NCBI GenBank assembly: GCA_963662405.2
Contig: CAXXKT010000001.1
Coordinates: 2,624,001-2,688,000, forward strand
Source: Syntrophales bacterium
Lineage (GTDB): Bacteria > Desulfobacterota > Syntrophia > Syntrophales > UBA2210
Direction of reading: 5' to 3'
DNA: 64,000 nucleotides
Shown here: positions 1-64,000 of the stretch, piece after piece
Layout of the letters: the number at the start of each line of letters is the position of its first letter
How positions within the stretch are numbered: position 1 is the first letter of the stretch
Translations under genes and position numbers: made by a program
Notes under the pieces: generated by a model
What the model was told of the DNA's origin: nothing
Seen by the model: the letters and a program-made list of their open reading frames with translations, nothing else
Database searches by the model: none

Positions 1-1
1 A

Positions 2-2269
2 GATCGGGTCACGAGCCCCGTTATAACCATTCCTGTCGGTGCCCTCTCCGGCCCTTTCCTGAAGGCGTCCATACCGAGGGTCGTGTTGGATCATATCGAG
101 AAAGGGTCGATGGAGACCCTTTCTCTGTCATTGCGAAATGCCGGTGAGGGGGATCTCGAATGGGAAGTTATCAGCCTGACGCCTTGGTTGATCATAGAGG
201 GTGAATCCCCGGGGAGTGGCCTTGGTGCTGTGCCGGATCTTGAGGATTATCTTTCGGAGAACGGTACGCCGGATGTAGACGAAGCGGGATACGGCCGGTT
301 GCGTGGTATGGGTCCGAAGGAACTGAATATCATCATTGATACGACCGGGGTCCCGGATGGGGAGCACGAAGGAGTCCTTTCCGTACGGTCAAACGGAGGC
401 GATGAACGGATCATCGTTCCGATAACCGTTCTCTCGCTCACCTCCATATCCCTTATACCCGTTTCCGTCACGATGGCGGTGCACGACCGGATATTATTGC
501 GAGCCACCGGTATATGGTCTGATGGATGCCGGACCGATCTTTCAAGCGGATCGGATGGGAGGTGGACAATTTCGGACGAGTCCATGGGTTATTTCCTCCG
601 AAGGTCCCCGGTCTTTATCGCAAGCAAGGCCGGTCAGGTTACAATAAAGAGGGAACGGGGCACTGTCAGCAGTAATGTGGCGATTGTAGCGATTGAAGAG
701 GCCCCTGTCGCCCCTGTACTATTCGTATCGCCCCATGAAGTGGATTTCGGAACGATCGGCCCCGGTGAGATCTCAAAGGGGGATATCGTCCTCCGGAATG
801 TTGGTGGAGCAGGGTTGACCTGGCAGGTATACGGAGTGGGAGACTGGTTCTGTACGGGAGGTGAAGACCTCTCGGGAAGTCCCGGTAGAGCGGAGCGTCG
901 TCTTCATATTCGGATTGAATCCGTGGAAGAGGATGCAGTCTTTGGAGGGGGGCTCTTTCCCGTTCGGATATCACTGGGAACGGGCCGTCACACCGTCTCT
1001 TATGAAAAGTATCTTGCTACGGGTAGTTATAGGGAAGAGCTAAGATTATTATTCAATGGTGGAGAACGCTCGGTCTTTTTGAACTTTGTGGTAGCTGAAA
1101 CAATATCACGGTCCCGCATGGTCATTGAACCCCTCGGGATAGATTTCGGTTACGTCTCCGCAGAGGGAACGCTGGCTCAAAAGATAGAGTTGAAGAACGA
1201 GGCGGAAAAGGTTTTGCGATGGGGTGTTACTGTACAGGGCGGCAGGAAAAGTTTCAGAGGGGTAGCCCTTCCTGAAAAGGGACGGTATATTTCCTTTGCG
1301 AATGAGGCTCTTGCGGGGAAGGCCCGATACCGGGTACCGAAACGTCTGACGGGTAAGGCGGAATTCTCCGGCGAGTGGACGGAAAATGATGGTTATCCCA
1401 GCAGCATATTGGATGATGCTACCGTCCGATATGCCTTCTGGGGGAGTGGCATCACCCTGCAAGCCTGGAAGGGACCGTACGGGGGTATTGCCGAAGTATT
1501 CGTCGATGGTCGCCCTGCCGGTGAGGTCGATCTTGCCTCGGGGAGCAGGGAGCGAGTCGAGTTTACGGCAGCGAAAAACCTCTTTGAGAACGATTCACAC
1601 CTCCTCGTGATTCGGGTCACCGGGGGTGTCATGGAACTTGAAGGGGTCCGGGTATACTCTTCGGACCTTATCACGAATCAGAAGGGGTGGATTACAATAT
1701 CTCCCGAGCGGGGTACGACGACTAATGAGGTGGATTTTATTACCGTCACCGTTACCCCGGAGGGATTGTCACGCGGATCGTACACCGAGAATATCGTATT
1801 TTACTCGGACGAGGGGATCGAGACAGTTAATGTGTCGCTTGATGTGGTAGAAGATAAGCATGCTGAACTAATACAGATATATAGATATATCAGAGGGACG
1901 GACATACGCCTTGCCGCTGAAGGTCCGGGGGAAGAACTCCTCTTACGCGGGTACCGAAAGGATGCCCCCCTTTTCAAGCTTTTCCGGAAGGGCACATCCG
2001 GGACCTCTGAGTTTTTCCAGTGGTATAATCCATCGAAAAGTGCATCTTTCTATTCGTATGATCGCTCGGGCGGGAAACGTTCTCTCGAAGGGTACCTCTT
2101 TAACGGTTCGATCGGCAATATCGCAACGCTGAAACTTCCCCATACCCGGGATCTTTATCGATGGTTCAATCCGCGGACGGCTGCATATGGGTACACCGTT
2201 GATCCCAAGGGCGAAGATTATCAGGATCAGGGGTATCGCTACGATGGCGTTGCGGGGTATGTCAGATAA
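2..2269 (+). CDS. Surface/secreted protein with repeated BACON/Ig-like domains (5'-partial, frame open from window start)
   Basis: Repeated 'L.N.G...L.W' and 'P..IDFG' Ig-like motifs; C-terminal YR.YNP-type repeat domain; host flank. Confidence 0.65.
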   Translation, partial: DRVTSPVITIPVGALSGPFLKASIPRVVLDHIEKGSMETLSLSLRNAGEGDLEWEVISLTPWLIIEGESPGSGLGAVPDLEDYLSENGTPDVDEAGYGRLRGMGPKELNIIIDTTGVPDGEHEGVLSVRSNGGDERIIVPITVLSLTSISLIPVSVTMAVHDRILLRATGIWSDGCRTDLSSGSDGRWTISDESMGYFLRRSPVFIASKAGQVTIKRERGTVSSNVAIVAIEEAPVAPVLFVSPHEVDFGTIGPGEISKGDIVLRNVGGAGLTWQVYGVGDWFCTGGEDLSGSPGRAERRLHIRIESVEEDAVFGGGLFPVRISLGTGRHTVSYEKYLATGSYREELRLLFNGGERSVFLNFVVAETISRSRMVIEPLGIDFGYVSAEGTLAQKIELKNEAEKVLRWGVTVQGGRKSFRGVALPEKGRYISFANEALAGKARYRVPKRLTGKAEFSGEWTENDGYPSSILDDATVRYAFWGSGITLQAWKGPYGGIAEVFVDGRPAGEVDLASGSRERVEFTAAKNLFENDSHLLVIRVTGGVMELEGVRVYSSDLITNQKGWITISPERGTTTNEVDFITVTVTPEGLSRGSYTENIVFYSDEGIETVNVSLDVVEDKHAELIQIYRYIRGTDIRLAAEGPGEELLLRGYRKDAPLFKLFRKGTSGTSEFFQWYNPSKSASFYSYDRSGGKRSLEGYLFNGSIGNIATLKLPHTRDLYRWFNPRTAAYGYTVDPKGEDYQDQGYRYDGVAGYVR

Positions 2270-2293
2270 CATGACGGCTGTCTGCGTTTTATC

Positions 2294-2322
2294 TTGACAA
2301 ACATAGGCAAAGTGAATAAAAG
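2294..2322 (+). promoter_or_regulatory. Putative sigma70 promoter of the tRNA operon
   Basis: TTGACA-N17-TAAAAG about 20 bp upstream of tRNA-Arg. Confidence 0.55.
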
Positions 2323-2342
2323 TTCCTTTTTTTACGAATCAT

Positions 2343-2419
<77 letters not shown>

Positions 2420-2430
2420 TATAGATACGT

Positions 2431-2508
2431 GGTGGGTGTAGCTCAGTTGGTTAGAGTGCCTGGTTGTGGCCCAGGAGGTCGAGGGTTCAAATCCCTTCAC
2501 TCACCCCA
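2431..2508 (+). tRNA. tRNA-His(GTG), copy 1 (probably element-borne)
   Basis: G-1, GTGGGTG/CACTCAC acceptor, anticodon GTG, T stem GAGGG/CCCTT, CCA. Confidence 0.95.
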
Positions 2509-2537
2509 AAACATGCCTTGAAATATCAGGTATTTGA

Positions 2538-2573
2538 TTGAAAAGGGACTCCATGGGGTGAGTCCCTTTTCAA
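2538..2573. terminator. Bidirectional intrinsic terminator after tRNA-His
   Basis: TTGAAAAGGGACTC...GAGTCCCTTTTCAA. Confidence 0.8.
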
Positions 2574-2653
2574 TGTCGATCCGTTACCGGAATCATCGGC
2601 TGGCTATTCCGGACTCTCGCTGCTATTTTCGAGGCGTAGCCCTTCTTTAATTC

Positions 2654-2688
2654 TGACTACAAAATGACTACATTTCGGTGTGACCACA
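2654..2688 (+). repeat. Putative integrase arm-type sites of element 1 (TGACTACA x2, TGACCACA)
   Basis: Same 8-mer recurs at 43937 and 43981 beside the right att. Confidence 0.7.
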
Positions 2689-3133
2689 AAAACGGGAATT
2701 TATATTCTTGATTCCATCCACTCTTTGAATGCACGAGGAACAGACGAAATCTGATCGTCAAGAACCTTTCCCCCATTTTCGTCTATTCGTTCCCAACCAT
2801 CCGGCTCGCGCAGATAAAGTCATATTGGCACAATCAAATCCAAACACAATTCAAATTGCTACCCTCTGAAAAATAATGAAATATAAAAAACACAGTACAA
2901 CGTCGACAAGGAAGAGTACCCTATTGGTTCATCATCAAAATTCATTTTATGAGTCAAAAAGAATAAATACTAAATTATTGAAATTGAGATTATCCAAATC
3001 AAAAATATTGGTTTTATTGCCATGAGGAGTCTTACAATAAATAATAGATACTCAAAAAGATCGCAGGAGGTGAGGGATGTTTTCCATCAGACGAGCGTTC
3101 CTCGATTCCCTGAATCACAACAGGTTGGCCCCC

Positions 3134-5146
3134 TTATGAATGGGGGTACAGGCTCTCGATCTCATCTCGGAAATTTTCCAAAACAACTCTGCGTTTGAGC
3201 TTTAATGTCGGGTTCAATTCACCGGATTCAATGCTGAACGGTCTTCCCAGTATTTTATAGTACTGGATCTGTTCATGGTGAGGCAGGGTTGCGTTGACCT
3301 CATCCACCTGTTTTTTGATCAATGACACAACCGGTTCCTGTGCGACCATCTTTTCATCGGGGCATGCCGCAATGCCGTTATCTTTCAAAAACCGGCGTAC
3401 CGCCTGAAAATCGGGAACGATCAGCGCCGATATATATTTCCTCGCGTCGCCGATGAGACAGGCCTGGTCTATATATGGTTTGGCCGTCACTGCCAGTTCA
3501 ATCGGATGCGGGGCGATATTTTTTCCGCCGGAGGTGACAAAGATTTCCTTTTTCCGGTCGGTTATCATAAGGAATCCTTCCTCATCAAAGCTGCCGATAT
3601 CGCCGGTCTGAAACCACCCGTCTTCGGTGAAGGTCTCGGCAGTTGCCTTGGGCAAATTCCAGTATCCCTGGAAGACCTGGGGGCCCTTGACCAGAATTTC
3701 ACCATCTTCCGCAATTGTTTCTTCCGTCCAGATGACCGGTTTGCCCACGGTGCCAGGCTTGATCTGCAGTTTGTGAGCAACCGTATTATACGCCAGGGCC
3801 AGGGCGAGGACACGGATCGGGCTGGTATAGGGCGATAATCCCCTCGCCTGCTTGGTGACCATCAGATCCACCGTTAAATCGATCATCTTGTTTTTAAACC
3901 ACCCGATCTTACCGACATCGAACCCGCTGGAGAATTCCGGTTCATTGAAGTTGATAACCGGTGCTGTTTCGGTCAGGCCATATCCTTCATTGAGTTGAAT
4001 ACCCAGTGCGCGAATAAAGACACACACATCTTTGGAGAGTTTTCCTCCTCCCGATATTCCCAACACTACACGATCAAGACCGGCCACCTTTCTGATTTTA
4101 TTGAAGACCACCATGTTGGCCAGGGCGAATTGGATTAAATCGAACTGTCCCATCCGCGTGGCGGTCGCCATAGCGTCGGCGTACTTTTCACCAATCCTCA
4201 TCGCCCATGAGAACATGGCTTGAGCGACCTTGTTCTGCCGGGAAATGACGAACCGGGTGGAGTCATATATCTTTTCCCATAACCGGGGGATACTGACAAT
4301 GACATTAGGCCGTACTTCCAGCAGATTTTCCGGTATTCTTTTGAAATCTTCGGCAAAGACGAGGATGCTGCCCTGCCGAAGCGCACCCACATGGTAATCA
4401 CTCGTCCTGCCGAACACATGGCACAGAGGCAGGTGAACGAGGTGCACCATGTGAAGCCCCAGCTCCCGCTGTCGACGAATAAGCGTGGAATTCGAGGACT
4501 GATGCAAGTTGGACACCCAGTTCTTCTGGGTCAGTACGGCACCTTTCGGCTTTCCCGTGGTTCCTGATGTATATATGATGGAAGCGACATCTTCCGGGGC
4601 AACAGCCTGTATCCGCCTCTCCACTTCCCCTTCACTGATTTTTTCTTTCCCCAGGACCATAACATCATCAAAGGTGTAGGCACCTTCAGGTCTGGGGCCA
4701 TCCCAACTACACATGGAGATGACTGCCTCTATCGGAATTCCCTGCGTCCGTGCCTTGAGGGTCATTTCCCCCTTGTCCCGAGTGGAAACGATGACAACCC
4801 TGGCTCCGCTGTCTGCGGTCATATATTCCAATTCTTCCACTGTTGACGAAGGGTACAGGGGAACACCTATCGCACCGCAGGCCTGAATAGCCTGATCGGC
4901 AATGATCCATCTTGGCCTGCTTTCCGAAAAGATGACCACACGATCGCCTGTGCTTACTCCAAGAGAAATCAGTCCACGAGCAAAGGCGATGGCCTCCTCA
5001 CGGGTTTTTTTCCAGCTACGTGAATACCATACACCACCAGGGTCGCCATTCCGATCGAACTTGCCGCGGAGCAGCTCGACTCGATCCCCATAGCAAAGTG
5101 CCTGATTGTGAAAAATCCCGCATATTGGATCCGTCCTGTACATCAT
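3134..5146 (-). CDS. fadD: Long-chain fatty acid--CoA ligase (AMP-dependent synthetase)
   Basis: YTSGTTGKPKG, EGYGLTE, GWFQTGDIG, DRKKE motifs. Confidence 0.9.
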   Translation of the reverse strand: MMYRTDPICGIFHNQALCYGDRVELLRGKFDRNGDPGGVWYSRSWKKTREEAIAFARGLISLGVSTGDRVVIFSESRPRWIIADQAIQACGAIGVPLYPSSTVEELEYMTADSGARVVIVSTRDKGEMTLKARTQGIPIEAVISMCSWDGPRPEGAYTFDDVMVLGKEKISEGEVERRIQAVAPEDVASIIYTSGTTGKPKGAVLTQKNWVSNLHQSSNSTLIRRQRELGLHMVHLVHLPLCHVFGRTSDYHVGALRQGSILVFAEDFKRIPENLLEVRPNVIVSIPRLWEKIYDSTRFVISRQNKVAQAMFSWAMRIGEKYADAMATATRMGQFDLIQFALANMVVFNKIRKVAGLDRVVLGISGGGKLSKDVCVFIRALGIQLNEGYGLTETAPVINFNEPEFSSGFDVGKIGWFKNKMIDLTVDLMVTKQARGLSPYTSPIRVLALALAYNTVAHKLQIKPGTVGKPVIWTEETIAEDGEILVKGPQVFQGYWNLPKATAETFTEDGWFQTGDIGSFDEEGFLMITDRKKEIFVTSGGKNIAPHPIELAVTAKPYIDQACLIGDARKYISALIVPDFQAVRRFLKDNGIAACPDEKMVAQEPVVSLIKKQVDEVNATLPHHEQIQYYKILGRPFSIESGELNPTLKLKRRVVLENFRDEIESLYPHS

Positions 5147-5810
5147 GTCCTCAGTCTTTCTGCCTTGATTATTTGTGATCTCTTTTCATTTCGTTAAATC
5201 CATGTCCCCTCATGAATGTGTAATCGCAGGTTTCACGGGTCACGTTCAATGGAGTCTTTACTACCGACGAACAGCGCTCGGCCATTACTTTCGCTCCTGC
5301 CTCCTTGGCCTGGATCGCAATTTCATATGGCTGATATCAGGGATAAGAAAGTCCTCTGCAGTGATTCTCTCCTGAAGCAGACCCCAGCTCAGAGATACCG
5401 TACGCCCTTCGAAGGCAGGGACGGTCCCCCTGAGCTGATTCGGGGGGTATGGAAGGCATTGCGCTCAACCTACTCTAAAAGATTCATCAGTGTTTTATAA
5501 AAACTATACTTTGTGTTTTTCCTATATGAGACATGGAATAGTGTCAAGAATATATGGCCTGAGCAGATATCGTGCCGTACGTTATTTCCTGACACGGGAA
5601 AAGGCTTCTCTCCGTTCTATCTGGATAGACAGGCTCCGCGGCATCCGATCGCCGACCCCTGCAAAATACCTCCATCGTCTGTTTCCGGTTCCGTAGACTT
5701 TTTGTAAAACGTGTCTATCGGTCGTCGCTGTCTCTGTGCGGTCAGGCAAAAGATGCCGTCATAGTATCTTCCTGATCAACTATGAGGAGCGTAAGATTGA
5801 ATCGATATAG

Positions 5811-5843
5811 AAAAACCCCCGTCTTTTGGGCGGGGGCTTTTTT
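5811..5843. terminator. Intrinsic terminator downstream of small membrane genes
   Basis: AAAAACCCCCGTC-TTTT-GGGCGGGGGCTTTTTT. Confidence 0.7.
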
Positions 5844-5864
5844 CTGGATATTATGGTGTATTCG

Positions 5865-6125
5865 TTACCATCGTTCCTTCTTCTGCCGTTCCATGTTGAG
5901 CTTTGCTTCTCCGTAGAGCCTCCAGATGCACAGGCCGACGGCGAGGAAGAAGAGACCGAACATGAAACTGGGTTCGGTATTGAACCGGGTGTCGATCCAC
6001 CGGCCTGCATAGAGGAACAGAAACGAGGAAGCGACGATCACGAACCCCCATACGCTGATCTGCAATATCTGAGTCAGGTTCGATCTCCAGTTTATCGAGT
6101 GATGGTGGTGATGTGTAGTGATCAT
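5865..6125 (-). CDS. AtpZ/AtpI-family small membrane protein
   Basis: Two TM helices flanking G..ID..F.T.P motif. Confidence 0.65.
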   Translation of the reverse strand: MITTHHHHHSINWRSNLTQILQISVWGFVIVASSFLFLYAGRWIDTRFNTEPSFMFGLFFLAVGLCIWRLYGEAKLNMERQKKERW

Positions 6126-6163
6126 TGTTCGAGTCCTCCTTTCGTAGGGTGTTTACCGTTTCA

Positions 6164-6439
6164 TTAGCTCACGAGGTTTTTGAGCGCGCCCACGACCGGA
6201 GCCGTGAAGAGAGCCACCAGGACGGCGTAGAGTGCGAAAGAGCCGACCGCCTCGCTGAGGTACAGTTTTGAGTACTTGTGTTTCAGAGAGGTGATGATCA
6301 AGCCGCCGACGATGAGGCATCCGAGATGGAAGTAAGGGAAGTTGGCCGCGTTGGTTGCGGTATACTCGGCAAACCCGAAAGAGGCGGTGACGAGCACCAC
6401 GAAAGCCGCCATGATGATTGTCTGTACTGTCCGTTTCAT
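6164..6439 (-). CDS. Small membrane protein with signal peptide, unknown function
   Basis: GGAGG RBS, hydrophobic segments. Confidence 0.7.
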   Translation of the reverse strand: MKRTVQTIIMAAFVVLVTASFGFAEYTATNAANFPYFHLGCLIVGGLIITSLKHKYSKLYLSEAVGSFALYAVLVALFTAPVVGALKNLVS

Positions 6440-6797
6440 GAGTATATCCTCCTTTTTATGTTTCCTTGTTTTCTTTCTTTTGACTTTATACTAATGAAAG
6501 AAGCGTGCCATTTCGCTGACTGGCGGTCAGAATATTTGTAACATATTGAATATGAGAAGGTTGTTGAGGAGAGCGGACTGGCGGAGGGGCACACAACCAT
6601 GCCCGAACAGCGTGCCTGATTAAATGAAACATCAAACCGGGTTGAATGAAATGTTAGAAAAAGAGGGGAATAATAATATCACCGTTTGGACATGAGCCGG
6701 CCGAGGAAACCATACCGAACCAAGCGCTTCCCGGGACGCTAAATATGTCGGCGGCCTGACTGGCATGTTGCCTGATAGCGGCGCAAATAATCGTATC

Positions 6798-7140
6798 GTT
6801 AAGTATTACTGAAAGCAATCTCATAATATTGCTTCAATCGTAATTCTATCAATTACAGGAAGAATGGCGCAGCAAAACATCTGTGCCGCCCCTCTTGCAG
6901 TACAAGTCTCACCTTTTACCAATCCTTAAGGCAGTCTCAGGGGAAAATAACCAATTACCATTTGAAAGTCTCGACGAAAAACTTCTTGACATGACACTGC
7001 CATAGAGTTACGTGGTACAACATGTTTCATTGAAATACCTGTATTATATCTGTTTGTGAATGGCTATAACCAGGAGATGAATATGGTCTGATTATCAAAG
7101 CCCTGTGTCTAATATACAAGAGATGGGGCTTTTGTTTTTT
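6798..7140 (+). repeat. Module leader copy A
   Basis: GTTAAGTATTAC..TACAGGAAGAAT..TTGACA(6986)..ATGGTCTGATTATCAAAGCCC..GGGCTTTTGTTTT. Confidence 0.85.
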
Positions 7141-7241
7141 CCCGCGCGTTTTAATTAATGACACGATTATCAAATCGAAAGCCAATTTTATAATTTATAC
7201 TTCAATCTTTTGGTATTTATTAAAACCATAACAATACCGCG

Positions 7242-7970
7242 ATGTGTGCTGATAAACCCCAAAAACCAATTGCTAAATATGGCAACCATATTACAATTGT
7301 GACTAACAAAAATGGAACATCGTACATTGCCAATATTGAGGCAGAGTATAGGTCCGCACACCAATTAATAAACGCAGCCCGAGTCATGGTTAACTCAGCA
7401 AATGCAATAGATGATGACACTCAGAGCCACTACCAACTGATGGCATACATATACGGGGCAATTATTTTGTCCTATACATCACTCGAAGCCACCCTAAATG
7501 AAATCCTTCACTTGGAGGCACTAAAACCAAACAGCCCGCTTAGTGAAGCAGAAAGAAAAGTATTCTACACCATTGTGAATGAGGGACTGGAAGCTCGTGG
7601 CAGAACCAATACATTGGAGCGATATAATTTGTTGCTGCGCATAATGAACAAGCAGGAAATGGAGGAAGACAGTGCTCCCTATCAGGCAGCAAATCTCGTT
7701 CGCCTTTTACGAAATAAGCTGATTCATCCAATACCCGGGAGAGTGGTAACATTAAGTGAAACAAATGACTTCGATTACTCGACACAGCAAGATATAGTCA
7801 AAAAACTAAGAAGCCATCTCAAGCTTGGCGAAGAGGCTACGTTCCCCTCTGACGTGCTCACAAGGGTTTGTGCCTCATGGGCCGTTAATTCTTGCGAAGC
7901 TTTTCTGCATAAGTTTGTTGTTTCATCAGGGATAAATCCGGGGTTCCACACAGGGCCGAAACGAAAATGA
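7242..7970 (+). CDS. HEPN-like protein
   Basis: Helical, LEA.LNE and RNKLIH (RxxxxH) motif. Confidence 0.6.
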   Translation: MCADKPQKPIAKYGNHITIVTNKNGTSYIANIEAEYRSAHQLINAARVMVNSANAIDDDTQSHYQLMAYIYGAIILSYTSLEATLNEILHLEALKPNSPLSEAERKVFYTIVNEGLEARGRTNTLERYNLLLRIMNKQEMEEDSAPYQAANLVRLLRNKLIHPIPGRVVTLSETNDFDYSTQQDIVKKLRSHLKLGEEATFPSDVLTRVCASWAVNSCEAFLHKFVVSSGINPGFHTGPKRK

Positions 7971-8040
7971 AAAACTACATAAAGTACCACTCTACCCGAT
8001 TGTTATAAGGCCTTGTCGTTTTGCATTATTGAGGAAGTTT

Positions 8041-8742
8041 ATGTCGTTAATAGTAGCTATGCACCTAGGTAATTTTGCTGTAATCGCCGCAGACAGACGC
8101 GTGGTGTCTCAATACGGCAATTCACTGGTGGTAGATCATGACAATGCCGAAAAGATAGTCTATGCGGGTATGGGATTTGTTAGTGGAAGCGGGATAATTG
8201 AGTTGCTTGATTCCGTAATAGAAGCTTTTCTGAATACCAAAATCACCCATACCGACCAAATACTCCAGATCATCACCGAAGAGAGGAAAAAATTCCTATC
8301 CAGACACTTTGCTAACCAAGAATGGGCAAAGCAACAAATACAAAAAACCGGATGGATGTTTACGTACCCAACCGTAATCGATGATCATGCCACTGTCCGC
8401 ATTGCGATGCTCCACGGGTCGTGGGATAGTGACGATCTTGGGTTGCTGTGCAAAGGAATGGCCAAAGTGTTCGCACCAGTTGACGGAACTGGCGAAGAGG
8501 CCCAACGGCTTTCAGACATACTTACTAAGCATCTGAAGACCACAGATGAACTTCCTGACCTTTCTGAAAGTATTTCTTACCATATCCCGTTTCTTCAAAC
8601 ACTGTTCAATCTTGCGTCGGAGAGTTACGACAGTGTGTCCAAGAGTTTCCATATAGCTGTTCATACAAACGATGGACGAATGCTTATTTCTAGTAAGATT
8701 TCTACCAGCTCGGGTAACGTAACATTTGAAGCCAAACCATAG
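8041..8742 (+). CDS. Putative Ntn-hydrolase (proteasome-beta-like) protein
   Basis: N-terminus M-S-LIVAM...VIAADRR, then EKI and SG motifs typical of the proteasome/HslV fold. Confidence 0.55.
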   Translation: MSLIVAMHLGNFAVIAADRRVVSQYGNSLVVDHDNAEKIVYAGMGFVSGSGIIELLDSVIEAFLNTKITHTDQILQIITEERKKFLSRHFANQEWAKQQIQKTGWMFTYPTVIDDHATVRIAMLHGSWDSDDLGLLCKGMAKVFAPVDGTGEEAQRLSDILTKHLKTTDELPDLSESISYHIPFLQTLFNLASESYDSVSKSFHIAVHTNDGRMLISSKISTSSGNVTFEAKP

Positions 8743-8826
8743 CACATAAGAGTGAATCGTCCCTAAAAAGTCGGTAGAATAGGATCCCAGGGCTTTAGAA
8801 AGAGTTGCACTAGTACCATGTAACGT

Positions 8827-9447
8827 TTATAGCTTCGGATAAAGGCGCTTCAACTTAATGCGAGCATCAGGAGTAGTAAATTGCCATACAATGTTTTTCG
8901 CGCTGTTGTTTCGATCTTTTTCCCATGCGGCCACTTCGGTTCGCATGGTCGTTATGTCGGGAATCCGGCGATTAAGGCATTGTCCTTTCAGGGCGCTGAG
9001 CTCGATCTCTGCCATATTCAGCCAGCTTCCGTGTTTAGGCGTATAATGGATATCGAGTCGTTCCGCTAAACGCCTGGCTTCCCCGGGTTTGAATGTTTCG
9101 TAGAGTGAGGCGATTGTATGGGTGTTCAGGTTGTCCATGACCAGACGAACCTTGAGGGCGCTGGGATAGCGTTCATCAAGCATCTGCCTGGTCTGCATCG
9201 CCCAATCCTTTCTTGTTCGATGTTCCGTGATCGCCACATGTCTTCTGCCAGCAAGGGGCTCAACTTCCATAAATATTTCCACTACCCCGTTTCTGACATA
9301 CTCGTCGTCTGTTCGCATCGGCCTTCCCGGTGCGCATGGCATCGGCTCTCGAACTTCACCTATCAGTTGCTTGCAGGATTCATCCATGCAGACAACCGGA
9401 TAGTCGGGATCATAGGGCAGATGATATATCTCCAAAACATCTTCCAT
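8827..9447 (-). CDS. IS630 transposase, DDE part (probably joined to upstream ORF by frameshift at A8 run near 9520)
   Basis: MDE, MDNLNTH, YTPKHGSWLNMAE motifs. Confidence 0.88.
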   Translation of the reverse strand: MEDVLEIYHLPYDPDYPVVCMDESCKQLIGEVREPMPCAPGRPMRTDDEYVRNGVVEIFMEVEPLAGRRHVAITEHRTRKDWAMQTRQMLDERYPSALKVRLVMDNLNTHTIASLYETFKPGEARRLAERLDIHYTPKHGSWLNMAEIELSALKGQCLNRRIPDITTMRTEVAAWEKDRNNSAKNIVWQFTTPDARIKLKRLYPKL

Positions 9448-9452
9448 GCATG

Positions 9453-9959
9453 CTACAAAGGCCGCGCTCCCTTCGGGAGGGATTTTCCAGTATTTGCTGA
9501 TGTGAGGCTTAAGTTCGTTTTTTTTAAAATCCGCTGTACGGTCATGTGTGATACGGAATCGGCAATGCCAAGCTCGACAGCTTTGTCGGCAAGCAATCTG
9601 ACCGTCCAGCGACGATGTCCTTCGGGAGTGTCTGAACAGGCCAATGCGACTAATCGTGCCTCAAATGCACCGTCAAAAATGATGTCTCTCGGAGGCTTTT
9701 CCCGTGCCTTGCGTTCGAGAGCTGCTTCAAGCCCCTCTTCAACAAAGCGCTTTTTGAGATGTTCGATCGAACGGCTCGACACCCCAAGCGCCTCTGCAAC
9801 ATCGGACACGTTCCATGCCGGACCGTCAGAGCCGGCATCGCACAAAAGTAATGCGCGGGCATGGATGAATTTTCGGGCATGGGTCTTTCCTCTATGGGTC
9901 ATTGCCTCAAGCTCTTTGCGTTCTTCTTTGGTAAGGGTTACTCGATATCTTGGCGACAT
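9453..9959 (-). CDS. IS630 transposase, N-terminal HTH part
   Basis: HTH, P.GHRRWTVRLLA motif. Confidence 0.85.
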   Translation of the reverse strand: MSPRYRVTLTKEERKELEAMTHRGKTHARKFIHARALLLCDAGSDGPAWNVSDVAEALGVSSRSIEHLKKRFVEEGLEAALERKAREKPPRDIIFDGAFEARLVALACSDTPEGHRRWTVRLLADKAVELGIADSVSHMTVQRILKKTNLSLTSANTGKSLPKGARPL

Positions 9960-10257
9960 GGCAACCTCCTCTGTTGGTTTGCCGCCAGTCTATCATACCT
10001 TTTATAAATACGAAACATATTATGTTACATGGTACTAGATCACACATACGAAAATAGGATCAAGTATACAAGTTTACTTTGTTCTGATTACCAAAAAAAC
10101 GAACAATAAATCAACTTTAACTGACTCCCTCGATTACAGGAGAATCCCGTGAGAAAAACTATACCGGATATAGCCTTGCCTAGAGCTGGTCGGGCAAATT
10201 TGGACAGGTGCATAAGTGGGAAAGTTGCTCTATAGTGGACGTAAGGAGGAAAGAGAT

Positions 10258-10560
10258 ATGAGCAAGAGACCGCGGAGGAACCATGCACCGTCCTTCAAGG
10301 CGAAGGTGGCATTGGAGGCACTGAAAGGGGACCAGACGATCGTTGAGCTTGCCGAGCGGTATCAGGTACACCCGAACCAGATCACCACATGGAAGAAGCA
10401 GTTGATGGATCACGCATCGGACGTATTTGGCAAGGGTCATAAGGACAACCAGGGTCCGGATGTAAAAGAACTTCACGCCAAGATCGGACAGTTATCGATG
10501 GAGAATGATTTTTTATCACATGCGCTCGGTCGCATCAACGGAACGAGCGCAAAGCGATGA
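10258..10560 (+). CDS. IS3 transposase OrfA
   Basis: FKAKVALEA HTH. Confidence 0.88.
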   Translation: MSKRPRRNHAPSFKAKVALEALKGDQTIVELAERYQVHPNQITTWKKQLMDHASDVFGKGHKDNQGPDVKELHAKIGQLSMENDFLSHALGRINGTSAKR

Positions 10561-11387
10561 TCAAGAGAGAAAAGAGTGTGCCCATAACCCGTCAATGCGA
10601 ACTCTTGGAGCTGTCCCGATCGAGTGTTTATTACTCTCCGGTTCCGGTCAGCGCGAAGGATCTGGAGCTGATGCGTCAGATTGATGAGATTCATCTTCAG
10701 TATCCCTTCTATGGGAGTCGGAAGATTCGCAATGAGCTGTGGCAGAGAGGGTATGATATCGGACGTGATAAGGTACGTCGGTTGATGCGTCGCATGGGGA
10801 TCGAGGCGTTGTACATCAAGCCGAGATTATCGATAAAGCATCCCCAGCACCCGATATATCCGTATCTGTTACGGGGACTTGATATCATCCGTCCCAACCA
10901 CGTATGGTCTGCCGATATCACGTATATTCCCATGGAACGAGGGTTCTGTTATCTGGTAGCCGTTATGGACTGGGCGAGTCGGATGGTCCTCTCCTGGCGG
11001 TTGTCGAATACGTTGGACAGTGCGTTTTGTGTGGATGCGCTTGAAGAAGCACTCACCACGTATGGGCGCCCGGCTATCTTCAATACCGATCAGGGCAGTC
11101 AGTTTACCTCACAGGCATTCATCGATGTCCTTCGCTCTCATGATATCTCTATCAGCATGGACGGTCAGGGGCGATGGATGGACAATGTCTTCATCGAACG
11201 GCTCTGGAAGAGCGTCAAGTACGAAGATATCTATCTGAAGGCATACGGTTCAATGAAAGAGTTGAAGAAGGGGCTTACCGACTATTTTCAGTTCTACAAC
11301 GAGAAACGGTGGCACAATACTTTTGACAGAAAGACACCGGCTATGGTTTATTTTGAATCACTACCACAGGGACAGGCTGCGGCATGA
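10557..11387 (+). CDS. IS3 transposase OrfB (DDE)
   Basis: WSADITY, NTDQGSQF, DNVFIER. Confidence 0.92.
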   Translation: MIKREKSVPITRQCELLELSRSSVYYSPVPVSAKDLELMRQIDEIHLQYPFYGSRKIRNELWQRGYDIGRDKVRRLMRRMGIEALYIKPRLSIKHPQHPIYPYLLRGLDIIRPNHVWSADITYIPMERGFCYLVAVMDWASRMVLSWRLSNTLDSAFCVDALEEALTTYGRPAIFNTDQGSQFTSQAFIDVLRSHDISISMDGQGRWMDNVFIERLWKSVKYEDIYLKAYGSMKELKKGLTDYFQFYNEKRWHNTFDRKTPAMVYFESLPQGQAAA

Positions 11388-11790
11388 ACACAAACCCAGG
11401 GCAACTTCCCACTTATAAATCCCTGTTACCTGTCCAAAGAAACCGGACCACCTCTCCTGTCCTGTAACAAATCTTGCACCATTCACCTAATCTTTAGGAA
11501 CATTGCTTAAGAGATTCACCAATTACCCATTGAACATCTCATGGCAATTTCTCGTGCCAAAACATACCGGGATGGAGTTGATGATTAATAAACGTTTAAC
11601 ATGTCATATGTGTTTTTAATTACATGCAATGTTCTGTCGAGGGCATGATCATGATACTGATCATTATGACAAAGATGAGGAGAATAATGATGAGAAGGAT
11701 GAAAAAAATAAAAAGATCACCATGCAGTCCTGTCTCTCAGACTAAAAGATGGGGATTTTGTTTTTGTAAACAATTCCAAGAATAGTCTCT

Positions 11791-12684
11791 TTAACTGTTT
11801 CTCTCGTGTTCGGGGTCTGATAAATCACCGGCCAAAGCCTCAACAAATCCTTGTTTTAATTTCTCGAGCTGAATATTTATTGTATCGAAATTACTGTTAA
11901 ATTCCAGCTTCTCTCGGATCATGCTGATAATTAAGTTATTAGGGGGGCGTGTTTCAGCATCTAAGATAGACCGTACAGTCTTTGCCGTTTTTTTATTAAC
12001 AATCGTGGCCATATCTCTGCCGAGTAATCTTATGCTTGCGAGCCGAGTGTCAAAACCTTCTTCTTCCAACAAGTGCAATTCGTTATTGTAAAGCCTGTCA
12101 AAATTTCCTGCTTGTTCGTATTCGTGCATTATAAACAACAAATCATCAGCATCTTTTGCGCGTTCGGGATATTTTTCCTTCCACGAAATAAGTTTCATGA
12201 CTGCTAGACCCGGCAAGGTAGGAACTTTGACATCGAGCTCGGGATCAGAATTTAGCCTGACTATAATTGAATTTTCAAAAGCCTCTTTAAAGCCCATTAT
12301 ACTCATAAATATTTTACGTTCCGGTGGCCAACCAATTCTTTCTTGATCATCGGCAATTGCACCAAATGGAACTATGTCGATAGGAGTACAATCGAAGAGG
12401 TATCTTTGAGGTTCTTTTGTGCGAGAAAACTTACCCGTTGAGATTAACGAGTCAGTCAACTTGTAAAATTGTTCCCAATCAGCAACGTTAATGCCCAAGT
12501 CGATATCTCCCGTCCTTCTGTGGGCACTTATCCCATAACAATGTTTCAATACAATGTCTCTCGCAAATGCGCCGACCACAAAAAAGACAATATTCAAGCT
12601 GTCGGCTTCTGTTTGAATGGCTAGAAGAGCCTCTACCTTTTGCTGATCAATCTTCCCGGATAAATTGAACAATATATTTTTCAT
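11791..12684 (-). CDS. abiEii: Type IV TA toxin, AbiEii-like nucleotidyltransferase
   Basis: VGAFARD..R.TGDID, K..SW..R.KDADD motifs; overlaps antitoxin gene. Confidence 0.8.
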   Translation of the reverse strand: MKNILFNLSGKIDQQKVEALLAIQTEADSLNIVFFVVGAFARDIVLKHCYGISAHRRTGDIDLGINVADWEQFYKLTDSLISTGKFSRTKEPQRYLFDCTPIDIVPFGAIADDQERIGWPPERKIFMSIMGFKEAFENSIIVRLNSDPELDVKVPTLPGLAVMKLISWKEKYPERAKDADDLLFIMHEYEQAGNFDRLYNNELHLLEEEGFDTRLASIRLLGRDMATIVNKKTAKTVRSILDAETRPPNNLIISMIREKLEFNSNFDTINIQLEKLKQGFVEALAGDLSDPEHERNS

Positions 12685-13699
12685 AGATCATTTTCGCAGT
12701 GTCAATGTTCCGTTGGTTACCTGTTGCGATAAGATCTGCATAGATAAGCATTGGGTGTACGAGATCTTTGTATTCGATGTTTTCATTATAGTCCCAAAAC
12801 CGGTTGAGAATTTGAACTTTACCAGTCGGATCCTTTTTAAGCTTACATTCAAATAATAGATGGTTGAGATATTGAGTATTTGTATAGATCGTAATTATTT
12901 CAGGATGGAGATACTGTGTCAACTTCGCTGCGGCGACCTCTCCACCCCATTGAACCTTCAAATAATCCAATTTTCTTTGTTGCCACCAATTGTCGCCCTC
13001 ACCCCTGTAACATCCCAGAATCTGTTTGGGCTTTAATTGTTCTGGGTATGCCGTGACCCACCGTTGAAATAAAATATTTTTCTGAATAAGTTTGTAACCT
13101 TTTTTCCCCATACCTATTAGAAAACCTAGGTTCCTTAGATCCCTCATAAACCAACCAACTGTTCCAAGGGCCACTTTTGCTCTCGCAGCAATTTCTCGAA
13201 ATGGTCTATTCTCTAGTCCGGGGTTACACAGCAAAGCATAAATTATTTTAAGGCCTGTGGGTTTGAAAGCCCTATTGGTTGGCGCCTCTCCCGGAATCTC
13301 CGGAGGCTTGTTACCTTTTACAAAAATATATATTGGTGGTTGGTTTATGAATGCATTGCCAGCCGTATCGATGAATTCTATATCAGCTTTCAATAGCTCT
13401 TGTGCCGCAAAGGGATTTATATGCTTTGCTACTAATAAAAGTGGATGGGGTAATTCTTGTTTGTACATGAGCAATAATAGGATATTTGCCTTTGTGAAGG
13501 CATTTTTAATCTCAGCACAATATCTGAACTTTTTCCCATTTATTTGAACATCTAGCTCCATGTCCGGTTGAAAATCGACGTTGTAATGGGGGTGTTCAGT
13601 CAAAAAATTGACTTTTAACTGCACGAGGGTATTCTTCCTAAATGCTTCGGCGGCAAGTTCAAGGAGCTCTTTCTGTCTATTAATATTTATATCAGGCAT
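12647..13699 (-). CDS. abiEi: Type IV TA antitoxin, AbiEi-family regulator
   Basis: FIDTAGN, wHTH (REIA..A.VALGTV), WGGEVAA, HPMLIYADL. Confidence 0.8.
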   Translation of the reverse strand: MPDININRQKELLELAAEAFRKNTLVQLKVNFLTEHPHYNVDFQPDMELDVQINGKKFRYCAEIKNAFTKANILLLLMYKQELPHPLLLVAKHINPFAAQELLKADIEFIDTAGNAFINQPPIYIFVKGNKPPEIPGEAPTNRAFKPTGLKIIYALLCNPGLENRPFREIAARAKVALGTVGWFMRDLRNLGFLIGMGKKGYKLIQKNILFQRWVTAYPEQLKPKQILGCYRGEGDNWWQQRKLDYLKVQWGGEVAAAKLTQYLHPEIITIYTNTQYLNHLLFECKLKKDPTGKVQILNRFWDYNENIEYKDLVHPMLIYADLIATGNQRNIDTAKMIYEKYIVQFIRED

Positions 13700-13720
13700 G
13701 GGATGTTCACGCTTTTTATT

Positions 13721-13816
13721 TGTTCATAAAATGTGAACATAAGAAATATTTGAACAAATGTCAATATGTTTATTTTTGAATTGTGCATCTTTTTGTTACG
13801 TTCATATAAAGTGAAC
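13721..13816. promoter_or_regulatory. Two GTTCA-N7-TGAAC palindromes, probable AbiEi operators
   Basis: 13721-13739 and 13800-13816 upstream of abiEi. Confidence 0.55.
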
Positions 13817-13880
13817 ATACTTGAAAATTGAACACCAATGAGATGTTCGCATCTAAAGCAATGGGACCAAACTTTATTTT

Positions 13881-14096
13881 TTATATTTCATTCTGTCCTA
13901 GAAGCTGCGCCAAAGATAACCCGAAGCAATTTGAGATAAACACCATTCTTTTTTTTGCCTTGTCCAATTCTTCCCTATTCTCAACCCAGTTTACCAGCTC
14001 ATTCCAGGCTTCAGCACTTTTCTGCAAAGAATAAAGCTGAATATTTTGATCACTAACCGCAACTGACGGAGATCCAAATTTGCAATAATGAACCAT
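13881..14096 (-). CDS. Small hypothetical protein or gene remnant
   Basis: GGAGG upstream; 71 aa. Confidence 0.35.
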   Translation of the reverse strand: MVHYCKFGSPSVAVSDQNIQLYSLQKSAEAWNELVNWVENREELDKAKKRMVFISNCFGLSLAQLLGQNEI

Positions 14097-14142
14097 TTAT
14101 TCCTATGCCTCCGTTAATCGATCCTTCGGCTGGTCACAACGC

Positions 14143-17100
14143 TCAGCCCCGATAAAGCACTCCGATAATAGCTCGCGCGCTTGTTACGCTTTGGAACCCT
14201 TTGTGCGGCTTGCCGACAGATAGAATTTGCGAGGACCCGAGACCGCCGATGCTCTCGAATTGCATCAAGTCAGCAAGTTCCCCGGAAAGTACGGCACCCA
14301 CACGCTTGAATATGCCTGACCCGTCATCAAGATTCAGTGCGACAAGTGCATCTTTACGCCGGCATAGGTCGCTAAGCTCGATGGGACTGCCGCCGAGCAC
14401 AACCTGCTTTGCAAGCGCGAGGGGAACCGCGCTGTCGTCGCGCACGCGGAAGGCAACCTCGACGCGCCTCAAGACATTGTCCACATCAACCCGCACCGCC
14501 TCATCCTGTCCCGGTGGGACCAAAAGGGAGTGGTCGAAAATGATTCCAACGACTTGGTGGATGGCAACGTCGTTCTCGGGGAAAAAGATCGACTTTGGGG
14601 TTCTCGTGCGGGGATCGGGGACTTCCGCCGTGAGGCCAATGATACTGGCGTTCACATCACGCACCAAGCGGCGCGCGTACACGGTGCTGCCATGCCGGGC
14701 GATGACGAGTGCCCGATCAGTTACGGGTCCAGGTAGGGATTCGACTATTGCAAGTGCACCGCCAGGTGCGGCAAATCCAAAATTGGGTCGGCGGAGATAA
14801 TAGACGACGGTGTTCTCGAGAAGGTGAGGATCAAGGCGTTCCAGAGGTTCTTGTGATTCATCCGAAGGCGCGCGCTGCGTAAACGCGGCAAGATCTGGAC
14901 AGATCACGACGTCCAGCGCGGGATGGGGCATAGGTGTAAGTGCGGGCGGTGCATCGGTCGCAGACTGATCCTTGGGTGTGTCCCTTCGTCGCCAGCGATA
15001 GCATTCCATGTACATTTTTTCGACGAGTTTGAGGAGTTCTTCCAATTCGTTGGCGCACAGCGCCACCTCGGCGGCCCTGATCTCTTGACGCCGACCATGA
15101 TGCGCCTTGTTCATGAGTGCGAGCACCGGCGATCGGTCGGCGAGCGCTGGATGCTCGACGAAGTCGCTGAATACATGCGCACTAAACATTCCCCGCGGAC
15201 CAGCCGTTGCTTCCTGTCGAAGGCGCTGCAAAAAATCCGAAAGTGTCGGATTCGGATGAGCGATCGCCCACGCTGCATGAGCCGGATCATCAAACATGTC
15301 TCCGAGCTTGTCCTCAAAGAAGACCCGACAGCCGTCGGCGAAGTCGCGTGCAGGCTCCTCCGCATTTCGGTCCACGTCGAATCGAGCCTTTCGCCGTTCG
15401 ATGACCGGGAACGGTGGCGAGGTTCGGACTGCAGGCTGCTGGCGCGTCGCCGGATGTACTTCTAAGTGTTCTGGTCCATTGGGGACCTGAAGGCGGGAGA
15501 CGTACCCACAAAATCTTGGATCATATGAGGTAACGATCAATTGGGCGTTGGCGGCTACCAGTGCGGTAAATGAGGCCGCGAGGCGTTCACGGTTTTCGTC
15601 GTCGAGCAGTTCCTGAGGGTCGTCTAAGACCAAGGTCGTCAAGCCACCACGTTCTCTCAACACGTACACCCAGAATGCGAGAAAGAACGCGACCAGGCTA
15701 GCGCGAAGAGCTGAAGCGTTGACGACATGTTGAGCAGGCGCCGAGATGCCACCCGCCTGTACGACAAGGTCTAACTCGCCCTTGCGGCCCAGCGCGGTGT
15801 CGACCAACTCGTGTGCGGTGTCAGGAAACGCGCCGAGATAAATCCTGGTACGCCAGTCAGCTGCATCCTCGCGCAGGGTTTTGCGAAGCTGATCAACCTG
15901 ATCGTCGGCAAATTGTCCCAAACTGGCGAGATTCGTGAGCGCCGCGCTCGCGATAGTGTATTCGCTTAGGCGCTGTTCAGTGGTCCGGCGTGCCTTCAGA
16001 TGATCCTTGAGCCGGCCACACTGGATAAGCGCGTCGGAGATGGGCTGTGCGCCTTTTACCGTTGCTTCAAGGTCAAGCAACTTTCCGGTGAGCGTGATCT
16101 TTTCGTTCGGCTCATCCTTCTTCGGCCTACTCCCAAGCACGCAGGCAATGATGTTATGTACGAGGGTGTCATTGGCCTGGCGCCATCGTGCAAACCGGAT
16201 TGCGCAGTCGAGGCGTTTCAGAGTCTCGCCAAGCGCATCGCCTCCTTTTGGAAGCACAATGTCGGTTGGCTCGATCAGCGCCGAGCGCTCTTTGACGACA
16301 TCATCAAAGGCGGACGCAGTTTGCATCTTCAGATCACCCAACACTCCCCGAAACGGATCGAAGGCAAAGAGCTCATCCACGATCGCCGCGCGAAGCAAGT
16401 CGCACGGGTGGGCCGGCAGGTCGGTGGCGGCCTCTGTGAGAAGCGGTTCCGGTAGACTTCGCATGAGGTCACCCTGCGCATTATTGGCCCATTGGCTAAG
16501 CGTTTGTGACAGCAACGCCGCGTTCGAAGCCGCCTCGTGCATGTGTGTTTTTACCGGCTTACCGGTCACGGGATCGATCGCGTGTTCGAGACTGCCGCCG
16601 CAGACGAGGCATATATTCTCCTTGCGTTGTGGGTCGGGATGATCCGTGATCCATGCAACGATACGCGCATAGAGACGGGTTCTCGCGGCCGTTGACGGAT
16701 CCTTCGACAAAGCATCAAGGGTTTTTGCTTCCGCGAGAATAGCCTGAATCTTGGTTTCTGACGCATTGAGTTGCTCGTGCTTGAGCTTGCGCAGAGCATT
16801 AATTCTGGCGGCTGAGATGAGAACCTGTGGTTGGCTTACGCGTTCAAGTGCCCCGCCAATATTCTTCTCCAGATCGGAAAGGAGGGCGGGATTGACGGGG
16901 TCGAATCGTTCACCCAGAATGTCGCGTGCGGATTTAAATGCATTGGCCTTCGCGGCATCGAAGTGTTTGGTGATCGCATCGAGGGTTTTTTCGATCTCCT
17001 TATCATTGGACGGTTGGGGCACAGCTTGCCCCGGTTTCAGGCTTGGATGCGCCAACAAAATCTTTTCGAGGTCACTCTTTGAGGTAGTATAGTCGCGGTC

Positions 17101-18054
17101 CGCTCGCGCGCATTCGACCGTTTTGGCCTTTATGAACTCTTTGTCGATCTTGGTCTTTGCCCGCCGCGCGTGCGCGGCGAGATCGACGAGGGCGGAAAGG
17201 CCCGTGAGCTGCGAAACGGCACGACCCAATTCAGATTCCGATCCGACTTTGATTAGTGGAAGAAGCCCCGGCATAACGGTTCCGATGCGCAGTGCGATCG
17301 GATCAACACCGAGGGCCGACAGGTCAGGCTGCGTTTCCTTCAGCTTCCCCTGCGACGACCGGCTCAGGCTGCGGCGGATAATTGGGAGTTCTGTTCCAGT
17401 CTCATCAGTGAACGTCAGTTCCACCCATGTGTCGGCAAGGACACATGCCTGATCGGGGCGATACTCCTCCAGATTCGGCAGCGGCGTGAGCGGCGATAGT
17501 TTATGCACCGTGCGTTCATCACCCCCGTCTGCTGCGGTAACCCAGCACTCGAAGTCTTCTGCAGCCTCGGGTTCACGTTGCGGACGCAGCATTTCCCCTG
17601 TCAGGGTCCAAATGATCGCGTTCAGCAGAGATGTCTTCCCCGAGCCGTTCCTGCCTTCGAAGAGCGTAAGCGGCGAAGTGAATTCGTGGACATAGTTTGG
17701 AGGCGGGGCGGCAGGCGTCCCGAATTTATGAAGGCCAGCGAACCTGTATGCCTCCAGCTTCTTCAGCTTCAAGTGCCTCCACTTGGCGTTTGCCGGTCGT
17801 GCGGTCAATGCTGATAATGCGGGCGGTGCCAGAAGAATGGCATTGACCATGTCTTCGCCGATCGCCGCACTGACGTTGGCAGTCCACACACCAGCGCCTT
17901 TCTTGCGGTACCATTCGAGTGCACTGCGCGTCCGTTCGTCCGGTAAAACAAAAAGCTCCCCTGTAGCCGTCTCAACCGATCTGCCACTAACAAGGTCGGC
18001 GATTAGCGAATCAAGTGTATGTAAATGCAAGGATCGTGATTCAGATTCGGGCAC
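14143..18054 (-). CDS. Rad50/SMC-like ABC ATPase with long C-terminal extension, candidate defence protein
   Basis: GRNGSGKTS, coiled coil with central CLVC, LVLDDP, TSYD; GGAGG RBS before GTG. Confidence 0.75.
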   Translation of the reverse strand: MPESESRSLHLHTLDSLIADLVSGRSVETATGELFVLPDERTRSALEWYRKKGAGVWTANVSAAIGEDMVNAILLAPPALSALTARPANAKWRHLKLKKLEAYRFAGLHKFGTPAAPPPNYVHEFTSPLTLFEGRNGSGKTSLLNAIIWTLTGEMLRPQREPEAAEDFECWVTAADGGDERTVHKLSPLTPLPNLEEYRPDQACVLADTWVELTFTDETGTELPIIRRSLSRSSQGKLKETQPDLSALGVDPIALRIGTVMPGLLPLIKVGSESELGRAVSQLTGLSALVDLAAHARRAKTKIDKEFIKAKTVECARADRDYTTSKSDLEKILLAHPSLKPGQAVPQPSNDKEIEKTLDAITKHFDAAKANAFKSARDILGERFDPVNPALLSDLEKNIGGALERVSQPQVLISAARINALRKLKHEQLNASETKIQAILAEAKTLDALSKDPSTAARTRLYARIVAWITDHPDPQRKENICLVCGGSLEHAIDPVTGKPVKTHMHEAASNAALLSQTLSQWANNAQGDLMRSLPEPLLTEAATDLPAHPCDLLRAAIVDELFAFDPFRGVLGDLKMQTASAFDDVVKERSALIEPTDIVLPKGGDALGETLKRLDCAIRFARWRQANDTLVHNIIACVLGSRPKKDEPNEKITLTGKLLDLEATVKGAQPISDALIQCGRLKDHLKARRTTEQRLSEYTIASAALTNLASLGQFADDQVDQLRKTLREDAADWRTRIYLGAFPDTAHELVDTALGRKGELDLVVQAGGISAPAQHVVNASALRASLVAFFLAFWVYVLRERGGLTTLVLDDPQELLDDENRERLAASFTALVAANAQLIVTSYDPRFCGYVSRLQVPNGPEHLEVHPATRQQPAVRTSPPFPVIERRKARFDVDRNAEEPARDFADGCRVFFEDKLGDMFDDPAHAAWAIAHPNPTLSDFLQRLRQEATAGPRGMFSAHVFSDFVEHPALADRSPVLALMNKAHHGRRQEIRAAEVALCANELEELLKLVEKMYMECYRWRRRDTPKDQSATDAPPALTPMPHPALDVVICPDLAAFTQRAPSDESQEPLERLDPHLLENTVVYYLRRPNFGFAAPGGALAIVESLPGPVTDRALVIARHGSTVYARRLVRDVNASIIGLTAEVPDPRTRTPKSIFFPENDVAIHQVVGIIFDHSLLVPPGQDEAVRVDVDNVLRRVEVAFRVRDDSAVPLALAKQVVLGGSPIELSDLCRRKDALVALNLDDGSGIFKRVGAVLSGELADLMQFESIGGLGSSQILSVGKPHKGFQSVTSARAIIGVLYRG

Positions 18055-18358
18055 GCAGCCTCCTTCAAGGTGGAAAAATGCGGGACCAGAACGGAGAACA
18101 AACGAAACTTTCGACAGCTACGGCTTGGAAGCTACCTCTCTTTTTGAAGCCTGTCAATCATTTAGTACAGGGAGAAGGGCGCAGCGAAACACGAGCTCTG
18201 CCCCTGCTGCACCAAATCTCACGCGTTGCACCTTGTCATCACCATCGAGTGCGCCGAGAGCTCACCGATTGTTTATTCGAAGTCTATAAGAAGGATGGAT
18301 GCGAATAAATAGTATCTTTCAAACCATACTCATCAGCCATGATTAATTGAATGGTAAT

Positions 18359-18812
18359 GTTACCGATTGTTGACTTCACCTACCTGCTCAGAACAATCCC
18401 AAAAGAAAATCGATTATTACCATTCGAAAGTCTCGACGGAAAAGTTCTTGACACGACAGCATTATGGAGCTAGTGGTTTATATGGTTTATCGGTCTTGAC
18501 TGCTTTGTATATTTTTGTGAGCAGCTATAACCTGGAGGGGATTATGGCCTGATCATCAAAGCCCTGTTTCTCAAAAAGAGATGGGGCTTTTGTTTTTTGT
18601 GAGCAGCCCGGGAGAATATTGCAGTCACCAAGACAAAAAAGGGTATTATACAATTTCTGTATAATACCCCCTCATAAATTGAAGTGCTCTTTTTATATGT
18701 ACGTATGACAATGGCTTGCGATTGCACCCTTAATATGTTTTCGAGGGATCTTATACAGATCTACTAGCTGTGTTTCGTTTTTATACAGAAAACTGTCTAT
18801 TTAATGTTAGCC
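18359..18812 (+). repeat. Module leader copy C ending in attI-like site (GTTAGCC 18806)
   Basis: GTTACCGATT start, TTGACA 18448, ATGGCCTGATCATCAAAGCCC hairpin, TTATACAGAAA block. Confidence 0.85.
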
Positions 18813-18827
18813 AGCAGAGGATAGTTC

Positions 18828-19496
18828 GTGGAAGACATACTCAGCGATCAAGCACTGAAAACAATCCGTGATCGGTACTACGCCGGAGTCACCGCCGCTG
18901 AACTTGGCTTTGACTTCAGCAAAGGTGACGAAGATTCGCTCACTGGTGCGCTAGGACAAGCGCTTCTCACGCCATCCACATTGGTTACGACTAACGCCGA
19001 TACGCAATTTCGATACGCCATTTATCACTACAAGTTGCGCGGACGTGGTCCGAACGCTCCAGAAGCGGAATTAGGGGCAGACGGTATATTCCAGATTGAA
19101 GTCACTGATCGTGATGGAAAGCTGCTCCGCCGAAAAGGGCTTCTATTTCAATCAAAGAAAGAATGGACTGGAAAGGACTCTCTCTTAGGCAAGCAAGCGA
19201 AAAAGATGGCTAAAAAACCAGGGGCAGGTATCGTGATCGATTTTGGCCCGCAAGGCTACAATACATGTCCAGCAAAACTTGCAGCCCACGCAGAGGGTCA
19301 AAGGCATGATATCGATAAAAGGGAGTTTACGAGGCTGGCAAAGACTCTAGGTGACGAATTCGTTCGGTGTCGTGTTGGAGTCGAAGGGCTTTGGTACGAT
19401 CCCGACAGGGAACTTCTTATTGCTCCAGACTCTGATGAACCCGGCATGCACGTCATCGACGCTCGAGTTCAACGCCTAAGCGACCGAATTGGCTAA
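18828..19496 (+). CDS. Gene cassette: PD-(D/E)xK nuclease-like protein
   Basis: E..LGAD...LFQSKK motif; stop overlaps attC. Confidence 0.65.
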   Translation: MEDILSDQALKTIRDRYYAGVTAAELGFDFSKGDEDSLTGALGQALLTPSTLVTTNADTQFRYAIYHYKLRGRGPNAPEAELGADGIFQIEVTDRDGKLLRRKGLLFQSKKEWTGKDSLLGKQAKKMAKKPGAGIVIDFGPQGYNTCPAKLAAHAEGQRHDIDKREFTRLAKTLGDEFVRCRVGVEGLWYDPDRELLIAPDSDEPGMHVIDARVQRLSDRIG

Positions 19497-19547
19497 CAAG
19501 CAAATCCAGCGGACGGCTTTCAGCCGGCACTGATCCGTACGTTATGT
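19491..19547 (+). other. attC site
   Basis: GGCTAAC (complement of GTTAGCC) ... hairpin ... GTTATGT. Confidence 0.85.
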
Positions 19548-19557
19548 GGGAGAACCA

Positions 19558-20097
19558 ATGAAGACGAGATTGCTTTCTTTTATTAATAAACCTTGGTGGA
19601 GTTTTGTCGGATGTGCTTTGGCAATCTTTGCCTTCTTTGGGATTAATAGCGGCAATTTATCTGAAACATTCGGAAAATATGAATGGATGATAAGTGCCTC
19701 TAAAGGGTCACTAATTATTGGAGCCTTTCTATTTTCGATTCATGCTTATATTAGGGCAGAGAAAAATAGAAAAAACTTAATCCAAATCAAATCATCGACT
19801 TACGATGAAGTTTATAAAAAGTTCTCAGACACAATAAATTATGCAGTTGGAAGATACAAGGGGTATAAAGACAAGTTGGATCCTGACAATAGAAAGTATA
19901 CCACTGTTGGTGTCCATGAAATGATAAATGAAGTTAAAAGTGCTAGATTACAGCTTCTCTCAATTTGCGGTGATAATTTGAGATCTATATTATTGAATGA
20001 AGGAACAGACTGGCTAGATGATATAGATAAATTTGGGAGTGTCGCTCCTAACATTATTGAAAAGCTAGCTAAAAATGCATACAAAGATAGAGAATAA
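19558..20097 (+). CDS. Gene cassette: two-TM membrane protein, unknown function
   Basis: GGAGA RBS; between attC sites. Confidence 0.7.
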   Translation: MKTRLLSFINKPWWSFVGCALAIFAFFGINSGNLSETFGKYEWMISASKGSLIIGAFLFSIHAYIRAEKNRKNLIQIKSSTYDEVYKKFSDTINYAVGRYKGYKDKLDPDNRKYTTVGVHEMINEVKSARLQLLSICGDNLRSILLNEGTDWLDDIDKFGSVAPNIIEKLAKNAYKDRE

Positions 20098-20105
20098 TAA
20101 TCATG

Positions 20106-20165
20106 TTATAACAAATCTCTCTAAGAGAACGGCCTGAACGGCCGCCCTTCAGCTTCTCGTTAATG
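20106..20165 (+). other. attC site (degenerate)
   Basis: TTATAAC...CGGCC-TGAAC-GGCCG...GTTAATG. Confidence 0.7.
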
Positions 20166-20800
20166 ATTCCAGAATGATCTTTGCAATTGCTTCAATATTA
20201 ACACTCTTTGCAGAATACCCCGCGGCTTGCCGAGGGGATGAATGCATGCCTTGCCCAGGGGGTTATAAGGGGGAGCGGAGCGTCCCCCTTATCCACAGAG
20301 GCCCTTGTGTGACAACATGATATAAGACTGTCATGACGATTCAGCGAACGAGTCATGCGGTCTACGACACGAGTTACCATCTGGTATGGTGTCCGAAGTA
20401 CCGTAAGAAGGTTTTTGAGCGAGCGGATCTTCGGGAACGAGCGGGACAGCTCATTCGAGAGATCAGCGAGGATTATGGATTTGACGTGATCGAGATGGAA
20501 ATATTTATTTTATCTGTTTCAGGAAGAATCGCGCAGCAAAAGTATTTCTTGGACACTCCTGCGGCGATCCACCCACTCTTCACCTACGAGTGCTCATAAT
20601 AATCCCAGGAGAAAATCGATTATTACTGATTGGAAGTCTCACGGTAAAATCTCTTGACAATACATCATCATAGCGTTAGCTAAGTAGCTGATTTGATCTT
20701 TACGTTTTTTCTGCCTGTGAACAGCTATAACCGGAGGGGATTATGGTCTGATCATCAAAGCCCTGTTTCTTATCAAACGAGAGATAGGGCTTTTGTTTTG
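20159..20800 (+). repeat. Module leader copy D (interrupted by IS200 remnant), upstream of Gabija
   Basis: GTTAATGATTCC start; CAGGAAGAATCGCGCAGCAAAAGTATTTCTTGGACACTCC shared with copy F; TTGACA 20654; hairpin 20757-20800. Confidence 0.85.
20333..20500 (+). pseudogene. tnpA: Truncated IS200/IS605 Y1 transposase with left-end hairpins (~20208-20300)
   Basis: YHLVWCPKYRKK motif; homology ends before HUH motif where leader sequence resumes. Confidence 0.85.
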
Positions 20801-20906
20801 TTGGCGGGAAGGGATGTGAAAAAGAATAGCAAAAGAAATTAAATTGGGAAGTGTTTCTAGTTTTTATGATGGGGTGGGTGTCATTCTAGATATTTAAGGA
20901 AAAATA

Positions 20907-22727
20907 ATGAAAATTCGTCGTCTCAGAATGAAGAACTTTCGGAGTGTTGCGAACGGAGAAATTCTCTTTCCAGGTCATACCGCGGTAATCGGTGGAAATA
21001 GCGTCGGAAAATCGACGATGTGTGAAGCATTGGATTTGTGTCTTGGTCCAGATCGCTTATCCCGTTCCAATCCTATTAACGAACACGATTTTTATCAACG
21101 GCGATACATCAGTGCTGATAGTACGCCAATCCCAATTGAGCTAGAAGTGGTTCTGACAGACTTAACGTCTGATCTTGAAACAAGATTCAGAGCGCACCGT
21201 GAGTATTGGAACACTGAAACCAATTCCTTGCTTGATGAGAATGCAGAGCCTGAGGATACGGAACTTGATAACGTTATTCCTGCCATTAGAATAAAGTTTG
21301 AGGGTCTTTACGACACAGAGGAGGATGAGTTTACAGCGGAAACATTTTTTGCAAGTCCGCCTCCTGAAGATGATGTAAGCCGAGCGAGAGTAAGTCGTTC
21401 TGCAAAACGCCGTTTCGGTTTCATCTATCTGCGTGCTCTGCGCACTGGATCACGTGCGCTCAGTCTCGAACGTGGCTCACTACTCGATATAATTCTCCGT
21501 CTCAAAGATGATGATCGCTCCGCTATGTGGGAACAGACCTTAAATGCTCTTGAAGGTCTTAATCCACCAATCGACAGTATTCCGCAGCTCCGAGACGTGC
21601 TTGATGAGATTGATGGTCGGGTTCGCCGATTTGTTAATATGTCAGAGAATGATCGCGCATTTCAGCTATACCCATCATCTTTGACCCGTGATGATTTGCG
21701 TAAATCCATTACTCTATTCGGGGCGTCCGCCCGATCAAACGCACATGTTCCATACTGGCGTTTAGGGTCAGGTGTGATTAATGCGCTCGTTTTCTCATTG
21801 CTCACATTTATCGCTGAACTAAAAGTAAATGTGATTTTCGCTATGGAAGAACCAGAAATAGCAATACCACCGCATACACAAAGGCGAATTGTCCAATTCC
21901 TGCAAAAAAATATGGATCAATCAATTCTCACGACACATTCGCCCTTTGTTCTCGAACAGTTTAATCCTGAGAACGTTGTATTGCTGGAACGTGATACCAA
22001 CGGTTCACTTGGAGGCCGCCAGATTGAAGTTAGCGGCATCAAGGGTAAAACCTATCGAGGTAATCTACGGCGTATTCTTGCGGAATCAATGCTCGGTAAC
22101 GGTGTCATTTGTGTTGAGGGAGTGTCTGATGCAGAAGTGTTGTATGCGGCTTCAAATGTATTGGAAAGTTACCGTGATGAATTATCGTACACGCCTTTGG
22201 ATTTGTCGGGTGTGACTGTAGTTCAGTGTGAAGGAGATGGAGGTATCCTCCGTTATGGGCAATTTTTCAAAGGCCTCGGGGTGAAAACTTATGCTTTCTA
22301 CGATCTTCAAAAAAATGTAGCAATCAAAAATGATATTGAAGATCTTTTTGATGGTGTATGGGAGCTTGAGCATACTGGCATAGAGTACCTCTTGGCCGAA
22401 GAAACAAATATTGATGCTGTTCGCGCTTTCTTAGAGGACGCTAGTACTTGGGATGATTACCCATCCAACAGAGAAAGACCAGAACTCTACGAGTACGATG
22501 AAGATCTCGATAATGATGATACTCGAGCCATTACCAAACGGGTTCTAAAGCGGAGAAAAGGATCTGGATACGCCGAAAAATTGGTGGAGATGTGTAGCGC
22601 CGAAAATTTGCCGGAGATTATCAGCACCGCACTTAATGCCATTAGCGAAGACCTACCAAATGCCATGGTCAGAGACGATACGGATGGCGGCGACGAAGCC
22701 ACCGAAGACTTGGATACTGATGCATGA
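20907..22727 (+). CDS. gajA: Gabija GajA-like OLD-family ATPase/TOPRIM nuclease
   Basis: GGNSVGKST, LGSG, MEEPE, TTHS, VEGVSD; overlaps UvrD gene. Confidence 0.8.
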   Translation: MKIRRLRMKNFRSVANGEILFPGHTAVIGGNSVGKSTMCEALDLCLGPDRLSRSNPINEHDFYQRRYISADSTPIPIELEVVLTDLTSDLETRFRAHREYWNTETNSLLDENAEPEDTELDNVIPAIRIKFEGLYDTEEDEFTAETFFASPPPEDDVSRARVSRSAKRRFGFIYLRALRTGSRALSLERGSLLDIILRLKDDDRSAMWEQTLNALEGLNPPIDSIPQLRDVLDEIDGRVRRFVNMSENDRAFQLYPSSLTRDDLRKSITLFGASARSNAHVPYWRLGSGVINALVFSLLTFIAELKVNVIFAMEEPEIAIPPHTQRRIVQFLQKNMDQSILTTHSPFVLEQFNPENVVLLERDTNGSLGGRQIEVSGIKGKTYRGNLRRILAESMLGNGVICVEGVSDAEVLYAASNVLESYRDELSYTPLDLSGVTVVQCEGDGGILRYGQFFKGLGVKTYAFYDLQKNVAIKNDIEDLFDGVWELEHTGIEYLLAEETNIDAVRAFLEDASTWDDYPSNRERPELYEYDEDLDNDDTRAITKRVLKRRKGSGYAEKLVEMCSAENLPEIISTALNAISEDLPNAMVRDDTDGGDEATEDLDTDA

Positions 22728-24469
22728 ACGAATGCAATCCAGAAGATAGTTTCGACATTTGCGAAAAGCGACGTGCCATTCTGGAAGGCGATGGGCATAT
22801 GTTGGTTATTGGCGGTCCGGGATCTGGAAAGACAACTATCGCATTACTTAAAGCAAGACGCTACGTATTAGAAAGCTTGATGGCGGAGCAGAGCGTTCTA
22901 TTCCTCAGTTTCTCGAATTCAGCAATCCGTAGGATTCTCGAAAGTGCAGGCGGAATATTGTCATCAGACATTGCCAAGCGCGTTGAAATTAAAACTTATC
23001 ATTCCTTTGCGTGGGATGTTTTGAAATCTCATGGATATCTGACATCAAAAAAGAGGAGGCTAAGTATCGTTTCAGCACAAGATGCTGCCGTAAGAGAGGC
23101 GGGCTTGAATAAAGACTTATGGCTTACCGAGCAGGAACGGTTATACATTGAAGATGGATTAGTGACCTATGACCAGTTTGCCCCTCGTGCCGCTGAAATT
23201 TTGAATCGCTCAAGTGCGGCGAAAGCCTGTTTTAATGCCGCCCATCCCTTAATCCTTGTGGATGAATTCCAAGATACCGATGAAGCCCAATGGGCGCTTA
23301 TTCGTGCTTTGAGTACAGGATCAAGCATTATTGCGCTCGGCGACAAAGAGCAGCGAATATATGAATGGCGCGACGGTGTTTCGGAGCATCGTTTGTCTGA
23401 GTTTGGCGATGAGTTGAACGTCCCAGTATTTGACTTTCAGAATGAAAATAATCGCAGTCCGGCAACTGGTATTGTTGGATATGCCCGATCTCTCTTGTCC
23501 CCCGATGTCGTGCAAGAACTTCCAGCCGATATCGAAAGAAAAGCGTTTCAGCCCGGCATGTTCCCAGTTGGACTTAGGCTTTGCGTTAGCCGAACGTGGG
23601 GTGAAACAAAAAAAAGAGCAGAGAAAAGAGATATCAAAATTGCGATTGCGGCGCGAAGTAAACAGATGGTGAGAAAAATATCTGATGTACTGGCAAAACC
23701 TATCATGATTAAAAATAAAAAGTACAAACCGATTCATCATGACGTATTGTTTGATCAAATGCAGATCGTCTTAGCAGCACGTGTTATCGCAAATGTTATG
23801 GGAAGTACTCATCTCTCATGGGACCAACGTATATCGCAATGTCTTCGTAGAATGGCCGACATGTTACGCGCGGCCAACAACGCCACAAACATCCAAAACT
23901 CTGACGTGTTACAAAACTGGGCGCAAAAATGTGACGACGGTAAGCCTCCTAAGACTAAATGTGTTGCGGCTCTTGTCGAAATTATTGAAGCTATTGAGAA
24001 TGATGGATTTTCAGGCTCTCCGACCAGAGATTGGCTAATGGTCCGACAGGCATTTGAGAGGGCGAGCGTTGACCACTTGACGAAGACAGCTGAGTTTGCT
24101 CGTTACTTACGACTACTTCGGCGCGGTTCATTAATAGAAGAGGAGCTAACAAGTTTGTGGCGGACGAGTGGTAATTATCTAGGCGCTGAGGAGGCTTTAG
24201 ATCGAGCCATTCTACAAGATCAGCTACTCGATTCTCGTAAAGAGTCAGCGAGTATTTCAGTGATGACCATGCACCAATTGAAAGGCCGAGAGTATGACGG
24301 AGTGTTGCTTGTTGAAGACCAATATAATAACTTTAGGGGACGGGATGTGAAACGGCCTTACATGGAAACCCGTCGCCTGTTACAGGTTTCTTTGACGCGA
24401 GCGAAACATTTCGCATTGGTTCTGTCAGCAACGAAAAATGCGACTTTGGATGTGATCTTTGATAATTAA
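22724..24469 (+). CDS. gajB: Gabija GajB-like UvrD helicase
   Basis: GGPGSGKT, VDEFQD, GDKEQRIY, TMHQLKGREYD, SLTRA. Confidence 0.8.
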   Translation: MNECNPEDSFDICEKRRAILEGDGHMLVIGGPGSGKTTIALLKARRYVLESLMAEQSVLFLSFSNSAIRRILESAGGILSSDIAKRVEIKTYHSFAWDVLKSHGYLTSKKRRLSIVSAQDAAVREAGLNKDLWLTEQERLYIEDGLVTYDQFAPRAAEILNRSSAAKACFNAAHPLILVDEFQDTDEAQWALIRALSTGSSIIALGDKEQRIYEWRDGVSEHRLSEFGDELNVPVFDFQNENNRSPATGIVGYARSLLSPDVVQELPADIERKAFQPGMFPVGLRLCVSRTWGETKKRAEKRDIKIAIAARSKQMVRKISDVLAKPIMIKNKKYKPIHHDVLFDQMQIVLAARVIANVMGSTHLSWDQRISQCLRRMADMLRAANNATNIQNSDVLQNWAQKCDDGKPPKTKCVAALVEIIEAIENDGFSGSPTRDWLMVRQAFERASVDHLTKTAEFARYLRLLRRGSLIEEELTSLWRTSGNYLGAEEALDRAILQDQLLDSRKESASISVMTMHQLKGREYDGVLLVEDQYNNFRGRDVKRPYMETRRLLQVSLTRAKHFALVLSATKNATLDVIFDN

Positions 24470-24470
24470 A

Positions 24471-24561
24471 GTATAACGTCCAAGGTCACTTGCGCCGCCT
24501 AAGACCCTTCCGCGTCAGCGCCGCAGATGTTAACGGCGTCAAGTGAACCGTCTGGTTCGGC
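24471..24561 (-). other. attC site (minus strand)
   Basis: GCCGAAC..GGTT[C]ACTTG[A]CGCCG..CGGCGCAAGTGACC..GTTATAC; extrahelical bases set orientation. Confidence 0.85.
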
Positions 24562-24566
24562 AATTC

Positions 24567-25010
24567 CTATAAATGCTTTATTTCAATGGCACCAAATTGA
24601 TCTTTTAAATATTCACTTACCAAACGACGATGGCATTTTTCAGGAGTAGGTTCACTACACAAAAAACAAGCATTATTAAGTTCTTCAAGAGATATTTTTT
24701 TCTCGATTTTGCGTTCTTTAATCAGTTTGCTAAAACGCTGTACATACTCATCCCAATCAATTTGCTTTTTCTTGTATGCATCAAGAATTTCCTTTGTTGG
24801 TGCAAAATCGGGCATGTGTTTATAGTCACAGTCGCAAAGCTCTCTTAAAAAGAAGATGAGGTCATCTCGTTTTGCAAAACCAGCAAGTTGAGAAACATTG
24901 TTCAACCGAATATCGATGAGTTTAGTAACGCCGGCGTTACGTATTTTGGAGAAGAATGTTTTCGCGCTTTTTTTTGTGAATCCAATAGTATACAGGTTTG
25001 TTTTTGACAT
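24567..25010 (-). CDS. DUF488-family protein
   Basis: YTIGF, IDIRL, LCSE..PEKCHR. Confidence 0.8.
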   Translation of the reverse strand: MSKTNLYTIGFTKKSAKTFFSKIRNAGVTKLIDIRLNNVSQLAGFAKRDDLIFFLRELCDCDYKHMPDFAPTKEILDAYKKKQIDWDEYVQRFSKLIKERKIEKKISLEELNNACFLCSEPTPEKCHRRLVSEYLKDQFGAIEIKHL

Positions 25011-25618
25011 TATTTATCCTTGTACTCGGATGTCGGTTCAGCTGTTTCGTATGCAATTTTTTCACCTTGCCGCATGTATGCATCATTCAACCTTTGTTGC
25101 TCGCTACGAAACATTTCCGGTTGATTTAAACCAAAAATTTTAAGCAACCTCTGCTCACTATCTTTGTGGTCTTCGGTTATCCAATTACTCATAATATGTT
25201 TGATATTAATTCCCCTATCAGACAGATTCCGACAAATCAAAATAGTTCTATGGCATGTAATGGGGTCTTTTTCTGCGCACATAAGGGCTATGCGATACTT
25301 TTCCATGCCTTTAGTTATTCTTTTTAATCCTTCCTTGAATTTGGGACTTTCCGCCACAAGGGTGAAATCTACTTTCCCATTAACATAACAAGATGGATCT
25401 TCAACTCGTGCCCCGCACAAGTCTCCTAAAAACACGTAAGCGATACCATGTTTATTGAGAAATCTTGAAAGGTTTTCTTTGTTGAATTCCGGCTTAAACT
25501 GGCTATATGGCGATGACCGAACATCTGCGACCGCAGTTATTTTGTGTTTATTCAAAACACGCAGGAATGAATCAAGTATGTGGGGGGAGTAGCCTATTGT
25601 GAATAATACATTGCCCAT
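25010..25618 (-). CDS. DUF488-family protein
   Basis: FTIGYS, DVRSSP, LMCAEKDPITCHR. Confidence 0.82.
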   Translation of the reverse strand: MGNVLFTIGYSPHILDSFLRVLNKHKITAVADVRSSPYSQFKPEFNKENLSRFLNKHGIAYVFLGDLCGARVEDPSCYVNGKVDFTLVAESPKFKEGLKRITKGMEKYRIALMCAEKDPITCHRTILICRNLSDRGINIKHIMSNWITEDHKDSEQRLLKIFGLNQPEMFRSEQQRLNDAYMRQGEKIAYETAEPTSEYKDK

Positions 25619-25630
25619 AATTTACCACTA

Positions 25631-26329
25631 TTACGAATAACATCTTATTTCTTCAAGATATTCAGGGAATAAATAGATTCCATTTACTTGTAACCAATAT
25701 CCGTTTCTACCGTCTGGGGATGAATACCCACGACTTAGACCGACCCTTATAAAAACTTCAGATTGCGAATGAATGAAGTGGTTAAGGTTAGAAAAATTAC
25801 CGCCCCTGTTGTTTTCAGCGTAATTGTAAAATCCTAAATCAGTTATACCGAGATACCGGAACTCCTGACCTGAACTATCTGTAACTATAATTTTGATTTT
25901 CCCTGGATTAAAAGAGTCTGGCACGATGCTGACATCTCGTGGGTCAACTGAAATTGTTATGATTGATTTCTGGGGTGGGTTGTCGATAGGTATATATTTC
26001 TGCCCGGAAGGAATAGCAACAGAAAAACCTTCTTGGACATTTGGGCTTTCAGTCGCCATTAATACCGACTTAAATTCCTCAGTGCTACATGGACCATTAA
26101 AAGTTAGACTTCCCCTATAACTTCTGTCTTCAGTATGTGGAGCAGAACACGACATAGGCACAAAATTACCCTCCAATTTGGCACCTGGAAGGATATTCAA
26201 GCTGCGACATTCGGTTGTAGCTAGGTACGGCAAAGGCCTAATGCATTCATTTGTATCTGGATTTATCCCTGCAATACAAACAATATCCTGCCTCGAAAAT
26301 CTGGTAAGATCTGTAATGATTATTCCCAT
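25631..26329 (-). CDS. Dual OB-fold-like protein
   Basis: VCIAGI..IRP, PHTED, ITD, RVGLSR motifs; typical partner of DUF488 genes. Confidence 0.6.
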   Translation of the reverse strand: MGIIITDLTRFSRQDIVCIAGINPDTNECIRPLPYLATTECRSLNILPGAKLEGNFVPMSCSAPHTEDRSYRGSLTFNGPCSTEEFKSVLMATESPNVQEGFSVAIPSGQKYIPIDNPPQKSIITISVDPRDVSIVPDSFNPGKIKIIVTDSSGQEFRYLGITDLGFYNYAENNRGGNFSNLNHFIHSQSEVFIRVGLSRGYSSPDGRNGYWLQVNGIYLFPEYLEEIRCYS

Positions 26330-26341
26330 AATTTATTTCCT

Positions 26342-26360
26342 GCCGAACAATTAGTATACC
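26342..26360 (-). other. attI-like entry site of minus-strand cassette
   Basis: GGTATAC-TAATT-GTTCGGC; GTTCGGC complements the cassette's GCCGAAC; no attC hairpin upstream. Confidence 0.5.
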
Positions 26361-26947
26361 AACCAACTTGATTTTCCCCGATTTACTCAAGAATTGTTGC
26401 TCTTTTTCAAAAAGAATGCAAAGAAAAAAGTGCTTAAATATCAAGCAAAATGAACTTTTGACACTTGGTGCTTTATAGTAATATGCCGCTTGATCCACGT
26501 TGGTATATCAAAGGAGATTTGTCCAGTGTAAAGGATATCGACATTAATGTATATTGTTTGAAATAGTATATGCTCTGAAGAATTATCAAATGCTTTCTTC
26601 CAGGAGGGAGCAGATAATCTACATGAACCTAGAATGTGCAGCCCGAGTTGTGCATCTTTCAACCCGCATTCAATAAGGTTGACCGACGAATTGTGGTAAT
26701 GACTTGTATTTGAAGTCTCGCATCGTTTCGACAAAGTCAAGATTCACGACTACAGGCAGCTATACAACTTGCTTGAAGCTCGATGGTTATACAGAAGAAT
26801 TCCCTTCAAAATAGCTACGGCAAACCCTGAAGCAGTGGAAGAAGCCCTTTCTGCATGAACGAAAGATATTGGCCAACATACTGCCGATAGGGACTCGCAA
26901 AAACCGCGCGTCCCACAGCAGTACGTTGAAAATAACAAACCTGGAAG

Positions 26948-27249
26948 ATGGGTATACAAAATAACCTAAAGTCAGTTCTCATCCGCGAGGGGCTCACGCA
27001 GGCAGAACTTTCCCGGGCGTGTCAACCGGAACCATCAATCGCGTTCTGAACCGGCAAAGTTCAGTAGCCTTGATAACTATGTCCAAGATTGTCATGGCTT
27101 TCAACATGCCATCTGACAATAAGTACAGCATCAGGGACGTCTTCCCCGCGTGCAGGAGCGAGATTTCCCGCGCCACTCAATCGCCCGATCGCGTAATGCC
27201 CGGAGTCCTCACTTCCCCCCGTCCACTGTCCGGGCCTATAGCCCTTTGA
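26948..27249 (+). pseudogene. Frameshifted XRE-family HTH regulator
   Basis: MGIQNNLKSVLIREGLTQAELSRA continues as VSTGTINRVLN in another frame near 27018. Confidence 0.6.
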
Positions 27250-27258
27250 GAAGGTTTC

Positions 27259-27687
27259 TTATGTAAGGCGGCGAGGGGGTGGCGACGGCGGAGGTTCTTT
27301 CGGAAACGGCGACCAGTTGCCCCTGAGGGCGATCCTGTGGGCATCCTCTATCGTCGGGGCACAGCCTCTGCAGAGATAGCGCAATACTCCCCCGTTACGT
27401 CCATGGTATGGACCCGTAACAAACGACCACCCCCATGTTCGCCGAAACTCCTGTTTGCACACAACGCACTGACGCCAGAACAACAGGGGGAACCTCACGG
27501 AGATGCCGTGCTCATATCGTTCCTTGGGTTCACGCTTCACCTTTTTCCCCTCCTTTTGTCCTCTTTTCCGTTGCCAGCTCGGGACGCGTGTTCTTTCTGT
27601 TGCCTCAGATAGTGTGTCGGCATCCTGAGTGAGGGCCGCCGCGATCACTTCAGGGTAGGCTTGAACGTGCAAAAAGGAAGCGTTCAT
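27259..27687 (-). CDS. Phage hypothetical protein with CxxC..CxxC
   Basis: ATG overlaps stop of upstream gene. Confidence 0.5.
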   Translation of the reverse strand: MNASFLHVQAYPEVIAAALTQDADTLSEATERTRVPSWQRKRGQKEGKKVKREPKERYEHGISVRFPLLFWRQCVVCKQEFRRTWGWSFVTGPYHGRNGGVLRYLCRGCAPTIEDAHRIALRGNWSPFPKEPPPSPPPRRLT

Positions 27688-28007
27688 TTCTTTCCGCTCG
27701 TATTTGCCGTTTCCTTGGCCGGCTTCTTTCCCTGATCCTTCTTCCTGTTGCTGACTTTGCGCTCCGGCCGTGTCATGAGCCGGTCGGTTATCATCTCGGC
27801 CGCCCCTTTGGGGACAATGCCTTTCAGGACGTATGAGATATACCACTGATCCACAGCGTCGGAGTCTGACAGGAGCGTCCCGCCGGGCTTTCCCGTTGAT
27901 GATACGGCCGGGAACCCGTACTCTTTGATCCACTGTCGGATCTTGTCTTCCCCCACCTCGCCCTTGAAATGATCCAGGATTGCCTTCATGCCTATCAATT
28001 TTGCCAT
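27684..28007 (-). CDS. Small winged-helix DNA-binding protein
   Basis: L.GMKAI...I..WI...GFP motif, GGAGG RBS. Confidence 0.6.
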   Translation of the reverse strand: MAKLIGMKAILDHFKGEVGEDKIRQWIKEYGFPAVSSTGKPGGTLLSDSDAVDQWYISYVLKGIVPKGAAEMITDRLMTRPERKVSNRKKDQGKKPAKETANTSGKK

Positions 28008-28009
28008 GC

Positions 28010-29920
28010 TTACCACCTCCGTGATTTAGGCTTTTTCTCTTGCGGTTCTTTCCGTGGCGCCGCTGGTACGGACGCCTGTTCTTTCTGTTGCCTCAGATAG
28101 CTTGCCAGCATCTTGAGCGAGGGCAACCATTCGCTGTCGGCGCATGCCGCCGCGATCACTTCACAGTCGAGCAGGTGGTTGTCCTTCCGGATCTGTTTCC
28201 AGTAGGTCTTGCCTCTCCGGTCCCGCCGGAACTCTTCGGCCAGGACCTGGCGCGCGTAGTCGAGACCGGTGTCCGTGTTGAGCAGGAATCGCTGTGTCTC
28301 GCCTTCTTTCCGTTCCATGCGCCAGTGCAGCAGGGCCTTGTACTGGTCGGTGTCGAGGAGTCGCAGCTCCAGACCGCCGGGAATTGGCTTGTTCGATCGG
28401 GGCAGCTTGTCGATCTGCGACACCCTGATCCGGCCTATTTGTTTGTGGGTTGCGCCCTTGGTCCCGAAAGCGCGGCCCGGTTGCTGATCTCGTATCCACT
28501 GGTAGATCTCCTCGGTACGGGTCCAGATGTTCTCTTCCGTAACGCCGCCCCCGGTATCGATGCCGGCGCGCCAGATGCCCATCGTCTCGGTCGGTTTTCC
28601 CTCGATAGGATATTGCGTGTTGAAGACGAGGTTCTCCACGTCGTCGAATGTCGTCAGGTAGCCGTACTGGACCAACCATGACGTCAGGTCGTCAGCCCAG
28701 GCGCGGACGACGAACCAGAACCCGCTTTTCTGCACGTCGATACCCGCGGTCAGGGCGACCGCGTCTTTAGGGACAATGCCGGCGGCAAGTTCGGTCCTGT
28801 CCTCGAGGAGGGCGCTTTCCTTCTTCGGGACCACCGTCTCCCGCCAGACCTCGGCCTTGTGCTGGGTGATGTAGACCATCATCTTCGACGGGTCCTCCAT
28901 CCCACGCATATAGGCGGCGACGCAAGAGGACAGGGAGACAAAGGGACTGTACCAGGACGGGAGATGGAACCCGATGACCGGGGCGCGTTCCACCGGGCTG
29001 TCCGGGATCCAGCCGTAAAACGAATCGGGGTTCCCGAGCCCGTTCAGGACGGCCTTGTTGCGCAGATGATCATCCCACAGCATCCCGCATGATTCGCACT
29101 GGTAGTGCGCCAGGCGCCCGCGGACGATCTCCCGGGGATCGTTGCAGGTCTTCGGCCAGTTGATCTGTCCGAAGTGCATCACCTGGGGGGCCCTGCAGAC
29201 GGGGCAGACCGCGTGGTAGCGCATCAGTTCGTCGGCCTCCCTCTCGATCATGGGGCCGATGTAGCCGCTCTCGTCCGTCGGGGTCGACAGGTCGATGGTT
29301 TTTTTGGTGAAGGGGTAGGCGTTCTGCCGCTGGTCGGTGAGTGCGATGGGATCGGCTTCCTTGCCGGTGAAGTCGGGATACTTGTCCACCTCGTCCCGGA
29401 TCATGTAGCGGACCGATTCGGAGGACATCTCGGCGGCGCTGGTCGCCCAGGCCATCATGAAGTCCATGCCGTTCGTGAAATTGACATGCAGGGTCGTCGT
29501 GTCGGAAACGCCGGGCCCCAGGAGTTCGGCTATCCGGGACGTGGATCTGAACATGGGGAGAATCCGCCGGCGGGCGATCCGCTTGGTCACCTTCTCGTCG
29601 GGCATGATGTACATGCAGGGGCCGGGATCCTGGTCGATCCACTGGCAGAGGGCGTTGAAGGCGACCTGTGTCTTGCCCGTCTGGGGCGCGAACATGAGGA
29701 TGATCCGCCTGACATGGGGCTGACTGATCGCGTTCATGGGGCCGACCAGGTAGGGCGTGGTCGTGTTCTGCCAGAGTCCGGTCATGGGACCGTTCGTGAC
29801 GATGCGGTACCGCTCGGCCCACTCGGATACGGCCAGGCGTTCCCGGAGACGAAAGACGCGCCTCTCTCCCGGGGTGAAGGTGACGGTGTCATGGTTTTTC
29901 AATACGGGAGCCGTGTTCAT
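28010..29920 (-). CDS. terL: Terminase large subunit, lambda GpA family
   Basis: TPYL, QTGKT, DEVD, STPT, AGIDVQ, DNHLLDC. Confidence 0.93.
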   Translation of the reverse strand: MNTAPVLKNHDTVTFTPGERRVFRLRERLAVSEWAERYRIVTNGPMTGLWQNTTTPYLVGPMNAISQPHVRRIILMFAPQTGKTQVAFNALCQWIDQDPGPCMYIMPDEKVTKRIARRRILPMFRSTSRIAELLGPGVSDTTTLHVNFTNGMDFMMAWATSAAEMSSESVRYMIRDEVDKYPDFTGKEADPIALTDQRQNAYPFTKKTIDLSTPTDESGYIGPMIEREADELMRYHAVCPVCRAPQVMHFGQINWPKTCNDPREIVRGRLAHYQCESCGMLWDDHLRNKAVLNGLGNPDSFYGWIPDSPVERAPVIGFHLPSWYSPFVSLSSCVAAYMRGMEDPSKMMVYITQHKAEVWRETVVPKKESALLEDRTELAAGIVPKDAVALTAGIDVQKSGFWFVVRAWADDLTSWLVQYGYLTTFDDVENLVFNTQYPIEGKPTETMGIWRAGIDTGGGVTEENIWTRTEEIYQWIRDQQPGRAFGTKGATHKQIGRIRVSQIDKLPRSNKPIPGGLELRLLDTDQYKALLHWRMERKEGETQRFLLNTDTGLDYARQVLAEEFRRDRRGKTYWKQIRKDNHLLDCEVIAAACADSEWLPSLKMLASYLRQQKEQASVPAAPRKEPQEKKPKSRRW

Positions 29921-30816
29921 TCATCGTCCTCCATCTCTTCATCTCTCTCATCGTCTGTTTCATCTTCCCGTGTTTCATTCTCTTGTCCGGGGGGCGGCAG
30001 AACCACCCGGAAGGTCCGCTCCTCGCTGTAGCGGGCCAGGAACGATTCGAAACGGCCGAGAAGCCATTCGATCAGATCCGGTATCGTGTCGGCATTGCCG
30101 GCGGCGCGGTTCACGATCTCGGATGCCTCGGCCCGCGCAAAGGTCTCCAGGTCGTTCCGGAAGACGGCGGCGCGTTTCGCCAGTTCTCCCTCGAACAGGT
30201 CCTTCGGCACGTAGGCGCCGGTGAACATCTCCGCCTTCATCGTCCAGTGCCGCGCCTGGGCCTTGGTCTTTTCGATCTCCGCGTGCAGTTTTTCCTGCTG
30301 CAGCTTCTCAAGTTTTTCTGAAGCGCTCCCGTCGGCCCGCTTCAGATAGGTCTGCGCATATCGGTCGACCTCATCGATCCGGTAGGTACCGTCGGCCTCG
30401 CATCGGAGTTTCCCCTCCTTTTTGTGCTTGTACACGGCGGACTTCCTGACCTTCCACCCCTGATCCCTGAGGTAGTCGGCCACCGCCAGGGTGTTGGCAA
30501 GGGTCGGAGAATGGCCAAGGTATTTCTCGGACAGGACCACCAGTTGCTGTTCCAGGGCGGACTCCGCCTTCTGCCAGTCGTTGAGGCGGGCGGAGGTGGA
30601 TTCCGCCTGATAGTCCCGGATGCATTTCACGACGGCGTTGTGCAGGACCTTCAACGCTATCTGGTCCTGTTCGTCGGCAACCTCCAGCAGTCTCTTTACC
30701 TTTTCCTGGTCCATCTTCCCGTCCGGGATCGCCTGGCAGATCATCCGGGCGCGCTGTGCGTTGCTCGCGCGCTTCCAGTCGTCGGAGACGATCCGATTCT
30801 CTTTTCCCTTTACCAT
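29917..30816 (-). CDS. Terminase small subunit-like protein
   Basis: HTH plus coiled coil directly upstream of and overlapping terL. Confidence 0.65.
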   Translation of the reverse strand: MVKGKENRIVSDDWKRASNAQRARMICQAIPDGKMDQEKVKRLLEVADEQDQIALKVLHNAVVKCIRDYQAESTSARLNDWQKAESALEQQLVVLSEKYLGHSPTLANTLAVADYLRDQGWKVRKSAVYKHKKEGKLRCEADGTYRIDEVDRYAQTYLKRADGSASEKLEKLQQEKLHAEIEKTKAQARHWTMKAEMFTGAYVPKDLFEGELAKRAAVFRNDLETFARAEASEIVNRAAGNADTIPDLIEWLLGRFESFLARYSEERTFRVVLPPPGQENETREDETDDERDEEMEDDE

Positions 30817-31119
30817 TTACATGAGGCCCCTTTCGTGGTATCGGCACTCACGTGGATGGTAGCGCTTCGGCGCCCTGTGTCCCTGGCACAGGTTTACGGG
30901 AGTTGCACCTCCCGGAATACCGTCCACCCTGCTTTTTCCCTTCAATACAAACCGTCAGTTATCTCTTTCGGATCTCACCTCCTCCCGATCGGCATTCCCT
31001 TTTGCCATTTACATAGGAGAATCGTTCGTGGTACAGAGACTCACGTGGACAGCAGCGCCGTGATGCCCTGTTCTCTACCCCAGGTATTCCGGGAGTTTCC
31101 CAACAGCTCCCGGAATACC
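30813..31119. repeat. Diverged ~110-bp direct repeat with hairpins (30813-30921, 31005-31119)
   Basis: Shared CCATTTACAT, TTCGTGGTA, ACTCACGTGGA, GCCCTG, CGGGAGTT..CTCCCGGAATACC. Confidence 0.8.
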
Positions 31120-31140
31120 CTCCTTTCTTCCTTTTTCGCT

Positions 31141-32466
31141 TCAGTACAAACCATCGGTCATACGGCCTTCTTCCCGGCCTCTTGCCAGCTTCGCCTTCTC
31201 ACCGGTGAGCCGTTCCCACCGCTTCACGATCACGTCGCAGTAGACGGGGGTCTTCTCCATCGTGTTGCAGGCACGTCCCATCTGCTCGCACGCCATCAGG
31301 GTCGTTCCGGATCCGCCGAACCCGTCCAGGACGAGTATGTCAGGGCTGTTCGGCGTGCTGTTCCGGATCATCCTGCCGACCAGGGGGATGGGTTTCTGCG
31401 TGGGATGGAGGGGGTTCCGGGATTGGCGGTCCTCTCGCAGAACGGTGGCGGCCTCACATCGCCGCATCTCCTTCACCAGTTCCACGAGCTCCGCGCGTTT
31501 CATCCGGGAGATGTCCGCCTCCTCGTCGATCACGGTCGTCAATGAGTAGTCCATGCAGAAGTAGTGGGCCCGTCCCGGTTTCCATCCGTACAGGATGGGC
31601 TCGTGTTTCCAGTTGTAGTCCTGCCGACCGAGAACGGCTCCGTTCTTGACCCAGATCAGGCACTGCTTGAGGAGGAAGCCCGCCTCGATGACGGCGCTCC
31701 GGAAGGTCAGTCCCCCGATGTCGGAATGGGAGACGTAAAAGCAGCTGCCCTCCCGGGTGTGGGTGTAGATGTTGCGGAAAGCGGCTGTGATCATCTCCCG
31801 GAACCGTTCAGGGGGAAGGTTGTCGTTCTCAATGCCCTCGCCGCGGTCGTTGTGATAGTCGACGTTGTAGGGGGGATCCGTCCAGACCAGATCGGCGAGA
31901 CGTCCTTCCATCAGAATGGCCATCGCGCCGGCGTCGCTGCTGTCGCCGCAGAAGAGGCGGTGCCTCCCCAGGAGGTAGAGGTCCCCCGGACGGGTGATGG
32001 GTTCGGTGATTTTTGCGACCTCGGTCTCGGCATCGAAGCCGTCTTCCCGCGGTTCGGTCTCTTCCGCCCTCGGCATGATCTCCGCGATCTCTTCCGCGTC
32101 GAACCCGGTGAGGCTGACGTCGATCTCCACGGCCTCGAGTTCGACAAGCAGATCGCGGAGCCGGTCGAGGTCCCATTCGCCGCTGATCTTGTTGAGGGCG
32201 ATATTGAGCGCCTTCTCCTTCTCTTCGGGAAGATCGACAATGGAGACTTCGGCCTCTGTCCAGCCGAGGTCCCGCATGACGGTCAGGCGCTGATGACCGC
32301 CGACGAGGCGCCCGGTCCGCACGTTCCAGATCAGGGGATCCACACAGCCGAACTCTTCCAGGGAACGGCGGAGCTTCTCGTATTCCCGGTCACCGCTGCT
32401 CAATGCCTTACGCGGGTTGTAGTCCGCCGCTGTCAGATCGCTCAGTTTCATGGTACTGAATCTCAT
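31141..32466 (-). CDS. ParB-N domain fused DNA (N6-adenine) methyltransferase
   Basis: YNPR, GGHQR, TDPPY, HPTQKP, DGFGGSGTT. Confidence 0.9.
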   Translation of the reverse strand: MRFSTMKLSDLTAADYNPRKALSSGDREYEKLRRSLEEFGCVDPLIWNVRTGRLVGGHQRLTVMRDLGWTEAEVSIVDLPEEKEKALNIALNKISGEWDLDRLRDLLVELEAVEIDVSLTGFDAEEIAEIMPRAEETEPREDGFDAETEVAKITEPITRPGDLYLLGRHRLFCGDSSDAGAMAILMEGRLADLVWTDPPYNVDYHNDRGEGIENDNLPPERFREMITAAFRNIYTHTREGSCFYVSHSDIGGLTFRSAVIEAGFLLKQCLIWVKNGAVLGRQDYNWKHEPILYGWKPGRAHYFCMDYSLTTVIDEEADISRMKRAELVELVKEMRRCEAATVLREDRQSRNPLHPTQKPIPLVGRMIRNSTPNSPDILVLDGFGGSGTTLMACEQMGRACNTMEKTPVYCDVIVKRWERLTGEKAKLARGREEGRMTDGLY

Positions 32467-32475
32467 GGTGTCTCC

Positions 32476-32913
32476 CTATTCCCCATCTTTCGGTATCGCC
32501 CTCATCTTTCCCAGGGCGCGGAACTTGATATCCCACAGTCTCACCGTCTCGGGACTGATCCTCAAAATACCGGCAATCTCCCGGGAGGAAATCCCGAAAT
32601 GCAAAAAGACGGCAAGGAGGAGGACTTCGCTGTAGGTCATGTGACACCCGGCCAGGAAGGACCCCGTGAGGGCCGTGAAAAACTTCCCGCACCACCGGCA
32701 GCAGACCCTCCTCCCTTCCCAGAATCTCTGCAACGCCTTTCCCTCCATCTCGCCCCGGCACTCCGGGCAGCGGACGGGTCCTCTCCCGTGGATCGTCCCG
32801 AGGATCCATGCCCTGCAGGCGTTCTCATCCAAAAACCCCGCACGGAAGGATGCCGCCGCGTCATGAGGTACAAACACGTTGCGTCCGGTATTGTCTTCTT
32901 TTCTTGCCTTCAT
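32476..32913 (-). CDS. Zn-ribbon + HTH protein resembling IS1595 transposase N-terminus, no DDE domain
   Basis: DE.AC, CPEC, CRWCGK.F...TGS, ISSREIA..L. Confidence 0.6.
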   Translation of the reverse strand: MKARKEDNTGRNVFVPHDAAASFRAGFLDENACRAWILGTIHGRGPVRCPECRGEMEGKALQRFWEGRRVCCRWCGKFFTALTGSFLAGCHMTYSEVLLLAVFLHFGISSREIAGILRISPETVRLWDIKFRALGKMRAIPKDGE

Positions 32914-32966
32914 TTTGATGAGTTCCGTTTTTCCATGCAGTTTTTATTCAACAAGTAGTGAAGAGC

Positions 32967-33013
32967 CGGGGTGCTCCGTCTCCGTACCCGAAAAATCCCT
33001 CAGGAAGGACCCG
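32967..33013 (-). other. Lambda-like cos site (cosQ-cosN) of element 1
   Basis: GGGTCCT-N19-TACGG on minus strand, same spacing as lambda, upstream of terminase operon. Confidence 0.7.
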
Positions 33014-33362
33014 CTCGAGGGTCTCCTGTTCTGATGAAGGGAAGGAGATCGCCACGGGAGATGAGTTCGTTCAGATCGTCACGGGCTTCCTCCAGGAGAT
33101 CGCAGAGATTCTGGGCGGCGGTCCATCGCGCGGTGCCGGCGTCGTCCCCGGTCATGGCCGGTTCGAAGTGGAGGCGGAAGCCGTTCTCCTCCCGGTAGAT
33201 GGAAAATCCTCCGTCCCGGTTCATCTGCAGGTACTCCGCCAGTCTCATCACCGCCGGCCGGTGCATCCAGGGTGAGGGATATGCGTTTGTCCGAGATCCT
33301 CTTGTTTGTGATCCTTCTTTTTCCTTCTGTGACTGGTACTTTTTGAAGTCGATTATCGGCAT
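33000..33362 (-). CDS. Phage hypothetical protein
   Basis: GGAGG RBS before ATG at 33362. Confidence 0.6.
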   Translation of the reverse strand: MPIIDFKKYQSQKEKEGSQTRGSRTNAYPSPWMHRPAVMRLAEYLQMNRDGGFSIYREENGFRLHFEPAMTGDDAGTARWTAAQNLCDLLEEARDDLNELISRGDLLPFIRTGDPRAGPS

Positions 33363-33433
33363 GATTTCCTCCATAAACCGGCAAATCCGGGCTGCAGTCG
33401 TTAAAACGCTTTGATATCGCTTGAGTATTCGGG

Positions 33434-33738
33434 TGGTCCAGGCTGGAAACGGCGAAACGGATTGATATTGTTTGATTATTCGGAAGTGGTCCAAAAGTGG
33501 TCCAAAAATGGTCCAACTTAACTTTTTGATTTTATTGACTGGTCCAAGTGGTCCAAGTACTTTTCTATAAAATAGATTTATAAAATTGTAAGAAGTGTTC
33601 TCAACGCGCGCGCGCGCGTGCGCGCGCATGTGCAATATTTCAAAAAAGCTTGGACCACTTGGACCACTTGGACCGGGCCGCGAAATCATTACGGTTTTTT
33701 CGGGGGTCAGGTTGGACCAGCTTGGACCACCTGGACCA
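33434..33738. repeat. Probable replication origin: 6 TGGTCCA + 6 inverted TGGACC iterons
   Basis: Inverted iteron clusters around AT-rich core and CG tract, downstream of primase-helicase. Confidence 0.75.
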
Positions 33739-33904
33739 CCCTGAACCATTTTCGCGGATGTTTTGATGCATGGCCGCCTCGCAGAACGGGGGGATAAGGG
33801 GAACAATGGTGATTTGGTACCACACCGGAGTGAGAGATTCAAATGCTTTCTCATGCTCTTGCTCATGCTTATGTTCATACTCATTCTCATGCTCTTGCCC
33901 GTGC

Positions 33905-36331
33905 TCATGTCTTCACCTTCAGTCCCACGCCGCGGATCATGCGCTTCCGTTCAGCTGATTTTCGGGGACGGTAGATCCGGATGTTGTTCACGGCGTTCTC
34001 GAGCTCGCGGAAGAAGTTGTTGTTCGAGGTCGGCATGTACCCGTTCATCCCGCAGTACTGCCGGTACCGGCTGTAGATCTCGTCCTTGGCCACTTCCTGT
34101 TCATTGCCGGTGACGCACTCGTCCTCGACGAAGGAGAGGATCGGACTGTTCGATCTGCGGTATGACATGATGAGGGCACGGGTCTCCTCGCAGTCGGTGA
34201 ACCGGCCCTTCTCCATCAGTCTCCTGAGCCCGCAGAGCGCCCAGTAGAAGATCTCCGACAGCTCTTCTTTGAGCTTGTCGAAGAGGTAGGGATCCCGTTC
34301 GGGATCCCCCTCGAGGAACTGCCGCTTGAATCTGACCGGCAGGAATCGTTCGTACAGCGCATCGGAGGTATCCTTGATGCGGGGCAGGATGTTCCCGGCG
34401 AATATCAGCTTGCAGTACGGGGCGAACTCGAAGTTGTCCCGGTGCTTGAAGGCGGCCTGGATGGGATCGCCGCTGGTGATCGCCTTGAAGTAGCTGCTCT
34501 CGATCGCCTGGCTCCCGATCTCCGTGGAGATGTTCAGGAGCTTGTTGTAGAGCGACGACCGGGGGAACTCACGCTCCAGGTCCGGGAAGGAGACGGCGGA
34601 GCAGTTCCTCCCGCCCACCATCTCCCTGAGGAGCTTCATGAGCGTCGACTTCCCGTCCCGCCCTGGGCCGTACAGGAAGAGGCACTTCTCGTAGCGTGCA
34701 TGGCGCGTCAGGATGTAGCCGGCGAACTCCTGGACCTGGTCGATAACCGCCGGCGTCCTGACGGTTGCGTCGAGATACGACAGAAACCGGTCGCACCGTT
34801 TCGGGGATGCCGGATCCAGGGACACGGGGAAGATGGTGGTGAAGTAGTAGTCCGGATCGTGTTCCTTCATGTCGAAGGTGGTGATGTTCAGCATGCCGTT
34901 CTGCAGGCAGATCCAGTCCATCCGGTCGTTGACCTTCCGGCCGTGGGGCAGCGTGCAGAGCTTCCGCACCTGGTAGACGGCGTCCTCGACCCGGGCCTTC
35001 TGTGATTCGGTGGCCAGGTGCCGTATGGCGGCGTTCTTCAGGTGGTCCTCGTCGAACTCCTCCCAGTACTTCCCGTTCCAGAGATAGATCAGCCCCGATG
35101 CCGGGTCGGACATGAGCCGGTACTCCGCAAGGAGCCGCTCCGCCAGGAGACGGGCCTTGAAGGAATAGCGGTGGTTGACGCCGTGTTCGAAGAACTCTTT
35201 CACAGACTCAAGATCGCCCGGGGGAGGATGCTCACTGTCAGATGTGGTCGACGTCGTTCCCAACGTCTCGAACCGCGGTTTCTCCGCCGATTCGACCAAT
35301 ATCCTGAAGTCGTCTGTTGTCTTCTGATGCCGGACGAAGAAGTCCGTCAGGTCCTGGCCGTGATCGGCCGGAAAGCCACCCTGTTCGTCTTTTCCCATGA
35401 AGCCGGGCCATTGTATGGCCCGTACCGACCTGGCCGTGCCGGCGAGCGCCTGGGCGGCGTACCGGGCGTACTTCTGTCCCGGGCGGTCGGCGTCGTAGGC
35501 GATGACCACGTCCCGATCCCTGAAGGCGTCCAGCTGGTCGTCGGGGAACGTCTTGAGCTTTGTTGTCTGGGTAATGGCGTTGAAACCGTGCGACAGGGCG
35601 CAGATCGTGTCGCTTTCCCCCTCGCACAGAATGACCGTGTCATCGGGGTGCAGGGGGCGTGCCGGGAAGAGGCGCGACCGGCCGGTGGACCGGGCGAAGG
35701 AGATGATCTTGTAGCGCTTCGCCCCCGGACGGTAGAGCCTGATGTTGACCAGGGCGCCCTCGCGGTCCCTTACGGGGACGGCCAGCCGGTCCGGTGCCTT
35801 GATGGCCACCAGTGCGCCCTTCTTCGACAGGTAGTGCGTCTGGAGGCGGAGGTCGAGGATCTCCATCCACTTCCTTGACCATCCCCGTTCCTTCTCCATG
35901 CGGACCAGGAGATTCTCCGGAAGGGCAGTGAAGAGCTCCAGGGCGCGCTCCATCTGTTCATTGACTACTGCAGGATCGAGGGGAGGTGTCTCTTTCTCCG
36001 ATCGTTCCGATTCGATGTTCTTTCCTTTCCCTGCTCCTCCGGAGGAATCGATCGGGATGTCGTGGGCCTTGCAGAACGCCCTGAATCCTTCCTTCTGGCC
36101 GTAACCCTTCACCTCGGACCACAGCCTGATCAGGTCGCCGTCGGCGTTGCAGGAGAGGCACTTATAGACGTCTTTCTTGAAGTTGTAGGAGAATGACGGG
36201 TTCTTCTCGCCGTGGAGGGGACAGAGGCCGTGCAGTTCGCCCTTGGCCTCGTCGACGCTCGTGACGGTGAACAGCGTCCTTGCAATCTCCGCCCGGCGGG
36301 CTTCTCCCAGGTATTTTGCGGCAAGACCCAC
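33905..36331 (-). CDS. P4-family primase-helicase (CHC2 zinc finger, TOPRIM, D5/SF3 helicase)
   Basis: CPLH..C..C, CEGESD, YDAD, GPGRDGKS. Confidence 0.92.
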   Translation of the reverse strand: MGLAAKYLGEARRAEIARTLFTVTSVDEAKGELHGLCPLHGEKNPSFSYNFKKDVYKCLSCNADGDLIRLWSEVKGYGQKEGFRAFCKAHDIPIDSSGGAGKGKNIESERSEKETPPLDPAVVNEQMERALELFTALPENLLVRMEKERGWSRKWMEILDLRLQTHYLSKKGALVAIKAPDRLAVPVRDREGALVNIRLYRPGAKRYKIISFARSTGRSRLFPARPLHPDDTVILCEGESDTICALSHGFNAITQTTKLKTFPDDQLDAFRDRDVVIAYDADRPGQKYARYAAQALAGTARSVRAIQWPGFMGKDEQGGFPADHGQDLTDFFVRHQKTTDDFRILVESAEKPRFETLGTTSTTSDSEHPPPGDLESVKEFFEHGVNHRYSFKARLLAERLLAEYRLMSDPASGLIYLWNGKYWEEFDEDHLKNAAIRHLATESQKARVEDAVYQVRKLCTLPHGRKVNDRMDWICLQNGMLNITTFDMKEHDPDYYFTTIFPVSLDPASPKRCDRFLSYLDATVRTPAVIDQVQEFAGYILTRHARYEKCLFLYGPGRDGKSTLMKLLREMVGGRNCSAVSFPDLEREFPRSSLYNKLLNISTEIGSQAIESSYFKAITSGDPIQAAFKHRDNFEFAPYCKLIFAGNILPRIKDTSDALYERFLPVRFKRQFLEGDPERDPYLFDKLKEELSEIFYWALCGLRRLMEKGRFTDCEETRALIMSYRRSNSPILSFVEDECVTGNEQEVAKDEIYSRYRQYCGMNGYMPTSNNNFFRELENAVNNIRIYRPRKSAERKRMIRGVGLKVKT

Positions 36332-36560
36332 TATAAAACCCCTTTTTCTCCTCCTGGAACAGCCCGAGTTCCCGCAGTCTTACCTTTTCCCTCAGAATCG
36401 GGGAAAATCGAAAATTGACGCTGAAACCGCCCCCCAACAACCACTTTCAAGGGTTTCCTCGCAAGGGACGCCCCTTTACTTGTCCCACAAGGGAGGGATT
36501 CTTTCCCATACGATATGAATGGACCGGACAGGTTTCGATGAGACTCTTCAGCAGCGCGAA

Positions 36561-37786
36561 TCATAAAGACAATACCTCCTGCGCAAGGCGCTTTGTACCC
36601 ATGTCGATGTACTCATCTTTCAATTCGATCATGACGGCTTTTCTCCCCAACTCCTTTGCCACATACGCCGTTGTCATCGATCCGCCGAACGGGTCAAGGA
36701 TCACATCACCAGGCATGCTACCGGCTAGGATACATGGTTTGACAAGATCCGGAGGAAATGTTGCGAAGTGGGCTTCCTTATATGGCTGCGGGTTGATGAT
36801 AAAGGCCAATGGATCACCGTCATCGTCCGTCAAAAGACCCTGCCATGATTCGAAGAACCAATCAGTGTTGCGTCTAGCCCGGAGAGTAACAACATCCTTT
36901 ACCGCCGCCGAGAATGACGTGTTCTGTTTGTTCCTCCAGCCCGGTCCACGACCGAATTTAGATGACGTTCCGAGCTCCTGTTCTTTCCGGCCCGTATCTT
37001 TTGTCACATTGTGATCTATTGCCCTGTGAGATCCCGGGCCATTCATCCAACCGGAGACGGGCTTTTGAGCCTTCGGGTTGACGCCGGGCGGTACCATATG
37101 CTCGAAGGATCGAGCGATTGTCTGTCCACCGGGACCGCCATCAGCATACTTGTGGTGATCTGATCTTCCTCGCCGCCCATACCGTGCGTGTGAATATGGT
37201 GATGCCATGATCTTTACCGATTCATGGTCGTAGAAGTATCGAGAGGACTTCGACAGGAGAAATATATATTCTATAAATTGAGCTGGTCTATCTTTACAGG
37301 ATTCAGGCATCCCGTTTCTCTTCAGCCAGGGGCAGCACGAGCGTAACCACCAACCGTCTGCCTGGAGGGCCATCGCGACGCGGAAAGGTATCATGCATAG
37401 GTCTTTGGGCTTGAGTCCCAAAACACGATAATCTGATCGCGGGATGAGGGCATTATCTCTGCGACGTGATTGTGTGGTTGATCGCGCTCCTCCTCGTGCA
37501 TCGTTCCTGTTGCCGGCATACAAATCCCCCATATTCAGCCACAACGTGCCGTCTTTGTTCAAAACCCGGCGGACTTCACGGAAGATAGTCACTATCTTCT
37601 CAACATACTCTTGGGGTGTCTTTTCGAGGCCGATCTGACCCGCGACACCATAATCACGCAGTCCCCAGTACGGAGGCGAGGTTACGCAACACTGTACATA
37701 TTCGTCCGGGAGGCTCCGGAGGACTTTGAGCGCGTCACCGTGATAGATCGTTATCCCTGCGTGGTCATAATAAGGCGTCATTCCCT
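36561..37786 (-). CDS. Site-specific DNA methyltransferase (N4/N6)
   Basis: TSPPYW, HFATFP, DPFGGS. Confidence 0.9.
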
Positions 37787-37788
37787 CT

Positions 37789-38082
37789 TCAACCTCCCTC
37801 ACACATCGACAAGGGGAGCAATTCAACCGACATGATCACCCATCCAACTCTCAGCCCGTACGCCGGGCCGGGCAGGATAAAGATGATCCGCACAAGCATC
37901 TTCCGCCCGGTATATTCCAGTGGCTTTCCTTCTTTCATTTCCGCGCCGGTATACTTTGTCTCCCGCAGGAGGATCAAATCGCCCGCCTGATAATCCCGAT
38001 CGTTGTACCGGATCTCCCACTCCCTCAATCCCCGGTATGATGCCTCAAACATCTCCGGGTCCGTCTTTAATTCGTGCTTCAC
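37789..38082 (-). CDS. DUF3850/ASCH-like protein
   Basis: HELK..P, EIRYNDRDYQAGD, YTGR. Confidence 0.75.
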   Translation of the reverse strand: MKHELKTDPEMFEASYRGLREWEIRYNDRDYQAGDLILLRETKYTGAEMKEGKPLEYTGRKMLVRIIFILPGPAYGLRVGWVIMSVELLPLSMCEGG

Positions 38083-38515
38083 TGTTTTGCTCCTTCATTC
38101 CTCCCGAATCATTACGATCGAGATTCTGCAGGCCAAATATGAGCAGTGGAATATCTCTCCGGTGTATCGCTCCATGGGTTTGGGTATGCAGAAAGTTGAT
38201 GTTAATGATGTCACTGCCGTCCTGTTGCAGTATCGCGAGGCGTATCTTCTCATGCATGTCCGTCCGGGACTCCTTGTCGGGGAAACGTACTATGTGACCG
38301 TTCGCGGGATCGGGGGGTGAAACATCCATGCCGGCAACAATGCGGTCGAACTCCTCGCGCAAGCGTTGTTCCATTTCCCTTCGGTGGTCCGGAGGGCCGA
38401 TGCGAACCAGTATCAATTCATCCGGAGGCTCTTTCATGGGTACCTGTGTTCCTTTCCCGCAAGCGGCATTGTCCCGGCCGTCTGATCCCGCATCTTTTTC
38501 CCGTCTCATCACCAC
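38045..38515 (-). CDS. Phage hypothetical protein (start uncertain)
   Basis: Fills co-oriented early operon. Confidence 0.45.
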   Translation of the reverse strand: MVMRREKDAGSDGRDNAACGKGTQVPMKEPPDELILVRIGPPDHRREMEQRLREEFDRIVAGMDVSPPDPANGHIVRFPDKESRTDMHEKIRLAILQQDGSDIININFLHTQTHGAIHRRDIPLLIFGLQNLDRNDSGGMKEQNSEARIKDGPGDV

Positions 38516-38517
38516 TC

Positions 38518-38901
38518 CTACCTCCCCAAAAACATAACTTCGCGGGTTTGATTTCCGAAGGACCTGGCCTCTTCAACGGTACCCATAAAGACATCAACTC
38601 TCTCCTGGAACCTTTTGTTCATCAAATCATTGACCCTCCGGACACCAACACCGTCGATATAAACCCGTCCGCCAAGCCAGTGCATCAGATCCCGGGACAC
38701 GGCGCAGGTCCACCCGGCCACCGGGTCCTCCATGGTGGCGGTGTGTCCCGGATCGCTGTTCGTCTCGCATTGCCGGTTTGTGTATGCCGTGACCGTGGCG
38801 GTGATCTCCTCGGTGGCGGAACCCCCCTTCACCTGGTGTATGACGTACACCTGGGAGGCTGCCAGGATCGCAATGAACAGGATGTTCCAGAAGAGTTTCA
38901 T
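38518..38901 (-). CDS. 3D-domain (lytic transglycosylase-like) protein with N-terminal anchor
   Basis: TVTAY, TA, AVS, V.D, VDVF, A..FG. Confidence 0.8.
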   Translation of the reverse strand: MKLFWNILFIAILAASQVYVIHQVKGGSATEEITATVTAYTNRQCETNSDPGHTATMEDPVAGWTCAVSRDLMHWLGGRVYIDGVGVRRVNDLMNKRFQERVDVFMGTVEEARSFGNQTREVMFLGR

Positions 38902-38952
38902 AGATCGTCAACCTGCCGTGCAATAAGTCTTCGTTGTCCGTGCTAGCGGCTG

Positions 38953-39162
38953 TCATGGCGCATAAGCAATATTCCATGTCGGATGATACAATCGTGACGC
39001 CTTTTCCCCGTCAATCCGTATGCGAAGATAGGGGCCGCGTGTTCCGGTGATAACGCCGTGCCTGCCTTCACAGTTCACTCTCCCGCCACGTTTGGCGGGG
39101 ACGCCATAGGCTTTCCTGATATAATCCATGCTCACCGTGTCCCCTCCGATATAGCCGCACAC
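38953..39162 (-). CDS. Phage hypothetical protein
   Basis: YI...YGVPAKRG, HPTW motif. Confidence 0.55.
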   Translation of the reverse strand: MCGYIGGDTVSMDYIRKAYGVPAKRGGRVNCEGRHGVITGTRGPYLRIRIDGEKASRLYHPTWNIAYAP

Positions 39163-39569
39163 CCTTTCCCCGTCTTGAAAATGATGTCCTGCAACCCTGA
39201 CTCGAGGATGGTGATCGCCTCGCTTTCGATCATACGGCAGTTTATGCCTGCCGCCGTTTCCAAGGCCTTATAGATCTCAATATCCGGGCCCTGGAAAACG
39301 ATGGTGATCTTTTTCCCGTCTCGGGCTTCTCTTATGGCTTCCTGGGCCTCGCTTGCCGCCCGTTCGGCTCTCTTGCTTTGAATTTCATCACATCGATCTT
39401 CGATGTCCTTACGCTCCTTGGCCAGGATCCGCTCTCGGACTTTCGCCAACGCCTTTTGTCGTTCCTCGTCTTCGAGGCCCCTTGCAGCCTGGTAGCACGT
39501 GCCGCACAGTCCCTTGGCCATGATCTTGATGTCTTTCCGCCCGCAATTCTCACACGTCCCTGTCTTCAT
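39132..39569 (-). CDS. Phage hypothetical protein with N-terminal Zn finger
   Basis: CENC..GLCGTCY. Confidence 0.6.
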   Translation of the reverse strand: MKTGTCENCGRKDIKIMAKGLCGTCYQAARGLEDEERQKALAKVRERILAKERKDIEDRCDEIQSKRAERAASEAQEAIREARDGKKITIVFQGPDIEIYKALETAAGINCRMIESEAITILESGLQDIIFKTGKGCAAISEGTR

Positions 39570-39593
39570 GGCGTCCTTCCCCCTTTTTCTCCT

Positions 39594-39815
39594 TCACCCT
39601 CCACGGCAAATCGCGGTCCGGCCATGCTGTTTGGCCTCGATCCCAGATGCTTCCGACATGCCGCTTACCGCCGCGGCCAAATGGCTCTCCGATCTCCGCA
39701 AGTGGTCAAGGACCTGCTCATCGGGGTCGTGTCCGTCCCTCTCTCTATCGTTGATTCTCAACACCGCACGGCTGAGTTCCATCTGTGCACATCCCAGCTC
39801 TTCTCTCCAATGCAT
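39594..39815 (-). CDS. Phage hypothetical protein
   Basis: Co-oriented small ORF. Confidence 0.45.
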   Translation of the reverse strand: MHWREELGCAQMELSRAVLRINDRERDGHDPDEQVLDHLRRSESHLAAAVSGMSEASGIEAKQHGRTAICRGG

Positions 39816-39839
39816 TGCCTGGTCCCCTTGCTGTGTTAA

Positions 39840-40124
39840 TTATTTCTTCACCTCTGCATTCTCCCTTTCCAACAGTGGAAGATCCCGAGGGGAAAATGAT
39901 GTTTTGTGCAATCTCCCTAATGCATCAACGTAGTCACACATCAATACAGGCTCTTGCACAAATCCGACTTCAACACTGCCGATGATGGTAGAGTGCCCGG
40001 TAACCATCATAGTGATGCCAAGGTACGTGAAGGATTCTCCCCGCTTCCTGAATGCTTCGAGCCTCTTGATTGCCTCTTCTTGCCAATTCGGTTTTTGTTC
40101 AGCTTTCTTCCTTTTCAACCACAT
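39840..40124 (-). CDS. Phage hypothetical protein
   Basis: Co-oriented small ORF with GAGGAG RBS. Confidence 0.55.
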   Translation of the reverse strand: MWLKRKKAEQKPNWQEEAIKRLEAFRKRGESFTYLGITMMVTGHSTIIGSVEVGFVQEPVLMCDYVDALGRLHKTSFSPRDLPLLERENAEVKK

Positions 40125-40367
40125 ACTGTTACTATTCTCCTCGCCGTGTCGTGATCCTCTGTATGTTCTGTGTCCCCAACCATTCTTCTCGCAGATGGTC
40201 CCGCTCTCCCTAGAGGATATAAAGCAGCACCAGGAACGCCCCCATCAGCATCACCAAACTGGCGACGCATCCGAGCATGCGCCGCCAGTTGTTTCGTGGA
40301 TCCGGCATTTCCAGCTTCACAAAATAGCCTGATACCTTCGCAATGACTTCCATGGTGTCTCCCTTTC

Positions 40368-40565
40368 TCATGTGTAGAGCTCACGCCGGGGAATCCCGTT
40401 GTCCGCGTCAAACTTCCCCTGATCCCAGGCCAGCGACATTTCCGGGGAGGAAAACAGGGTGAAATGACAATTCCCCTGGTTCGGGCCCTGCTTTCCGCAA
40501 TCGTATCCCGCGTTGTATGCTTCCTCCAGGGTCCGGCGTTTCAGTATGATTTCTGAGAGTGGCAT
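40368..40565 (-). CDS. Small protein with Rmf-like motif
   Basis: AYNAGY..G...C...W..G pattern. Confidence 0.5.
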   Translation of the reverse strand: MPLSEIILKRRTLEEAYNAGYDCGKQGPNQGNCHFTLFSSPEMSLAWDQGKFDADNGIPRRELYT

Positions 40566-40786
40566 TATCGTCCTCTTCCTTCCGGGATGGTCCCGCCGTT
40601 TCGGAAAAAATCCTCAAGCGGCTTGGCATTCCCACGGAGCGCATCCCGTAAACATCGGTCATAGGTCCGGGCGTTATCGTCCGGCGTTCCGAGAAGCTGA
40701 ACCCGTCCCTGCTTGACCGCGTCGATTATCGGCTTCCAGGTTTTGATCATGTTCTCAAGATGTGCTATCCGCTGTTCCAGGGTCAT
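40565..40786 (-). CDS. Phage hypothetical protein
   Basis: Stop overlaps next start. Confidence 0.55.
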   Translation of the reverse strand: MTLEQRIAHLENMIKTWKPIIDAVKQGRVQLLGTPDDNARTYDRCLRDALRGNAKPLEDFFRNGGTIPEGRGR

Positions 40787-40835
40787 AATTTTTTACGGGA
40801 AAAACAATTTTTATAATTAATGAAAATCGTTAAAA

Positions 40836-41147
40836 TTATTTTATGACCTTTCCGTCACCATTGCCGTTCCGTTTTGCCCTCTCGCGATTCCATAGGTCCG
40901 TAATAAATGAAAGAGTGTCTTCGTATCCTGCCAAATCTTTTCTTGAGATGATTCCCACCTCGGCAACGTCAAGGATTTTTTGAAGCACAGTAATATTGAT
41001 TGTTCCCTGCCCGCTCCTGAAACGAGAAAGGGTGGAGCTGTCTACTTCGACCATATCTGCCAATGTTCCTTGTCCGTGCTCATTGACTAATTTCTCAATC
41101 AATTCGACAAACTGCATCCTATTCCCCCTCCTCTCAATTGATTTCAA
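40836..41147 (-). CDS. HTH regulator (CII-like position; start may be 41117)
   Basis: LADMVEVDSSTLSRF HTH. Confidence 0.65.
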   Translation of the reverse strand: MKSIERRGNRMQFVELIEKLVNEHGQGTLADMVEVDSSTLSRFRSGQGTINITVLQKILDVAEVGIISRKDLAGYEDTLSFITDLWNRERAKRNGNGDGKVIK

Positions 41148-41416
41148 ATCGTCTCAAAATTATTTGTTTTCATTTGAACAGACGTTTTTGTATTTCTGTA
41201 CTCAAAAAGAGAGCCCACAGGTTGGCCGGTCCGCTTGGCTATAAGATCCTCGACCTTGGATGATCGTTTCCGGCCTGCTATTACATCACAGACGTATTGA
41301 TCTTTGATTCGCAGCTCTTGGGCAATTTCGGCTTGGAGTACATCAGCCGTGAGAAGTGCACCTTTTACCCGTTTTCGTTGACCGTTTTTGTTTTTGAGTG
41401 TAGTATTACCCACCAT
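41144..41416 (-). CDS. Cro-like HTH regulator
   Basis: QAEIAQEL..V..VI.G; divergent from repressor. Confidence 0.7.
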   Translation of the reverse strand: MVGNTTLKNKNGQRKRVKGALLTADVLQAEIAQELRIKDQYVCDVIAGRKRSSKVEDLIAKRTGQPVGSLFEYRNTKTSVQMKTNNFETI

Positions 41417-41469
41417 TAGGAACCCCCTTCCTTGTGTGGTATGGGTAAAACTAAACTATAGGTTTAGGT

Positions 41470-41982
41470 ATGTCAAGTAAAAAGTTAACAAAAGGGCAAG
41501 TTCAGGAGATCGTTGATCGAGCTTTAATCGAATTTGACCTGAAAAATGAGCGCGGACTAGCTGATATTCTTGAGATTTCCGAGCAGAACAAGACAAAGAG
41601 AAAAAACAGCGGCTCAATCGTTGGCTTGATTGAAAGGCAAGCTTACCGAAAAGGAAAAGATGTGTCTTTCATCCTCCACGGAATCAGACAGTCACCCTCG
41701 GCTCCTCAAAATGATCTCGATCCCGATCAGCACACATCTCCCGATGTTCCGAAGCTGCTGGCACAAACAACCAAAGTATTGTTATCGAAATCAGAATTTT
41801 CCAAAGCACTTGAAACAAATATTGTCGCATTTGCTCATGCTATTGATGCCATTGAAGACCTAGAGAAGACAAAAACGGATGTGCGCAATTTGACGCTACG
41901 CGTTTCTCAGGTCGAAAAACTACTTCTGGAAAGACAGGAGGATTGTGAGGAGAACGAAACCACTGGCGGTCAACCACAATAG
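41470..41982 (+). CDS. CI-like repressor
   Basis: N-terminal HTH (LADILEIS), divergent from cro-like gene. Confidence 0.6.
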   Translation: MSSKKLTKGQVQEIVDRALIEFDLKNERGLADILEISEQNKTKRKNSGSIVGLIERQAYRKGKDVSFILHGIRQSPSAPQNDLDPDQHTSPDVPKLLAQTTKVLLSKSEFSKALETNIVAFAHAIDAIEDLEKTKTDVRNLTLRVSQVEKLLLERQEDCEENETTGGQPQ

Positions 41983-41987
41983 CTGTA

Positions 41988-42794
41988 TTGTGTATCATCC
42001 GTTTCATATCATTTAATCCTTACGAAAGGACAGGACTGTTGGGAAGGGGAATATTAAAATATTTTGGCCTAGCAGTGAGCATCATCATAGCAACTATCGC
42101 CATCATAGCAATAGGTGGTAGCGTTCATGTTCATTACCAAAAATCAATGATTCTCAGGCAAAACTATGCTGAGTTAAAACGTCACTATGCTGACAACAAC
42201 ACACAGGAATTCATCAAAGCGCTCACCTTCTTCCAGAGCAGAAACAAGCTCGACTATAAAGACGTGATACAGCTCAAACAAAATGTTGAAAGCAACCTTA
42301 ATCAAAAGATATCCACTCTCACAGAAAAAGACACACGTAAGAAAATAAACATTTACATTCAATTGTCACAGCTTGATCCCAGCAACAAAGCCTACTCCTC
42401 TATGGAAAGATATTTTCAGGCGGAACTGGCAAGACAAAATGCAGAAAAGGCACGGATGTTACAAAGGAAAGAGGAGATTGAGAGATCAAAAATCACCAAT
42501 GATCTCAAAAGATATTGGGATCTCTTGGAACAGTTGAAAGTAATTCCAACGTTAGTGAGAAAAATAGAAGGTGAGTCTGTTGGTGGTCAGGTAATAATTA
42601 CCGTTACCAACCCTTGGCACTACAAACCATACCAAGTCCGTCTACAAATGGCGCAGGGTCTTTGGGAAAAATGGGCCGGGATTCATTCGCCATCTAATCG
42701 AGATCGATCAAGGATAAAAATAGTTGATCTTCGTGGCAACGATGTTGGGGGGTCTGGTTGGCTGGGAGGATCATTGATAAAAGTAAAAGAATGA
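41988..42794 (+). CDS. Membrane-anchored lysogeny-module protein (start uncertain)
   Basis: Single TM then helical domain; between repressor and integrase. Confidence 0.6.
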   Translation: MCIIRFISFNPYERTGLLGRGILKYFGLAVSIIIATIAIIAIGGSVHVHYQKSMILRQNYAELKRHYADNNTQEFIKALTFFQSRNKLDYKDVIQLKQNVESNLNQKISTLTEKDTRKKINIYIQLSQLDPSNKAYSSMERYFQAELARQNAEKARMLQRKEEIERSKITNDLKRYWDLLEQLKVIPTLVRKIEGESVGGQVIITVTNPWHYKPYQVRLQMAQGLWEKWAGIHSPSNRDRSRIKIVDLRGNDVGGSGWLGGSLIKVKE

Positions 42795-42861
42795 AACAAA
42801 GGCCTGGGTCCGATTTGCTCAGAAATGAGTTGAGCGATTAGAGAATACAGGAAGGGTTACA

Positions 42862-43983
42862 ATGTCAGTCCGGCAAATTGCCGAAGATAAATACATCATC
42901 GATTATTACCCGGACGGCCGGAAGGGGAAACGGGTTAGGAAGGTCTACACGTTGCCATCCCGCGAAGTCGCGGAAGCGATAGAGCGAGACCTGGTATCCC
43001 TGAATAAAAATAGCAAAACCTCTCAATCAGCGGGTCAGGCTACCATCGACAGTTTGTTTCCGACTTACCTGAAATGGTGTGAACAGCACAAACGTGAAAC
43101 AACAGTCACCGACATTGAAAGTGTATATACAAATCACATATCCCGAGTTTTGGGGGCTGTGACCGTTGAAAAATTGAGGGTAGGGCACATCAATATATAC
43201 AAGCGAATGCGGGCCGGAGAGAAAGCAATCCGGGGCGGGAAAATCAAGGGCATAAAAAGAGCCACTATGGTTTCAAACCGCACGATAATGAAGGAACTCT
43301 CATATCTGGCCAGTTTTCTCAAGTGGTGTCGGCGGGATATGGAAATGGAGATCAAACCGCTCTATATCGAAAAGCTCCCTCATGCCCGGCCGAAACCAAT
43401 TGTTCTATCACCGGAGGAAGTAGGGTCGATCTTGGTAAACCTGACGCCACTCCCGCGCGCCGTGGTCATGCTCCTCTATACCATGGGGCTCCGATTGACC
43501 GAGGCCACCTGCCTACGGTGGGAGGATGTGGACTTTTCAAATAACGTGCTCCGGGTAGTTCAGAAGGGAGGGACATGGAAGATCCTCCCCATGAACAAGT
43601 GGGCTGTTTGCGCCTTGCAGGGACTCCCACGATTGGGTGACTGGGTTTTTTACAGCCCAAGAACAAAGACACACATCTATGATATACGGAAGCCACTTGA
43701 GTCGGCACGGAAGGCTGCCGGGATAGACAAGAAGGTGAACCACCACCTTTTTCGACATTCGATAGCGACGCACCTTATGGGACTCAATGTCCAGACTCGG
43801 CTTATTCAGGAATATCTTGGTCATGCTGAGATAGGATCAACAGATTGGTACATGCATGTCAACATGGCGATTCTCGCAGGCGCAACACGTGGAGCATTTG
43901 ATTTTCTGGACGGCATACCTGGGCTTGCGGGGATGCTGACTACACAAAGCTTAGTAATTTCTGATATTTCTGAAGCAAAATGA
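42862..43983 (+). CDS. int: Tyrosine integrase of element 1
   Basis: GLR, HLFRH, LGH, T..Y; ends 43 bp from att. Confidence 0.93.
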   Translation: MSVRQIAEDKYIIDYYPDGRKGKRVRKVYTLPSREVAEAIERDLVSLNKNSKTSQSAGQATIDSLFPTYLKWCEQHKRETTVTDIESVYTNHISRVLGAVTVEKLRVGHINIYKRMRAGEKAIRGGKIKGIKRATMVSNRTIMKELSYLASFLKWCRRDMEMEIKPLYIEKLPHARPKPIVLSPEEVGSILVNLTPLPRAVVMLLYTMGLRLTEATCLRWEDVDFSNNVLRVVQKGGTWKILPMNKWAVCALQGLPRLGDWVFYSPRTKTHIYDIRKPLESARKAAGIDKKVNHHLFRHSIATHLMGLNVQTRLIQEYLGHAEIGSTDWYMHVNMAILAGATRGAFDFLDGIPGLAGMLTTQSLVISDISEAK

Positions 43984-44026
43984 CTACAGACCGCAAAATA
44001 GAATAATAATATCATATGTTATCTGG

Positions 44027-44074
44027 GGACTTCTAATCCGTAGGTCCCGGGTTCGAATCCCTGCTGGCGTACCA
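44027..44074 (+). repeat. att core copy 2 (junction of elements 1 and 2)
   Basis: 3' 48 bp of tRNA-Arg. Confidence 0.95.
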
Positions 44075-44121
44075 ATAAAAATAAGGAGTTAGGCGAATTG
44101 CTTAGCTTCTTATTTTTTTCT

Positions 44122-44141
44122 GTGCTACCCTATTGCTACCC
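44122..44141 (+). repeat. Putative arm-type sites of element 2 (TGCTACCC x2)
   Basis: 20 bp identical to 63088-63107. Confidence 0.8.
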
Positions 44142-44575
44142 AAACAAAAAGGCTCCTGACCTTCAATAGTATCCCGGACTTTTTTAAGATACCCTTCCAG
44201 ACGATCAAGTTGCTCTTCCATAAAAGCAAGAATGCACAGGGTTCTATGCGTTCGCTCTAACGGTGAGGGGTCAAAGATTCCGAAGTTAAGATCATGAAGA
44301 GTACTCACCAAGGCCTTCACAGGTTCTACCCCCCCCACATCAAGGCTTCTTCGATCCCGTCGCTATCGACTTCCAACCTCTCCAGATCCAATGAATTGAC
44401 TTTCTTCTTGTTCATAACTCATACCTCCGCCGTCCAAAAATATACAGAAGTTGTTTGAACCGTTTCATGTGTCCTTTCTCTCCAAATCCCGGCTCCGGGA
44501 TCTTCTCAAAAATACCAGGATCAATCTCAACAGAAAGCAAAAAACTAGGTGCTTTTAGCCCTACCGTGGTTTTTC

Positions 44576-44815
44576 TTGACATAATATCTTCATGGGGTTA
44601 GTAGGTTATCAGTTTCGTGATTTGAGGAATATTAAATGTATTTTTGAACAGCTTTAGTGTGGGGGGATTATGGTCTGATCATCAAAGCCCTGTTTCTCAA
44701 ATTGAGAGATGGGGTTTTTATTTTTTGTCATTGGATAGATTGAAAAGTTAAAACGGCGAAACAAAATTAATACGGGATGTCCTTGGTTATTAGGATCCCA
44801 TAAACATTGTTGGGC
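44576..44815 (+). repeat. Module leader copy E ending in attI-like CCCATAA-ACATT-GTTGGGC
   Basis: TTGACA 44576, ATGGTCTGATCATCAAAGCCC hairpin; 7-5-7 site resembling attI1 CCCTAAA-ACAAA-GTT. Confidence 0.85.
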
Positions 44816-44831
44816 ATGGAAGAGAAGAATT

Positions 44832-45269
44832 ATGATTGAGCACATCTTAATGGCCTTCATGTGGGTGCTCATCCCGGCCACACTCATCGCCACCCTCGTT
44901 CAAAGCGTACCTTGGACGGACAGAATGAAGAAGAACCTCCTGATGTTCTGTTTCATCCACCCTGGTTGGCTTTTCCCCGTAATCTTCCTTTCGGCTATAC
45001 ATATCGGTGGCTACGCAAGAACGGAGATATCCCCCATTCCGTGGCGCTCATTTTCACATGAACTCATGCTACACGACTTCGGTTCGGCTTGCTTCTCCTT
45101 CGCCACCGTGTCGACTGTCTCGTTGTGGTGCTTCTGGACGGGGGCAAACGCGTGGTTTCTTCATCACCCACAGATGGACAAAACGAAGAGGGTTATGGCG
45201 CATGTAATCAACTTGCTCTTCGGGCTCATTGTGACACAACCCGATAACCCGATTTACAGAATACTATAA
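44832..45269 (+). CDS. Gene cassette: multi-TM membrane protein
   Basis: Four hydrophobic segments; bounded by GTTGGGC/GCCCAAC. Confidence 0.7.
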   Translation: MIEHILMAFMWVLIPATLIATLVQSVPWTDRMKKNLLMFCFIHPGWLFPVIFLSAIHIGGYARTEISPIPWRSFSHELMLHDFGSACFSFATVSTVSLWCFWTGANAWFLHHPQMDKTKRVMAHVINLLFGLIVTQPDNPIYRIL

Positions 45270-45271
45270 AT

Positions 45272-45330
45272 GCCCAACAACAGGCTTGACGGCACGCGAT
45301 AAACCGCGCCCGTCAACCTGAGCGTTAAAG
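45272..45330 (+). other. attC site
   Basis: GCCCAAC..CAGGCTTGACGGCACGCG..CGCGCCCGTCAACCTG..GTTAAAG. Confidence 0.88.
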
Positions 45331-45349
45331 CTATAAGGAACAAGATGAT

Positions 45350-46102
45350 ATGAAGAGTCTTGGAGAACTCAATTTCTTGGAATACTTGGGACATGAGGAG
45401 CGTAACCTATTGAGCAGCATTGTCAACTGGAAGTCGGAATTCGACCTATTTTTCAATCTGGACAGAATATTTCAAGAACCACTCCGACGAATAACTGTGT
45501 CTTCTGGACCAGTGATTGTTTCCCAATTGTATCTATTTGTTCACTTTTATCTTTACTTTTCGGCAAGTTGTCTCTTTCGATGCCATCTTTCGGAGGCCTT
45601 TTCCTCCTTGAGAAAGGCCATTGATGCTTCTCTCTGTGCCTATAAGATGATTCTAAACCCAGAGAGCGAGCGCGCCTATTTAGAGCGGGACAAGTATTTT
45701 CAGTATATTAAGTCGAACATTCAAAGAGAAATCAAGAAAGATACATCCCTCTACCCTCTCGCCCACGAACTGATCTCCATTCATGACATGTGCAGCGAGT
45801 ATGGGTCGCACTCTGACATTAGCTCGTTTTTTCATCGGCTGGAACGGAAAGAAACAGAAGACGAAAAGAGCAACATGATCTTACTGTACTATTTTCAGTT
45901 TCCGAGAAACGAGGAAGAATTTCGATTCTACTACCTTTCCATGCTTCAGGCCTTCTACTCCATGTTCCTAATCTTTAAGCCATTCCTAAACGAGAACCTG
46001 AAAATAATAGACCCAAAGTGGGAATCAACTATTGATCATCTTGGTCCTTTGCTCAACAAACTAAGGAAGGCAAGCTATGAGAAATTCGGGAAGAACCCCT
46101 AA
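45350..46102 (+). CDS. Gene cassette: helical protein, possibly divergent HEPN-like
   Basis: LRKAID and CSEYGSH motifs. Confidence 0.65.
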   Translation: MKSLGELNFLEYLGHEERNLLSSIVNWKSEFDLFFNLDRIFQEPLRRITVSSGPVIVSQLYLFVHFYLYFSASCLFRCHLSEAFSSLRKAIDASLCAYKMILNPESERAYLERDKYFQYIKSNIQREIKKDTSLYPLAHELISIHDMCSEYGSHSDISSFFHRLERKETEDEKSNMILLYYFQFPRNEEEFRFYYLSMLQAFYSMFLIFKPFLNENLKIIDPKWESTIDHLGPLLNKLRKASYEKFGKNP

Positions 46103-46164
46103 CCAGTCGTTCCACCGGATCGGCGGGGAAAAGCAATCGCCTCCCGGTGAGCTCTTTATTAGCA
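46097..46164 (+). other. attC site with mutated R' (ATT)
   Basis: CCCTAAC..CACCGG..CCGGTGA..ATTAGCA; next cassette ends TGCTAAC. Confidence 0.75.
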
Positions 46165-46183
46165 AATTTAATGGAGTAGCAAA

Positions 46184-46864
46184 ATGATATGCCCACACTG
46201 CAATTGCAACTTTTGGGAAGACTGGACTGATTCAGATACACTTGTTTGGAATGATGAGAACATAGGGCAAGGTATCCAACATACTGCTTGCCCAAATTGT
46301 AATAGGCTCATTGTTAAAGTATATGAAGGAAAGGTTAATGTTCATGGTGAAGTGTTTGAAATAAATGATGATGACGAGTTGCCAGTTGATTATAGCGAGT
46401 TTTTGGTTTATCCGAATCAATCCAAATTAGAGCTTCCTGAAGAAATCCCGGAAAAATATAAAGCGGATTATATTGAAGCCATGGCCGTTGTTGAAATTAG
46501 CCCAAAGGCATCAGCCGCAATCAGTCGGCGTCTTTTGCAGAACCTCTTACAAGATGAGTTGGGAATTAAAGGGACAAATCTTTCAAGGCAAATCGATACA
46601 TTTTTAGAAACGCCCAACATACCTTCCCATCTGTCTAAATCTGTTGATGCTATCAGAAATATAGGGAATTTTGCTGCGCATCCGAATAAAGAAACAAAAA
46701 CTGGGGAACTAATCAACGTTGAACCAGGCGAGGCCGATTGGTTGCTTGAAGTTCTCTTATCTCTATTTGATTTTCAATTTATTCAACCAAAGAGAATTGA
46801 AAAGAGACGGAATGATTTAAACACAAAGCTGAGAAGCATGGGAAAACCCGAAATGAAGGGATAG
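46184..46864 (+). CDS. Gene cassette: DUF4145 (HEPN) protein with Zn ribbon
   Basis: CPHC, CPNC, SPKASAAISRR, RNIGNFAAH. Confidence 0.85.
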   Translation: MICPHCNCNFWEDWTDSDTLVWNDENIGQGIQHTACPNCNRLIVKVYEGKVNVHGEVFEINDDDELPVDYSEFLVYPNQSKLELPEEIPEKYKADYIEAMAVVEISPKASAAISRRLLQNLLQDELGIKGTNLSRQIDTFLETPNIPSHLSKSVDAIRNIGNFAAHPNKETKTGELINVEPGEADWLLEVLLSLFDFQFIQPKRIEKRRNDLNTKLRSMGKPEMKG

Positions 46865-46868
46865 TTTT

Positions 46869-46964
46869 TGCTAACCTAGCACTTCAAAAGAAAGCGAGGG
46901 CGGGGCGACCGTGCAAAATTGAATATCTGTATCGCCCTGACTTCTGGTGAGTTTACTGTTCGCA
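46869..46964 (+). other. attC site (degenerate)
   Basis: TGCTAAC..GGGCG..CGCCC..GTTCGCA. Confidence 0.65.
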
Positions 46965-46980
46965 GGAAAAGGTAACAAAA

Positions 46981-47700
46981 ATGTCTAGATTTTTAACAAC
47001 ATTTAGAGAACTTGAAAAAATTATACATTCTGAATACGCTTCTTTAGATTTAAAATGCTGGGAAGAGTATGAAATAGATAAAAAACATCCGCTTACATTT
47101 TTTACTGAAGAGATAAGAGATATTAGTCCAATTAATCCTTTTAATTGGTATGAATTTATCACAGAAATTGAATTCCTAAGTAAAGATTTAAAGTATTATA
47201 CGACTATTCTCTTTCTTTTAAGACCTTTTATAAATAACCCTTTACGAGAAGATAAAACATACTATCAAACGATTGAAGATAACAGATACATGAGTTATGT
47301 TAGTATGCTTTATCAGATTATTTATAATTATTGGGATAGACTGGGTGATTTTTTATTTTACTTCATTGAAACAGGGCTGAAGGAAAGAAATGTGTATTTC
47401 TCCACCGTAATAACAAGTATTTCCGAGGATTTTAAAGAATCAGTTAATTACCAAAAATTGTTGAAAATATATGTTGAGTATCTGAAAGAGCTTTTTGACA
47501 ATAGAAAAAACATTGTACATTACTTACAAATATCTGCAAAAATGTTTTCTGGAACATTTCTTCATCATAACGATGAAAAGAAACTTCTTGAAATGGAAAA
47601 AGAGAAAAACGGATATCCTGATTTTTTTCAAAAACACTTGGAACTAAGTTTGGAAGGATTTGAGTATTCTGTTAAACTTGTCAGTGAGTCGAAGACGTAG
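46981..47700 (+). CDS. Gene cassette: Cthe_2314-like HEPN protein
   Basis: YNYWDRLG, RKNIVH. Confidence 0.7.
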   Translation: MSRFLTTFRELEKIIHSEYASLDLKCWEEYEIDKKHPLTFFTEEIRDISPINPFNWYEFITEIEFLSKDLKYYTTILFLLRPFINNPLREDKTYYQTIEDNRYMSYVSMLYQIIYNYWDRLGDFLFYFIETGLKERNVYFSTVITSISEDFKESVNYQKLLKIYVEYLKELFDNRKNIVHYLQISAKMFSGTFLHHNDEKKLLEMEKEKNGYPDFFQKHLELSLEGFEYSVKLVSESKT

Positions 47701-47712
47701 ATTTTGATTGCC

Positions 47713-47767
47713 TGCTAACCACAAAATTCGGGGGACGGATTCCCGCCCCTGATTTTAGGCGTTGCTG
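47713..47767 (+). other. attC site
   Basis: TGCTAAC..AAAATTCGGGGGACGG..CCGCCCCTGATTTT..GTTGCTG. Confidence 0.8.
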
Positions 47768-47806
47768 ATTACCAATTGATCTTGCCCCGAAAAAGTGGAC
47801 ACCCCA

Positions 47807-48655
47807 CTAAGTTACACACGCTTTTCGTTCAAACTCAGCGGGAGAGCAATAATTCAATGATGAATGTCTTCTAACGCAATTATAGAAAACTTCGATATAT
47901 TCGAATATGCTCCCGCGAGCTTCCTGTCTTGTCTGATACTTCTCAAAATAAACAAGCTCCGTCTTTAAGGTATGGAAAAACGATTCCATAAGAGCATTGT
48001 CGTAACAATTCCCCGAAGAGTTCATGCTCTGAATAAAACCATATTTCTCCATCAGCCCCTGAAAAGCATAGCTGGTATATTGAGTTCCACGATCTGAATG
48101 AAACATAACACCAGCTTTGGGTCGCCGCTGCCTGATCGCCTTGTGCAAGGCATCTGCAAGAATCTTATGACTCAATCTGTTATCCATCGACCATCCAATA
48201 ATCTTACGATTGAAAACATCCAGGATCGCTGCCAGATAAAGCCAACCCTCTCTCGTCCAAATAAGGGTAATATCAGAAACCCACACCTTGTTGGCCACAT
48301 CTGTCGAAAATCTCCGATTTAAAAGATTATCCGCCACTAAAAACTCATGCTTGGATTTTTTGGTGGCCTTGAACCTGCGTTTCGTCTTTGCCTTAATCCC
48401 ATGACTCTTCATCAGGTGAGCCACTCGTTTCCTGCTACACTTAATCCCGTGGGCCTGAAGTTCCGCTGTCACCCTCGGGCTACCATATGTGCCGCGACCC
48501 TTTATGAAAGCGTCCCGAATATACATCAGCAACCGCTCATTCTCTCTCTGGCGGTCACTCTTGCTGTGTTTCCCCCATATGTAATAACCGCTCCTGGATA
48601 CCCCCAGCACTCGGCACATCTTCTTCACCGAAAATTCGGAACGGTGATTTTCCAT
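47807..48655 (-). CDS. IS3 transposase OrfB (DDE)
   Basis: WVSDIT, HSDRGTQY, DNALMESFF. Confidence 0.92.
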   Translation of the reverse strand: MENHRSEFSVKKMCRVLGVSRSGYYIWGKHSKSDRQRENERLLMYIRDAFIKGRGTYGSPRVTAELQAHGIKCSRKRVAHLMKSHGIKAKTKRRFKATKKSKHEFLVADNLLNRRFSTDVANKVWVSDITLIWTREGWLYLAAILDVFNRKIIGWSMDNRLSHKILADALHKAIRQRRPKAGVMFHSDRGTQYTSYAFQGLMEKYGFIQSMNSSGNCYDNALMESFFHTLKTELVYFEKYQTRQEARGSIFEYIEVFYNCVRRHSSLNYCSPAEFERKACVT

Positions 48656-48666
48656 GAACTCATACT

Positions 48667-48972
48667 TTACTTTGGGTGTTTCGAGAAGATGGCCAACGCT
48701 TTTTTTAAGATTTCCCTCTCCTCCCTTAAGCTCTCATTCTCCCGCCGCAACCGACGAAGTTCCTCCTCAGGTGCCTTCAAATGACCTTTCCCGGGAAAAG
48801 CTTGCTCCATGTCCGCCCGATATTTACGCCTCCACTGATGAAGCAGGTTTTTATGAACATTCAAATCCTTAGCTAGATCACTTACAGAACGTTTACCTTC
48901 ATCCATTAACCGAATCGCCTCATACTTAAACTCCCGATCAAAATACCGCTTATCCTTCCCATTAACCATGAC
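48667..48972 (-). CDS. IS3 transposase OrfA
   Basis: EFKYEA HTH, EREILKKA. Confidence 0.88.
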   Translation of the reverse strand, partial: VMVNGKDKRYFDREFKYEAIRLMDEGKRSVSDLAKDLNVHKNLLHQWRRKYRADMEQAFPGKGHLKAPEEELRRLRRENESLREEREILKKALAIFSKHPK

Positions 48973-49591
48973 ATGCCTCCTCGTTACTCTATGTCTATAA
49001 GAGAAACTCTTCGGTATGTCCACTAAATCGGGGGAAGACCAAATAGTAATCTGCTACGAACAGGCCCATTCAAGTTTTGTTTGTTACAGGAAGAATCGCG
49101 CAGCAAAAGTATTTCTTGGACACTCCTACGGCGATCCTTCCACTCTTCACCTACAAACACTCAGAACAATGCCATAAGAAATTCATTGATTACTGATTGA
49201 AGGTTTCGCAGTGAAATCTCTTGACAATACGTCATCATAGAGTTACCTAAATCGTGGTTTTGATCTTGACATTTTTTATGCTTGTGCTGGCTGTACCAAT
49301 TAGGATTATGATCTGATCATTGAAAGCCCTGTTTCTCAAAAAGAGAGATGGGGCTTTTTTGTTTTTTTGGGCAACTTAGAAAATATCGGGGTTACGTGAA
49401 CGCGGAAAAGAGTATTACATAGTTTCTGTATAACACACCTCAATAAACGAAGGTTTTCATAATAATCTTTGTATTACAGTAAGTTGTAATGATTTTTTCC
49501 GCAATTGAAATATGTATTACGTAGCTGTTTCAGCTATGTTTGGTTTTTATACAGAAACAATATAAACACTGTTGCTGCATAAGGAGTGACC

Positions 49592-50479
49592 ATGAAAATC
49601 CCCGTAAGCATAGAACCCGATGAAGAAGGTTATATTGGAAGAGAATGTCCAGTTTGTAAGAAATATTTTAAAGTTAAATTCGGTACTGGGTTGCATGGAG
49701 TGACTGATTGCTATTGCCCATATTGTAATCATAAAGATTCGCAAGATAATTTTTGGACAAGACAACAGATTGAATATGCAAAATCGATAGCCCTTAATCA
49801 AGTCACCAGTGATCTCCTGAAGAGCCTAAAAAAGTTAGAGCGTAGACCAAAACCAAATCAACTTATTTCTATCGGTATAACTGTCAAAGGACAACCAACA
49901 CCGATTATTTACTATTCCGAAGAAGAACTAGAGCAGAAGGTCACGTGTAATCAGTGTACTTTAGAATATGCTATTTATGGAGCATTTGGTTATTGCCCTG
50001 ATTGTGGCATTCATAATTCAAAGCAAATTGTATCTGCAAACTTTGATCTCATATTAAGAATTTTGGCATTATCAGTTAATGCGGAAGGTGACATCAAATC
50101 AAAGTTAATCGAAAACTCTCTAGAAGATGCAGTATCAGCCTTCGACGGTTTTGGCCGTGAACATTACTCAAGTGCATACCCCCAAATATCATTTCAAAGT
50201 ATATCGTTTGCTCAGACAAAAATTCTAACTGATTCCCAGGTTGATATATCTTCTGGCTTGTCTCCAAAGGAATGGGATTTTGTAGTGGAGCAATTTCAGA
50301 AAAGGCACTTGATAGCACACAAAATGGGTATAATCGATGACGAGTTTATAAGAAAAACTGGAACATCATCTTCTTTGGTTGGTAGGAAGGTTTCAATTAC
50401 AGAAGAAGATGTCCGAAAATTTATTTCTTATTTGTTGGTCATAACAGATAATTTACTTACAGGTATTCCACGCAGCTAA
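49592..50479 (+). CDS. Gene cassette: multi-CxxC Zn protein with C-terminal HEPN-like motif
   Basis: Four CxxC pairs, RHLIAH. Confidence 0.7.
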   Translation: MKIPVSIEPDEEGYIGRECPVCKKYFKVKFGTGLHGVTDCYCPYCNHKDSQDNFWTRQQIEYAKSIALNQVTSDLLKSLKKLERRPKPNQLISIGITVKGQPTPIIYYSEEELEQKVTCNQCTLEYAIYGAFGYCPDCGIHNSKQIVSANFDLILRILALSVNAEGDIKSKLIENSLEDAVSAFDGFGREHYSSAYPQISFQSISFAQTKILTDSQVDISSGLSPKEWDFVVEQFQKRHLIAHKMGIIDDEFIRKTGTSSSLVGRKVSITEEDVRKFISYLLVITDNLLTGIPRS

Positions 50480-50532
50480 CAACAGCATCCAGACCGACGC
50501 GCTACGTGCGCGGCTGATGCTGAGCGTTCGGT
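50474..50532 (+). other. attC site
   Basis: AGCTAAC..CAGCATCCAG..CTGATGCTG..GTTCGGT. Confidence 0.88.
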
Positions 50533-50545
50533 TTAGATAAAAACT

Positions 50546-51103
50546 ATGCCTCTAAATCATACATCTCAGTTTTCTGAATTAACAGACAAGCAATTTAACC
50601 TAATTGGCAAAATTGTGGTTGAATGGGCCAATGTCGAATTTATGCAAAAACTAATATTAAGCAGGCTTCTATTTTCGGCGGAATTCATTAGTCGGACATA
50701 TACAGATCGAATGAGTGCCGTGAGGATTCAGGACGCAATAAAGGAATCCGTTGATCTTCATCGTCACAGATACTGCGGAGAGATCATAAGTGAAGACATA
50801 TTGTCTGAAATTGAAAAAGTGAATAATGAAGTTCATGATGCAAGAGCACATAGAAATAGATTCGCACACTTTTGCTGGACTCGTAACACAGATGAAGAAA
50901 TTTTTGGTACAAATTTTTCTGCAGGTTTACCAGGTAGCAAAAAATATAGAAAATCCGACATTGTTATAACGAACAAAGAGTTGGAACAGCTCTATAAGGA
51001 ATCATATAATTTGGTGGATAAAATCAATCAACTCATTGAGAAGCTTCCAGAGATTGAGGAAGATGATTTAACAAAAAGACCAAAAACCGAACAACGGCAT
51101 TAA
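50546..51103 (+). CDS. Gene cassette: HEPN-like protein
   Basis: IG..VV.WA.VE, RNRFAH. Confidence 0.7.
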   Translation: MPLNHTSQFSELTDKQFNLIGKIVVEWANVEFMQKLILSRLLFSAEFISRTYTDRMSAVRIQDAIKESVDLHRHRYCGEIISEDILSEIEKVNNEVHDARAHRNRFAHFCWTRNTDEEIFGTNFSAGLPGSKKYRKSDIVITNKELEQLYKESYNLVDKINQLIEKLPEIEEDDLTKRPKTEQRH

Positions 51104-51148
51104 GGGAGGCGGCACAAAAGCCGCCGCGCCTTATGCCGGGCGTTCGAC
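51086..51148 (+). other. attC site
   Basis: ACCGAAC..CGGCATTAAGG..CCTTATGCCG..GTTCGAC. Confidence 0.88.
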
Positions 51149-51163
51149 ACTATAGGAGAAACG

Positions 51164-52723
51164 ATGAAAACTCTAAAATTACGAGATCTTCAGATAGGTA
51201 ATATTGATGCAAAAAATGAGCTTCTCACTGGTTCAGAACAAGAAATTGATTTTTTCCGCAAGGGCTTCTGTCTTCCACCTAATATAGTGCTCCAGGATTT
51301 TTTAGGTTCAAAAAAATATTATGTGACAGGCTTAAAGGGAATCGGAAAAACAGCACTCTTAAGATATATAGCACTTGAAGCTGAAAGACAGTTTGGTGCC
51401 ACATGTTCATTTATCTTGTTTAAGAGCGATGTAAAAGAGCAAGATCGTAAAGACATCTGTCGCGTCGCTAGGGCCGAATTAATTGAAAAAAATCTCGAAG
51501 ATTATGATGGAAATGATTTTGAAGTTGTTTGGAAATGGTTTTTGCATAGAAAGATAGTTGATACTATTCGAGAATGTAATTTAAAGTTATTTCAAGATGA
51601 CGACAATTTTAGAAAATATGAGAAGTGTGTAACCGCTCCAAAACTTGATGAAAAATCATCCGGGATTAAACGACTAATACCCAACCTAAAAAAGGGTTCT
51701 ATAGAAATTAGTGAAAATCCGAAGATTGGTTTGGATTTTGATTGGGAGGATAAAGGTAAAACTCGTGTTAAGTTTCATAGTCTAACCAAACAAGCTGATC
51801 AACTTTTTCAGGAATTAAGGCCAGCAGATGGACACCTTCGTCTGTTTTTAGATGAATTGGAATTAAGCTTAGGCTCCCAAAAACAGTATAAAAGAGATGC
51901 AACCCTGATCAGAGATTTGATTATAGCTGTTGAGCAAATCAATTCAGTTGCAAAAAAAATGAGATATAACTTAACCATCTATGCTGGAATTCGTTCTGAA
52001 GTTCTTTCCGCAATTGAATCAGTCGGTAAAGAAATAAACAAAATTATTGGTGATTTCGGAAGCCAAATTGTATGGCATCAGTCCGGTTCTGATAATGAAA
52101 ACCACCCGTTGCTCAACATCATTGTTCAGAGAATATCTATCTCGGAAAACACTAATAAATCAGAGCGTGGCAACCTAAAATCTATAATTTGGAATAAATA
52201 TTTTCCAATATCAATTCAGGGAATTAAGTCCGAGAAATATATCCTTCACAATTCATGGTATCGACCTAGGGATATGGTTCGACTTCTTAATCTGGCAAGG
52301 GATCAATTCCCTGATGTAAGTGGGTTCACTCAAAGAGTTTTCGATGGAACACGAAAGCAATACAGTCAAGAAAGCTGGATAGAATTAGCAGAGGAATTAA
52401 GTGTCAAATATTCTCAACAAGAATTAGTCGCCATTCAACAGATATTCAATGGATATAAAAGAGAATTTTCTTTTATAGACCTTCAGGGTCATATCGAAAA
52501 AAGGCGGAAATTATATCCTGCTGTTGATAAGGCTCTGGTATCACATGCAATTGGCGAAATATTAACTGATTTATACAATATTGGATTTGTAGGTAATGTA
52601 ATTTACTCGGGTAGGAGAGGAATTAGTCCTAAAATGCGCTTTAGCTTTAGAGGTGATCCCAATTTGATTATAGAAGAAAAGATCACTGTACATAAAGGTT
52701 TGTATTCCTTTTTTACATTATGA
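51164..52723 (+). CDS. Gene cassette: P-loop ATPase (Sll1717/FunZ-like)
   Basis: G..DA..E, GLKGIGKT, FLDELE, RPRD. Confidence 0.75.
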   Translation: MKTLKLRDLQIGNIDAKNELLTGSEQEIDFFRKGFCLPPNIVLQDFLGSKKYYVTGLKGIGKTALLRYIALEAERQFGATCSFILFKSDVKEQDRKDICRVARAELIEKNLEDYDGNDFEVVWKWFLHRKIVDTIRECNLKLFQDDDNFRKYEKCVTAPKLDEKSSGIKRLIPNLKKGSIEISENPKIGLDFDWEDKGKTRVKFHSLTKQADQLFQELRPADGHLRLFLDELELSLGSQKQYKRDATLIRDLIIAVEQINSVAKKMRYNLTIYAGIRSEVLSAIESVGKEINKIIGDFGSQIVWHQSGSDNENHPLLNIIVQRISISENTNKSERGNLKSIIWNKYFPISIQGIKSEKYILHNSWYRPRDMVRLLNLARDQFPDVSGFTQRVFDGTRKQYSQESWIELAEELSVKYSQQELVAIQQIFNGYKREFSFIDLQGHIEKRRKLYPAVDKALVSHAIGEILTDLYNIGFVGNVIYSGRRGISPKMRFSFRGDPNLIIEEKITVHKGLYSFFTL

Positions 52724-52734
52724 GTGTAAAAAAT

Positions 52735-52807
52735 GTCGAACATCAGCTTGGAGAAGGATACTCATTACGCTGCGCTTCATTCGCACCTCTCAAGCTGGGC
52801 GTGAGAT
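52735..52807 (+). other. attC site with mutated R' (GTG)
   Basis: GTCGAAC..CAGCTTGGAGAAGG..CCTCTCAAGCTG..GTGAGAT. Confidence 0.85.
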
Positions 52808-52820
52808 TTCGGAGGAAGAT

Positions 52821-53150
52821 ATGGCACTACCTAGCTATAAGGATATCGTCGAACTCCTTAAGAAGGGAGCAACGATTGAGGCTCAAGAAAAGATTATGGA
52901 GCTCCGCGAAGCAGCTCTTGCGCTTCAAGAGGAGAACATTAATTTAAAAAACAAGGTCTTGGAGCTCCAGGGAAAAGTTCGTAAATTAGAATCATTTGAA
53001 GGTGAGCCATGTCCTAAATGTCGAAAACCAGCTTGGGTTGTGGAGTCAAGCAAGCCGGACAGTACGCTTGGTGACCTAGGTGTTATCCGTCGAGTTTATC
53101 GCTGCACTGAATGCGGGTTCTCCGAATCACAATTGGTGACGCCAAAATGA
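52821..53150 (+). CDS. Gene cassette: coiled-coil + Zn-ribbon small protein
   Basis: Heptads then CPKC..CTEC; GGAGG RBS. Confidence 0.75.
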   Translation: MALPSYKDIVELLKKGATIEAQEKIMELREAALALQEENINLKNKVLELQGKVRKLESFEGEPCPKCRKPAWVVESSKPDSTLGDLGVIRRVYRCTECGFSESQLVTPK

Positions 53151-53151
53151 A

Positions 53152-53214
53152 ATCTAACCCCACGGTCAATCGGGACGCGCCAAAAGCGGCGCGCCCCTTA
53201 CCTTCACGTTAGGC
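53152..53214 (+). other. attC site
   Basis: ATCTAAC..GGGACGCGCC..GGCGCGCCCC..GTTAGGC. Confidence 0.88.
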
Positions 53215-53439
53215 TAAATTTTAAGTCTCATGCAATTATTACTTAATGTTAGCGTATTTTGACCCGATTATGCGAATCCAGTTTGTCGGTTACAATTGAA
53301 ATGGCAATGATCACACGGTTATTGTTGCCGCCGTGGCATGCCTTGCTGTTTGGCAATTTTTGGATAAGCAGGAAAAGGCAACCGTCACAGATGGTGGGCA
53401 ATAATCGATAAAATAGCGTATAGCCAAGCTTGGCGGAAT

Positions 53440-55935
53440 ATGAGTAACGATTTAATAAGAAACAACCATTACGTCCCTATTTGGTATCAAAAGAATTTCT
53501 TATCTTCAAAGAAAGCGGCTTTCCATTACCTCAACCTTTATCCGGATAAAATTGAATTACCTAACGGCAAAGTAAATTTTAAAAATCAGATATGTTGGCC
53601 ATTCTCTCCTAAACAGTGTTTCTATCAAACTGATTTATACACGACTTCTTTTCTGGGTTATCGAAACGACGAAATCGAACGTTACCTTTTTGGTAAAATA
53701 GATAGCGATGGATCAATAGCCATTAAAGCATTAATGGACCTGAATTATCGTTTATTCCATGACTACTTTCTCAAAGTTTTTGAATACATGGATATTCAAA
53801 AGCTTAGAACACCCAAAGGACTAACATGGTTAAGTCAAAAGTTTTCAATGATTACCCATAATCAGCTTTTGTTTGAGATGCAGAAGATACGAAGGCTGCA
53901 TTGTACATTATGGGCAGAAGCTGTGAAAGAAATTGTTTTGGCCAATAATTCCAAGATAAAGTTTATCGTGTCCGACCATCCAGTGACAGTCTATAATGCG
54001 GCTTGTCCGCCCAACTCAACTGAATGCAAATATCCAAACGACCCTAGAATTGAAATGCAGGGAACACAAACGATTTTCCCTCTGGATTCCAATCGATGTC
54101 TAATTTTAACAAATTTGGATTATGCTAAAAACCCCAGTTTGCAGAACCTTAAAAAATATAGACCAAATCCAAATCCTTTTCGAAACACAATGATCAGATA
54201 TGATAACATCATTAATGAGAGAGAATTATCAGAAGATGATGTTGCGCATATCAACTGGATAATTAAGTCTCGCGCATCACAATATTTAGCTGCCGAAGAA
54301 AAGGAGTGGCTATTCCCAGAAAACAGGGTTTGTCCCGATTGGGCCAAATGCGGTCAAGTGCTAATACCTCCCAGTAATAAGCTTTATAAATTTGGAGGTG
54401 AGATATACGTTGGATACGAAGATGGTTCATCTGCATACTTTGACCAATATGGACGAAGAGAACCAGAATCGGAATTTTTAAGGAAAAAGCAAAAAGCTGG
54501 AAAAATAGGAGCAAATGACCCTTGCCCATGCGGAAGCGGAAAAAAATATAAGAAATGTTGCAGAGATAAACCTGTTGATGAACGGCCCGCCAGTGACGTT
54601 CTAAGTATTCGTGAGCGCAACCTATTTTTTCTCGACATCGTTACAGGAATTTTGGGGGTGAATAGGAGCGGAGACTTAGACTGGGATGAGCTACGTAGAA
54701 ATTTAACCAATGAAAAAATTGCAGAGATATATAAGGCGGTCGCAGCATTATGGCCGCCATCTACTGATTTATTTGCACTTCTCCCAAGACCAGACTCTAA
54801 TGTCCTGAGAGCTTTGTTTACAGGTATAATTGACCCACGTGTGACGTATATAAGCATGGCCTGTTTTTCCTTTTATGCAGACGAGATTTTAGTTCAAAGT
54901 CCTTTTGCAAACCCACACAACATGAGGGAAGAATTTAATCCTATAAAAAACCCTGGGAAATATAGGGATGAAACAATAAAAAACCTGTTTTTCTTATTTT
55001 TAATAATTCCGTGGATTGAAATTGGCGTGATTAATTTATTCCCAGACCCGTGGAATTTTAATTTCGCATTGATGGAGACCGTTATGGAGGCAGCTGAAAA
55101 AAGGAAAGATTCGATAACCTTCGATGAAAAATCATTCAAACAAATGGAAAAATTGTTCTTTGAAGACTATAAACGAACTTTATTCACAATGCCGGATAAA
55201 AACCTTCGGGCTTTTATTCGCCATACATCTCAAGACCTCTCAGAAGAAGAAATATCTAAGCTTATCGAATATACTAAACGAATGAATGCTCAAGATCCGC
55301 TTGTGGATCTGAATCCTGATAAGCCAGGAAAAGAATCAAGCCAGATGCTAATATCACGCACAACTCCAAACATGGAAATGACAATGCTTCTGGCACAAGC
55401 AACTGGTTCAATGATAATAACAGACAATTCTTTCAGGTGGTTTGAAATATGCTCATCAATTCCTTACTACTATGGCCTCAGCAAAAACCCCTGGGCTAAA
55501 TTTGAAACCTTCGCATCTGATTATCCTGTTCAGTTTCCATTGATCGTTGAACAACTATCCCACATGCAGGAGCTAAAGAAATCAGAATTCATGTCTGTAA
55601 AGAGGGTGCTAAAACGATTGTGGAATTCCATTAATGCGGATCAGGCACCAGATAATGCTCAGATTGATCATTTGCAAGAGGAGTTTGATATCGCTCAAGA
55701 GGTAATGTCTAAATCAATCGAAAAATTGGTCCAAAAAGGTGAAAAGGCTACCGACACATCTCCTTACCCAAGGCCAATGAACATAGACGCAAAATTGAGT
55801 TGCAAAATATCACCGATTGGGCATATCAATAATTTGGTATATCGATTATTGATAAGCTATGCGGGACATGATAAGTACCTTAAATCGCTTCCATTGTCTC
55901 TGTATGTAGAATATGGAAACAAGGAGAGAGCCTAA
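53440..55935 (+). CDS. Gene cassette: DUF4238 + SEC-C motif protein
   Basis: HYVP.WY..F, SDHPV, GANDPCPCGSGKKYKKCC. Confidence 0.8.
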   Translation: MSNDLIRNNHYVPIWYQKNFLSSKKAAFHYLNLYPDKIELPNGKVNFKNQICWPFSPKQCFYQTDLYTTSFLGYRNDEIERYLFGKIDSDGSIAIKALMDLNYRLFHDYFLKVFEYMDIQKLRTPKGLTWLSQKFSMITHNQLLFEMQKIRRLHCTLWAEAVKEIVLANNSKIKFIVSDHPVTVYNAACPPNSTECKYPNDPRIEMQGTQTIFPLDSNRCLILTNLDYAKNPSLQNLKKYRPNPNPFRNTMIRYDNIINERELSEDDVAHINWIIKSRASQYLAAEEKEWLFPENRVCPDWAKCGQVLIPPSNKLYKFGGEIYVGYEDGSSAYFDQYGRREPESEFLRKKQKAGKIGANDPCPCGSGKKYKKCCRDKPVDERPASDVLSIRERNLFFLDIVTGILGVNRSGDLDWDELRRNLTNEKIAEIYKAVAALWPPSTDLFALLPRPDSNVLRALFTGIIDPRVTYISMACFSFYADEILVQSPFANPHNMREEFNPIKNPGKYRDETIKNLFFLFLIIPWIEIGVINLFPDPWNFNFALMETVMEAAEKRKDSITFDEKSFKQMEKLFFEDYKRTLFTMPDKNLRAFIRHTSQDLSEEEISKLIEYTKRMNAQDPLVDLNPDKPGKESSQMLISRTTPNMEMTMLLAQATGSMIITDNSFRWFEICSSIPYYYGLSKNPWAKFETFASDYPVQFPLIVEQLSHMQELKKSEFMSVKRVLKRLWNSINADQAPDNAQIDHLQEEFDIAQEVMSKSIEKLVQKGEKATDTSPYPRPMNIDAKLSCKISPIGHINNLVYRLLISYAGHDKYLKSLPLSLYVEYGNKERA

Positions 55936-56002
55936 CATCAGCTTGGAGAAGGATACTCATTTCGCTGCGCTCCACTCGCACCTCTCAAGCTGCGCGTTAC
56001 TG
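55930..56002 (+). other. attC site
   Basis: GCCTAAC..GTTACTG; near-identical to 52735-52807. Confidence 0.9.
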
Positions 56003-56060
56003 ATTACGAAAAGAAATATACTATCATTCGGTCCCAATTGGTTCCCTTGAGTACAGGAAG
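55996..56060 (+). repeat. Module leader copy G (5' fragment only)
   Basis: GTTACTGATTAC with TACAGGAAG 56 bp later, as in copies A and F. Confidence 0.6.
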
Positions 56061-56476
56061 CAGTGCTTGCCATACTTTCCACTCTCACTACCCCCTTCCC
56101 ACCAGACCATCAAACAGCCCCTTCACCCTGGGCCTCAACGCCTCATACTCTTCCAGGAAAAATTCTTTCTTCGTCTTCCCTAGGTAGCGACCCTTCTTCG
56201 TGTGAATGTCGAATGGCTGCGGTTATCTGGTATTTTTCCAACAAGATTAAAGCTCACCTGAGAGGAAACCCAACGCCGCCGTGTCTACCGCTCAGAATTG
56301 CTCAGGTTGTGACAAAATGAAAAACGAGGGGGAAGATATCAGTTCCATGGGTAAAAGTCTTAGAGGGCCTCTTTTTCGAAAAATCCTAAACCGGGGACAC
56401 CCCCCGGGGACGGGAAAGGAGCGGGTGGGTTGTTTCCCCATTGTAGCGCCCCCGGGGGAGTATCCTTCCGGCAATA

Positions 56477-57016
56477 TCAGAAGGGCCTTATCCGGTTCAT
56501 AATCTCCTTGCTTTCAAGATACATCATATTGTCCCGTGTAACCGGAACATTCATTTCCCGGCCAACATCACGAATCGCATTTTCGATCGCGATGATTTCA
56601 GCACCAAGATCGTCAAGGCGCCGATTAAAAATCTCCTCTTGGGATCGCCGATACCTCGCGACTATTGTGTGAAGATCCCGTTTTAGATCCTCTTCAATCG
56701 GGTTGGCCTGTGTTTCCAGATCGGGGAGAATATCGTCTGATATTTCAGTAACCCACCGTTCCACACTTTGGAGACTTGCTGTTAGGCGTATCTCTTCCTG
56801 ATGCAAAGCCTCCGGATCGTTACCTTTGAGGATTGCATTTTTCATTTCGCCACGAACCTTCCTCAGCTCTTCCGTCAGTGCTTTCTTCTTTGCCTCAGCT
56901 TCTGCCAGATGCTTCCGTGCATTGCCTTCCTGCTTCCTCAGGCTTTCCCGCGTTTTGAGAAGGTTGTTAAATTCCTTATTCCCACCGATGATCTCTTTCA
57001 ATTTGTTTTGGTTCAT
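56477..57016 (-). CDS. Coiled-coil satellite protein
   Basis: AAGGAG RBS; heptad repeats. Confidence 0.7.
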   Translation of the reverse strand: MNQNKLKEIIGGNKEFNNLLKTRESLRKQEGNARKHLAEAEAKKKALTEELRKVRGEMKNAILKGNDPEALHQEEIRLTASLQSVERWVTEISDDILPDLETQANPIEEDLKRDLHTIVARYRRSQEEIFNRRLDDLGAEIIAIENAIRDVGREMNVPVTRDNMMYLESKEIMNRIRPF

Positions 57017-57047
57017 GTGTCATTGCTCCTTTAATTTAGTAGTTTGA

Positions 57048-57326
57048 TTATTTAGCCGCTACGGCCATGTTGTGCTGATCGTGATACTTCTCAAAAACGA
57101 GCGGGAGCACATCTTCCCCGCCGGCGGCGATCCGGTCTTGATACTTTGCATACAGTCCGGGATATCGCTTCCGGGCTTCAAGAAGGGCATCTTGCCGGGA
57201 CATACCCCGTCCGTAAAAATGCCCAACGGCGATTTCATAGAATTCATGTTCTCCGCCCTGAACTTTCCATTTCTGGTACATCTCCTTGACTGCTTCGTTT
57301 AGTGTATTCCTTTCCCTGTCATTCAT
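57048..57326 (-). CDS. Satellite hypothetical protein
   Basis: GGAGG RBS before MNDRER. Confidence 0.6.
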   Translation of the reverse strand: MNDRERNTLNEAVKEMYQKWKVQGGEHEFYEIAVGHFYGRGMSRQDALLEARKRYPGLYAKYQDRIAAGGEDVLPLVFEKYHDQHNMAVAAK

Positions 57327-57340
57327 GTCTCTCCACCTCC

Positions 57341-57721
57341 TTAAGGGTTTATGTGCTCTCGAATTAAGGCCGCTATAACGCGGGACAAATCTTGATAGTC
57401 CTGGTTTTCTTTTTGAAAGGTTTGCACCTCCGGCAATAGAGCGCTGGCATCTCTGTACTTTTTCGGATTCAAATGCTGTGCAAATGCAATACAAATTCCC
57501 GCGTTGTATGAGGTAAGCAACCCGTGGATCTCATCGGGTGGGTTTGTTTTGTAATTTTGAAGCCAATCCCAGCATTCATCAGGGTCAAAAAGCCATGCAA
57601 CACCGCGGCCTCCTTTAACCCGGTACGGCATGCCCGCCCGGAGATATCTGTTAAGCGTGAACATGGAACATTCCAGTTCGTCGCACAAATGCTGCTTGTT
57701 CATTAACCCTTCAGTTTCCAT
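57341..57721 (-). CDS. Nu1-like (terminase small subunit DNA-binding domain) protein
   Basis: MNKQHL...T...Y...GMP...GG.G....FD......W parallels lambda gpNu1 N-terminus. Confidence 0.75.
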   Translation of the reverse strand: METEGLMNKQHLCDELECSMFTLNRYLRAGMPYRVKGGRGVAWLFDPDECWDWLQNYKTNPPDEIHGLLTSYNAGICIAFAQHLNPKKYRDASALLPEVQTFQKENQDYQDLSRVIAALIREHINP

Positions 57722-57850
57722 GAGAAGTAAGCTCCTTTCCCTCTGTGATTTTTTCAGACGCGAGGTTTCCAGGGAAAAAATGTTTTTTTATCCCCCCACA
57801 GATATTATGATTTGCAAGGGGTTAAAAATTGTTCTGTACCTAGGTGAAAA

Positions 57851-57902
57851 TCGGGGGTCTGTGCTCCGTATAGGACCCCTTATCCCAGGAAGGACCCGTA
57901 AA
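57851..57902 (-). other. Lambda-like cos site of element 2
   Basis: TTTACGGGTCCTTCC-..-TACGGAGCACAGACCCCCG just upstream of Nu1-like gene. Confidence 0.7.
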
Positions 57903-57995
57903 ATAATGACCCGACAATTCTGATTGTGAAACCCATGCAAAAAGCCCCGGCAGCGTACAGAAGTAGTTCAATCGCTGTTTTCATTTTTCCCCCAC

Positions 57996-59600
57996 TCATC
58001 GATACCAGTTCCCAGCCCTTACGAATCTGTAACCTTGGTGAACTTCAAAATTGATCTTGTTCAGTGACGGCATCGGGTCCGCCTCTCGGAAGCGATTCTT
58101 CACAATTTCAAATTTCCCCCACTCCAAGGAAAGGGCAAGAGTAGCGGCCTTGATAGAGTACACGCCCCCGGTCCCCATCGTTGCACCTGGTTTCTTCTGA
58201 ATCGTTATGAGAGCAGTTCCCTTGTTCAGTCGTCGGATAATGGCACTGATGACACCATGGATATTGAAAGCTCGTTCCCCTTCGGGTTCCAAATAATCAA
58301 CAACGTTGAATGCATCCGGTTGGATCTTATCGGCAATGTTGTTGAAGTCCCATTGATCGATAACTTTCATTCCCTTTGCCCACTCTTCAATGGGAATGGG
58401 GAAATGGGAGAGCTTTTGTTTCAATGCTTCCGGTCCCATCTCGCTGTTGAAATAGTAGGTGGGAAATTCCTTCATGTTCGAGGCAATGGCATTAAAGGCA
58501 AAGAGGGTCTTTCCCATACCCGATACACCGGCAACCACAATGACACCCTTCGGAAAGATCTTGGTCTTGTTGTGAAGTCCCAGAGGGAGAGACAGGTTTA
58601 CTGAGTTCCCGATATCGGCATTGAGAAAATCCATGAACTCGATATCGCGTTCAATACGTCGATAGCATCCGCGCCGGTTTCCATGTTTTTCAAGAAGCGG
58701 TTCCGGTCCCTCGCAAAGGCGTTTTAAAGCCATGTGTGCCGCTTGCATTTCTGATCTTGTTGACAGTTGTAACTCTTTGTTGACATCTGTTGACGTGAAG
58801 TTGCCATTTGTTGACAACACCCATTCACGAATTTCAGCGGTAATATTTCGATCGCGTTTTTCAGATCGCTTCAATGCGCTCTCAATCTTTGCACTGATTT
58901 CTATTTCCGGGAATGGTGGTGTACAGTTATTGGCAAGGATATAAAGGACTTGTTTGATGAACTGAAGCTCACCGCCACCTTTTATGAGCAGATTTGCAGC
59001 GTGGAAAAGGTCATCATCGCGGGTCCCTTGATGAAAATATTTGTTGACAGCGTTGACATTGTTGACTTGCGTTGACTCCTGAAAATTGCCCTTATATATA
59101 TTAAAAGATTTTATATTATATAGGGCATCGGGGCACGGTGCTGTTTCCACTTCAAAGATGCTCAGGGCATTCAGCCAGGCATACCGTTGGCCGGTGCCAT
59201 TAACGGAAGGGGGAGCAATGATATAACCTCCCTCACCTCGAACATCAACACCCGGCATAATGCCCGCGGCATTGCCGATGTGCTCCCCCTTCGGATAGAC
59301 AAGATAGATGTGATAGCCTCTCGGGGTTTTTGCGATACACGTTATGAAATTGTCCGGTAAGAGCTCTTGAATCTTCCTGTACGCTTCCTCATTATCGCAG
59401 TCGATAACCAGCACCCCGGATAGCGGACCGGTTACAATCCCGATCATTGCTTTTGGCCATTTTCCCCACCATTGCCTGATCTCTTCCGGTGTTGCTTTCT
59501 TGGTTTGATAGTCGGTCCAGGGGATGTACGGTTTTTTGTCCGGTCTGACAGGTATAACGGACAGTCCAAGATTTTCATATTTGAGGGCATGGCTTAACAT
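57996..59600 (-). CDS. Bifunctional primase/polymerase with C-terminal RecA/DnaB-like helicase
   Basis: K.P, IGIVTG, VIDCD, TPRGYH, DVRGEGGY..APPS, GVSGMGKT. Confidence 0.88.
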   Translation of the reverse strand: MLSHALKYENLGLSVIPVRPDKKPYIPWTDYQTKKATPEEIRQWWGKWPKAMIGIVTGPLSGVLVIDCDNEEAYRKIQELLPDNFITCIAKTPRGYHIYLVYPKGEHIGNAAGIMPGVDVRGEGGYIIAPPSVNGTGQRYAWLNALSIFEVETAPCPDALYNIKSFNIYKGNFQESTQVNNVNAVNKYFHQGTRDDDLFHAANLLIKGGGELQFIKQVLYILANNCTPPFPEIEISAKIESALKRSEKRDRNITAEIREWVLSTNGNFTSTDVNKELQLSTRSEMQAAHMALKRLCEGPEPLLEKHGNRRGCYRRIERDIEFMDFLNADIGNSVNLSLPLGLHNKTKIFPKGVIVVAGVSGMGKTLFAFNAIASNMKEFPTYYFNSEMGPEALKQKLSHFPIPIEEWAKGMKVIDQWDFNNIADKIQPDAFNVVDYLEPEGERAFNIHGVISAIIRRLNKGTALITIQKKPGATMGTGGVYSIKAATLALSLEWGKFEIVKNRFREADPMPSLNKINFEVHQGYRFVRAGNWYR

Positions 59601-59836
59601 CGAAATCCCCCACCGGCCAATTCAGCTAGGATTATTTTTTCGACTCGTTCCTGCACATCGTCTCCCTTGGAACACTCGGCACACAAGCAATATCTCAGAA
59701 TCCGCGTCTTACCCTTTGTCGCTCCCCAGGATTCAGGATCTTTGGGCACGAAGATTCCGACTATTGCCGGGGGTCCCCCACAGAGGAGGCAAAAATCATC
59801 GGGAAATGGTTTTTGTAGTTTCCGGTGTCCTATCAT
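59594..59836 (-). CDS. Small Zn-finger protein
   Basis: CLLC..LCAEC; overlaps neighbours. Confidence 0.6.
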   Translation of the reverse strand: MIGHRKLQKPFPDDFCLLCGGPPAIVGIFVPKDPESWGATKGKTRILRYCLCAECSKGDDVQERVEKIILAELAGGGFRC

Positions 59837-60048
59837 CGTTTTGCCTCCGCGTAGGCAACCAGCCTATCCACCAGCAACGACGGCAACCGGGAGTAGGGAA
59901 GAAAGGTCAAGAGTCCCGCGATCCGAAAGGCCAGCTTCGCTCTCCTGGAATCCCGATTCGCCGTTATTGTTTTCCCCCGATGGAGAGCGGCACCGTATTC
60001 AGAATCAGTGAGAATGATTATCCCGTCGTTTGTTGGGATGCGCTTCAT
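59833..60048 (-). CDS. Satellite hypothetical protein
   Basis: ATGA overlaps with both neighbours. Confidence 0.5.
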   Translation of the reverse strand: MKRIPTNDGIIILTDSEYGAALHRGKTITANRDSRRAKLAFRIAGLLTFLPYSRLPSLLVDRLVAYAEAKR

Positions 60049-60251
60049 GGCCGTTCCTCGATACTGTCCATGGTTTTTACCGGATTCGAAAAAAGCCATG
60101 CTTCAAATTGATCGACACGGTACAAAATCTTTCCATATACTCGAAGGTAAGGAGGCCCCTTCTTTTGACTTCTGTAATTCGCCAGGGTTCCCAGATTCAA
60201 ATTGTAAAACTCCGCTGCTTGCCGTGGTGTGATCGTCCTGCTCTGCATCAT
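60045..60251 (-). CDS. Excisionase/AlpA-like HTH protein
   Basis: TPRQAAE..TLANYR..GP.Y.R..KILY; GGAGG RBS. Confidence 0.8.
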   Translation of the reverse strand: MMQSRTITPRQAAEFYNLNLGTLANYRSQKKGPPYLRVYGKILYRVDQFEAWLFSNPVKTMDSIEERP

Positions 60252-60281
60252 GTCACCTCCATGTTTTTCCCGTATGCTCAT

Positions 60282-60297
60282 TGCTATCTCCGTGCCA
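60282..60297 (-). promoter_or_regulatory. Sigma54 (-24/-12) promoter
   Basis: TGGCACG-GAGA-TAGCA with canonical GG-N10-GC spacing. Confidence 0.75.
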
Positions 60298-60405
60298 CAC
60301 AAAAAAAGGCAATTAGGTATAGATCTAATCGCCCGTAATTAAAGCAAATCCTTGTTGATAAGGTTTAATTCACGCCATGGAGGCTTTCCGAAAAATATCG
60401 TGGCA

Positions 60406-60443
60406 GTGACCGTTACTCGTCACAAGTGACGCCTGGCGGTCAC
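60406..60443. promoter_or_regulatory. Tandem enhancer-like palindromes GTGAC-N8-GTCAC x2
   Basis: 60406-60423 and 60426-60443, ~110-145 bp upstream of -24 element. Confidence 0.7.
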
Positions 60444-61807
60444 TTCTTTGTGATTCCTAATCGTTTTAATCTACCCTTCAGTGTGGTCTCGTTCAGGCCT
60501 AAGTGCTCTGCGGCTGCCCTTTTGGTTTGATGTTTTTCAACCGCAAATTGATAGTGGACTTTTCGCAGCTCGGCTTCGGTCATATCCAAGAGGTGGTCAG
60601 TTTCAGAAAGTTCTTTGTTCTTGGGTGCTGGCAGTGGGTCTGTCTCTCTTAATTCACCGGTCAGTCCAACATACTTTTTACAGTCGGCGATCAGTTTTCG
60701 ATGTTTTGCCGTCGGTTTTTTGAATAACAGAGATTCAGGTGGAACGGGAGGTAGCACTCTTCCCGTACGCTCAGAGAGTAGGTTGATGTTGGCCATGCAA
60801 CTTTTGCAGAAGAGGCCACTGAAAAGGTCCAACCCAAAAAAAAGGTCAAGGTGAGACAAGTTATCAAGGGATACATTTTCAAAAGGTTTCGCTGTGTTGT
60901 GACAATCGAGCCCAATAGAAAAGCGGTTGAGTTCCTTTTCCAAAAACGCAACATCGATGCCGTTCATTTTTAGGCTGTTGTAGAAGCGTTGACAGGCATA
61001 CCATGTCAATTTCGTCTGTGTCATTGTCGCAGCTTCGAAAAAACTCGAATCTATGGAAGGAATATGGCGGTTGGGGTTTTTTATTCTTTCAATTTTTATA
61101 CATTCGATTTCCTTACAAAAGGTCTCTAACTCGCGAACGTTCCCGGGCCAGTTATGGGAAAGCAAGGTCATCATCTCCCAAGGATGAAGTTCCCGCAGTG
61201 TGTCCAGCGCGAAATAGGCGAAGTAATATAAAATATCCTCGCGCCGCTCATGAAGAGCGGGAACAGTGAAGTGGAAAAACCGGTGGTAAAAGTCTGGGCG
61301 AAAGTCTTTTTCAGTATCGAACCGTTTATTCGTGGTCGCTATTATTTGGATATCCTTTGCTGTGCTTATCTTATTATCACCAAGACGAACGTATTGATTA
61401 TCTTCAATAAACGTCAGGAGCTTCGATTGAGTGAAGGGAGTCAATTCACCGATTTCTTCCAGAATGAGCAAGTCAGCCTTTTCAACAAGTCCTTCTCTCG
61501 TCTCGGCTGCTCCAGTAAATGCACCCTTGCGGTGGCCAAATAATTGAGACTCAATGAGGGTTTCGGGAAAAGCGGAAATATTGACGTGTACCACAGCCGC
61601 ATCTGGATTTTTTTCTCCATACTGTTTTTTAAACTCTTTGACGAAAAGGGTTTTACCGACCCCCGTATCCCCCATGATCATTAGAGGCGTCTTGCGTTTT
61701 GAGCTCAACAGGACATCACAGACAGCTTCAAAACTCTCCATGGATCTATCAAGGGATGGCGGAACAAGCCACCACGTCCTTTCCTTTTTTTCTATTTCCG
61801 TCCCCAT
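60440..61807 (-). CDS. Sigma54-dependent enhancer-binding protein without N-terminal sensor domain
   Basis: GDTGVGKT, ESQLFGH.KGAFTGA, WPGNVREL, C-terminal Fis HTH. Confidence 0.9.
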   Translation of the reverse strand: MGTEIEKKERTWWLVPPSLDRSMESFEAVCDVLLSSKRKTPLMIMGDTGVGKTLFVKEFKKQYGEKNPDAAVVHVNISAFPETLIESQLFGHRKGAFTGAAETREGLVEKADLLILEEIGELTPFTQSKLLTFIEDNQYVRLGDNKISTAKDIQIIATTNKRFDTEKDFRPDFYHRFFHFTVPALHERREDILYYFAYFALDTLRELHPWEMMTLLSHNWPGNVRELETFCKEIECIKIERIKNPNRHIPSIDSSFFEAATMTQTKLTWYACQRFYNSLKMNGIDVAFLEKELNRFSIGLDCHNTAKPFENVSLDNLSHLDLFFGLDLFSGLFCKSCMANINLLSERTGRVLPPVPPESLLFKKPTAKHRKLIADCKKYVGLTGELRETDPLPAPKNKELSETDHLLDMTEAELRKVHYQFAVEKHQTKRAAAEHLGLNETTLKGRLKRLGITKK

Positions 61808-61812
61808 GCTTA

Positions 61813-63003
61813 CTACTCCCTGTGTTTTTCGATGGTATGTACTTCGATACCCTTGCCGCCGTTAAAGGTCGCTTCAATCCCGTTCACGGCGTCCCGCTTA
61901 TGATCCGGGGAGAGGTGACTGTACCGTTCCGACATGCTGATTGACTTATGACCCATAAGGCGAGCAATGGTATAGAGGGGGGTTCCCTGAATTGCAAGCC
62001 AGGAAGCAAAGGTGTGTCTCAGGGTATGAAAAACAATCCTTTGACGGGGATCGTTAACCCCCTCATTAAATTTCAGTCGATCGACAACCCGGCCAAAGGC
62101 GTTTGATACCTCCTTGATCTGCTCACTGTCCTTCGTTGTAAAGATCAAGGCGCTCCGATCTTCCGGCATCCTTCGCCGAAGAATATCTTGCACATCTTTT
62201 GTCATGGGAGCATATCGGGTTTCTTTATTTTTGGTATCTCTGAGAGCTATCAAGTCGTGATTAAGGTCAATGTCGCTCCCGGTCAGACTGAAGAGTTCCC
62301 CCGCACGTGCTCCTGTATGCAGAGATACAAGAGCCATGTCGTGCAACTGAGGGTCTTTCAACTCTTTATATTCTTCTTTGTTCCAAGGGTTTCGTTTGAG
62401 TTCCTTCAATAAGGCGTTCGCTTCCTCTACTGAGAGAAAACGGTTTCTTTGGTTCTGTATCGAAGGCATCTTGACACCCCTCACAGGGTTCGGACCCTGA
62501 TACACGCCCCAGGTTGCGGCCTTATTATAAATCTGTCTTATCAGTACCAGACAATGTTTCACCGTTGCAGGGGAGTAGTCTTTTTTCAAAAGGTCGTTTT
62601 TCATTCGTTCCAAATCGAATGGAGAAATTGAATCAAGGCGTTCATTCGCAAAACGATCCTTGATGTAGCAGTTGTAGCGGGAAATATCATCGGAACCGCC
62701 TCTGCTTTTGTTTAGCTTTGCCCATCCTTCGTATTTTGTCCATACATCAGAGAGTAGGGGAGCCTTCTTTTTCTGTTTAGGCAATTCCTTACCGTGGCGT
62801 TTTGATTGCATCCTATCTGCCCTAATATCAGAAGCAAGTTTTGCAGTATATCCCTCTGACAACCAGCCTATCTTTTCCCACACCTTCTTTCCATCCAGCT
62901 TATAGGTGATATCAAGGCACACATCGGGTTTCCCTTTGAAAGTTCGTTCCAAAGATTCACGCTGATACACCCCCAGGTACTTCGTTCTTTTTCTGGTTGC
63001 CAT
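61813..63003 (-). CDS. int: Tyrosine integrase of element 2
   Basis: TGAR, TK, HTLRHTFAS, MGH, RYSH. Confidence 0.95.
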   Translation of the reverse strand: MATRKRTKYLGVYQRESLERTFKGKPDVCLDITYKLDGKKVWEKIGWLSEGYTAKLASDIRADRMQSKRHGKELPKQKKKAPLLSDVWTKYEGWAKLNKSRGGSDDISRYNCYIKDRFANERLDSISPFDLERMKNDLLKKDYSPATVKHCLVLIRQIYNKAATWGVYQGPNPVRGVKMPSIQNQRNRFLSVEEANALLKELKRNPWNKEEYKELKDPQLHDMALVSLHTGARAGELFSLTGSDIDLNHDLIALRDTKNKETRYAPMTKDVQDILRRRMPEDRSALIFTTKDSEQIKEVSNAFGRVVDRLKFNEGVNDPRQRIVFHTLRHTFASWLAIQGTPLYTIARLMGHKSISMSERYSHLSPDHKRDAVNGIEATFNGGKGIEVHTIEKHRE

Positions 63004-63087
63004 GTCCGGGCTCCTTTTTTATTGACCGTCAGAAGGGAATGAGCTATATAGCCACAACTTGACAAGAGAGTACGTTGCTTTGGCTCC

Positions 63088-63152
63088 GTGCTACCCTATT
63101 GCTACCCCTAGGAATGAAAAAGGGTTATTTTAAATTAAGTTCAATGCTACCC
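63088..63152 (+). repeat. Putative arm-type sites of element 2 (TGCTACCC x3)
   Basis: 63089, 63100, 63145. Confidence 0.75.
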
Positions 63153-63234
63153 AAGCAAGCTATAAGTGCTCTATATTATGTTGGTAACTATGTCAAATGA
63201 AATTAGGTGAAATAGGCTGAATACGCCATGTGAG

Positions 63235-63282
63235 GGACTTCTAATCCGTAGGTCCCGGGTTCGAATCCCTGCTGGCGTACCA
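63235..63282 (+). repeat. att core copy 3 (attR of element 2)
   Basis: 3' 48 bp of tRNA-Arg; identity with left end continues to 63344. Confidence 0.95.
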
Positions 63283-63293
63283 TATAGATACGT

Positions 63294-63371
63294 GGTGGGT
63301 GTAGCTCAGTTGGTTAGAGTGCCTGGTTGTGGCCCAGGAGGTCGCCGGTTCAAATCCGGTCACTCACCCCA
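63294..63371 (+). tRNA. tRNA-His(GTG), copy 2 (probably original host copy)
   Basis: Complete cloverleaf, T stem GCCGG/CCGGT, CCA. Confidence 0.95.
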
Positions 63372-63401
63372 AGACATGCCCTGAAATGTTGGGCACTTAG
63401 C

Positions 63402-63434
63402 CGGAAAAGGGGTCTCATTGAGACCCCTTTTCCG
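63402..63434. terminator. Bidirectional intrinsic terminator
   Basis: CGGAAAAGGGGTCTC-ATT-GAGACCCCTTTTCCG. Confidence 0.85.
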
Positions 63435-63439
63435 TTATC

Positions 63440-63631
63440 AAAATCGATAACACCCGTCGCATGTCTGTCGGTGTCTTTCAAATCGTCCGACCCAACCATA
63501 AGATATCGCTCAAATGCTGCATTGGTCGTGTGCGTGCCGGTACGTTTAATCTGCTCCGGGGAGAAGTGTTTCCTCAGCGCCTGGGCCCAACCGTGACGGG
63601 CTCCGGCGCAAGGATCGACACCTTGGTTCAT
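63440..63631 (-). pseudogene. C-terminal remnant of a tyrosine recombinase
   Basis: RH.WAQAL...H.TN.AFERY resembles box II with catalytic Tyr. Confidence 0.5.
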
Positions 63632-64000
63632 CCAGGCTTTTTCCCTATACCGAGCCGAGCATCAAAAAGATAAGCATCCACCGACAGTTCAGGTGAAGCA
63701 GAAATTCATATTCCGGTCAAGTCGATATCCGGTCTCCTCCGGAGGCGCAACGAAGATCCCGCGGCGGGGCCTAAGGATGGTGAAGGTGGTAAAAAACGAT
63801 CGATACGTATCGGCCGACCAGCCCTCCCCCGGAAGACAGCTCATACATGAACGGACTGGTGTCCCGAGATATATATTTGCCCGGCTCCTTACTCAGAAGC
63901 CTGCGGCTTGTGTTCAGTGTCGCCGGGAACCGTATCCGAGCAATCGTCCAACCCTGGGATCACTGCCGGAGCGGCGTTTGTGTCTCTCATATCTTCGATG

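Follow-up and report, generated by a model that had tools for sequence, protein, structure and literature searches.

Composite repeats at the joints of probable stacked integrase-less integron units in a region with a prophage-like and a satellite-like element of a Syntrophales genome

Composition of the repeat and features of the window

The window analysed here is a stretch of 64,000 nucleotides from the genome of a Syntrophales bacterium. A 49-nt att repeat at 2371, 44026 and 63234 marks the ends and the common border of a prophage-like and a satellite-like element, in which a sequence-only reading had described seven diverged copies (A to G) of a non-coding leader. The relevant features are as follows.

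2371..2419, +: att core at the left border of the prophage-like element; 49-nt repeat, 3' part of tRNA-Arg
6714..6804, +: degenerate, attC-like sequence preceding copy A, by-eye likeness to the attC at 24471-24561
6798..6925, +: copy A tail and junction (GTT..TACAGGAAG..CACCT); matches the tail HMM as a training member
6962..7141, +: copy A head; -35 at 6986, ATG-GTC-TGA 7083-7091, hairpin 7097-7133, U-tract
10081..11765, +: copy B, degenerate; tail 10081-10181, decayed head to 11765, AbiEii convergent downstream
10182-11455: IS3-family element in copy B
18159..18381, +: copy C junction; 147-nt module (18234-18380) between two CACCT
18424..18601, +: copy C head; -35 at 18448, ATG-GCC-TGA 18544-18552, hairpin 18558-18591
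18635..18808, +: attI region of C; inverted repeat 18641-18669, crossover G/TT at 18806/18807
18807..20165, +: two cassettes after C; attC 19491-19547 and 20106-20165
20159..20587, +: tail and junction of copy D, split by an IS200/IS605 fragment (~20196-20508)
20630..20801, +: copy D head, no attI; -35 at 20654, ATG-GTC-TGA 20743-20751, hairpin 20757-20794
20907..24469, +: Gabija GajA-GajB (PADLOC E 1e-224 and 4e-185)
24471..26348, -: cassette DuOB-DUF488-DUF488, PDC-M45-like; core G/TTCGGC at 26348, attC 24561-24471
~26500..26717, +: eighth, partial junction at the prophage cargo boundary; ..CAGGAGG plus the first 108 nt of a 207-nt module
44026..44074, +: att core at the prophage-like/satellite-like border, adjoined by an integrase (42862-43983)
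44557..44728, +: copy E head; -35 at 44576, ATG-GTC-TGA 44670-44678, hairpin 44684-44719
44790..44811, +: probable attI core of E; crossover 44809/44810
44810..47767, +: four cassettes after E; attC 45272-45330, 46097-46164, 46869-46964, 47713-47767
47761..49154, +: tail and junction of copy F, split by an IS3-family element (47777-49042)
49196..49364, +: copy F head; -35 at 49221, ATG-ATC-TGA 49308-49316, hairpin 49322-49358
49405..49573, +: attI region of F; crossover 49571/49572
49572..56002, +: five cassettes after F; attC 50474-50532, 51086-51148, 52735-52807, 53152-53214, 55930-56002
55996..56075, +: copy G, consisting of a tail behind the final attC
63234..63282, +: att core at the right border of the satellite-like element, adjoined by an integrase (61813-63003)

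The repeat is a composite of up to three parts per copy: a tail of about 65 nt (GTT..TGATTAC..CAGGAAG) lying 3' of the last attC in a cassette array, an insertion hotspot with CACCTAC as its 3' end, and a head that comprises, in this order, a TTGACA-N17-TA promoter, a Shine-Dalgarno (SD) sequence, ATG-x-stop and a terminator hairpin. The blocks proposed in the sequence-only reading and their order do exist, but the copies differ in the parts they carry, and an eighth, partial junction has to be added. The idea of a single element was not borne out: the repeat is the joint between stacked integrase-less integrons, at which the tail of one unit is followed by the head of the next and mobile modules sit in between. 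Tail, junction and head are all present in A, D and F, while C consists of junction and head, E of a head with neither tail nor junction, and G of a tail only. Contrary to the sequence-only reading, G does not head any cargo. In copy B, TTGACA is missing and additional bases separate the mini-ORF from the hairpin. The eighth junction rests on a by-eye alignment and gave no match to the tail HMM; its module is 94% identical, and a comparable boundary occurs at three other loci. Searches with a core profile, for which A, C, D, E and F served as the training set, matched these five copies at E values of 1e-35 to 1e-47, and the reversed genome yielded no match at E<=10.

The GTT motifs taken as the starts of D, F and G turned out to be R' boxes of attC sites, while that of A follows the degenerate stretch at 6714..6804, which fails the attC heuristic. 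The start assigned to copy C (18359) falls inside the inserted 147-nt module, and the junction really begins at about 18159. Some of the cargo assignments also had to be corrected: B faces the convergent 3' end of AbiEii, and the SMC-like gene is divergent from C and not headed by it. Gabija and AbiE themselves were confirmed. HEPN-like R-x4-6-H motifs are present in several cargo ORFs, but an HMM match was obtained for DUF4145 only (one cassette behind E is PD-T7-4/DUF4145-like), and the ORFs labelled 'Ntn' and 'nuclease' had no match in Pfam, NCBIfam or PHROG. Copy A has no attI, and its cargo ORFs (7242-7970 and 8029-8742) lack attC; for the first of them an atlas search led to unnamed clusters with a HEPN lead only (0.84). 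Gabija GajA-GajB lies directly 3' of head D and is not a cassette.

attI sites, cassettes and the tail

An attI HMM, trained on six post-intI regions only, matched the DNA behind the heads of C (5e-18) and F (5e-32), the best match in the reversed genome being 0.0097, and the attI of F is 94% identical over 165 nt to DNA located just 3' of an intI gene (C1:30595-30431). The core GTTAGCC of C is complementary to R'' of its first cassette. The core of E, GTTGGGC, matches R'' GCCCAAC exactly; its PWM score is low (2.4), though by eye it resembles solo attI cores. The window cassettes carry 12 attC sites with R''/R' boxes, whose bottom-strand folds vary and are in several cases weak; core and R'' are complementary at 7/7 positions in six cassettes, 6/7 in three and 5/7 in two, with a 1-nt indel in the remaining one. 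The genome-wide attC heuristic recovers 6 of 13 window sites.

No integron integrase was found beside C, E or F, which are thus not complete integrons, and the window contains attC clusters lacking a nearby integron integrase, as is characteristic of CALINs. Elsewhere in the genome, intI is intact with its catalytic motifs at C1:2211906 and broken at C1:31.6-30.6 kb. The earlier suggestion of a reusable expression/recombination platform is apt for C, F and probably E, in which promoter-leader, attI and attC cassettes are combined. A and D have no attI. Genome-wide, a scoring attI core follows 8 of 51 heads only. An unbiased attI scan of metagenomes revealed a head upstream in five of nine distinct loci, and intI was present within 1.5 kb in none of 11. 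We consider it probable that the region is built from stacked integrase-less platforms of head, attI, attC cassettes and tail, which are likely loaded by IntI and likely expressed via a ribosome-gated attenuator; the host IntI would probably act on them in trans. A second, constitutive promoter may reside inside the attI region.

An attC precedes the tail in 7 of 17 anchored genome copies compared with 43 of 600 random GTT, and also in D and F, which were tested apart from these 17. At loci of other genomes, two of eight anchored tails passed the attC heuristic. That the tail is the right half of an attI site is unproven, because an empty attI-tail site was not found in 301 genomes, viral sequences or metagenomes and the tail had no match in the loci of the two native intI arrays. 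The 25 of 301 genomes that fitted a loose attI-tail pattern proved on inspection to contain chance matches or attC-tail, five viral matches were unrelated, and metagenomes gave 0 matches to the pattern. A tentative and rather doubtful extension is that the segment from the TT of the tail to the G of attI constitutes a mobile 'platform cassette' and that the leader replaces LexA/SOS control across the Syntrophales. IntI would then excise the segment by attC x attI recombination as a circle with a whole attI and a regulated promoter, the circle would re-insert at attC or attG, so that arrays, prophages and satellites gain additional sites of loading and expression, and the leader would serve integrase and defence genes throughout the order as a translation-sensing switch instead of LexA/SOS.

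Promoter, mini-ORF and terminator of the leader

TTGACA-N17-TA is present in 42 of 46 copies; a -7T is likewise missing from the rrn promoters of the host, which has a CarD-like gene. The hairpin is 92.8% paired with 28 two-sided changes, a result that none of 500 shuffles reached and that lies above all slid controls. RNAalifold detects the terminator alone, and no conserved 5' fold was found, the 5' 60 nt being poorly conserved and without specific structure (median z -0.2). In the 48-49 homologues found with a covariance model, which was trained with SD-ATG-x-TGA and therefore favours such hits, the start codon, chosen by us within a 12-nt window, is ATG in 41, GTG in four and TTG in three cases. 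It is located 15-22 nt before the stem in 47 of 48 homologues, and an SD of <= -4 kcal was seen in 42 of 48 (vs. 18 of 147). An in-frame stop occurs before the stem in 36 of 48 (9 and 8 off-frame); where codon 3 is not a stop, a later in-frame one follows in 17 of 29 (vs. 3 and 5). Within the close family, the stop position is occupied by TGA in 70 and TAA in two of 83 members, and mutations (11 other) mostly lose the stop. The idea of a general start-stop-terminator grammar was rejected, as non-family matches with an SD numbered five in the genome, one of them the intI leader.

Conservation of SD, start and stop points to a ribosome-gated attenuator. The sigma70-type promoter would fire, and a short RNA of ~110-115 nt, which is plausible on sequence grounds, would end at the hairpin and U-tract unless a ribosome occupies SD-AUG-x-stop. 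Positioned some 18 nt 5' of the stem, such a ribosome would mask the 5' arm, and transcription could continue past the terminator. In the E. coli ampC attenuator, an SD and a minimal start-stop ORF lie just 5' of an intrinsic terminator, and the ribosome has been proposed to prevent termination. The leader shares the sequence features of that arrangement, with SD and start within ribosome reach of the stem and a short in-frame ORF ending before it, but differs, in a comparison by description only, in that it forms a dispersed family with 2-5-codon ORFs in front of dozens of genes and intI. Very short uORFs and read-through of a leader terminator are also reported for ARE-ABCF attenuators (cplR MRI, vmlR MIN), where, according to the available text of PMC10201436, the uORF is needed for read-through under translation stress; these use alternative RNA folds and serve one gene type, whereas no conserved antiterminator fold was found here.

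A palindromic operator at ATGRTCTGATCAT was rejected, as neither the intI-linked nor the distant leaders retain its right half, and an SD-sequestering 5' hairpin was not sequence-specific. By eye, the leader contains boxA-like motifs with a loose likeness to the host rrn boxA.

Distribution, origin and alternative explanations

The repeat is not confined to prophage and satellite: 54 head copies are scattered over the genome at E<1e-5, and the head was found in 68 of 121 genomes of the order. No Rfam family matched above threshold: Rfam detected only tRNAs in the window, further matches were sub-threshold, and three loci gave no match at E<=0.05. The head shares homology with the leader found in a clade of Syntrophales intI genes. 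Relatives exhibit the full leader-intI-attI form (L160, L161, L066, L067), an intermediate with a 45-52-aa intI remnant between leader and attI (L163, L164, L165) and a reduced leader-attI form (L166-L168), which together form a deletion series. Compact head-attI-cargo-tail units exist as well (L172, L173, L168, L235). A window-type head (E<1e-20) directly before a full intI was not seen; intI-linked leaders match the head profile at E~1e-4 at best or not at all, and 8 of 9 have an AUG-to-stem distance of 16-21 nt. Read-through into intI would be the ancestral use of the leader, and read-through into cassettes and genes such as Gabija a derived one.

As part of the best explanation, we regard the head as an order-wide portable regulated promoter for accessory genes. 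The next long ORF lies on the same strand after 42 of the 54 heads, on the opposite strand after six, and is absent after six. This asymmetry speaks against a multi-copy small RNA or minigene that acts in trans, with the hairpin as its terminator and self-promoted genes downstream, which we judge unlikely. Promoter and strong terminator would indeed make a self-contained ~110-115-nt unit in many copies, with a weak sub-threshold likeness to NsiR1 (28 bits, gathering 39), but the 5' 60 nt have no specific structure, and the start codon keeps a fixed distance to the stem although the encoded peptide differs between copies. Quite improbable as a general account is a PeSL-like promoter that shuffles genes by homologous recombination with attI as an incidental neighbour: tandem head-gene modules in which nearly identical heads precede unrelated genes (C1:433-437 kb), the absence of attI from most copies and the known action of repeated promoter/stem-loop units before variable genes in T4-like phages (available text of PMC2839356) agree with it, and such shuffling may apply to attI-less copies, yet it leaves attI, attC, tail and the intI deletion series unexplained. 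In the sections available of that source, most PeSL stem-loops are located in the promoter or 5' of it, and neither a uORF nor attI or attC is described. Contigs from three runs of one sample contained no usable joints that would bear on mini-circles formed by recombination between copies.

A single phage-specific defence leader exchanged between prophage and satellite, suggested by five heads in two cargo regions, by Gabija, PD-T7-4-like and PDC-M14A-like cargo and by copies in related prophages, is very improbable and largely refuted. Among 50 tested genome neighbours, 16 have signalling, transport, metabolic or secreted domains and about ten are defence-like, as are 6 of 41 distant neighbours; most homologues head genes of the former kinds, only two viral contigs matched, and each window copy has its nearest relative elsewhere than in the window. 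We give hardly any credence to a MITE or decayed IS end. The repeat is dispersed, multi-copy and IS-flanked and contains small near-identical modules, but no terminal inverted repeats or target duplication were seen for the head, the copies are ~71% identical with functional constraint, and the IS110 copies and small modules are inserted into the repeat.

The stacked integrase-less platforms resemble CALINs, attC clusters without neighbouring intI that are thought to arise via intI loss (10.1101/2022.09.11.507474, available text), but they retain attI and intI's own promoter-leader, are closed by a conserved tail, stand in tandem in prophage/satellite hotspots and have visible intI-loss intermediates; their attI sites are attI homologues and not attG sites. 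With the integron platform of IntI, attI and Pc (PMC8876359, 10.1101/2024.07.02.601686) they share attI x attC loading and defence-rich promoterless cassettes, but intI is upstream and co-oriented, a terminator separates promoter and array, and LexA, which usually represses intI, is missing from most of the lineage; in the available parts of these sources, neither intI nor Pc is said to be controlled by a start-stop transcription attenuator. A LexA DNA-binding domain was detected in 4 of 81 genomes of the order and not in this one. A route from integron to CALIN is visible in which promoter-leader and attI survive, and therefore 'orphan' arrays in prophage/satellite hotspots may stay loadable and regulated. 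The putative start-stop attenuator, whose family occurs before many kinds of accessory genes and in more than half of the genomes searched from the order, provides a testable explanation for the control of integrase and defence cassettes in a mostly LexA-less lineage; should read-through depend on the state of the ribosomes, the expression of costly defence genes would be coupled to translation. A description of the element was not found in the literature searched on integrons, CALINs, attI, leaders, uORF attenuators and IS110, which covered subscription journals to a small extent.

IS110 and other small elements land at the joint of tail and head, and this explains the variable middle blocks. 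All five copies of a 322-aa IS110 end at CT/AC before head-type sequence, and guide-like segments, read by eye following the rules in the available text of PMC11208160, match the joint target. The REP-targeting IS110 elements IS621 and ISPpu9/ssr9 are alike in that IS110 and small non-coding modules target one dispersed repeat with matching putative guides (PMC11208160 and 10.1101/2025.01.17.633520, as far as available), but the target here is the joint of an integron-derived unit instead of a REP.

Repeat copies, attC cassettes and attI sites

The repeated blocks described in the sequence-only reading of the window are real, and a reversed-genome control gave no match. They had been interpreted as seven copies of one leader; however, the copies are unlike in kind, being full, partial, reduced to the head or tail, or decayed. 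The head comprises a TTGACA-N17-TA promoter, a Shine-Dalgarno sequence (SD), ATG-x-stop and a terminator hairpin, while the tail is a segment of about 65 nt (GTT..TGATTAC through CAGGAAG) that follows the last attC.

Copies A, D and F: tail, junction and head
Copy C: junction and head
Copy E: head only
Copy G: tail only
Copy B: decayed, facing a convergent gene

Twelve attC sites are present in the window, and the cargo consists of integron cassettes. Each cassette starts with a 7-nt core complementary to that cassette's R'' box. The complementarity is 7/7 for six cassettes, 6/7 for three and 5/7 for two; the twelfth shows a 1-nt indel. Copies D, F and G had been taken to begin at a GTT, which proved to be the R' box belonging to the final attC. 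C and F contain attI: positions 49409-49573 of F share 94% identity with the stretch immediately 3' of a broken intI (C1:30595-30431, C1 to C3 being contigs of the host genome), and an HMM trained exclusively on six post-intI regions matches C at 5e-18 and F at 5e-32. In E, a shorter, low-scoring attI-like core exactly matches the R'' of its cassette. A and D have no attI, and Gabija sits directly behind head D. A scoring attI core lies within 300 nt of 8 of 51 heads in the host genome compared with 28 of 2000 controls, and the HMM adds two or three to these eight. An inverted repeat in the attI region (18641-18669, 49410-49436) shows compensatory changes across relatives and is possibly a site for IntI or a host factor. 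In a head-attI unit of one relative (L171:14786-15724), the first gene encodes a tyrosine recombinase with 33% identity to IntI.

We are highly confident that the repeat is an integron platform. The window arrays fit CALIN, attC clusters without intI, as defined in 10.1101/2022.09.11.507474, but unlike these they retain the leader of intI as well as attI. That integrons can carry defence cassettes is already documented (10.1101/2024.07.02.601686), and the PeSLs outlined in PMC2839356 are a functional analogue of head copies without attI. The repeat element itself was not found in the literature searched, outside which most subscription papers fall.

The host genome holds 54 head copies at E<1e-5, with neighbourhoods poorer in GC (27/54 under 50% GC versus 368/2000 at random). 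BLAST retrieved the F region from 27 of 36 same-family genomes; a covariance model found the leader in 68/121 genomes of the order and 16/150 of the phylum, the host included in both. For these counts scoring was limited to the top candidates of each genome, the E-values are approximate, and a handful of weak matches look fortuitous. Most named records bearing the motif are from Syntrophales/Syntrophaceae. At C1:433080-437484, four head-gene modules stand in tandem, with near-identical heads and unrelated genes.

The head as a leader of intI

One clade comprises intI genes whose products share at least 72% identity with the intact IntI of the host. Upstream sequence could be read at five of its loci, and at four of them a leader precedes intI, always in the order promoter, SD-start-x-stop, hairpin, U-tract, co-oriented intI and attI; L097, a locus of the same clade, has no such leader upstream. 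The SD, ATG-RWC-TGA and hairpin of the intI-linked leaders can be aligned with those of the head, and the profile match of these leaders to the head is weak (E~1e-4 or below detection). Judged by this arrangement, we identify the head as the leader of intI. In relatives, the leader occurs with an intI remnant of 45-52 aa and attI (L163-L165) or with attI alone (L166-L168). Scanning metagenomes for attI only yielded 11 loci (9 distinct), five with a head upstream, three with a tail-profile match after the cargo and none with intI within 1.5 kb. This deletion series and the metagenome loci indicate that intI was lost repeatedly while leader and attI were kept. Since an intact intI exists at C1:2211906, the attI platforms of the window would be served by IntI in trans.

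The TTGACA-N17-TA spacing is kept in 42 of 46 copies. The head promoter shares the missing -7T with host rrn promoters; a CarD-like gene is present, CarD being linked to promoters that lack the -7T. The leader hairpin has covariation support, with G-U pairs on the + strand. The covariance model, which is biased toward SD-start-stop grammar, found 49 homologues, a few of them close to training members. Their start codons vary among ATG, GTG and TTG, and in 47/48 the distance from AUG to stem is 15-22 nt. SD pairing reaches -4 kcal or lower in 42/48 (versus 18/147), and the frame of the short ORF meets a stop ahead of the stem in 36/48, compared with 9 and 8 for the two other frames. Of the 29 whose third codon is no stop, 17 still reach one in frame before the stem. 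The leader peptide sequence is not conserved. When the region to +18/+21 nt from the AUG was blocked in five window copies, folding energy dropped by about half to three quarters, part of which reflects loss of a 5' fold. A ribosome on the short ORF would thus occlude the terminator stem, and the leader would resemble an ampC-type or short-uORF-like attenuator. The E. coli ampC attenuator is proposed to be of the ribosome-occlusion type; the short-uORF attenuators described in PMC10201436 share the short ORF ahead of a leader terminator. The bias of the model toward this grammar and the frequent loss of the stop among close copies count against such an attenuator. On balance, we regard ribosome-gated attenuation as fairly probable from these sequence features. 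LexA is named in PMC8876359 as the usual repressor of intI. Because the host genome, which encodes RecA, lacks full-length LexA, and the LexA DNA-binding domain occurs in 4/81 genomes of the order, control of intI by other means is plausible.

The tail and its joint with the head

Of 17 host-genome tail copies that could be anchored (6 others could not), 7 follow an attC, as do D and F; among 600 random GTT, 43 do so. The same heuristic gave 2/8 anchored copies in other genomes, where more resemble attC by eye. Head, attI, cargo and tail form a compact unit at four loci (L168, L172, L173 and L235). The tail behaves as a 3'-conserved segment would, and it possibly represents the right half of attI. 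No empty attI/tail site was found in the searched genomes, viral sequences and metagenomes, nor any tail match in the loci of the host's two intI arrays. That IntI excises a tail-head-attI segment as a circle and re-inserts it at attC/attG sites is a tentative, rather unlikely reading.

The tail/head joint is an insertion hotspot, which accounts for the variable middle blocks attributed to the leader. Interchangeable modules occupy the gap between CAGGAAG and CACCTAC. One of them, 207 nt long, non-coding and 99-100% identical in four full copies, lies between CAGGAAGGA and CACCTAC, has no Rfam match and is possibly a non-autonomous IS110-like element. It occurs at these sites:

Window 26610-26717 (first 108 nt of the module)
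Host genome C1:1944506
Host genome C1:1952001
Host genome C1:316488
Host genome C2:337366

An IS110 of 322 aa (C1:305121-306352 and four more copies) ends in 5/5 cases at CT|AC before head-type sequence. Inspected by eye according to the rules set out in PMC11208160, its left end contains segments matching target and donor, putative bridge-RNA guides that fit the target. A two-recombinase element also inserts at the joint and in one case links a tail straight to an attI.

Cargo and island setting

The proposed tie between leader and defence holds for units with attI and for prophage copies, which are rich in defence genes (Gabija, ThsB-like TIR, PD-Lambda-5, SIR2, Shedu, PDC-S31). However, 16 of 50 host-genome head neighbours have signalling, transport, metabolic or secreted domains and about 10 are defence-like, a tally from a simple ORF caller that includes some second or opposite-strand ORFs; of the 41 distant neighbours, defence-like genes make up 6 and other functions 21, with no match for the remaining 14. 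Nor is the suggested exchange between prophage and satellite indicated, since the nearest relative of every window head lies outside the window.

The host genome measures 3.8 Mb, the window being C1:2624001-2688000. Two elements are bounded by a 49-nt tRNA-Arg end, which recurs at 2371, 44026 and 63234. One is prophage-like and encodes a terminase, a primase and an integrase; the other is satellite-like, with a primase, a small terminase and an integrase. Related prophage segments also occur elsewhere in the genome. Owing to a 164-nt repeat (2372-2535, 63235-63398), tRNA-His is present at either end of the island formed by the two elements. Region 27259-41416 of the prophage-like element encodes terminase subunits, two methylases and a primase, with no capsid or portal match among its scanned ORFs. 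A sigma54-type AAA+ activator-like protein (60440-61807) adjoins the integrase of the satellite-like element. Region 2651-6972, with prophage-linked cargo (an AMP-binding enzyme and an ATPase_gene1-like ORF), is 98.8% identical to C1:228600-232925, which adjoins another tRNA-Arg. One of 11 spacers of a CRISPR at C3:309057-309817 matches C1:1938486-1938514 (93% over 29 nt), a site of the host genome that lies beside a related prophage region.

Follow-up and report, generated by a model that had tools for sequence, protein, structure and literature searches.

Integron cassette arrays without intI on a tandem prophage and satellite-like element: putative attI sites, three of them probably still loaded in trans

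Elements, arrays and cassettes

The window, a stretch of 64,000 nucleotides from a Syntrophales genome, contains two integrative elements in tandem and, on them, four integron cassette arrays. Each array is headed by an entry region, which we call a dock. The attC sites listed are those of our own scan.

2343-2419, plus: tRNA-Arg(TCT), whose 3' 48 nt are the att core common to both elements
2372-44074: element 1, 41.7-kb defective prophage (att repeats, PHROGs)
6714-6804: degenerate attC
18419-18596, plus: leader 1, with TTGACA promoter-like box, RBS-ATG-codon-stop motif and intrinsic terminator hairpin (18558-18590)
18610-18812, plus: array 1 dock, putative attI region of the co-oriented class, crossover at 18806
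18806-19547, plus: cassette A1-1, ORF 18828-19496, attC 19491-19547, ends match 7/7
19541-20165, plus: cassette A1-2, ORF 19546-20097, attC 20106-20165, ends match 5/7
20625-24469, plus: leader 2, gajA (20907-22727) and gajB (22724-24469), a Gabija-like pair, not a cassette
24471-26348, minus: array 2, one three-gene cassette, attC 24471-24561, ends match 7/7
26346-26524, minus: array 2 dock, putative attI and upstream region of the canonical (divergent) integron class, crossover at 26348
26483-26545, plus: IntI start, 21 codons of a long divergent intI gene whose remainder is absent
26871-26931, plus: 13th attC, remnant of a two-gene toxin-antitoxin-like cassette, dock and 5' part deleted here
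42862-43983, plus: element 1 tyrosine integrase, phage type
44027-63282: element 2, 19.3-kb satellite-like integrative element, same tRNA-Arg att
44557-44723, plus: leader 3 (profile match and alignment)
44724-44815, plus: array 3 dock, putative short, one-base-deleted attI of host intI1 type, crossover at 44809
44809-47767, plus: array 3, four cassettes, ORFs 44832-45269, 45350-46102, 46184-46864 and 46981-47700, attC 45272-45330, 46097-46164, 46869-46964 and 47713-47767
47768-49050, minus: IS3-family element, inserted in the array 3 trailer
49192-49362, plus: leader 4, terminator hairpin 49322-49358
49363-49577, plus: array 4 dock, putative attI of host intI2 type, crossover at 49571
49571-56002, plus: array 4, five cassettes, ORFs 49586-50479, 50546-51103, 51164-52723, 52821-53150 and 53440-55935, attC 50474-50532, 51086-51148, 52735-52807, 53152-53214 and 55930-56002
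57341-57721, minus: element 2 HTH protein, 126 aa (weak phrog_57 E=1.2e-4, phrog_66 E=3.4e-3)
57996-59600, minus: element 2 Prim-Pol/helicase replication gene (family and PHROGs profiles)
61813-63003, minus: element 2 tyrosine integrase, phage type

Element 1 encodes integrase, regulators, primase, methylases, terS and terL. No portal, capsid or tail genes were found with PHROGs, and the element lacks the head and tail genes of an intact prophage while terS and terL are present. The portal and major capsid genes of the paralogous prophage E3 match nothing in the genome but E3 itself. Three head-and-tail-less prophages measure 38.9-41.7 kb compared to 42.9 kb for the complete paralog, and they keep terS/terL. 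The paralogous prophages E1 and E2 have docks with other cassettes.

Element 2 is bounded by att repeats at about 44026-44074 and 63234-63282. Its integrase and Prim-Pol are clear; candidate regulators are a sigma54-type AAA+ protein and a weak HTH match. The 126-aa HTH protein weakly matches terminase small subunit and excisionase profiles. A relationship of this ORF to the prophage terS was rejected, as the two give no pairwise alignment. Apart from this weak match, PHROGs detects no phage structural or lysis genes in the 8 backbone ORFs. The first-pass annotation had called the element a satellite, and an integrative tRNA-att element without structural genes it is; two of the four published PICI screening criteria nevertheless fail, since it spans 19,256 bp (1.3-kb IS included) rather than ~12-15 kb and since it shares its tRNA-Arg att with element 1, its tandem neighbour, whereas a PICI att is never prophage-occupied. 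In the low-depth contigs of one sample no convincing element excision joint was found. A joint 44081-63293 in these contigs, with 22 letters on one side and an unassigned part between, does not match element excision. In the relative G020 an element at the same tRNA-Arg att encodes a Prim-Pol related at 47% and has a leader and a dock, with cassettes unrelated to those here. Among 14 stretches around the genes of 11 Prim-Pol relatives (L091-L105 without one overlap; they may not span whole elements), leader, dock and attC occur together only in G020, and the leader alone in G014.

Our scan recovered all 12 attC sites of the first-pass annotation, in arrays of 2, 1, 4 and 5 at the positions it gave, and its entry points 18806, 26348 (minus), 44809 and 49571 hold. 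Its list was incomplete, as the 13th and the degenerate site had been overlooked. At a score of at least 35 we obtain 15 attC calls on both window strands versus 0, 1, 0, 0, 1 and 0 in six shuffles, a significance that is overstated because the weight matrix, combined in the scan with arm pairing, was partly trained on the same sites. Free-energy folding alone is weak (z <= -2.0 for 4/12 attC, one site being mis-bounded in that run). By attC count arrays 1 (2 attC), 3 (4) and 4 (5) are CALINs and array 2, with a single attC, is a SALIN under the IntegronFinder definition, these class calls coming from our scan rather than from IntegronFinder's covariance model. Most cassettes indeed begin with a 5' GTT core complementary to their own attC 3' end: the heptamer matches the R'' box at 7/7 in 6/12 cassettes, at 6/7 in three and at 5/7 in two, and the cassette that opens array 4 needs a one-base gap to match. 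Perfect end-matching does not differ between host arrays (10/18) and window arrays (6/12), so that no claim on relative age can be made. IS elements in the surroundings of the arrays and two mutated crossover triplets, ATT at 46158 and GTG at 52801, speak against loading in trans.

For the ORFs of A1-1 and A1-2 there is no family match. The array 2 cassette encodes a dual-OB protein and two DUF488 proteins, the PADLOC candidate PDC-M45B/C; array 3 contains a DUF4145/PD-T7-4-like ORF (46184-46864), and array 4 PDC-M14A-like (49586-50479), Sll1717-family ATPase (51164-52723) and DUF4238/SEC-C (53440-55935) ORFs. PADLOC supports the Gabija-like pair (GajA 1e-224, GajB 4e-185). A shared 3' trailer follows directly after A1-2; in a trailer search of 38 genomes the upstream sequence is attC-like or unrelated, never a dock. 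No cassette-excision joint appeared in the Logan contigs compared with the window (depth 2-8; X1-X3 from one sample, possibly the source).

Leaders, host integrons and the origin of the docks

At the three plus-strand entry points a leader is found 86-210 nt upstream; genome-wide it has 62 nhmmer matches, 43 of them at E<1e-12. It is not specific to arrays, as it also precedes non-cassette genes such as gajAB, where no dock motif follows leader 2. Most of 53 aligned leaders keep the TTGACA box, and the terminator is located between this promoter-like box and attI; a consensus scan calls no sigma-70 promoter at the box. Both points weigh against the loading model proposed below. Rfam returns only three tRNAs in the window at gathering score and no family that would plausibly fit the leader (best match E=0.008 at 28 bits, below the 39-bit cut-off). 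The reading of a 13-bp quasi-palindrome of the leader as an SOS box gains no support, its 5 matches outside leaders including none in an evident promoter.

In the plus-strand arrays the leader occupies the usual place of intI, as the first-pass annotation had proposed, because integrons of the host type are co-oriented, in the order leader, intI, attI. Leader-like sequence precedes both host genes, intI1 and intI2, and the intact intI of G019 and G005. The intI leaders give no nhmmer match with the first leader profile, and the relation is based on multiple alignment and on L034, L052 and L053. Searched over the whole genome with TIGR02249 (cut-off 265 bits), IntI passes only at C1:2211990 and C1:30608-31553, the nearer one lying 412 kb away from the window. 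Of the two host genes, intI1 is intact (471 bits), has its own attI and is followed by 18 called cassette units, while intI2 is frameshifted. The window contains no intI except the 21-codon start at array 2, which agrees with the earlier description of the arrays as integrase-less, and at no array is intI adjacent to attI as in a complete integron.

We conclude from sequence homology that all four entry sites are putative attI copies left after intI loss. That the first cassettes start at attI is borne out by similarity to intI-linked sites; the likeness noted before is to the host attI classes and not to attI1 in particular. The assignment is by regional homology for arrays 4, 1 and 2. Over 165 nt the array 4 dock shows 94% identity with the region that follows the intI2 stop codon, and over 170 nt the array 1 dock is 90% identical to a site adjoining an IntI C-terminal remnant in G025. 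This intermediate has the array 1 core exactly, as do 7 metagenome contigs, and the core precedes 7 different cassette heads, the window's own counted. It is unlike both host attI cores and ranks 104 of 98,023 GTT sites (ungapped held-out profile); non-cognate attI/IntI pairs are described as generally inefficient (PMC8946536), a point against loading in trans. The array 3 dock would be an attI by its core only (10/12 bases equal to the intI1 attI, rank 238 of 98,023 with the same profile) and is the least secure of the four assignments. Arrays 1, 3 and 4 appear to derive from the co-oriented integron, with leader, intI, attI and cassettes in one direction, the type of both host integrons and also present in two relatives. 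Intermediates with leader, IntI C-terminal remnant and attI exist in G019 and G025, with an IntI tail of 44-52 codons at the junction.

Array 2 is by the same kind of comparison a separate deletion derivative, of the canonical divergent integron class, and here more likely a relic. Across 180 nt its dock shares 78% identity with intact integrons of G132 and G078, and at six loci in five relatives the homology breaks off at the crossover. The 21-codon IntI start lies at the expected distance and agrees in 12/21 residues with the N-terminus of a 452-aa IntI (L213). An attG insertion at this site (rank 1394 of 98,023) was overturned by this attI-region homology. No cognate integrase of the class was found in this genome, which makes borrowing of a host IntI doubtful at array 2. 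In related genomes 30/33 evaluable sites of this class have no intI within about 1.1-1.7 kb upstream, so that annotation tools without attI miss a common state. The cassette of the 13th attC is whole, with its dock, in the paralogous prophage E2 (C1:1955932-1956700).

Genome-wide there are 17 candidate docks, 9 of them in att-bounded islands and some in the core chromosome. The docks are a family-wide deletion derivative and not phage-specific, and prophage and satellite-like element are their carriers, not their inventors. No convincing empty dock was found in 339 genomes with one 20-letter pattern, the single match being judged chance from its context, which counts against loading in trans. 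Viral contigs gave no match to the host-type dock, leader, array 2 dock or Prim-Pol; 19 matches to a looser dock pattern were dismissed as chance, as they have neither leader nor intI.

Loading in trans and competing explanations

We propose that the four arrays represent integrons minus intI with attI kept, and that the chromosomal IntI probably still loads the three plus-strand docks in trans. Deletion of intI from a co-oriented parent would fuse leader to attI and leave a dock of 250-400 bp, as seen by homology, and docks would then be copied to many places, mostly islands and prophages, as seen from their distribution. From what is established on integron recombination, and from the differing contents of twin docks, we infer that attI x attC recombination at the G/TT of the dock would take up cassettes released from arrays of the host or from incoming ones. 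Their transcription would start in the leader and run through the terminator there. Of the earlier proposal of minimal landing pads that borrow a chromosomal IntI, the intact integrase 412 kb away remains, while the docks are not specific to these elements and borrowing is questionable at array 2.

The best sign of loading in trans would be the array 4 dock and its intI-less twin at C2:287955-288165. The two agree in 205/211 positions across the leader-attI deletion junction and have no cassette in common, and the first unit of the twin matches one from the intI1 array at 140/140 positions, despite the intI2 type of the dock. The common junction could also have come about if a leader-attI segment had been exchanged by homologous recombination onto arrays already present. 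The dock C2:54199, also without intI, has an 880-bp cassette of which the intI2 array contains a 100% identical copy, interrupted by an IS. Cassette contents differ among related docks, and invariant content moved en bloc, which would speak for capture of whole arrays, was not seen.

The arrays might instead be frozen, each loaded by its own intI before that gene was lost and since then moved en bloc with its island, with no insertion in trans now. IntI remnants at several docks and the mutated crossover triplets fit such a history, as do the near-closed genomes G020 (2 contigs) and G030 (1 contig), which have docks but no IntI over cut-off, so that docks also persist without a helper. The 12 window cassettes have no copy elsewhere in the genome, host arrays included (blastn E<1e-8), and one cassette, vertically shared by the prophages E2 and E4, has decayed in the latter. 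This history is at odds with the twin docks, whose deletion junction is the same but whose cassettes are unrelated, one being identical to a unit of a host integron, and with the identical cassette at C2:54199. We consider it unlikely for the set as a whole, and prefer it for array 2.

IntI targets 5'GWT3' genome-wide, and insertion at such attG sites has been proposed for small CALINs and SALINs (10.1101/2022.09.11.507474). Here, host IntI would have dropped cassettes at short GWT sites after a convenient promoter, with no attI involved, and the short, degenerate array 3 dock would suit this. For arrays 1, 2 and 4 it is largely refuted by 165-200 nt of homology to intI-linked attI regions that ends at the crossover, and the same site occurs in many genomes with different cassettes; overall we hold it to be very improbable. 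That the tyrosine integrases of the elements, or some other recombinase that is not IntI, load the cassettes has almost no credence: each element does carry an integrase and some genomes have docks without IntI, but the element integrases reach only 49 and 28 bits against the IntI model, adjoin the tRNA att repeats and match phage integrases, and docks also lie outside such elements.

Under loading in trans, the elements may gain new, partly anti-phage, genes without carrying an integrase. With a stereotyped intI-deletion module that is copied and retains attI, many CALINs would be live insertion points. A single integrase could then act on an integron dispersed over several sites, with which phage-mobilised islands could trade defence cassettes. 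As a speculative extension, to which we give only limited weight, satellite-like islands and head-less prophages of the family could be shuttle integrons, whose minimal leader-attI docks sample the cassette pool of every host with an IntI, anti-phage genes included, and which a helper phage moves; morphogenesis genes would be swapped for docked cargo, with size and terS/terL kept as if packaged, and the start-codon-stop motif before the leader terminator would be an attenuator switching all docks on together. The window is a compact test set: of its four natural docks, two have a cognate integrase in the host, one has diverged, and one, at array 2, is of a foreign class and serves as built-in negative control.

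Comparison with known systems

CALINs are usually seen as decaying leftovers or stray insertions. As in CALINs and SALINs, the attC arrays here have no neighbouring intI. The CALIN and SALIN definition is silent on attI, whereas each array here keeps a putative one; in addition, the deletion junction is reproducible and copied, with the 17 candidate docks in one genome. Half of CALINs are reported from IntI-encoding genomes, with intI loss as a proposed origin (PMC4889954; 10.1101/2022.09.11.507474), and their mobilisation in trans has been stated as possible (10.1101/2025.06.18.660453). Inverted-integrase, co-oriented integrons are known, e.g. from Treponema (PMC4889954); here, by contrast, intI is preceded by a promoter-terminator leader that persists where the gene is deleted.

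The cryptic Shewanella prophage M16-3 has a CALIN headed by its own attI in a defective prophage (Qi et al. 2023, PMC9892861). According to that account it also has a complete integron with intact intI, whereas the elements described here have none; their docks belong to two integron classes, and one carrier is satellite-like. Element 2 resembles Gram-negative PICIs in its integrase, Prim-Pol, candidate small HTH regulators and tRNA att repeats (PMC6092414) and, like them, has no structural genes, the lambda-like complete prophage E3 being a possible helper. It differs from the PICIs described there in its size and in an att shared with a prophage (PMC6092414), and in having no clear AlpA or Rpp (Rpp: PMC6739421). 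Unlike in a PICI, its cargo arm consists of two cassette arrays.

Tandem elements and their cassettes

The source genome comprises 3.8 Mb in three contigs; the window covers C1:2624001-2688000. In the window, a repeat of 48-49 nt, the 3' half of a tRNA-Arg, lies at 2372-2419, 44026-44074 and 63234-63282 and borders two tandem elements. Arrays 1 and 2 are located on the first of these and arrays 3 and 4 on the second.

Features in the window and of the related prophages
2372-44074: element 1, defective prophage, 41.7 kb; integrase, regulators, primase, two methylases, terS, terL
44027-63282: element 2, satellite-like, 19.3 kb; integrase, sigma54-type AAA+ protein, Prim-Pol, small ORFs
18806, 44809, 49571: entry points of arrays 1, 3 and 4, plus strand
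26348, minus strand: entry point of array 2; its attI class also in the relatives G106, G124, G128, G146, G160 and others, mostly without adjacent intI
6957-7138, 18419-18596, 20625-20799, 44557-44723, 49192-49362: leader repeats; a degenerate copy near 11510-11765
8809-10038: IS630
10182-11455, 47768-49050: IS3-family elements
20333-20508: truncated IS200 tnpA, breaking off where a leader-associated segment starts
C1:228516-268462, C1:1935737-1974617: prophages which, like element 1, lack head and tail genes and keep terS/terL
C1:2335604-2378514: complete paralog, 42.9 kb, near the head-less paralogs in size

Portal and capsid genes were not found in element 1, and the versions in paralog E3, which carries portal, major head/protease and tape measure, match only E3 across the genome. 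The three paralogous prophages without head and tail genes (39.9, 38.9 and 41.7 kb) each sit at a different tRNA, with different cargo in place of the morphogenesis region. A fifth, more decayed copy is found on contig C2 (31.9 kb). One small ORF of element 2 gives a weak terminase-small-subunit/excisionase HTH match. Compared with the four PICI screening criteria described in PMC6092414, which include size and an att not shared with a prophage, element 2 is a satellite in gene content but departs from two of the four (size; prophage at the same att), and is therefore termed satellite-like. No convincing excision joint of either element, as a sign of mobility, was seen in low-depth assembled contigs matched to the window. 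The left copy of the att duplication 2372-2535/63235-63398 spans a whole tRNA-His, so that the genome holds two tRNA-His copies.

All 12 attC sites of the first-pass annotation are present at the coordinates given there. A scan by weight matrix and arm pairing gives 15 attC calls in the window against zero or one in each of six shuffles, a contrast that is not independent because the matrix was trained partly on window sites. Beyond the 12 sites, the remaining three calls are a degenerate site (6714-6804) and two on the opposite strand, probably the same palindromes read again. By folding energy alone, only 4 of the 12 reach significance. The complementarity of a cassette's 5' end to its own attC 3' end is complete in half of the cassettes (7/7 in 6/12), and is reduced to 6/7 in three and 5/7 in two, with a gap in one. 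A thirteenth attC at 26871-26931 is a stump whose cassette is whole, with a dock (an intI-less attI heading an array), in paralog E2. The array 4 sites 52739-52802 and 55934-55997 are 94% identical, an unusual pair given the diversity of attC sites elsewhere.

PADLOC defence or candidate models match three of the 12 cassettes (PDC-M45B/C, PD-T7-4, PDC-M14A), and the match of a fourth comes from its SEC-C motif only. The Gabija-like pair gajAB (20907-24469) is not a cassette; it lies directly behind a leader, and the gajB stop codon abuts the array 2 attC on the other strand. Also outside the cassettes are an AbiEii/AbiEi toxin-antitoxin pair (11791-13699) and a 1303-aa SMC-like ATPase (14143-18054) with a partial LmuB match.

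The leader repeat and the docks of arrays 1, 3 and 4

A genome search with the TIGR02249 profile finds an intact intI at C1:2211990-2212934 (intI1, 471 bits) and a frameshifted one at C1:30608-31553 (intI2). The IntI1 protein carries the catalytic motifs as well as the insertion typical of IntI. Both integrons run intI, attI, array in one orientation, a layout shared by the intact intI of the related genomes G019, G005 and G012. An IS3 copy between intI1 and its attI (C1:2212962-2214235) is identical to window 10182-11455.

The leader preceding arrays 1, 3 and 4 has 62 nhmmer matches genome-wide, 43 of them at E<1e-12, with genes of many kinds downstream, and a leader-plus-dock query matches 27 of 36 genomes of the same family. 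Its parts are a TTGACA box, an RBS-like run rich in purines with an ATG-codon-stop (present in 39 of the 53 copies aligned), and a terminator hairpin. Rfam holds no family match, and this repeat of about 60 copies is a candidate attenuator or operator. Both intI1 and intI2 have a diverged copy upstream, as does the intact intI in each of G019 and G005. In G019 a leader is followed by the last 52 IntI codons, attI and a cassette, while in G011, G005, G025 and G020 the leader is joined directly to attI. These arrangements argue that a dock is a leader-intI-attI unit without intI, which bears out the first-pass view that the leader occupies the place of intI.

The attI-like nature of the entry sites of arrays 1 and 4 is likewise upheld by homology to attI regions linked to intI or to an IntI remnant, and that of array 3 by a match of the core. 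For array 4, the stretch from the intI2 stop codon to its first cassette matches window 49409-49573 at 94% identity. The array 1 core is unlike both host attI cores and ranks 104 of 98,023 GTT sites; the preceding 170 nt share 90% identity with a site in G025, where a leader and a 44-codon remnant of the IntI C-terminus stand in front. Its 31-letter core is exact in seven metagenome contigs, three of them repeats of two G025 loci and two with less than 80 nt upstream. Behind this invariant core we count seven different cassette heads, window included, and no intact intI in the available flanks of the matching contigs. Array 3 is the weakest attI assignment: its core agrees with the intI1 attI at 10 of 12 bases and ranks 238 of 98,023 GTT sites with a held-out ungapped profile. 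Most host-type orphan arrays are closed by a shared trailer that starts with GTTAATGATTAC or a near variant (of 13 pattern matches, 12 look genuine); this is either the right half of the ancestral attI or the start of a former first cassette. The left part of element 1, 4.3 kb long (2651-6972), carries an AMP-dependent ligase-like gene and closes with the degenerate attC 6714-6804 and this trailer; the left end of prophage E1, at a different tRNA-Arg, matches it with 98.8% identity.

Docks are enriched on mobile elements and not exclusive to them. Among the 17 candidate orphan docks in the genome, seven lie inside att-bounded elements of the initial list of nine, which make up 5.9% of the genome; tRNA-Lys and tmRNA islands hold two more and raise the fraction of the genome covered to about 7.7%, for an island list limited to the tRNAs examined. 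Prophages E1 and E2 have docks with other cassettes. G020, of another genus, has at the same tRNA-Arg att an element of 36 kb with a related Prim-Pol and leader-attI docks that point the opposite way and hold unrelated cassettes; one G020 dock has been entered, exactly at its attI crossover, by an IS91-like unit of recombinase plus transposase (locus L094:13590-15781). The array-1-type dock of G025 forms a 2-3 kb islet amid housekeeping genes, and no dock was seen in the retrieved neighbourhoods of most Prim-Pol relatives.

A separate attI class at array 2

Neither a leader nor a host-type attI is present at array 2. The 200 nt upstream of it match six loci in five relatives at 81-85% identity; the homology stops at the crossover, behind which each locus has a different gene. 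The 20-letter core, allowing one mismatch, occurs in 68 of the 239 genomes from this order, frequently as multiple copies (up to nine per genome), and a reversed-core control gives no match in the same genomes. We examined 35 loci, five from the homology search and 30 among the core matches listed. An intI occurs at three (nearly complete at two, with an internal deletion at one). Two further loci lack upstream sequence. An attC call lies within 1.5 kb at 15 loci, and in nine of these the ends match 7/7. The intI of this class is a divergent 452-aa type, 49% identical to host IntI1, and no full gene of it was found in the genome. The window retains 180 nt of its intI-linked region (78%) and the first 21 codons, so the entry site is attI-like as first proposed, albeit of another class.

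Proposed loading in trans and comparison with known systems

The first-pass annotation further proposed that a chromosomal IntI serves these sites in trans, and that cassette variation among related elements would be informative; the docks of E1, E2 and G020 and a twin of the array 4 dock do hold other cassettes. The twin (C2:287955-288165) shares 205 of 211 bases with array 4 over the leader-attI junction and no cassette. In the simplest reading of this sequence pattern, at least one twin would have acquired cassettes after intI loss. Homologous exchange could also spread a leader-attI junction and could account for the shared one. The twin's first unit recurs unchanged in the intI1 array, the dock itself being of intI2 type; this gene-less 140-bp cassette, at C2:287957 in the twin, is repeated through the host arrays (C1:2214391-2230607, C1:20653-20792). 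At C2:54199, where an IS end and not a leader precedes the dock, there is an 880-bp cassette of which the intI2 array has a copy, interrupted by an IS but with 100% identity.

Several findings count against trans loading. None of the window's 12 cassettes has a copy elsewhere in the genome, no empty dock was seen in a pattern search of 339 genomes or a trailer search of 38, and docks occur in G020 and G030, nearly closed genomes in which no IntI passes the cut-off. Arrays 1 and 2 are less likely to be served by host IntI, since non-cognate attI/IntI pairs are generally inefficient according to PMC8946536. We infer recombination by host IntI in trans at the docks of arrays 1, 3 and 4, which is probably how they are filled.

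Multi-copy docks retaining attI, or such docks in satellites, were not found in searches of the open PMC and bioRxiv literature; more cases may be listed among the phage CALINs tabulated in PMC9892861. That paper describes a cryptic Shewanella prophage in which a CALIN headed by its own attI occurs alongside a full integron. We conclude that the dock observation is real and its mechanism plausible, and that docks represent a variant of the known class of integrase-less arrays.

Follow-up and report, generated by a model that had tools for sequence, protein, structure and literature searches.

Cassette arrays without intI, their attI-like sites and a conserved right-hand segment on two islands of a Syntrophales bacterium

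Reverse, or co-oriented, integrons have intI, attI and cassettes all in one direction. According to Cury et al. 2016 (PMC4889954), clusters of attC sites without an integron integrase (CALINs) may retain a functional link to an integrase coded far away. For IntI, attG hot spots and excision outside the insertion point are known (10.1101/2022.09.11.507474), off-target rearrangements have been described (PMC10127599), and only the first crossover base must match (PMC2811028). Reactions attI x attC and attI x attI both exist, the latter being 3–4 orders rarer (PMC4792948).

The locus described here lies in a 64-kb stretch of the genome of a Syntrophales bacterium (the window), which holds two islands:

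2343..44074, no strand: Island 1, at tRNA-Arg, carrying units A–D
44075..63282, no strand: Island 2, at tRNA-Arg, carrying units E–G

Island 1 codes for its own phage-type integrase (42862–43983), terminase gpA and a D5 primase, and island 2 for an integrase (61813–63003), a Prim-Pol and an AAA+ protein. The island integrases were rejected as the cassette enzyme, their scores being far below the integron-integrase cut-off. No match to TIGR02249 above the cut-off is present in the 64-kb window, which thus lacks a complete integron with intI beside its array. The nearest intact intI of the genome (C1:2211990–2212934, 471 bits vs a cut-off of 265) is ~410 kb away and is followed by an attI-like site in the same direction, whose consensus recurs at the leader ends of the window. 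A frameshifted intI is also found at C1:30608.

Cassette arrays, docking sites and leaders

Sites attC were identified by an R'' of type RYYYAAC, an L''/L' stem and an R' GTT, with a scanner written for this work and visual inspection of the sequence; its strict versions overlooked genuine sites, and the relaxed scanner gave false positives below score 11. Three arrays were delimited:

18806..20159, + strand: array C, two cassettes (ORFs 18828–19496 and 19546–20097; R'' at 19491 and 20106)
44809..47761, + strand: array E, four cassettes (R'' at 45272, 46097, 46869 and 47713)
49571..55996, + strand: array F, five cassettes (R'' at 50474, 51086, 52735, 53152 and 55930)

They hold 11 co-directional cassettes, each an ORF followed by attC, and have the make-up of CALINs, with two or more attC sites each and no intI within 10 kb. 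The third cassette of array E is PD-T7-4-like. The cassette start complements its own R'' exactly in the first cassettes of C and E and in the second, third and fifth of F, and imperfectly in the second cassettes of C and E and in the first and fourth of F.

Each array opens at the 3' end of a leader with a putative docking site:

18637..18808, + strand: attI region of C, resembling the DNA between intI and attI in a co-oriented integron; crossover G at 18806
44766..44811, + strand: attI of E; crossover G at 44809
49406..49573, + strand: attI region of F; crossover G at 49571

Judged by their sequence these three sites are attI-like, since they carry the same sequence as the site between intI and its first cassette, with a G|TT crossover. 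The heptanucleotides GTTAGCC of C and GTTGGGC of E are exact complements of the R'' of the first cassette, and unrelated metagenome contigs diverge exactly at the C site. The attI region of F shares 94% identity with the sequence directly after the frameshifted intI, and the 165-bp block preceding the first F cassette is the DNA found directly behind intI in this genome and in relatives.

The elements around the arrays follow one another in a constant cyclic order, M1–LK–M2–M3–attI–cassettes–M1, where LK is a linker (LKa or LKb) and M3 a promoter/start-stop/terminator block. The leader parts are:

6863..7138, + strand: LKa, M2 and M3 of unit A; no attI follows
18168..18596, + strand: left part of unit C, with heptamer 18168–18174, LKa, CACCTAC 18377–18383, M2 and M3
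20527..20799, + strand: LKa, CACCTAC 20581–20587, M2 and M3 of unit D; no attI follows
26601..26931, + strand: heptamer, linker LKb and a cassette tail with attC (G at 26925); the attI of the paralogous island is deleted here
44573..44723, + strand: M3 of unit E, with no M1, LK or M2 in front
49094..49362, + strand: LKa, CACCTAC 49148–49154, M2 and M3 of unit F; terminator stem 49322–49358

M3 resembles the leader of the intI gene itself, and four intI genes in three family genomes are preceded by an M3-like block. Its promoter is supported by conservation of TTGACA, a consensus scan having found none, and no Rfam family matched M3 at gathering score (the best was NsiR1, 28 vs 39 bits, over the terminator only).

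Cargo behind M3 can also be of another kind, as seen in unit D:

20907..24469, + strand: Gabija genes gajA–gajB (GajA 1e-224, GajB 4e-185)
24471..26347, - strand: three-gene cassette coding a dual-OB and two DUF488 proteins (PADLOC PDC-M45), attC 24561–24471

The proposal that Gabija travels as IntI-mobile cargo finds no support in this layout. No attI stands in front of it and the adjoining attC, which fits the minus strand 7/7 vs 5.5/7, belongs to the opposite-strand cassette, whose start GTTCGGC complements its R''. The next plus-strand attC is at 26871–26925. Gabija is plain cargo behind M3 and not a cassette in its own direction. Note that, by a term search, "Gabija" does not occur in 10.1101/2024.07.02.601686.

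The M1 segment and its distribution

A first-pass annotation of the sequence had reported that the arrays end in attC sites whose R' GTT is also the first triplet of a leader. The GTTs at 20159, 47761 and 55996 (R'' at 20106, 47713 and 55930) are confirmed, with the triplets and surrounding 12–13-mers as given there, and each opens a conserved 65-base segment, M1. The attC ending at 20159 folds poorly as a single hairpin. The window copies of M1 are:

6798..6862, + strand: M1 copy A, lacking attC and attI on its left side and finishing with heptamer CAGGAAG 6856–6862
10081..10143, + strand: M1 copy B, one base short, followed by IS3 (10182–11455) and a decayed M3
20159..20526, + strand: M1 copy D, abutting the last attC at G|TT; heptamer 20520–20526; split by an IS200-like remnant (about 20196–20505)
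47761..49093, + strand: M1 copy F, abutting the last attC at G|TT; heptamer 49087–49093; IS3 inside (47777–49041, 1265 bp, 3-bp duplication)
55996..56060, + strand: M1 copy G, abutting the last attC at G|TT and closed by heptamer 56054–56060

The distance from GTT to TACAGG is 56 bp in A and G and 54 bp in B, as had been noted, and likewise 56 bp in F when IS3 and its 3-bp duplication are removed (read from the flanks). A matrix derived solely from 12 copies in other genomes, none of them preceded by an attC, gives scores of 10.5 for D, 6.0 for F, 30.8 for G and 14.4 for A, against a mean of -22.5 (sd 8.7) over the 1981 GTT triplets of the window. A score of at least 9 is reached by 4 of these triplets and by 18 of 98,023 genome-wide, and seven other attC junctions of the window score from -4 to -28. 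The M1 match at the attC GTTs is not due to chance. The GTT is the sharp left edge of M1, alignments to the M1 of unit A beginning at 6796–6798, and in attC-joined copies it is a true cassette crossover. Among the related starts reported without attC, 6798 is M1 copy A and 10081 is copy B, the latter only with a one-base shift, while 18359 scores -2.5, is not followed by a heptamer at 56 bp and is no copy of M1. Nor does 55996 open a leader: only the 65-bp segment is present, with no promoter block or attI after it.

In the whole genome, 13 of the 17 intI-less arrays end in attC–G|TT–M1 and four do not; the two intI-linked arrays have no M1 within about 22 kb. Three of the 13 array-ending M1 copies run on into a leader, one of them into a whole M3 plus attI, and a promoter block lies within 330 bp of M1 in 2 of 66 uninterrupted copies; leaders do not as a rule begin with M1. 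The layout attI...attC|M1 is found at six further loci of four other genomes, and at a locus shared with genome G007 M1 and its right flank are kept with unrelated cargo. The proposed ancestor would be a platform that carries intI, is preceded by M2 and is followed by M1; none turned up, and both candidate contigs stop short of that point.

The left flanks were classified in a set of 70 M1 copies, which leaves out the IS-split D and F as well as partial or weak matches (E above about 1e-4, or truncated). In 13 of the 70, from relatives, M1 stands behind a natural flank that is not attI. The only large cluster of shared left flanks (12 of the 70 copies) is REP-like and non-attI, and REP-like repeats of this kind are abundant and mobile-looking in the genome. 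Both main M1 subfamilies and at least eight genomes contain naturally joined copies, whose flank forms a dyad with M1 across the junction. Of 30 attC-joined copies, 26 have G as the crossover base, vs 1 of 13 naturally joined ones; most natural flanks end in A or T (12 of 13 have a base other than G), so that only a minority variant fits the GWT rule. Register 0, reading GTT, accounts for 22 of the 30 attC-joined copies; joints in registers +1, +3 and +6 are present, and G|TT is kept in 13 of the 27 copies having neither attC nor natural flank. On the M1 tree (63 columns, many attC labels being assigned by eye since the scanner missed them) the attC-joined label takes 21 changes, at least seven of them forced by well-supported branches, and a single origin is found in 0 of 200 bootstrap trees. 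Gene conversion among M1 copies could also scatter this label.

The view that cassettes were inserted at attI holds in that they sit between attI-like sites and M1, and fails in that no attI lies to the left of M1: none of 12 M1 copies without attC scores as attI on that side, a few attI-like bases in front of one copy of genome G017 being too weak to count. Empty leader–leader junctions (attI|M1), predicted earlier, were found neither in this genome nor in its relatives or the collections. In 38 family genomes there were 34 pattern matches, of which the 14 inspected as text had no M1 at the match; a genome collection gave 119 matches, none with profile support, and metagenomes gave none by a strict pattern and 36 by a loose one, none real. 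The M1 pattern has no match in viral contigs, and the M1–heptamer–linker pattern none in the genome collection. Contigs from three runs of one sample, covering both regions at a depth of about 2–10, display no joint at any G|TT, which is uninformative on excision because contigs drop rare variants; the joints listed there are mostly explained by paralogous copies.

Platform borders and proposed origin

The first-pass annotation lets leaders start at GTT. None of 47 paralogous leader-body alignments begins there and 21 begin at the CACCTAC heptamer, a count biased by D and F being cut by IS elements; leader homology breaks at two heptamers instead. Each of the 22 linker copies begins directly behind a CAGGAAG-type heptamer, and CACCTAC is where most M2 copies start. 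In 23 of 26 cases the arms of one site type, scored against the other, exceed the local background's 90th percentile. Beyond the heptamer the 70 M1 copies fall into 56 flank clusters, with unrelated housekeeping genes following. The closest paralog of F shares only 49146–49573, starting at CACCTAC, and the homology of a 98.8% duplicate of the island's left end stops within the leader, at 6972, and not at 6798. An element with two tyrosine recombinases and inverted ends has duplicated CAGGAAG at one of its sites and lies at CACCTAC in a second, where an IS110 is also found inserted. Exchange on the scale of platforms probably takes place within the repeated leader and at two related sites centred on heptamers, rather than at GTT. 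Two candidates were rejected: M1 as the end of an element beside its own integrase (42 ORFs scanned, the downstream genes being unrelated) and a Xer/dif module (the likely dif at C2:85548 differs, and the spacer is 7 here vs 6 bp).

Leaders as integron cassettes, with a G|TT start, an attC or attI of their own at the end and the same ends in paralogs, are likewise not what is found. Only F (47761–49571) has end sites and is formally an attC x attI substrate; A, B and D have no att site at the leader end. The first-pass annotation went further, letting IntI move the unit from the GTT of M1 to the attI G, alone or with cargo up to a later attC, as a promoter–attI cassette in a second tier of shuffling. 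The constant cyclic order, the position of F exactly between attC and cassette, the G|TT kept in copies with neither attC nor natural flank and the existence of attI x attC and attI x attI reactions (PMC4792948) agree with this, and insertion of composite cassettes at attI would keep the older M1 at the end of the chain, which is the position observed. It is nonetheless quite improbable: of the 13 M1 copies at array ends just one is followed by a complete M3 and attI, the attI|M1 joint, its direct insertion product, is absent from the genome, the 38 family genomes and two collection scans, the F paralog and the island duplicate break elsewhere than at GTT, Gabija has no attI and no adjoining same-strand attC, and attI x attI is rare (PMC4792948). 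Alternatively, M1 would be the original right half plus flank of the attI of one ancestral island integron from which all platforms descend, the REP-like flank having come later. Dominance of register 0, M1 at the end of 13 of 17 arrays and the abundance of mobile-looking REP-like repeats speak for this origin, which we consider unlikely in view of the natural joints in both M1 subfamilies and at least eight genomes with a dyad across them, of the several registers, of intI-linked arrays without an M1 end and of the failure to find an empty site.

A different proposal, somewhat unlikely yet able to coexist with the preferred reading given below, makes the platform (M2–M3–cargo–M1) a non-autonomous element moved at the heptamers by another site-specific recombinase, IntI only filling it. 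It accounts for the linker and M2 starts, the related site arms, the diversity of flanks beyond the heptamer and the use of heptamer sites by the two-recombinase element and IS110. Against it, searches for empty sites around three platforms gave no matched allele, platforms contain no recombinase, the sites are unlike the likely dif, and the breaks could be scars of repeat-targeting elements plus homologous exchange. A two-tier system, in which a recombinase pair acting in trans, such as that coded at C1:131360–133331, would spread heptamer-cut platforms, the distant IntI would load them with defence cassettes and the abutting-platform block 47761–49571 would be re-insertable at any attC, has a low probability.

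The explanation that we favour, with moderate confidence, is that arrays C, E and F are integron platforms without intI and that the 5' edge of M1 is probably an attG-like target fused to the last attC by the distant IntI. It builds on the anatomy of the arrays, the match of docking sites and leaders to the intI gene, the position of M1 after the last cassette and its non-attI natural flank. Since the attI-like sites match the site behind intI and M3 resembles the intI leader, the platforms appear to have lost intI; since M1 also stands behind a non-attI flank and its attC-joined state is scattered on the tree, it is likely a re-used secondary target that became a fixed right anchor. In this scenario a co-oriented integron sitting in a cargo slot of an island would have lost its intI by deletion. 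IntI, by its predicted activity in trans, would keep adding cassettes at attI and excising them at attC, and recombination of attC with a secondary site would have trimmed the DNA from the last attC to M1 several times independently. M1 would then persist on the right as an anchor, the same G|TT–M1 joint being left behind by every later excision, and it would resemble a leader start in the window only because platforms stand in tandem. As to an attG type, the tree points to repeated use of M1, and the base at the natural joint is G in 1 of 13 copies. The regular stop of the deletion at M1 is a point against this explanation, which gives no reason for it.

Relation to described systems

If the favoured explanation is true, many arrays filed as dead CALINs would be live docking sites served in trans, and one integrase would feed about 17 separately promoted arrays, rich in defence genes and many of them on phage-satellite-like islands. 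M1 would be a natural, repeated case of a secondary IntI site turned into a fixed right array boundary, which bears on how attI sites and CALINs arise. No description of a conserved downstream array anchor of this sort was found in searches of an open-access library.

Like CALINs, the arrays contain two or more attC sites and lack a nearby intI, with intI elsewhere in the genome; unlike them, as described in the available text of PMC4889954, they keep attI and the intI leader, in about 17 copies in one genome, most with one downstream anchor. The attI-bearing CALIN of the Shewanella prophage M16-3 is also an intI-less array with its own attI on a prophage-like element, but is present in one copy beside a complete integron (PMC9892861, available part), in contrast to the many dispersed or tandem copies with a conserved right anchor found here. 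As in reverse integrons, intI, attI and cassettes are co-directional in this genome, the difference being that intI is cleanly missing between its leader and attI in the window copies. Several attI sites per cell could exchange whole arrays en bloc by attI x attI reaction, as in the available account of Escudero et al. 2016 (PMC4792948), although no product of such an exchange was identified here. Finally, M1 would share with the attG sites of Loot et al. (10.1101/2022.09.11.507474, available text) a G|TT crossover outside attI and attC, a hot-spot character and excision outside the insertion point that deletes DNA. It differs from the attG sites presented there and in the accessible part of PMC10127599 in being a repeated, family-wide, non-coding target that was probably re-hit in evolution and whose natural joint base is often A or T.

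attC joints and the anatomy of the leader units

The window (G000, C1:2624001-2688000) carries two tandem islands at a tRNA-Arg gene, with one phage-type integrase in each; both were considered as integron integrases and rejected, neither being one. The single intact intI of G000 (471 bits, cut-off 265) lies about 410 kb from the window; the genome also has one frameshifted copy. The nearest named relatives of its product are from Smithella and Syntrophaceae (74-86%). The island duplicates part of tRNA-Arg and a whole tRNA-His (2372-2535 versus 63235-63398), the tRNA-His copies differing in the T-arm. A related Prim-Pol island occupies the same tRNA-Arg locus in a genome of another genus (G020, C2:412000-449000), with its M3-attI array placed and oriented differently. 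The likely chromosomal dif site of G000 is at C2:85548, on contig C2.

Features of the window
20106: R'' of an attC whose terminal GTT (20159) opens the conserved segment M1 of unit D
47713: R'' of an attC whose terminal GTT (47761) opens M1 of unit F
55930: R'' of an attC whose terminal GTT (55996) opens M1 of unit G
18430-18596, 20635-20799, 44573-44723, 49203-49362: copies of leader module M3
24471-26347, minus strand: three-gene PDC-M45-like cassette, against the array direction, right behind the gajB stop, no clear attI in front
26871-26925, plus strand: next attC past gajAB

The first-pass annotation had reported these three attC-terminal GTTs as the first triplet of a leader, and had given GTT-to-TACAGG distances for A, B, F and G. 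The three junctions and the distances are borne out, the spacing being 56 bp in units A and G, 54 in B and 56 in F without its IS3 and the accompanying duplication. On an M1 matrix built from 12 copies in other genomes, none of which follows an attC, the segments of D, F and G score 10.5, 6.0 and 30.8 versus -22.5 (sd 8.7) for 1981 GTTs of the window; seven other attC junctions of the window score -4 to -28. Position 18359, proposed as a related start, scores -2.5 and is no M1 copy, and G (55996) is no leader start, as no leader stands behind it. The IS3 at 47768-49050, inside M1 of F, recurs at C2:335843-337125 in a similar motif that ends M2; the 5' motif of M1 and the 3' motif of M2 are related. 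At C1:242146 an attC is joined via these motifs directly to M3.

The leader is a chain of M1 (65 bp, GTT to the heptamer CAGGAAG), a linker of type LKa or LKb, M2 (which opens at the heptamer CACCTAC), M3 and an attI region that only some copies have. Wherever modules are linked their order is invariant (M1-LK-M2-M3-attI-cassettes-M1). G000 has about 26 M1 matches and 56 M3 copies, the latter with TTGACA, a Shine-Dalgarno-ATG-codon-TGA motif (35/53 copies) and a terminator. Note that M3 corresponds to a promoter, an RNA of about 120 nt and a terminator, that the TGA of the motif lies 3-12 nt ahead of the terminator stem, and that M3 stands upstream of intI and of many unrelated genes. M3, for which no Rfam match was found, may act as a translation-coupled attenuator.

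Module boundaries and heptamer sites

M1 of A is intact, and alignments to it begin at the GTT. Of 47 paralogous leader-body alignments, whose start counts are biased by the IS insertions in D and F, none begins at GTT, 21 begin at CACCTAC, 22 inside M2, one at CAGGAAG and three elsewhere. From these starts, the GTT bounds M1 but no coherent leader. The best paralog of F begins at 49146, and the duplicate of the island left end (98.8%) breaks at 6972.

All 22 linker copies begin after a CAGGAAG-type heptamer, and the arms of the CAGGAAG and CACCTAC sites are alike. The flanks 3' of the heptamer in 70 M1 copies are of 56 different kinds, often housekeeping genes. Platforms (a leader without intI, an attI-like site and cassettes) may move at these sites, or the sites may only attract other elements; searches around three platforms gave no matched empty site. 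An element that encodes a pair of tyrosine recombinases and is bounded by short inverted ends lies once between 7-bp CAGGAAG repeats and once at CACCTAC (G000 C1:131300-133410 and C1:159850-161890). An IS110-family element is repeatedly found inside the CACCTAC heptamer (C1:158500-159600, 306350 and 1415727; C2:343223), as if aimed at this repeat. Contigs of two sequencing runs join 20587 to 10038 on opposite strands (an IS630 end to M2 of D), while the assembly has a single copy of M2 of D and no IS at that place; the joint may be a population variant.

Platforms without intI and the Gabija locus

Downstream of the intact intI, and co-oriented with it, lies a site ending ATAAACATTG/TT, after which come cassettes. 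Leaders C, E and F are closed by the same attI-like consensus (18806, 44809, 49571), and in C and E the first cassette opens with a sequence exactly complementary to its own R''. The final 165 bp of F are 94% identical to DNA directly 3' of the frameshifted intI, and this block is also found downstream of intI in relatives. Upstream of intI lie an M3-like promoter, a short ORF motif and a terminator in both G000 genes, G005 and G019 (a profile match in G019 only, the others judged by eye); this block is absent from the Smithella/Syntrophaceae loci compared. Since they combine an intI-type attI consensus with an intI-type leader block, C, E and F are, as judged from sequence, co-oriented integron platforms missing intI. 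The proposal of tandem leader units joined at attI was half right: attI sites exist at the 3' ends of leaders C, E and F, and none stands left of the 12 M1 copies of G000 that follow no attC.

Multi-gene modules of leader and cargo such as Gabija had also been suggested as IntI substrates, for which no support was obtained. The gajAB genes lie downstream of M3 of D with no attI between, and the attC beside them fits the minus strand, closing the three-gene PDC-M45 cassette (26347 to 24477). A 6.8-kb excision from 20159 to the attC at 26871-26925 is formally possible, with no sign of its having happened.

M1 as array end and probable IntI target

M1 is the end of arrays and not their start. Among 17 intI-less attI-like sites followed in G000 (one degenerate), 13 lead to arrays ended by an attC-M1 joint and four to arrays ending otherwise. 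Beyond M1, M3 follows in three of the 13, and F alone has an attI after its M3; M3 lies within 330 bp of M1 in 2/66 uninterrupted copies with enough flank, so that GTT-M1 is not the usual leader start it was taken for. No M1 match occurs within about 22 kb of the two intI-linked arrays. In the other family genomes, M1 is found in 26/37, the attI model in 18/37 and the attI-to-attC-M1 layout at six loci in four genomes. At one locus common to G000 and G007, a decayed M1 and the flank to its right are conserved but the cargo is unrelated.

M1 does not appear to be attI-derived. None of the 12 G000 copies lacking an attC has attI on its left, and the empty leader-leader junctions that the tandem proposal called for were sought by pattern in 38 family genomes, a genome collection and metagenomes and did not turn up. 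A REP-like repeat is the left flank of 13/70 copies, the only large cluster among left flanks. This natural flank is a variant of a repeat abundant in G000 (C3:119800-154200, C1:444600, C1:2473550), often arranged as inverted pairs with 60-90 bp between them. In a tree built from 72 M1 copies (63 columns, with rough support), 21 changes, at least seven of them forced, are needed to account for the label attC-joined, which is not more clustered than shuffled labels (75/500 as low); attC-M1 joints in shifted registers also occur. The non-attI natural flank, the scattered label and the shifted registers together suggest that IntI would have fused the last attC to the M1 spot several times over. 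Against such repeated fusion, exchange among copies could also scatter the label, which was given partly by eye, and the base at the natural joint is mostly other than G (G in 1/13 naturally joined, 26/30 attC-joined and 13/27 other copies). According to PMC2811028, only the first crossover base must be identical, while changes at the second and third are tolerated; the GCT, GTA and A/TT joints agree with this requirement.

The proposed repeated IntI fusion at M1 resembles two known phenomena, the use of attG hot spots and excision at places other than the insertion point (10.1101/2022.09.11.507474). Unit F is formally an attC x attI substrate; attI reactions are treated in PMC4792948 and PMC10127599. 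The arrays of the window satisfy the CALIN definition (PMC4889954), and a CALIN with its own attI in a prophage is already known (PMC9892861). No description of many dispersed intI-less platforms with one common downstream anchor was found in the open-access literature searched.
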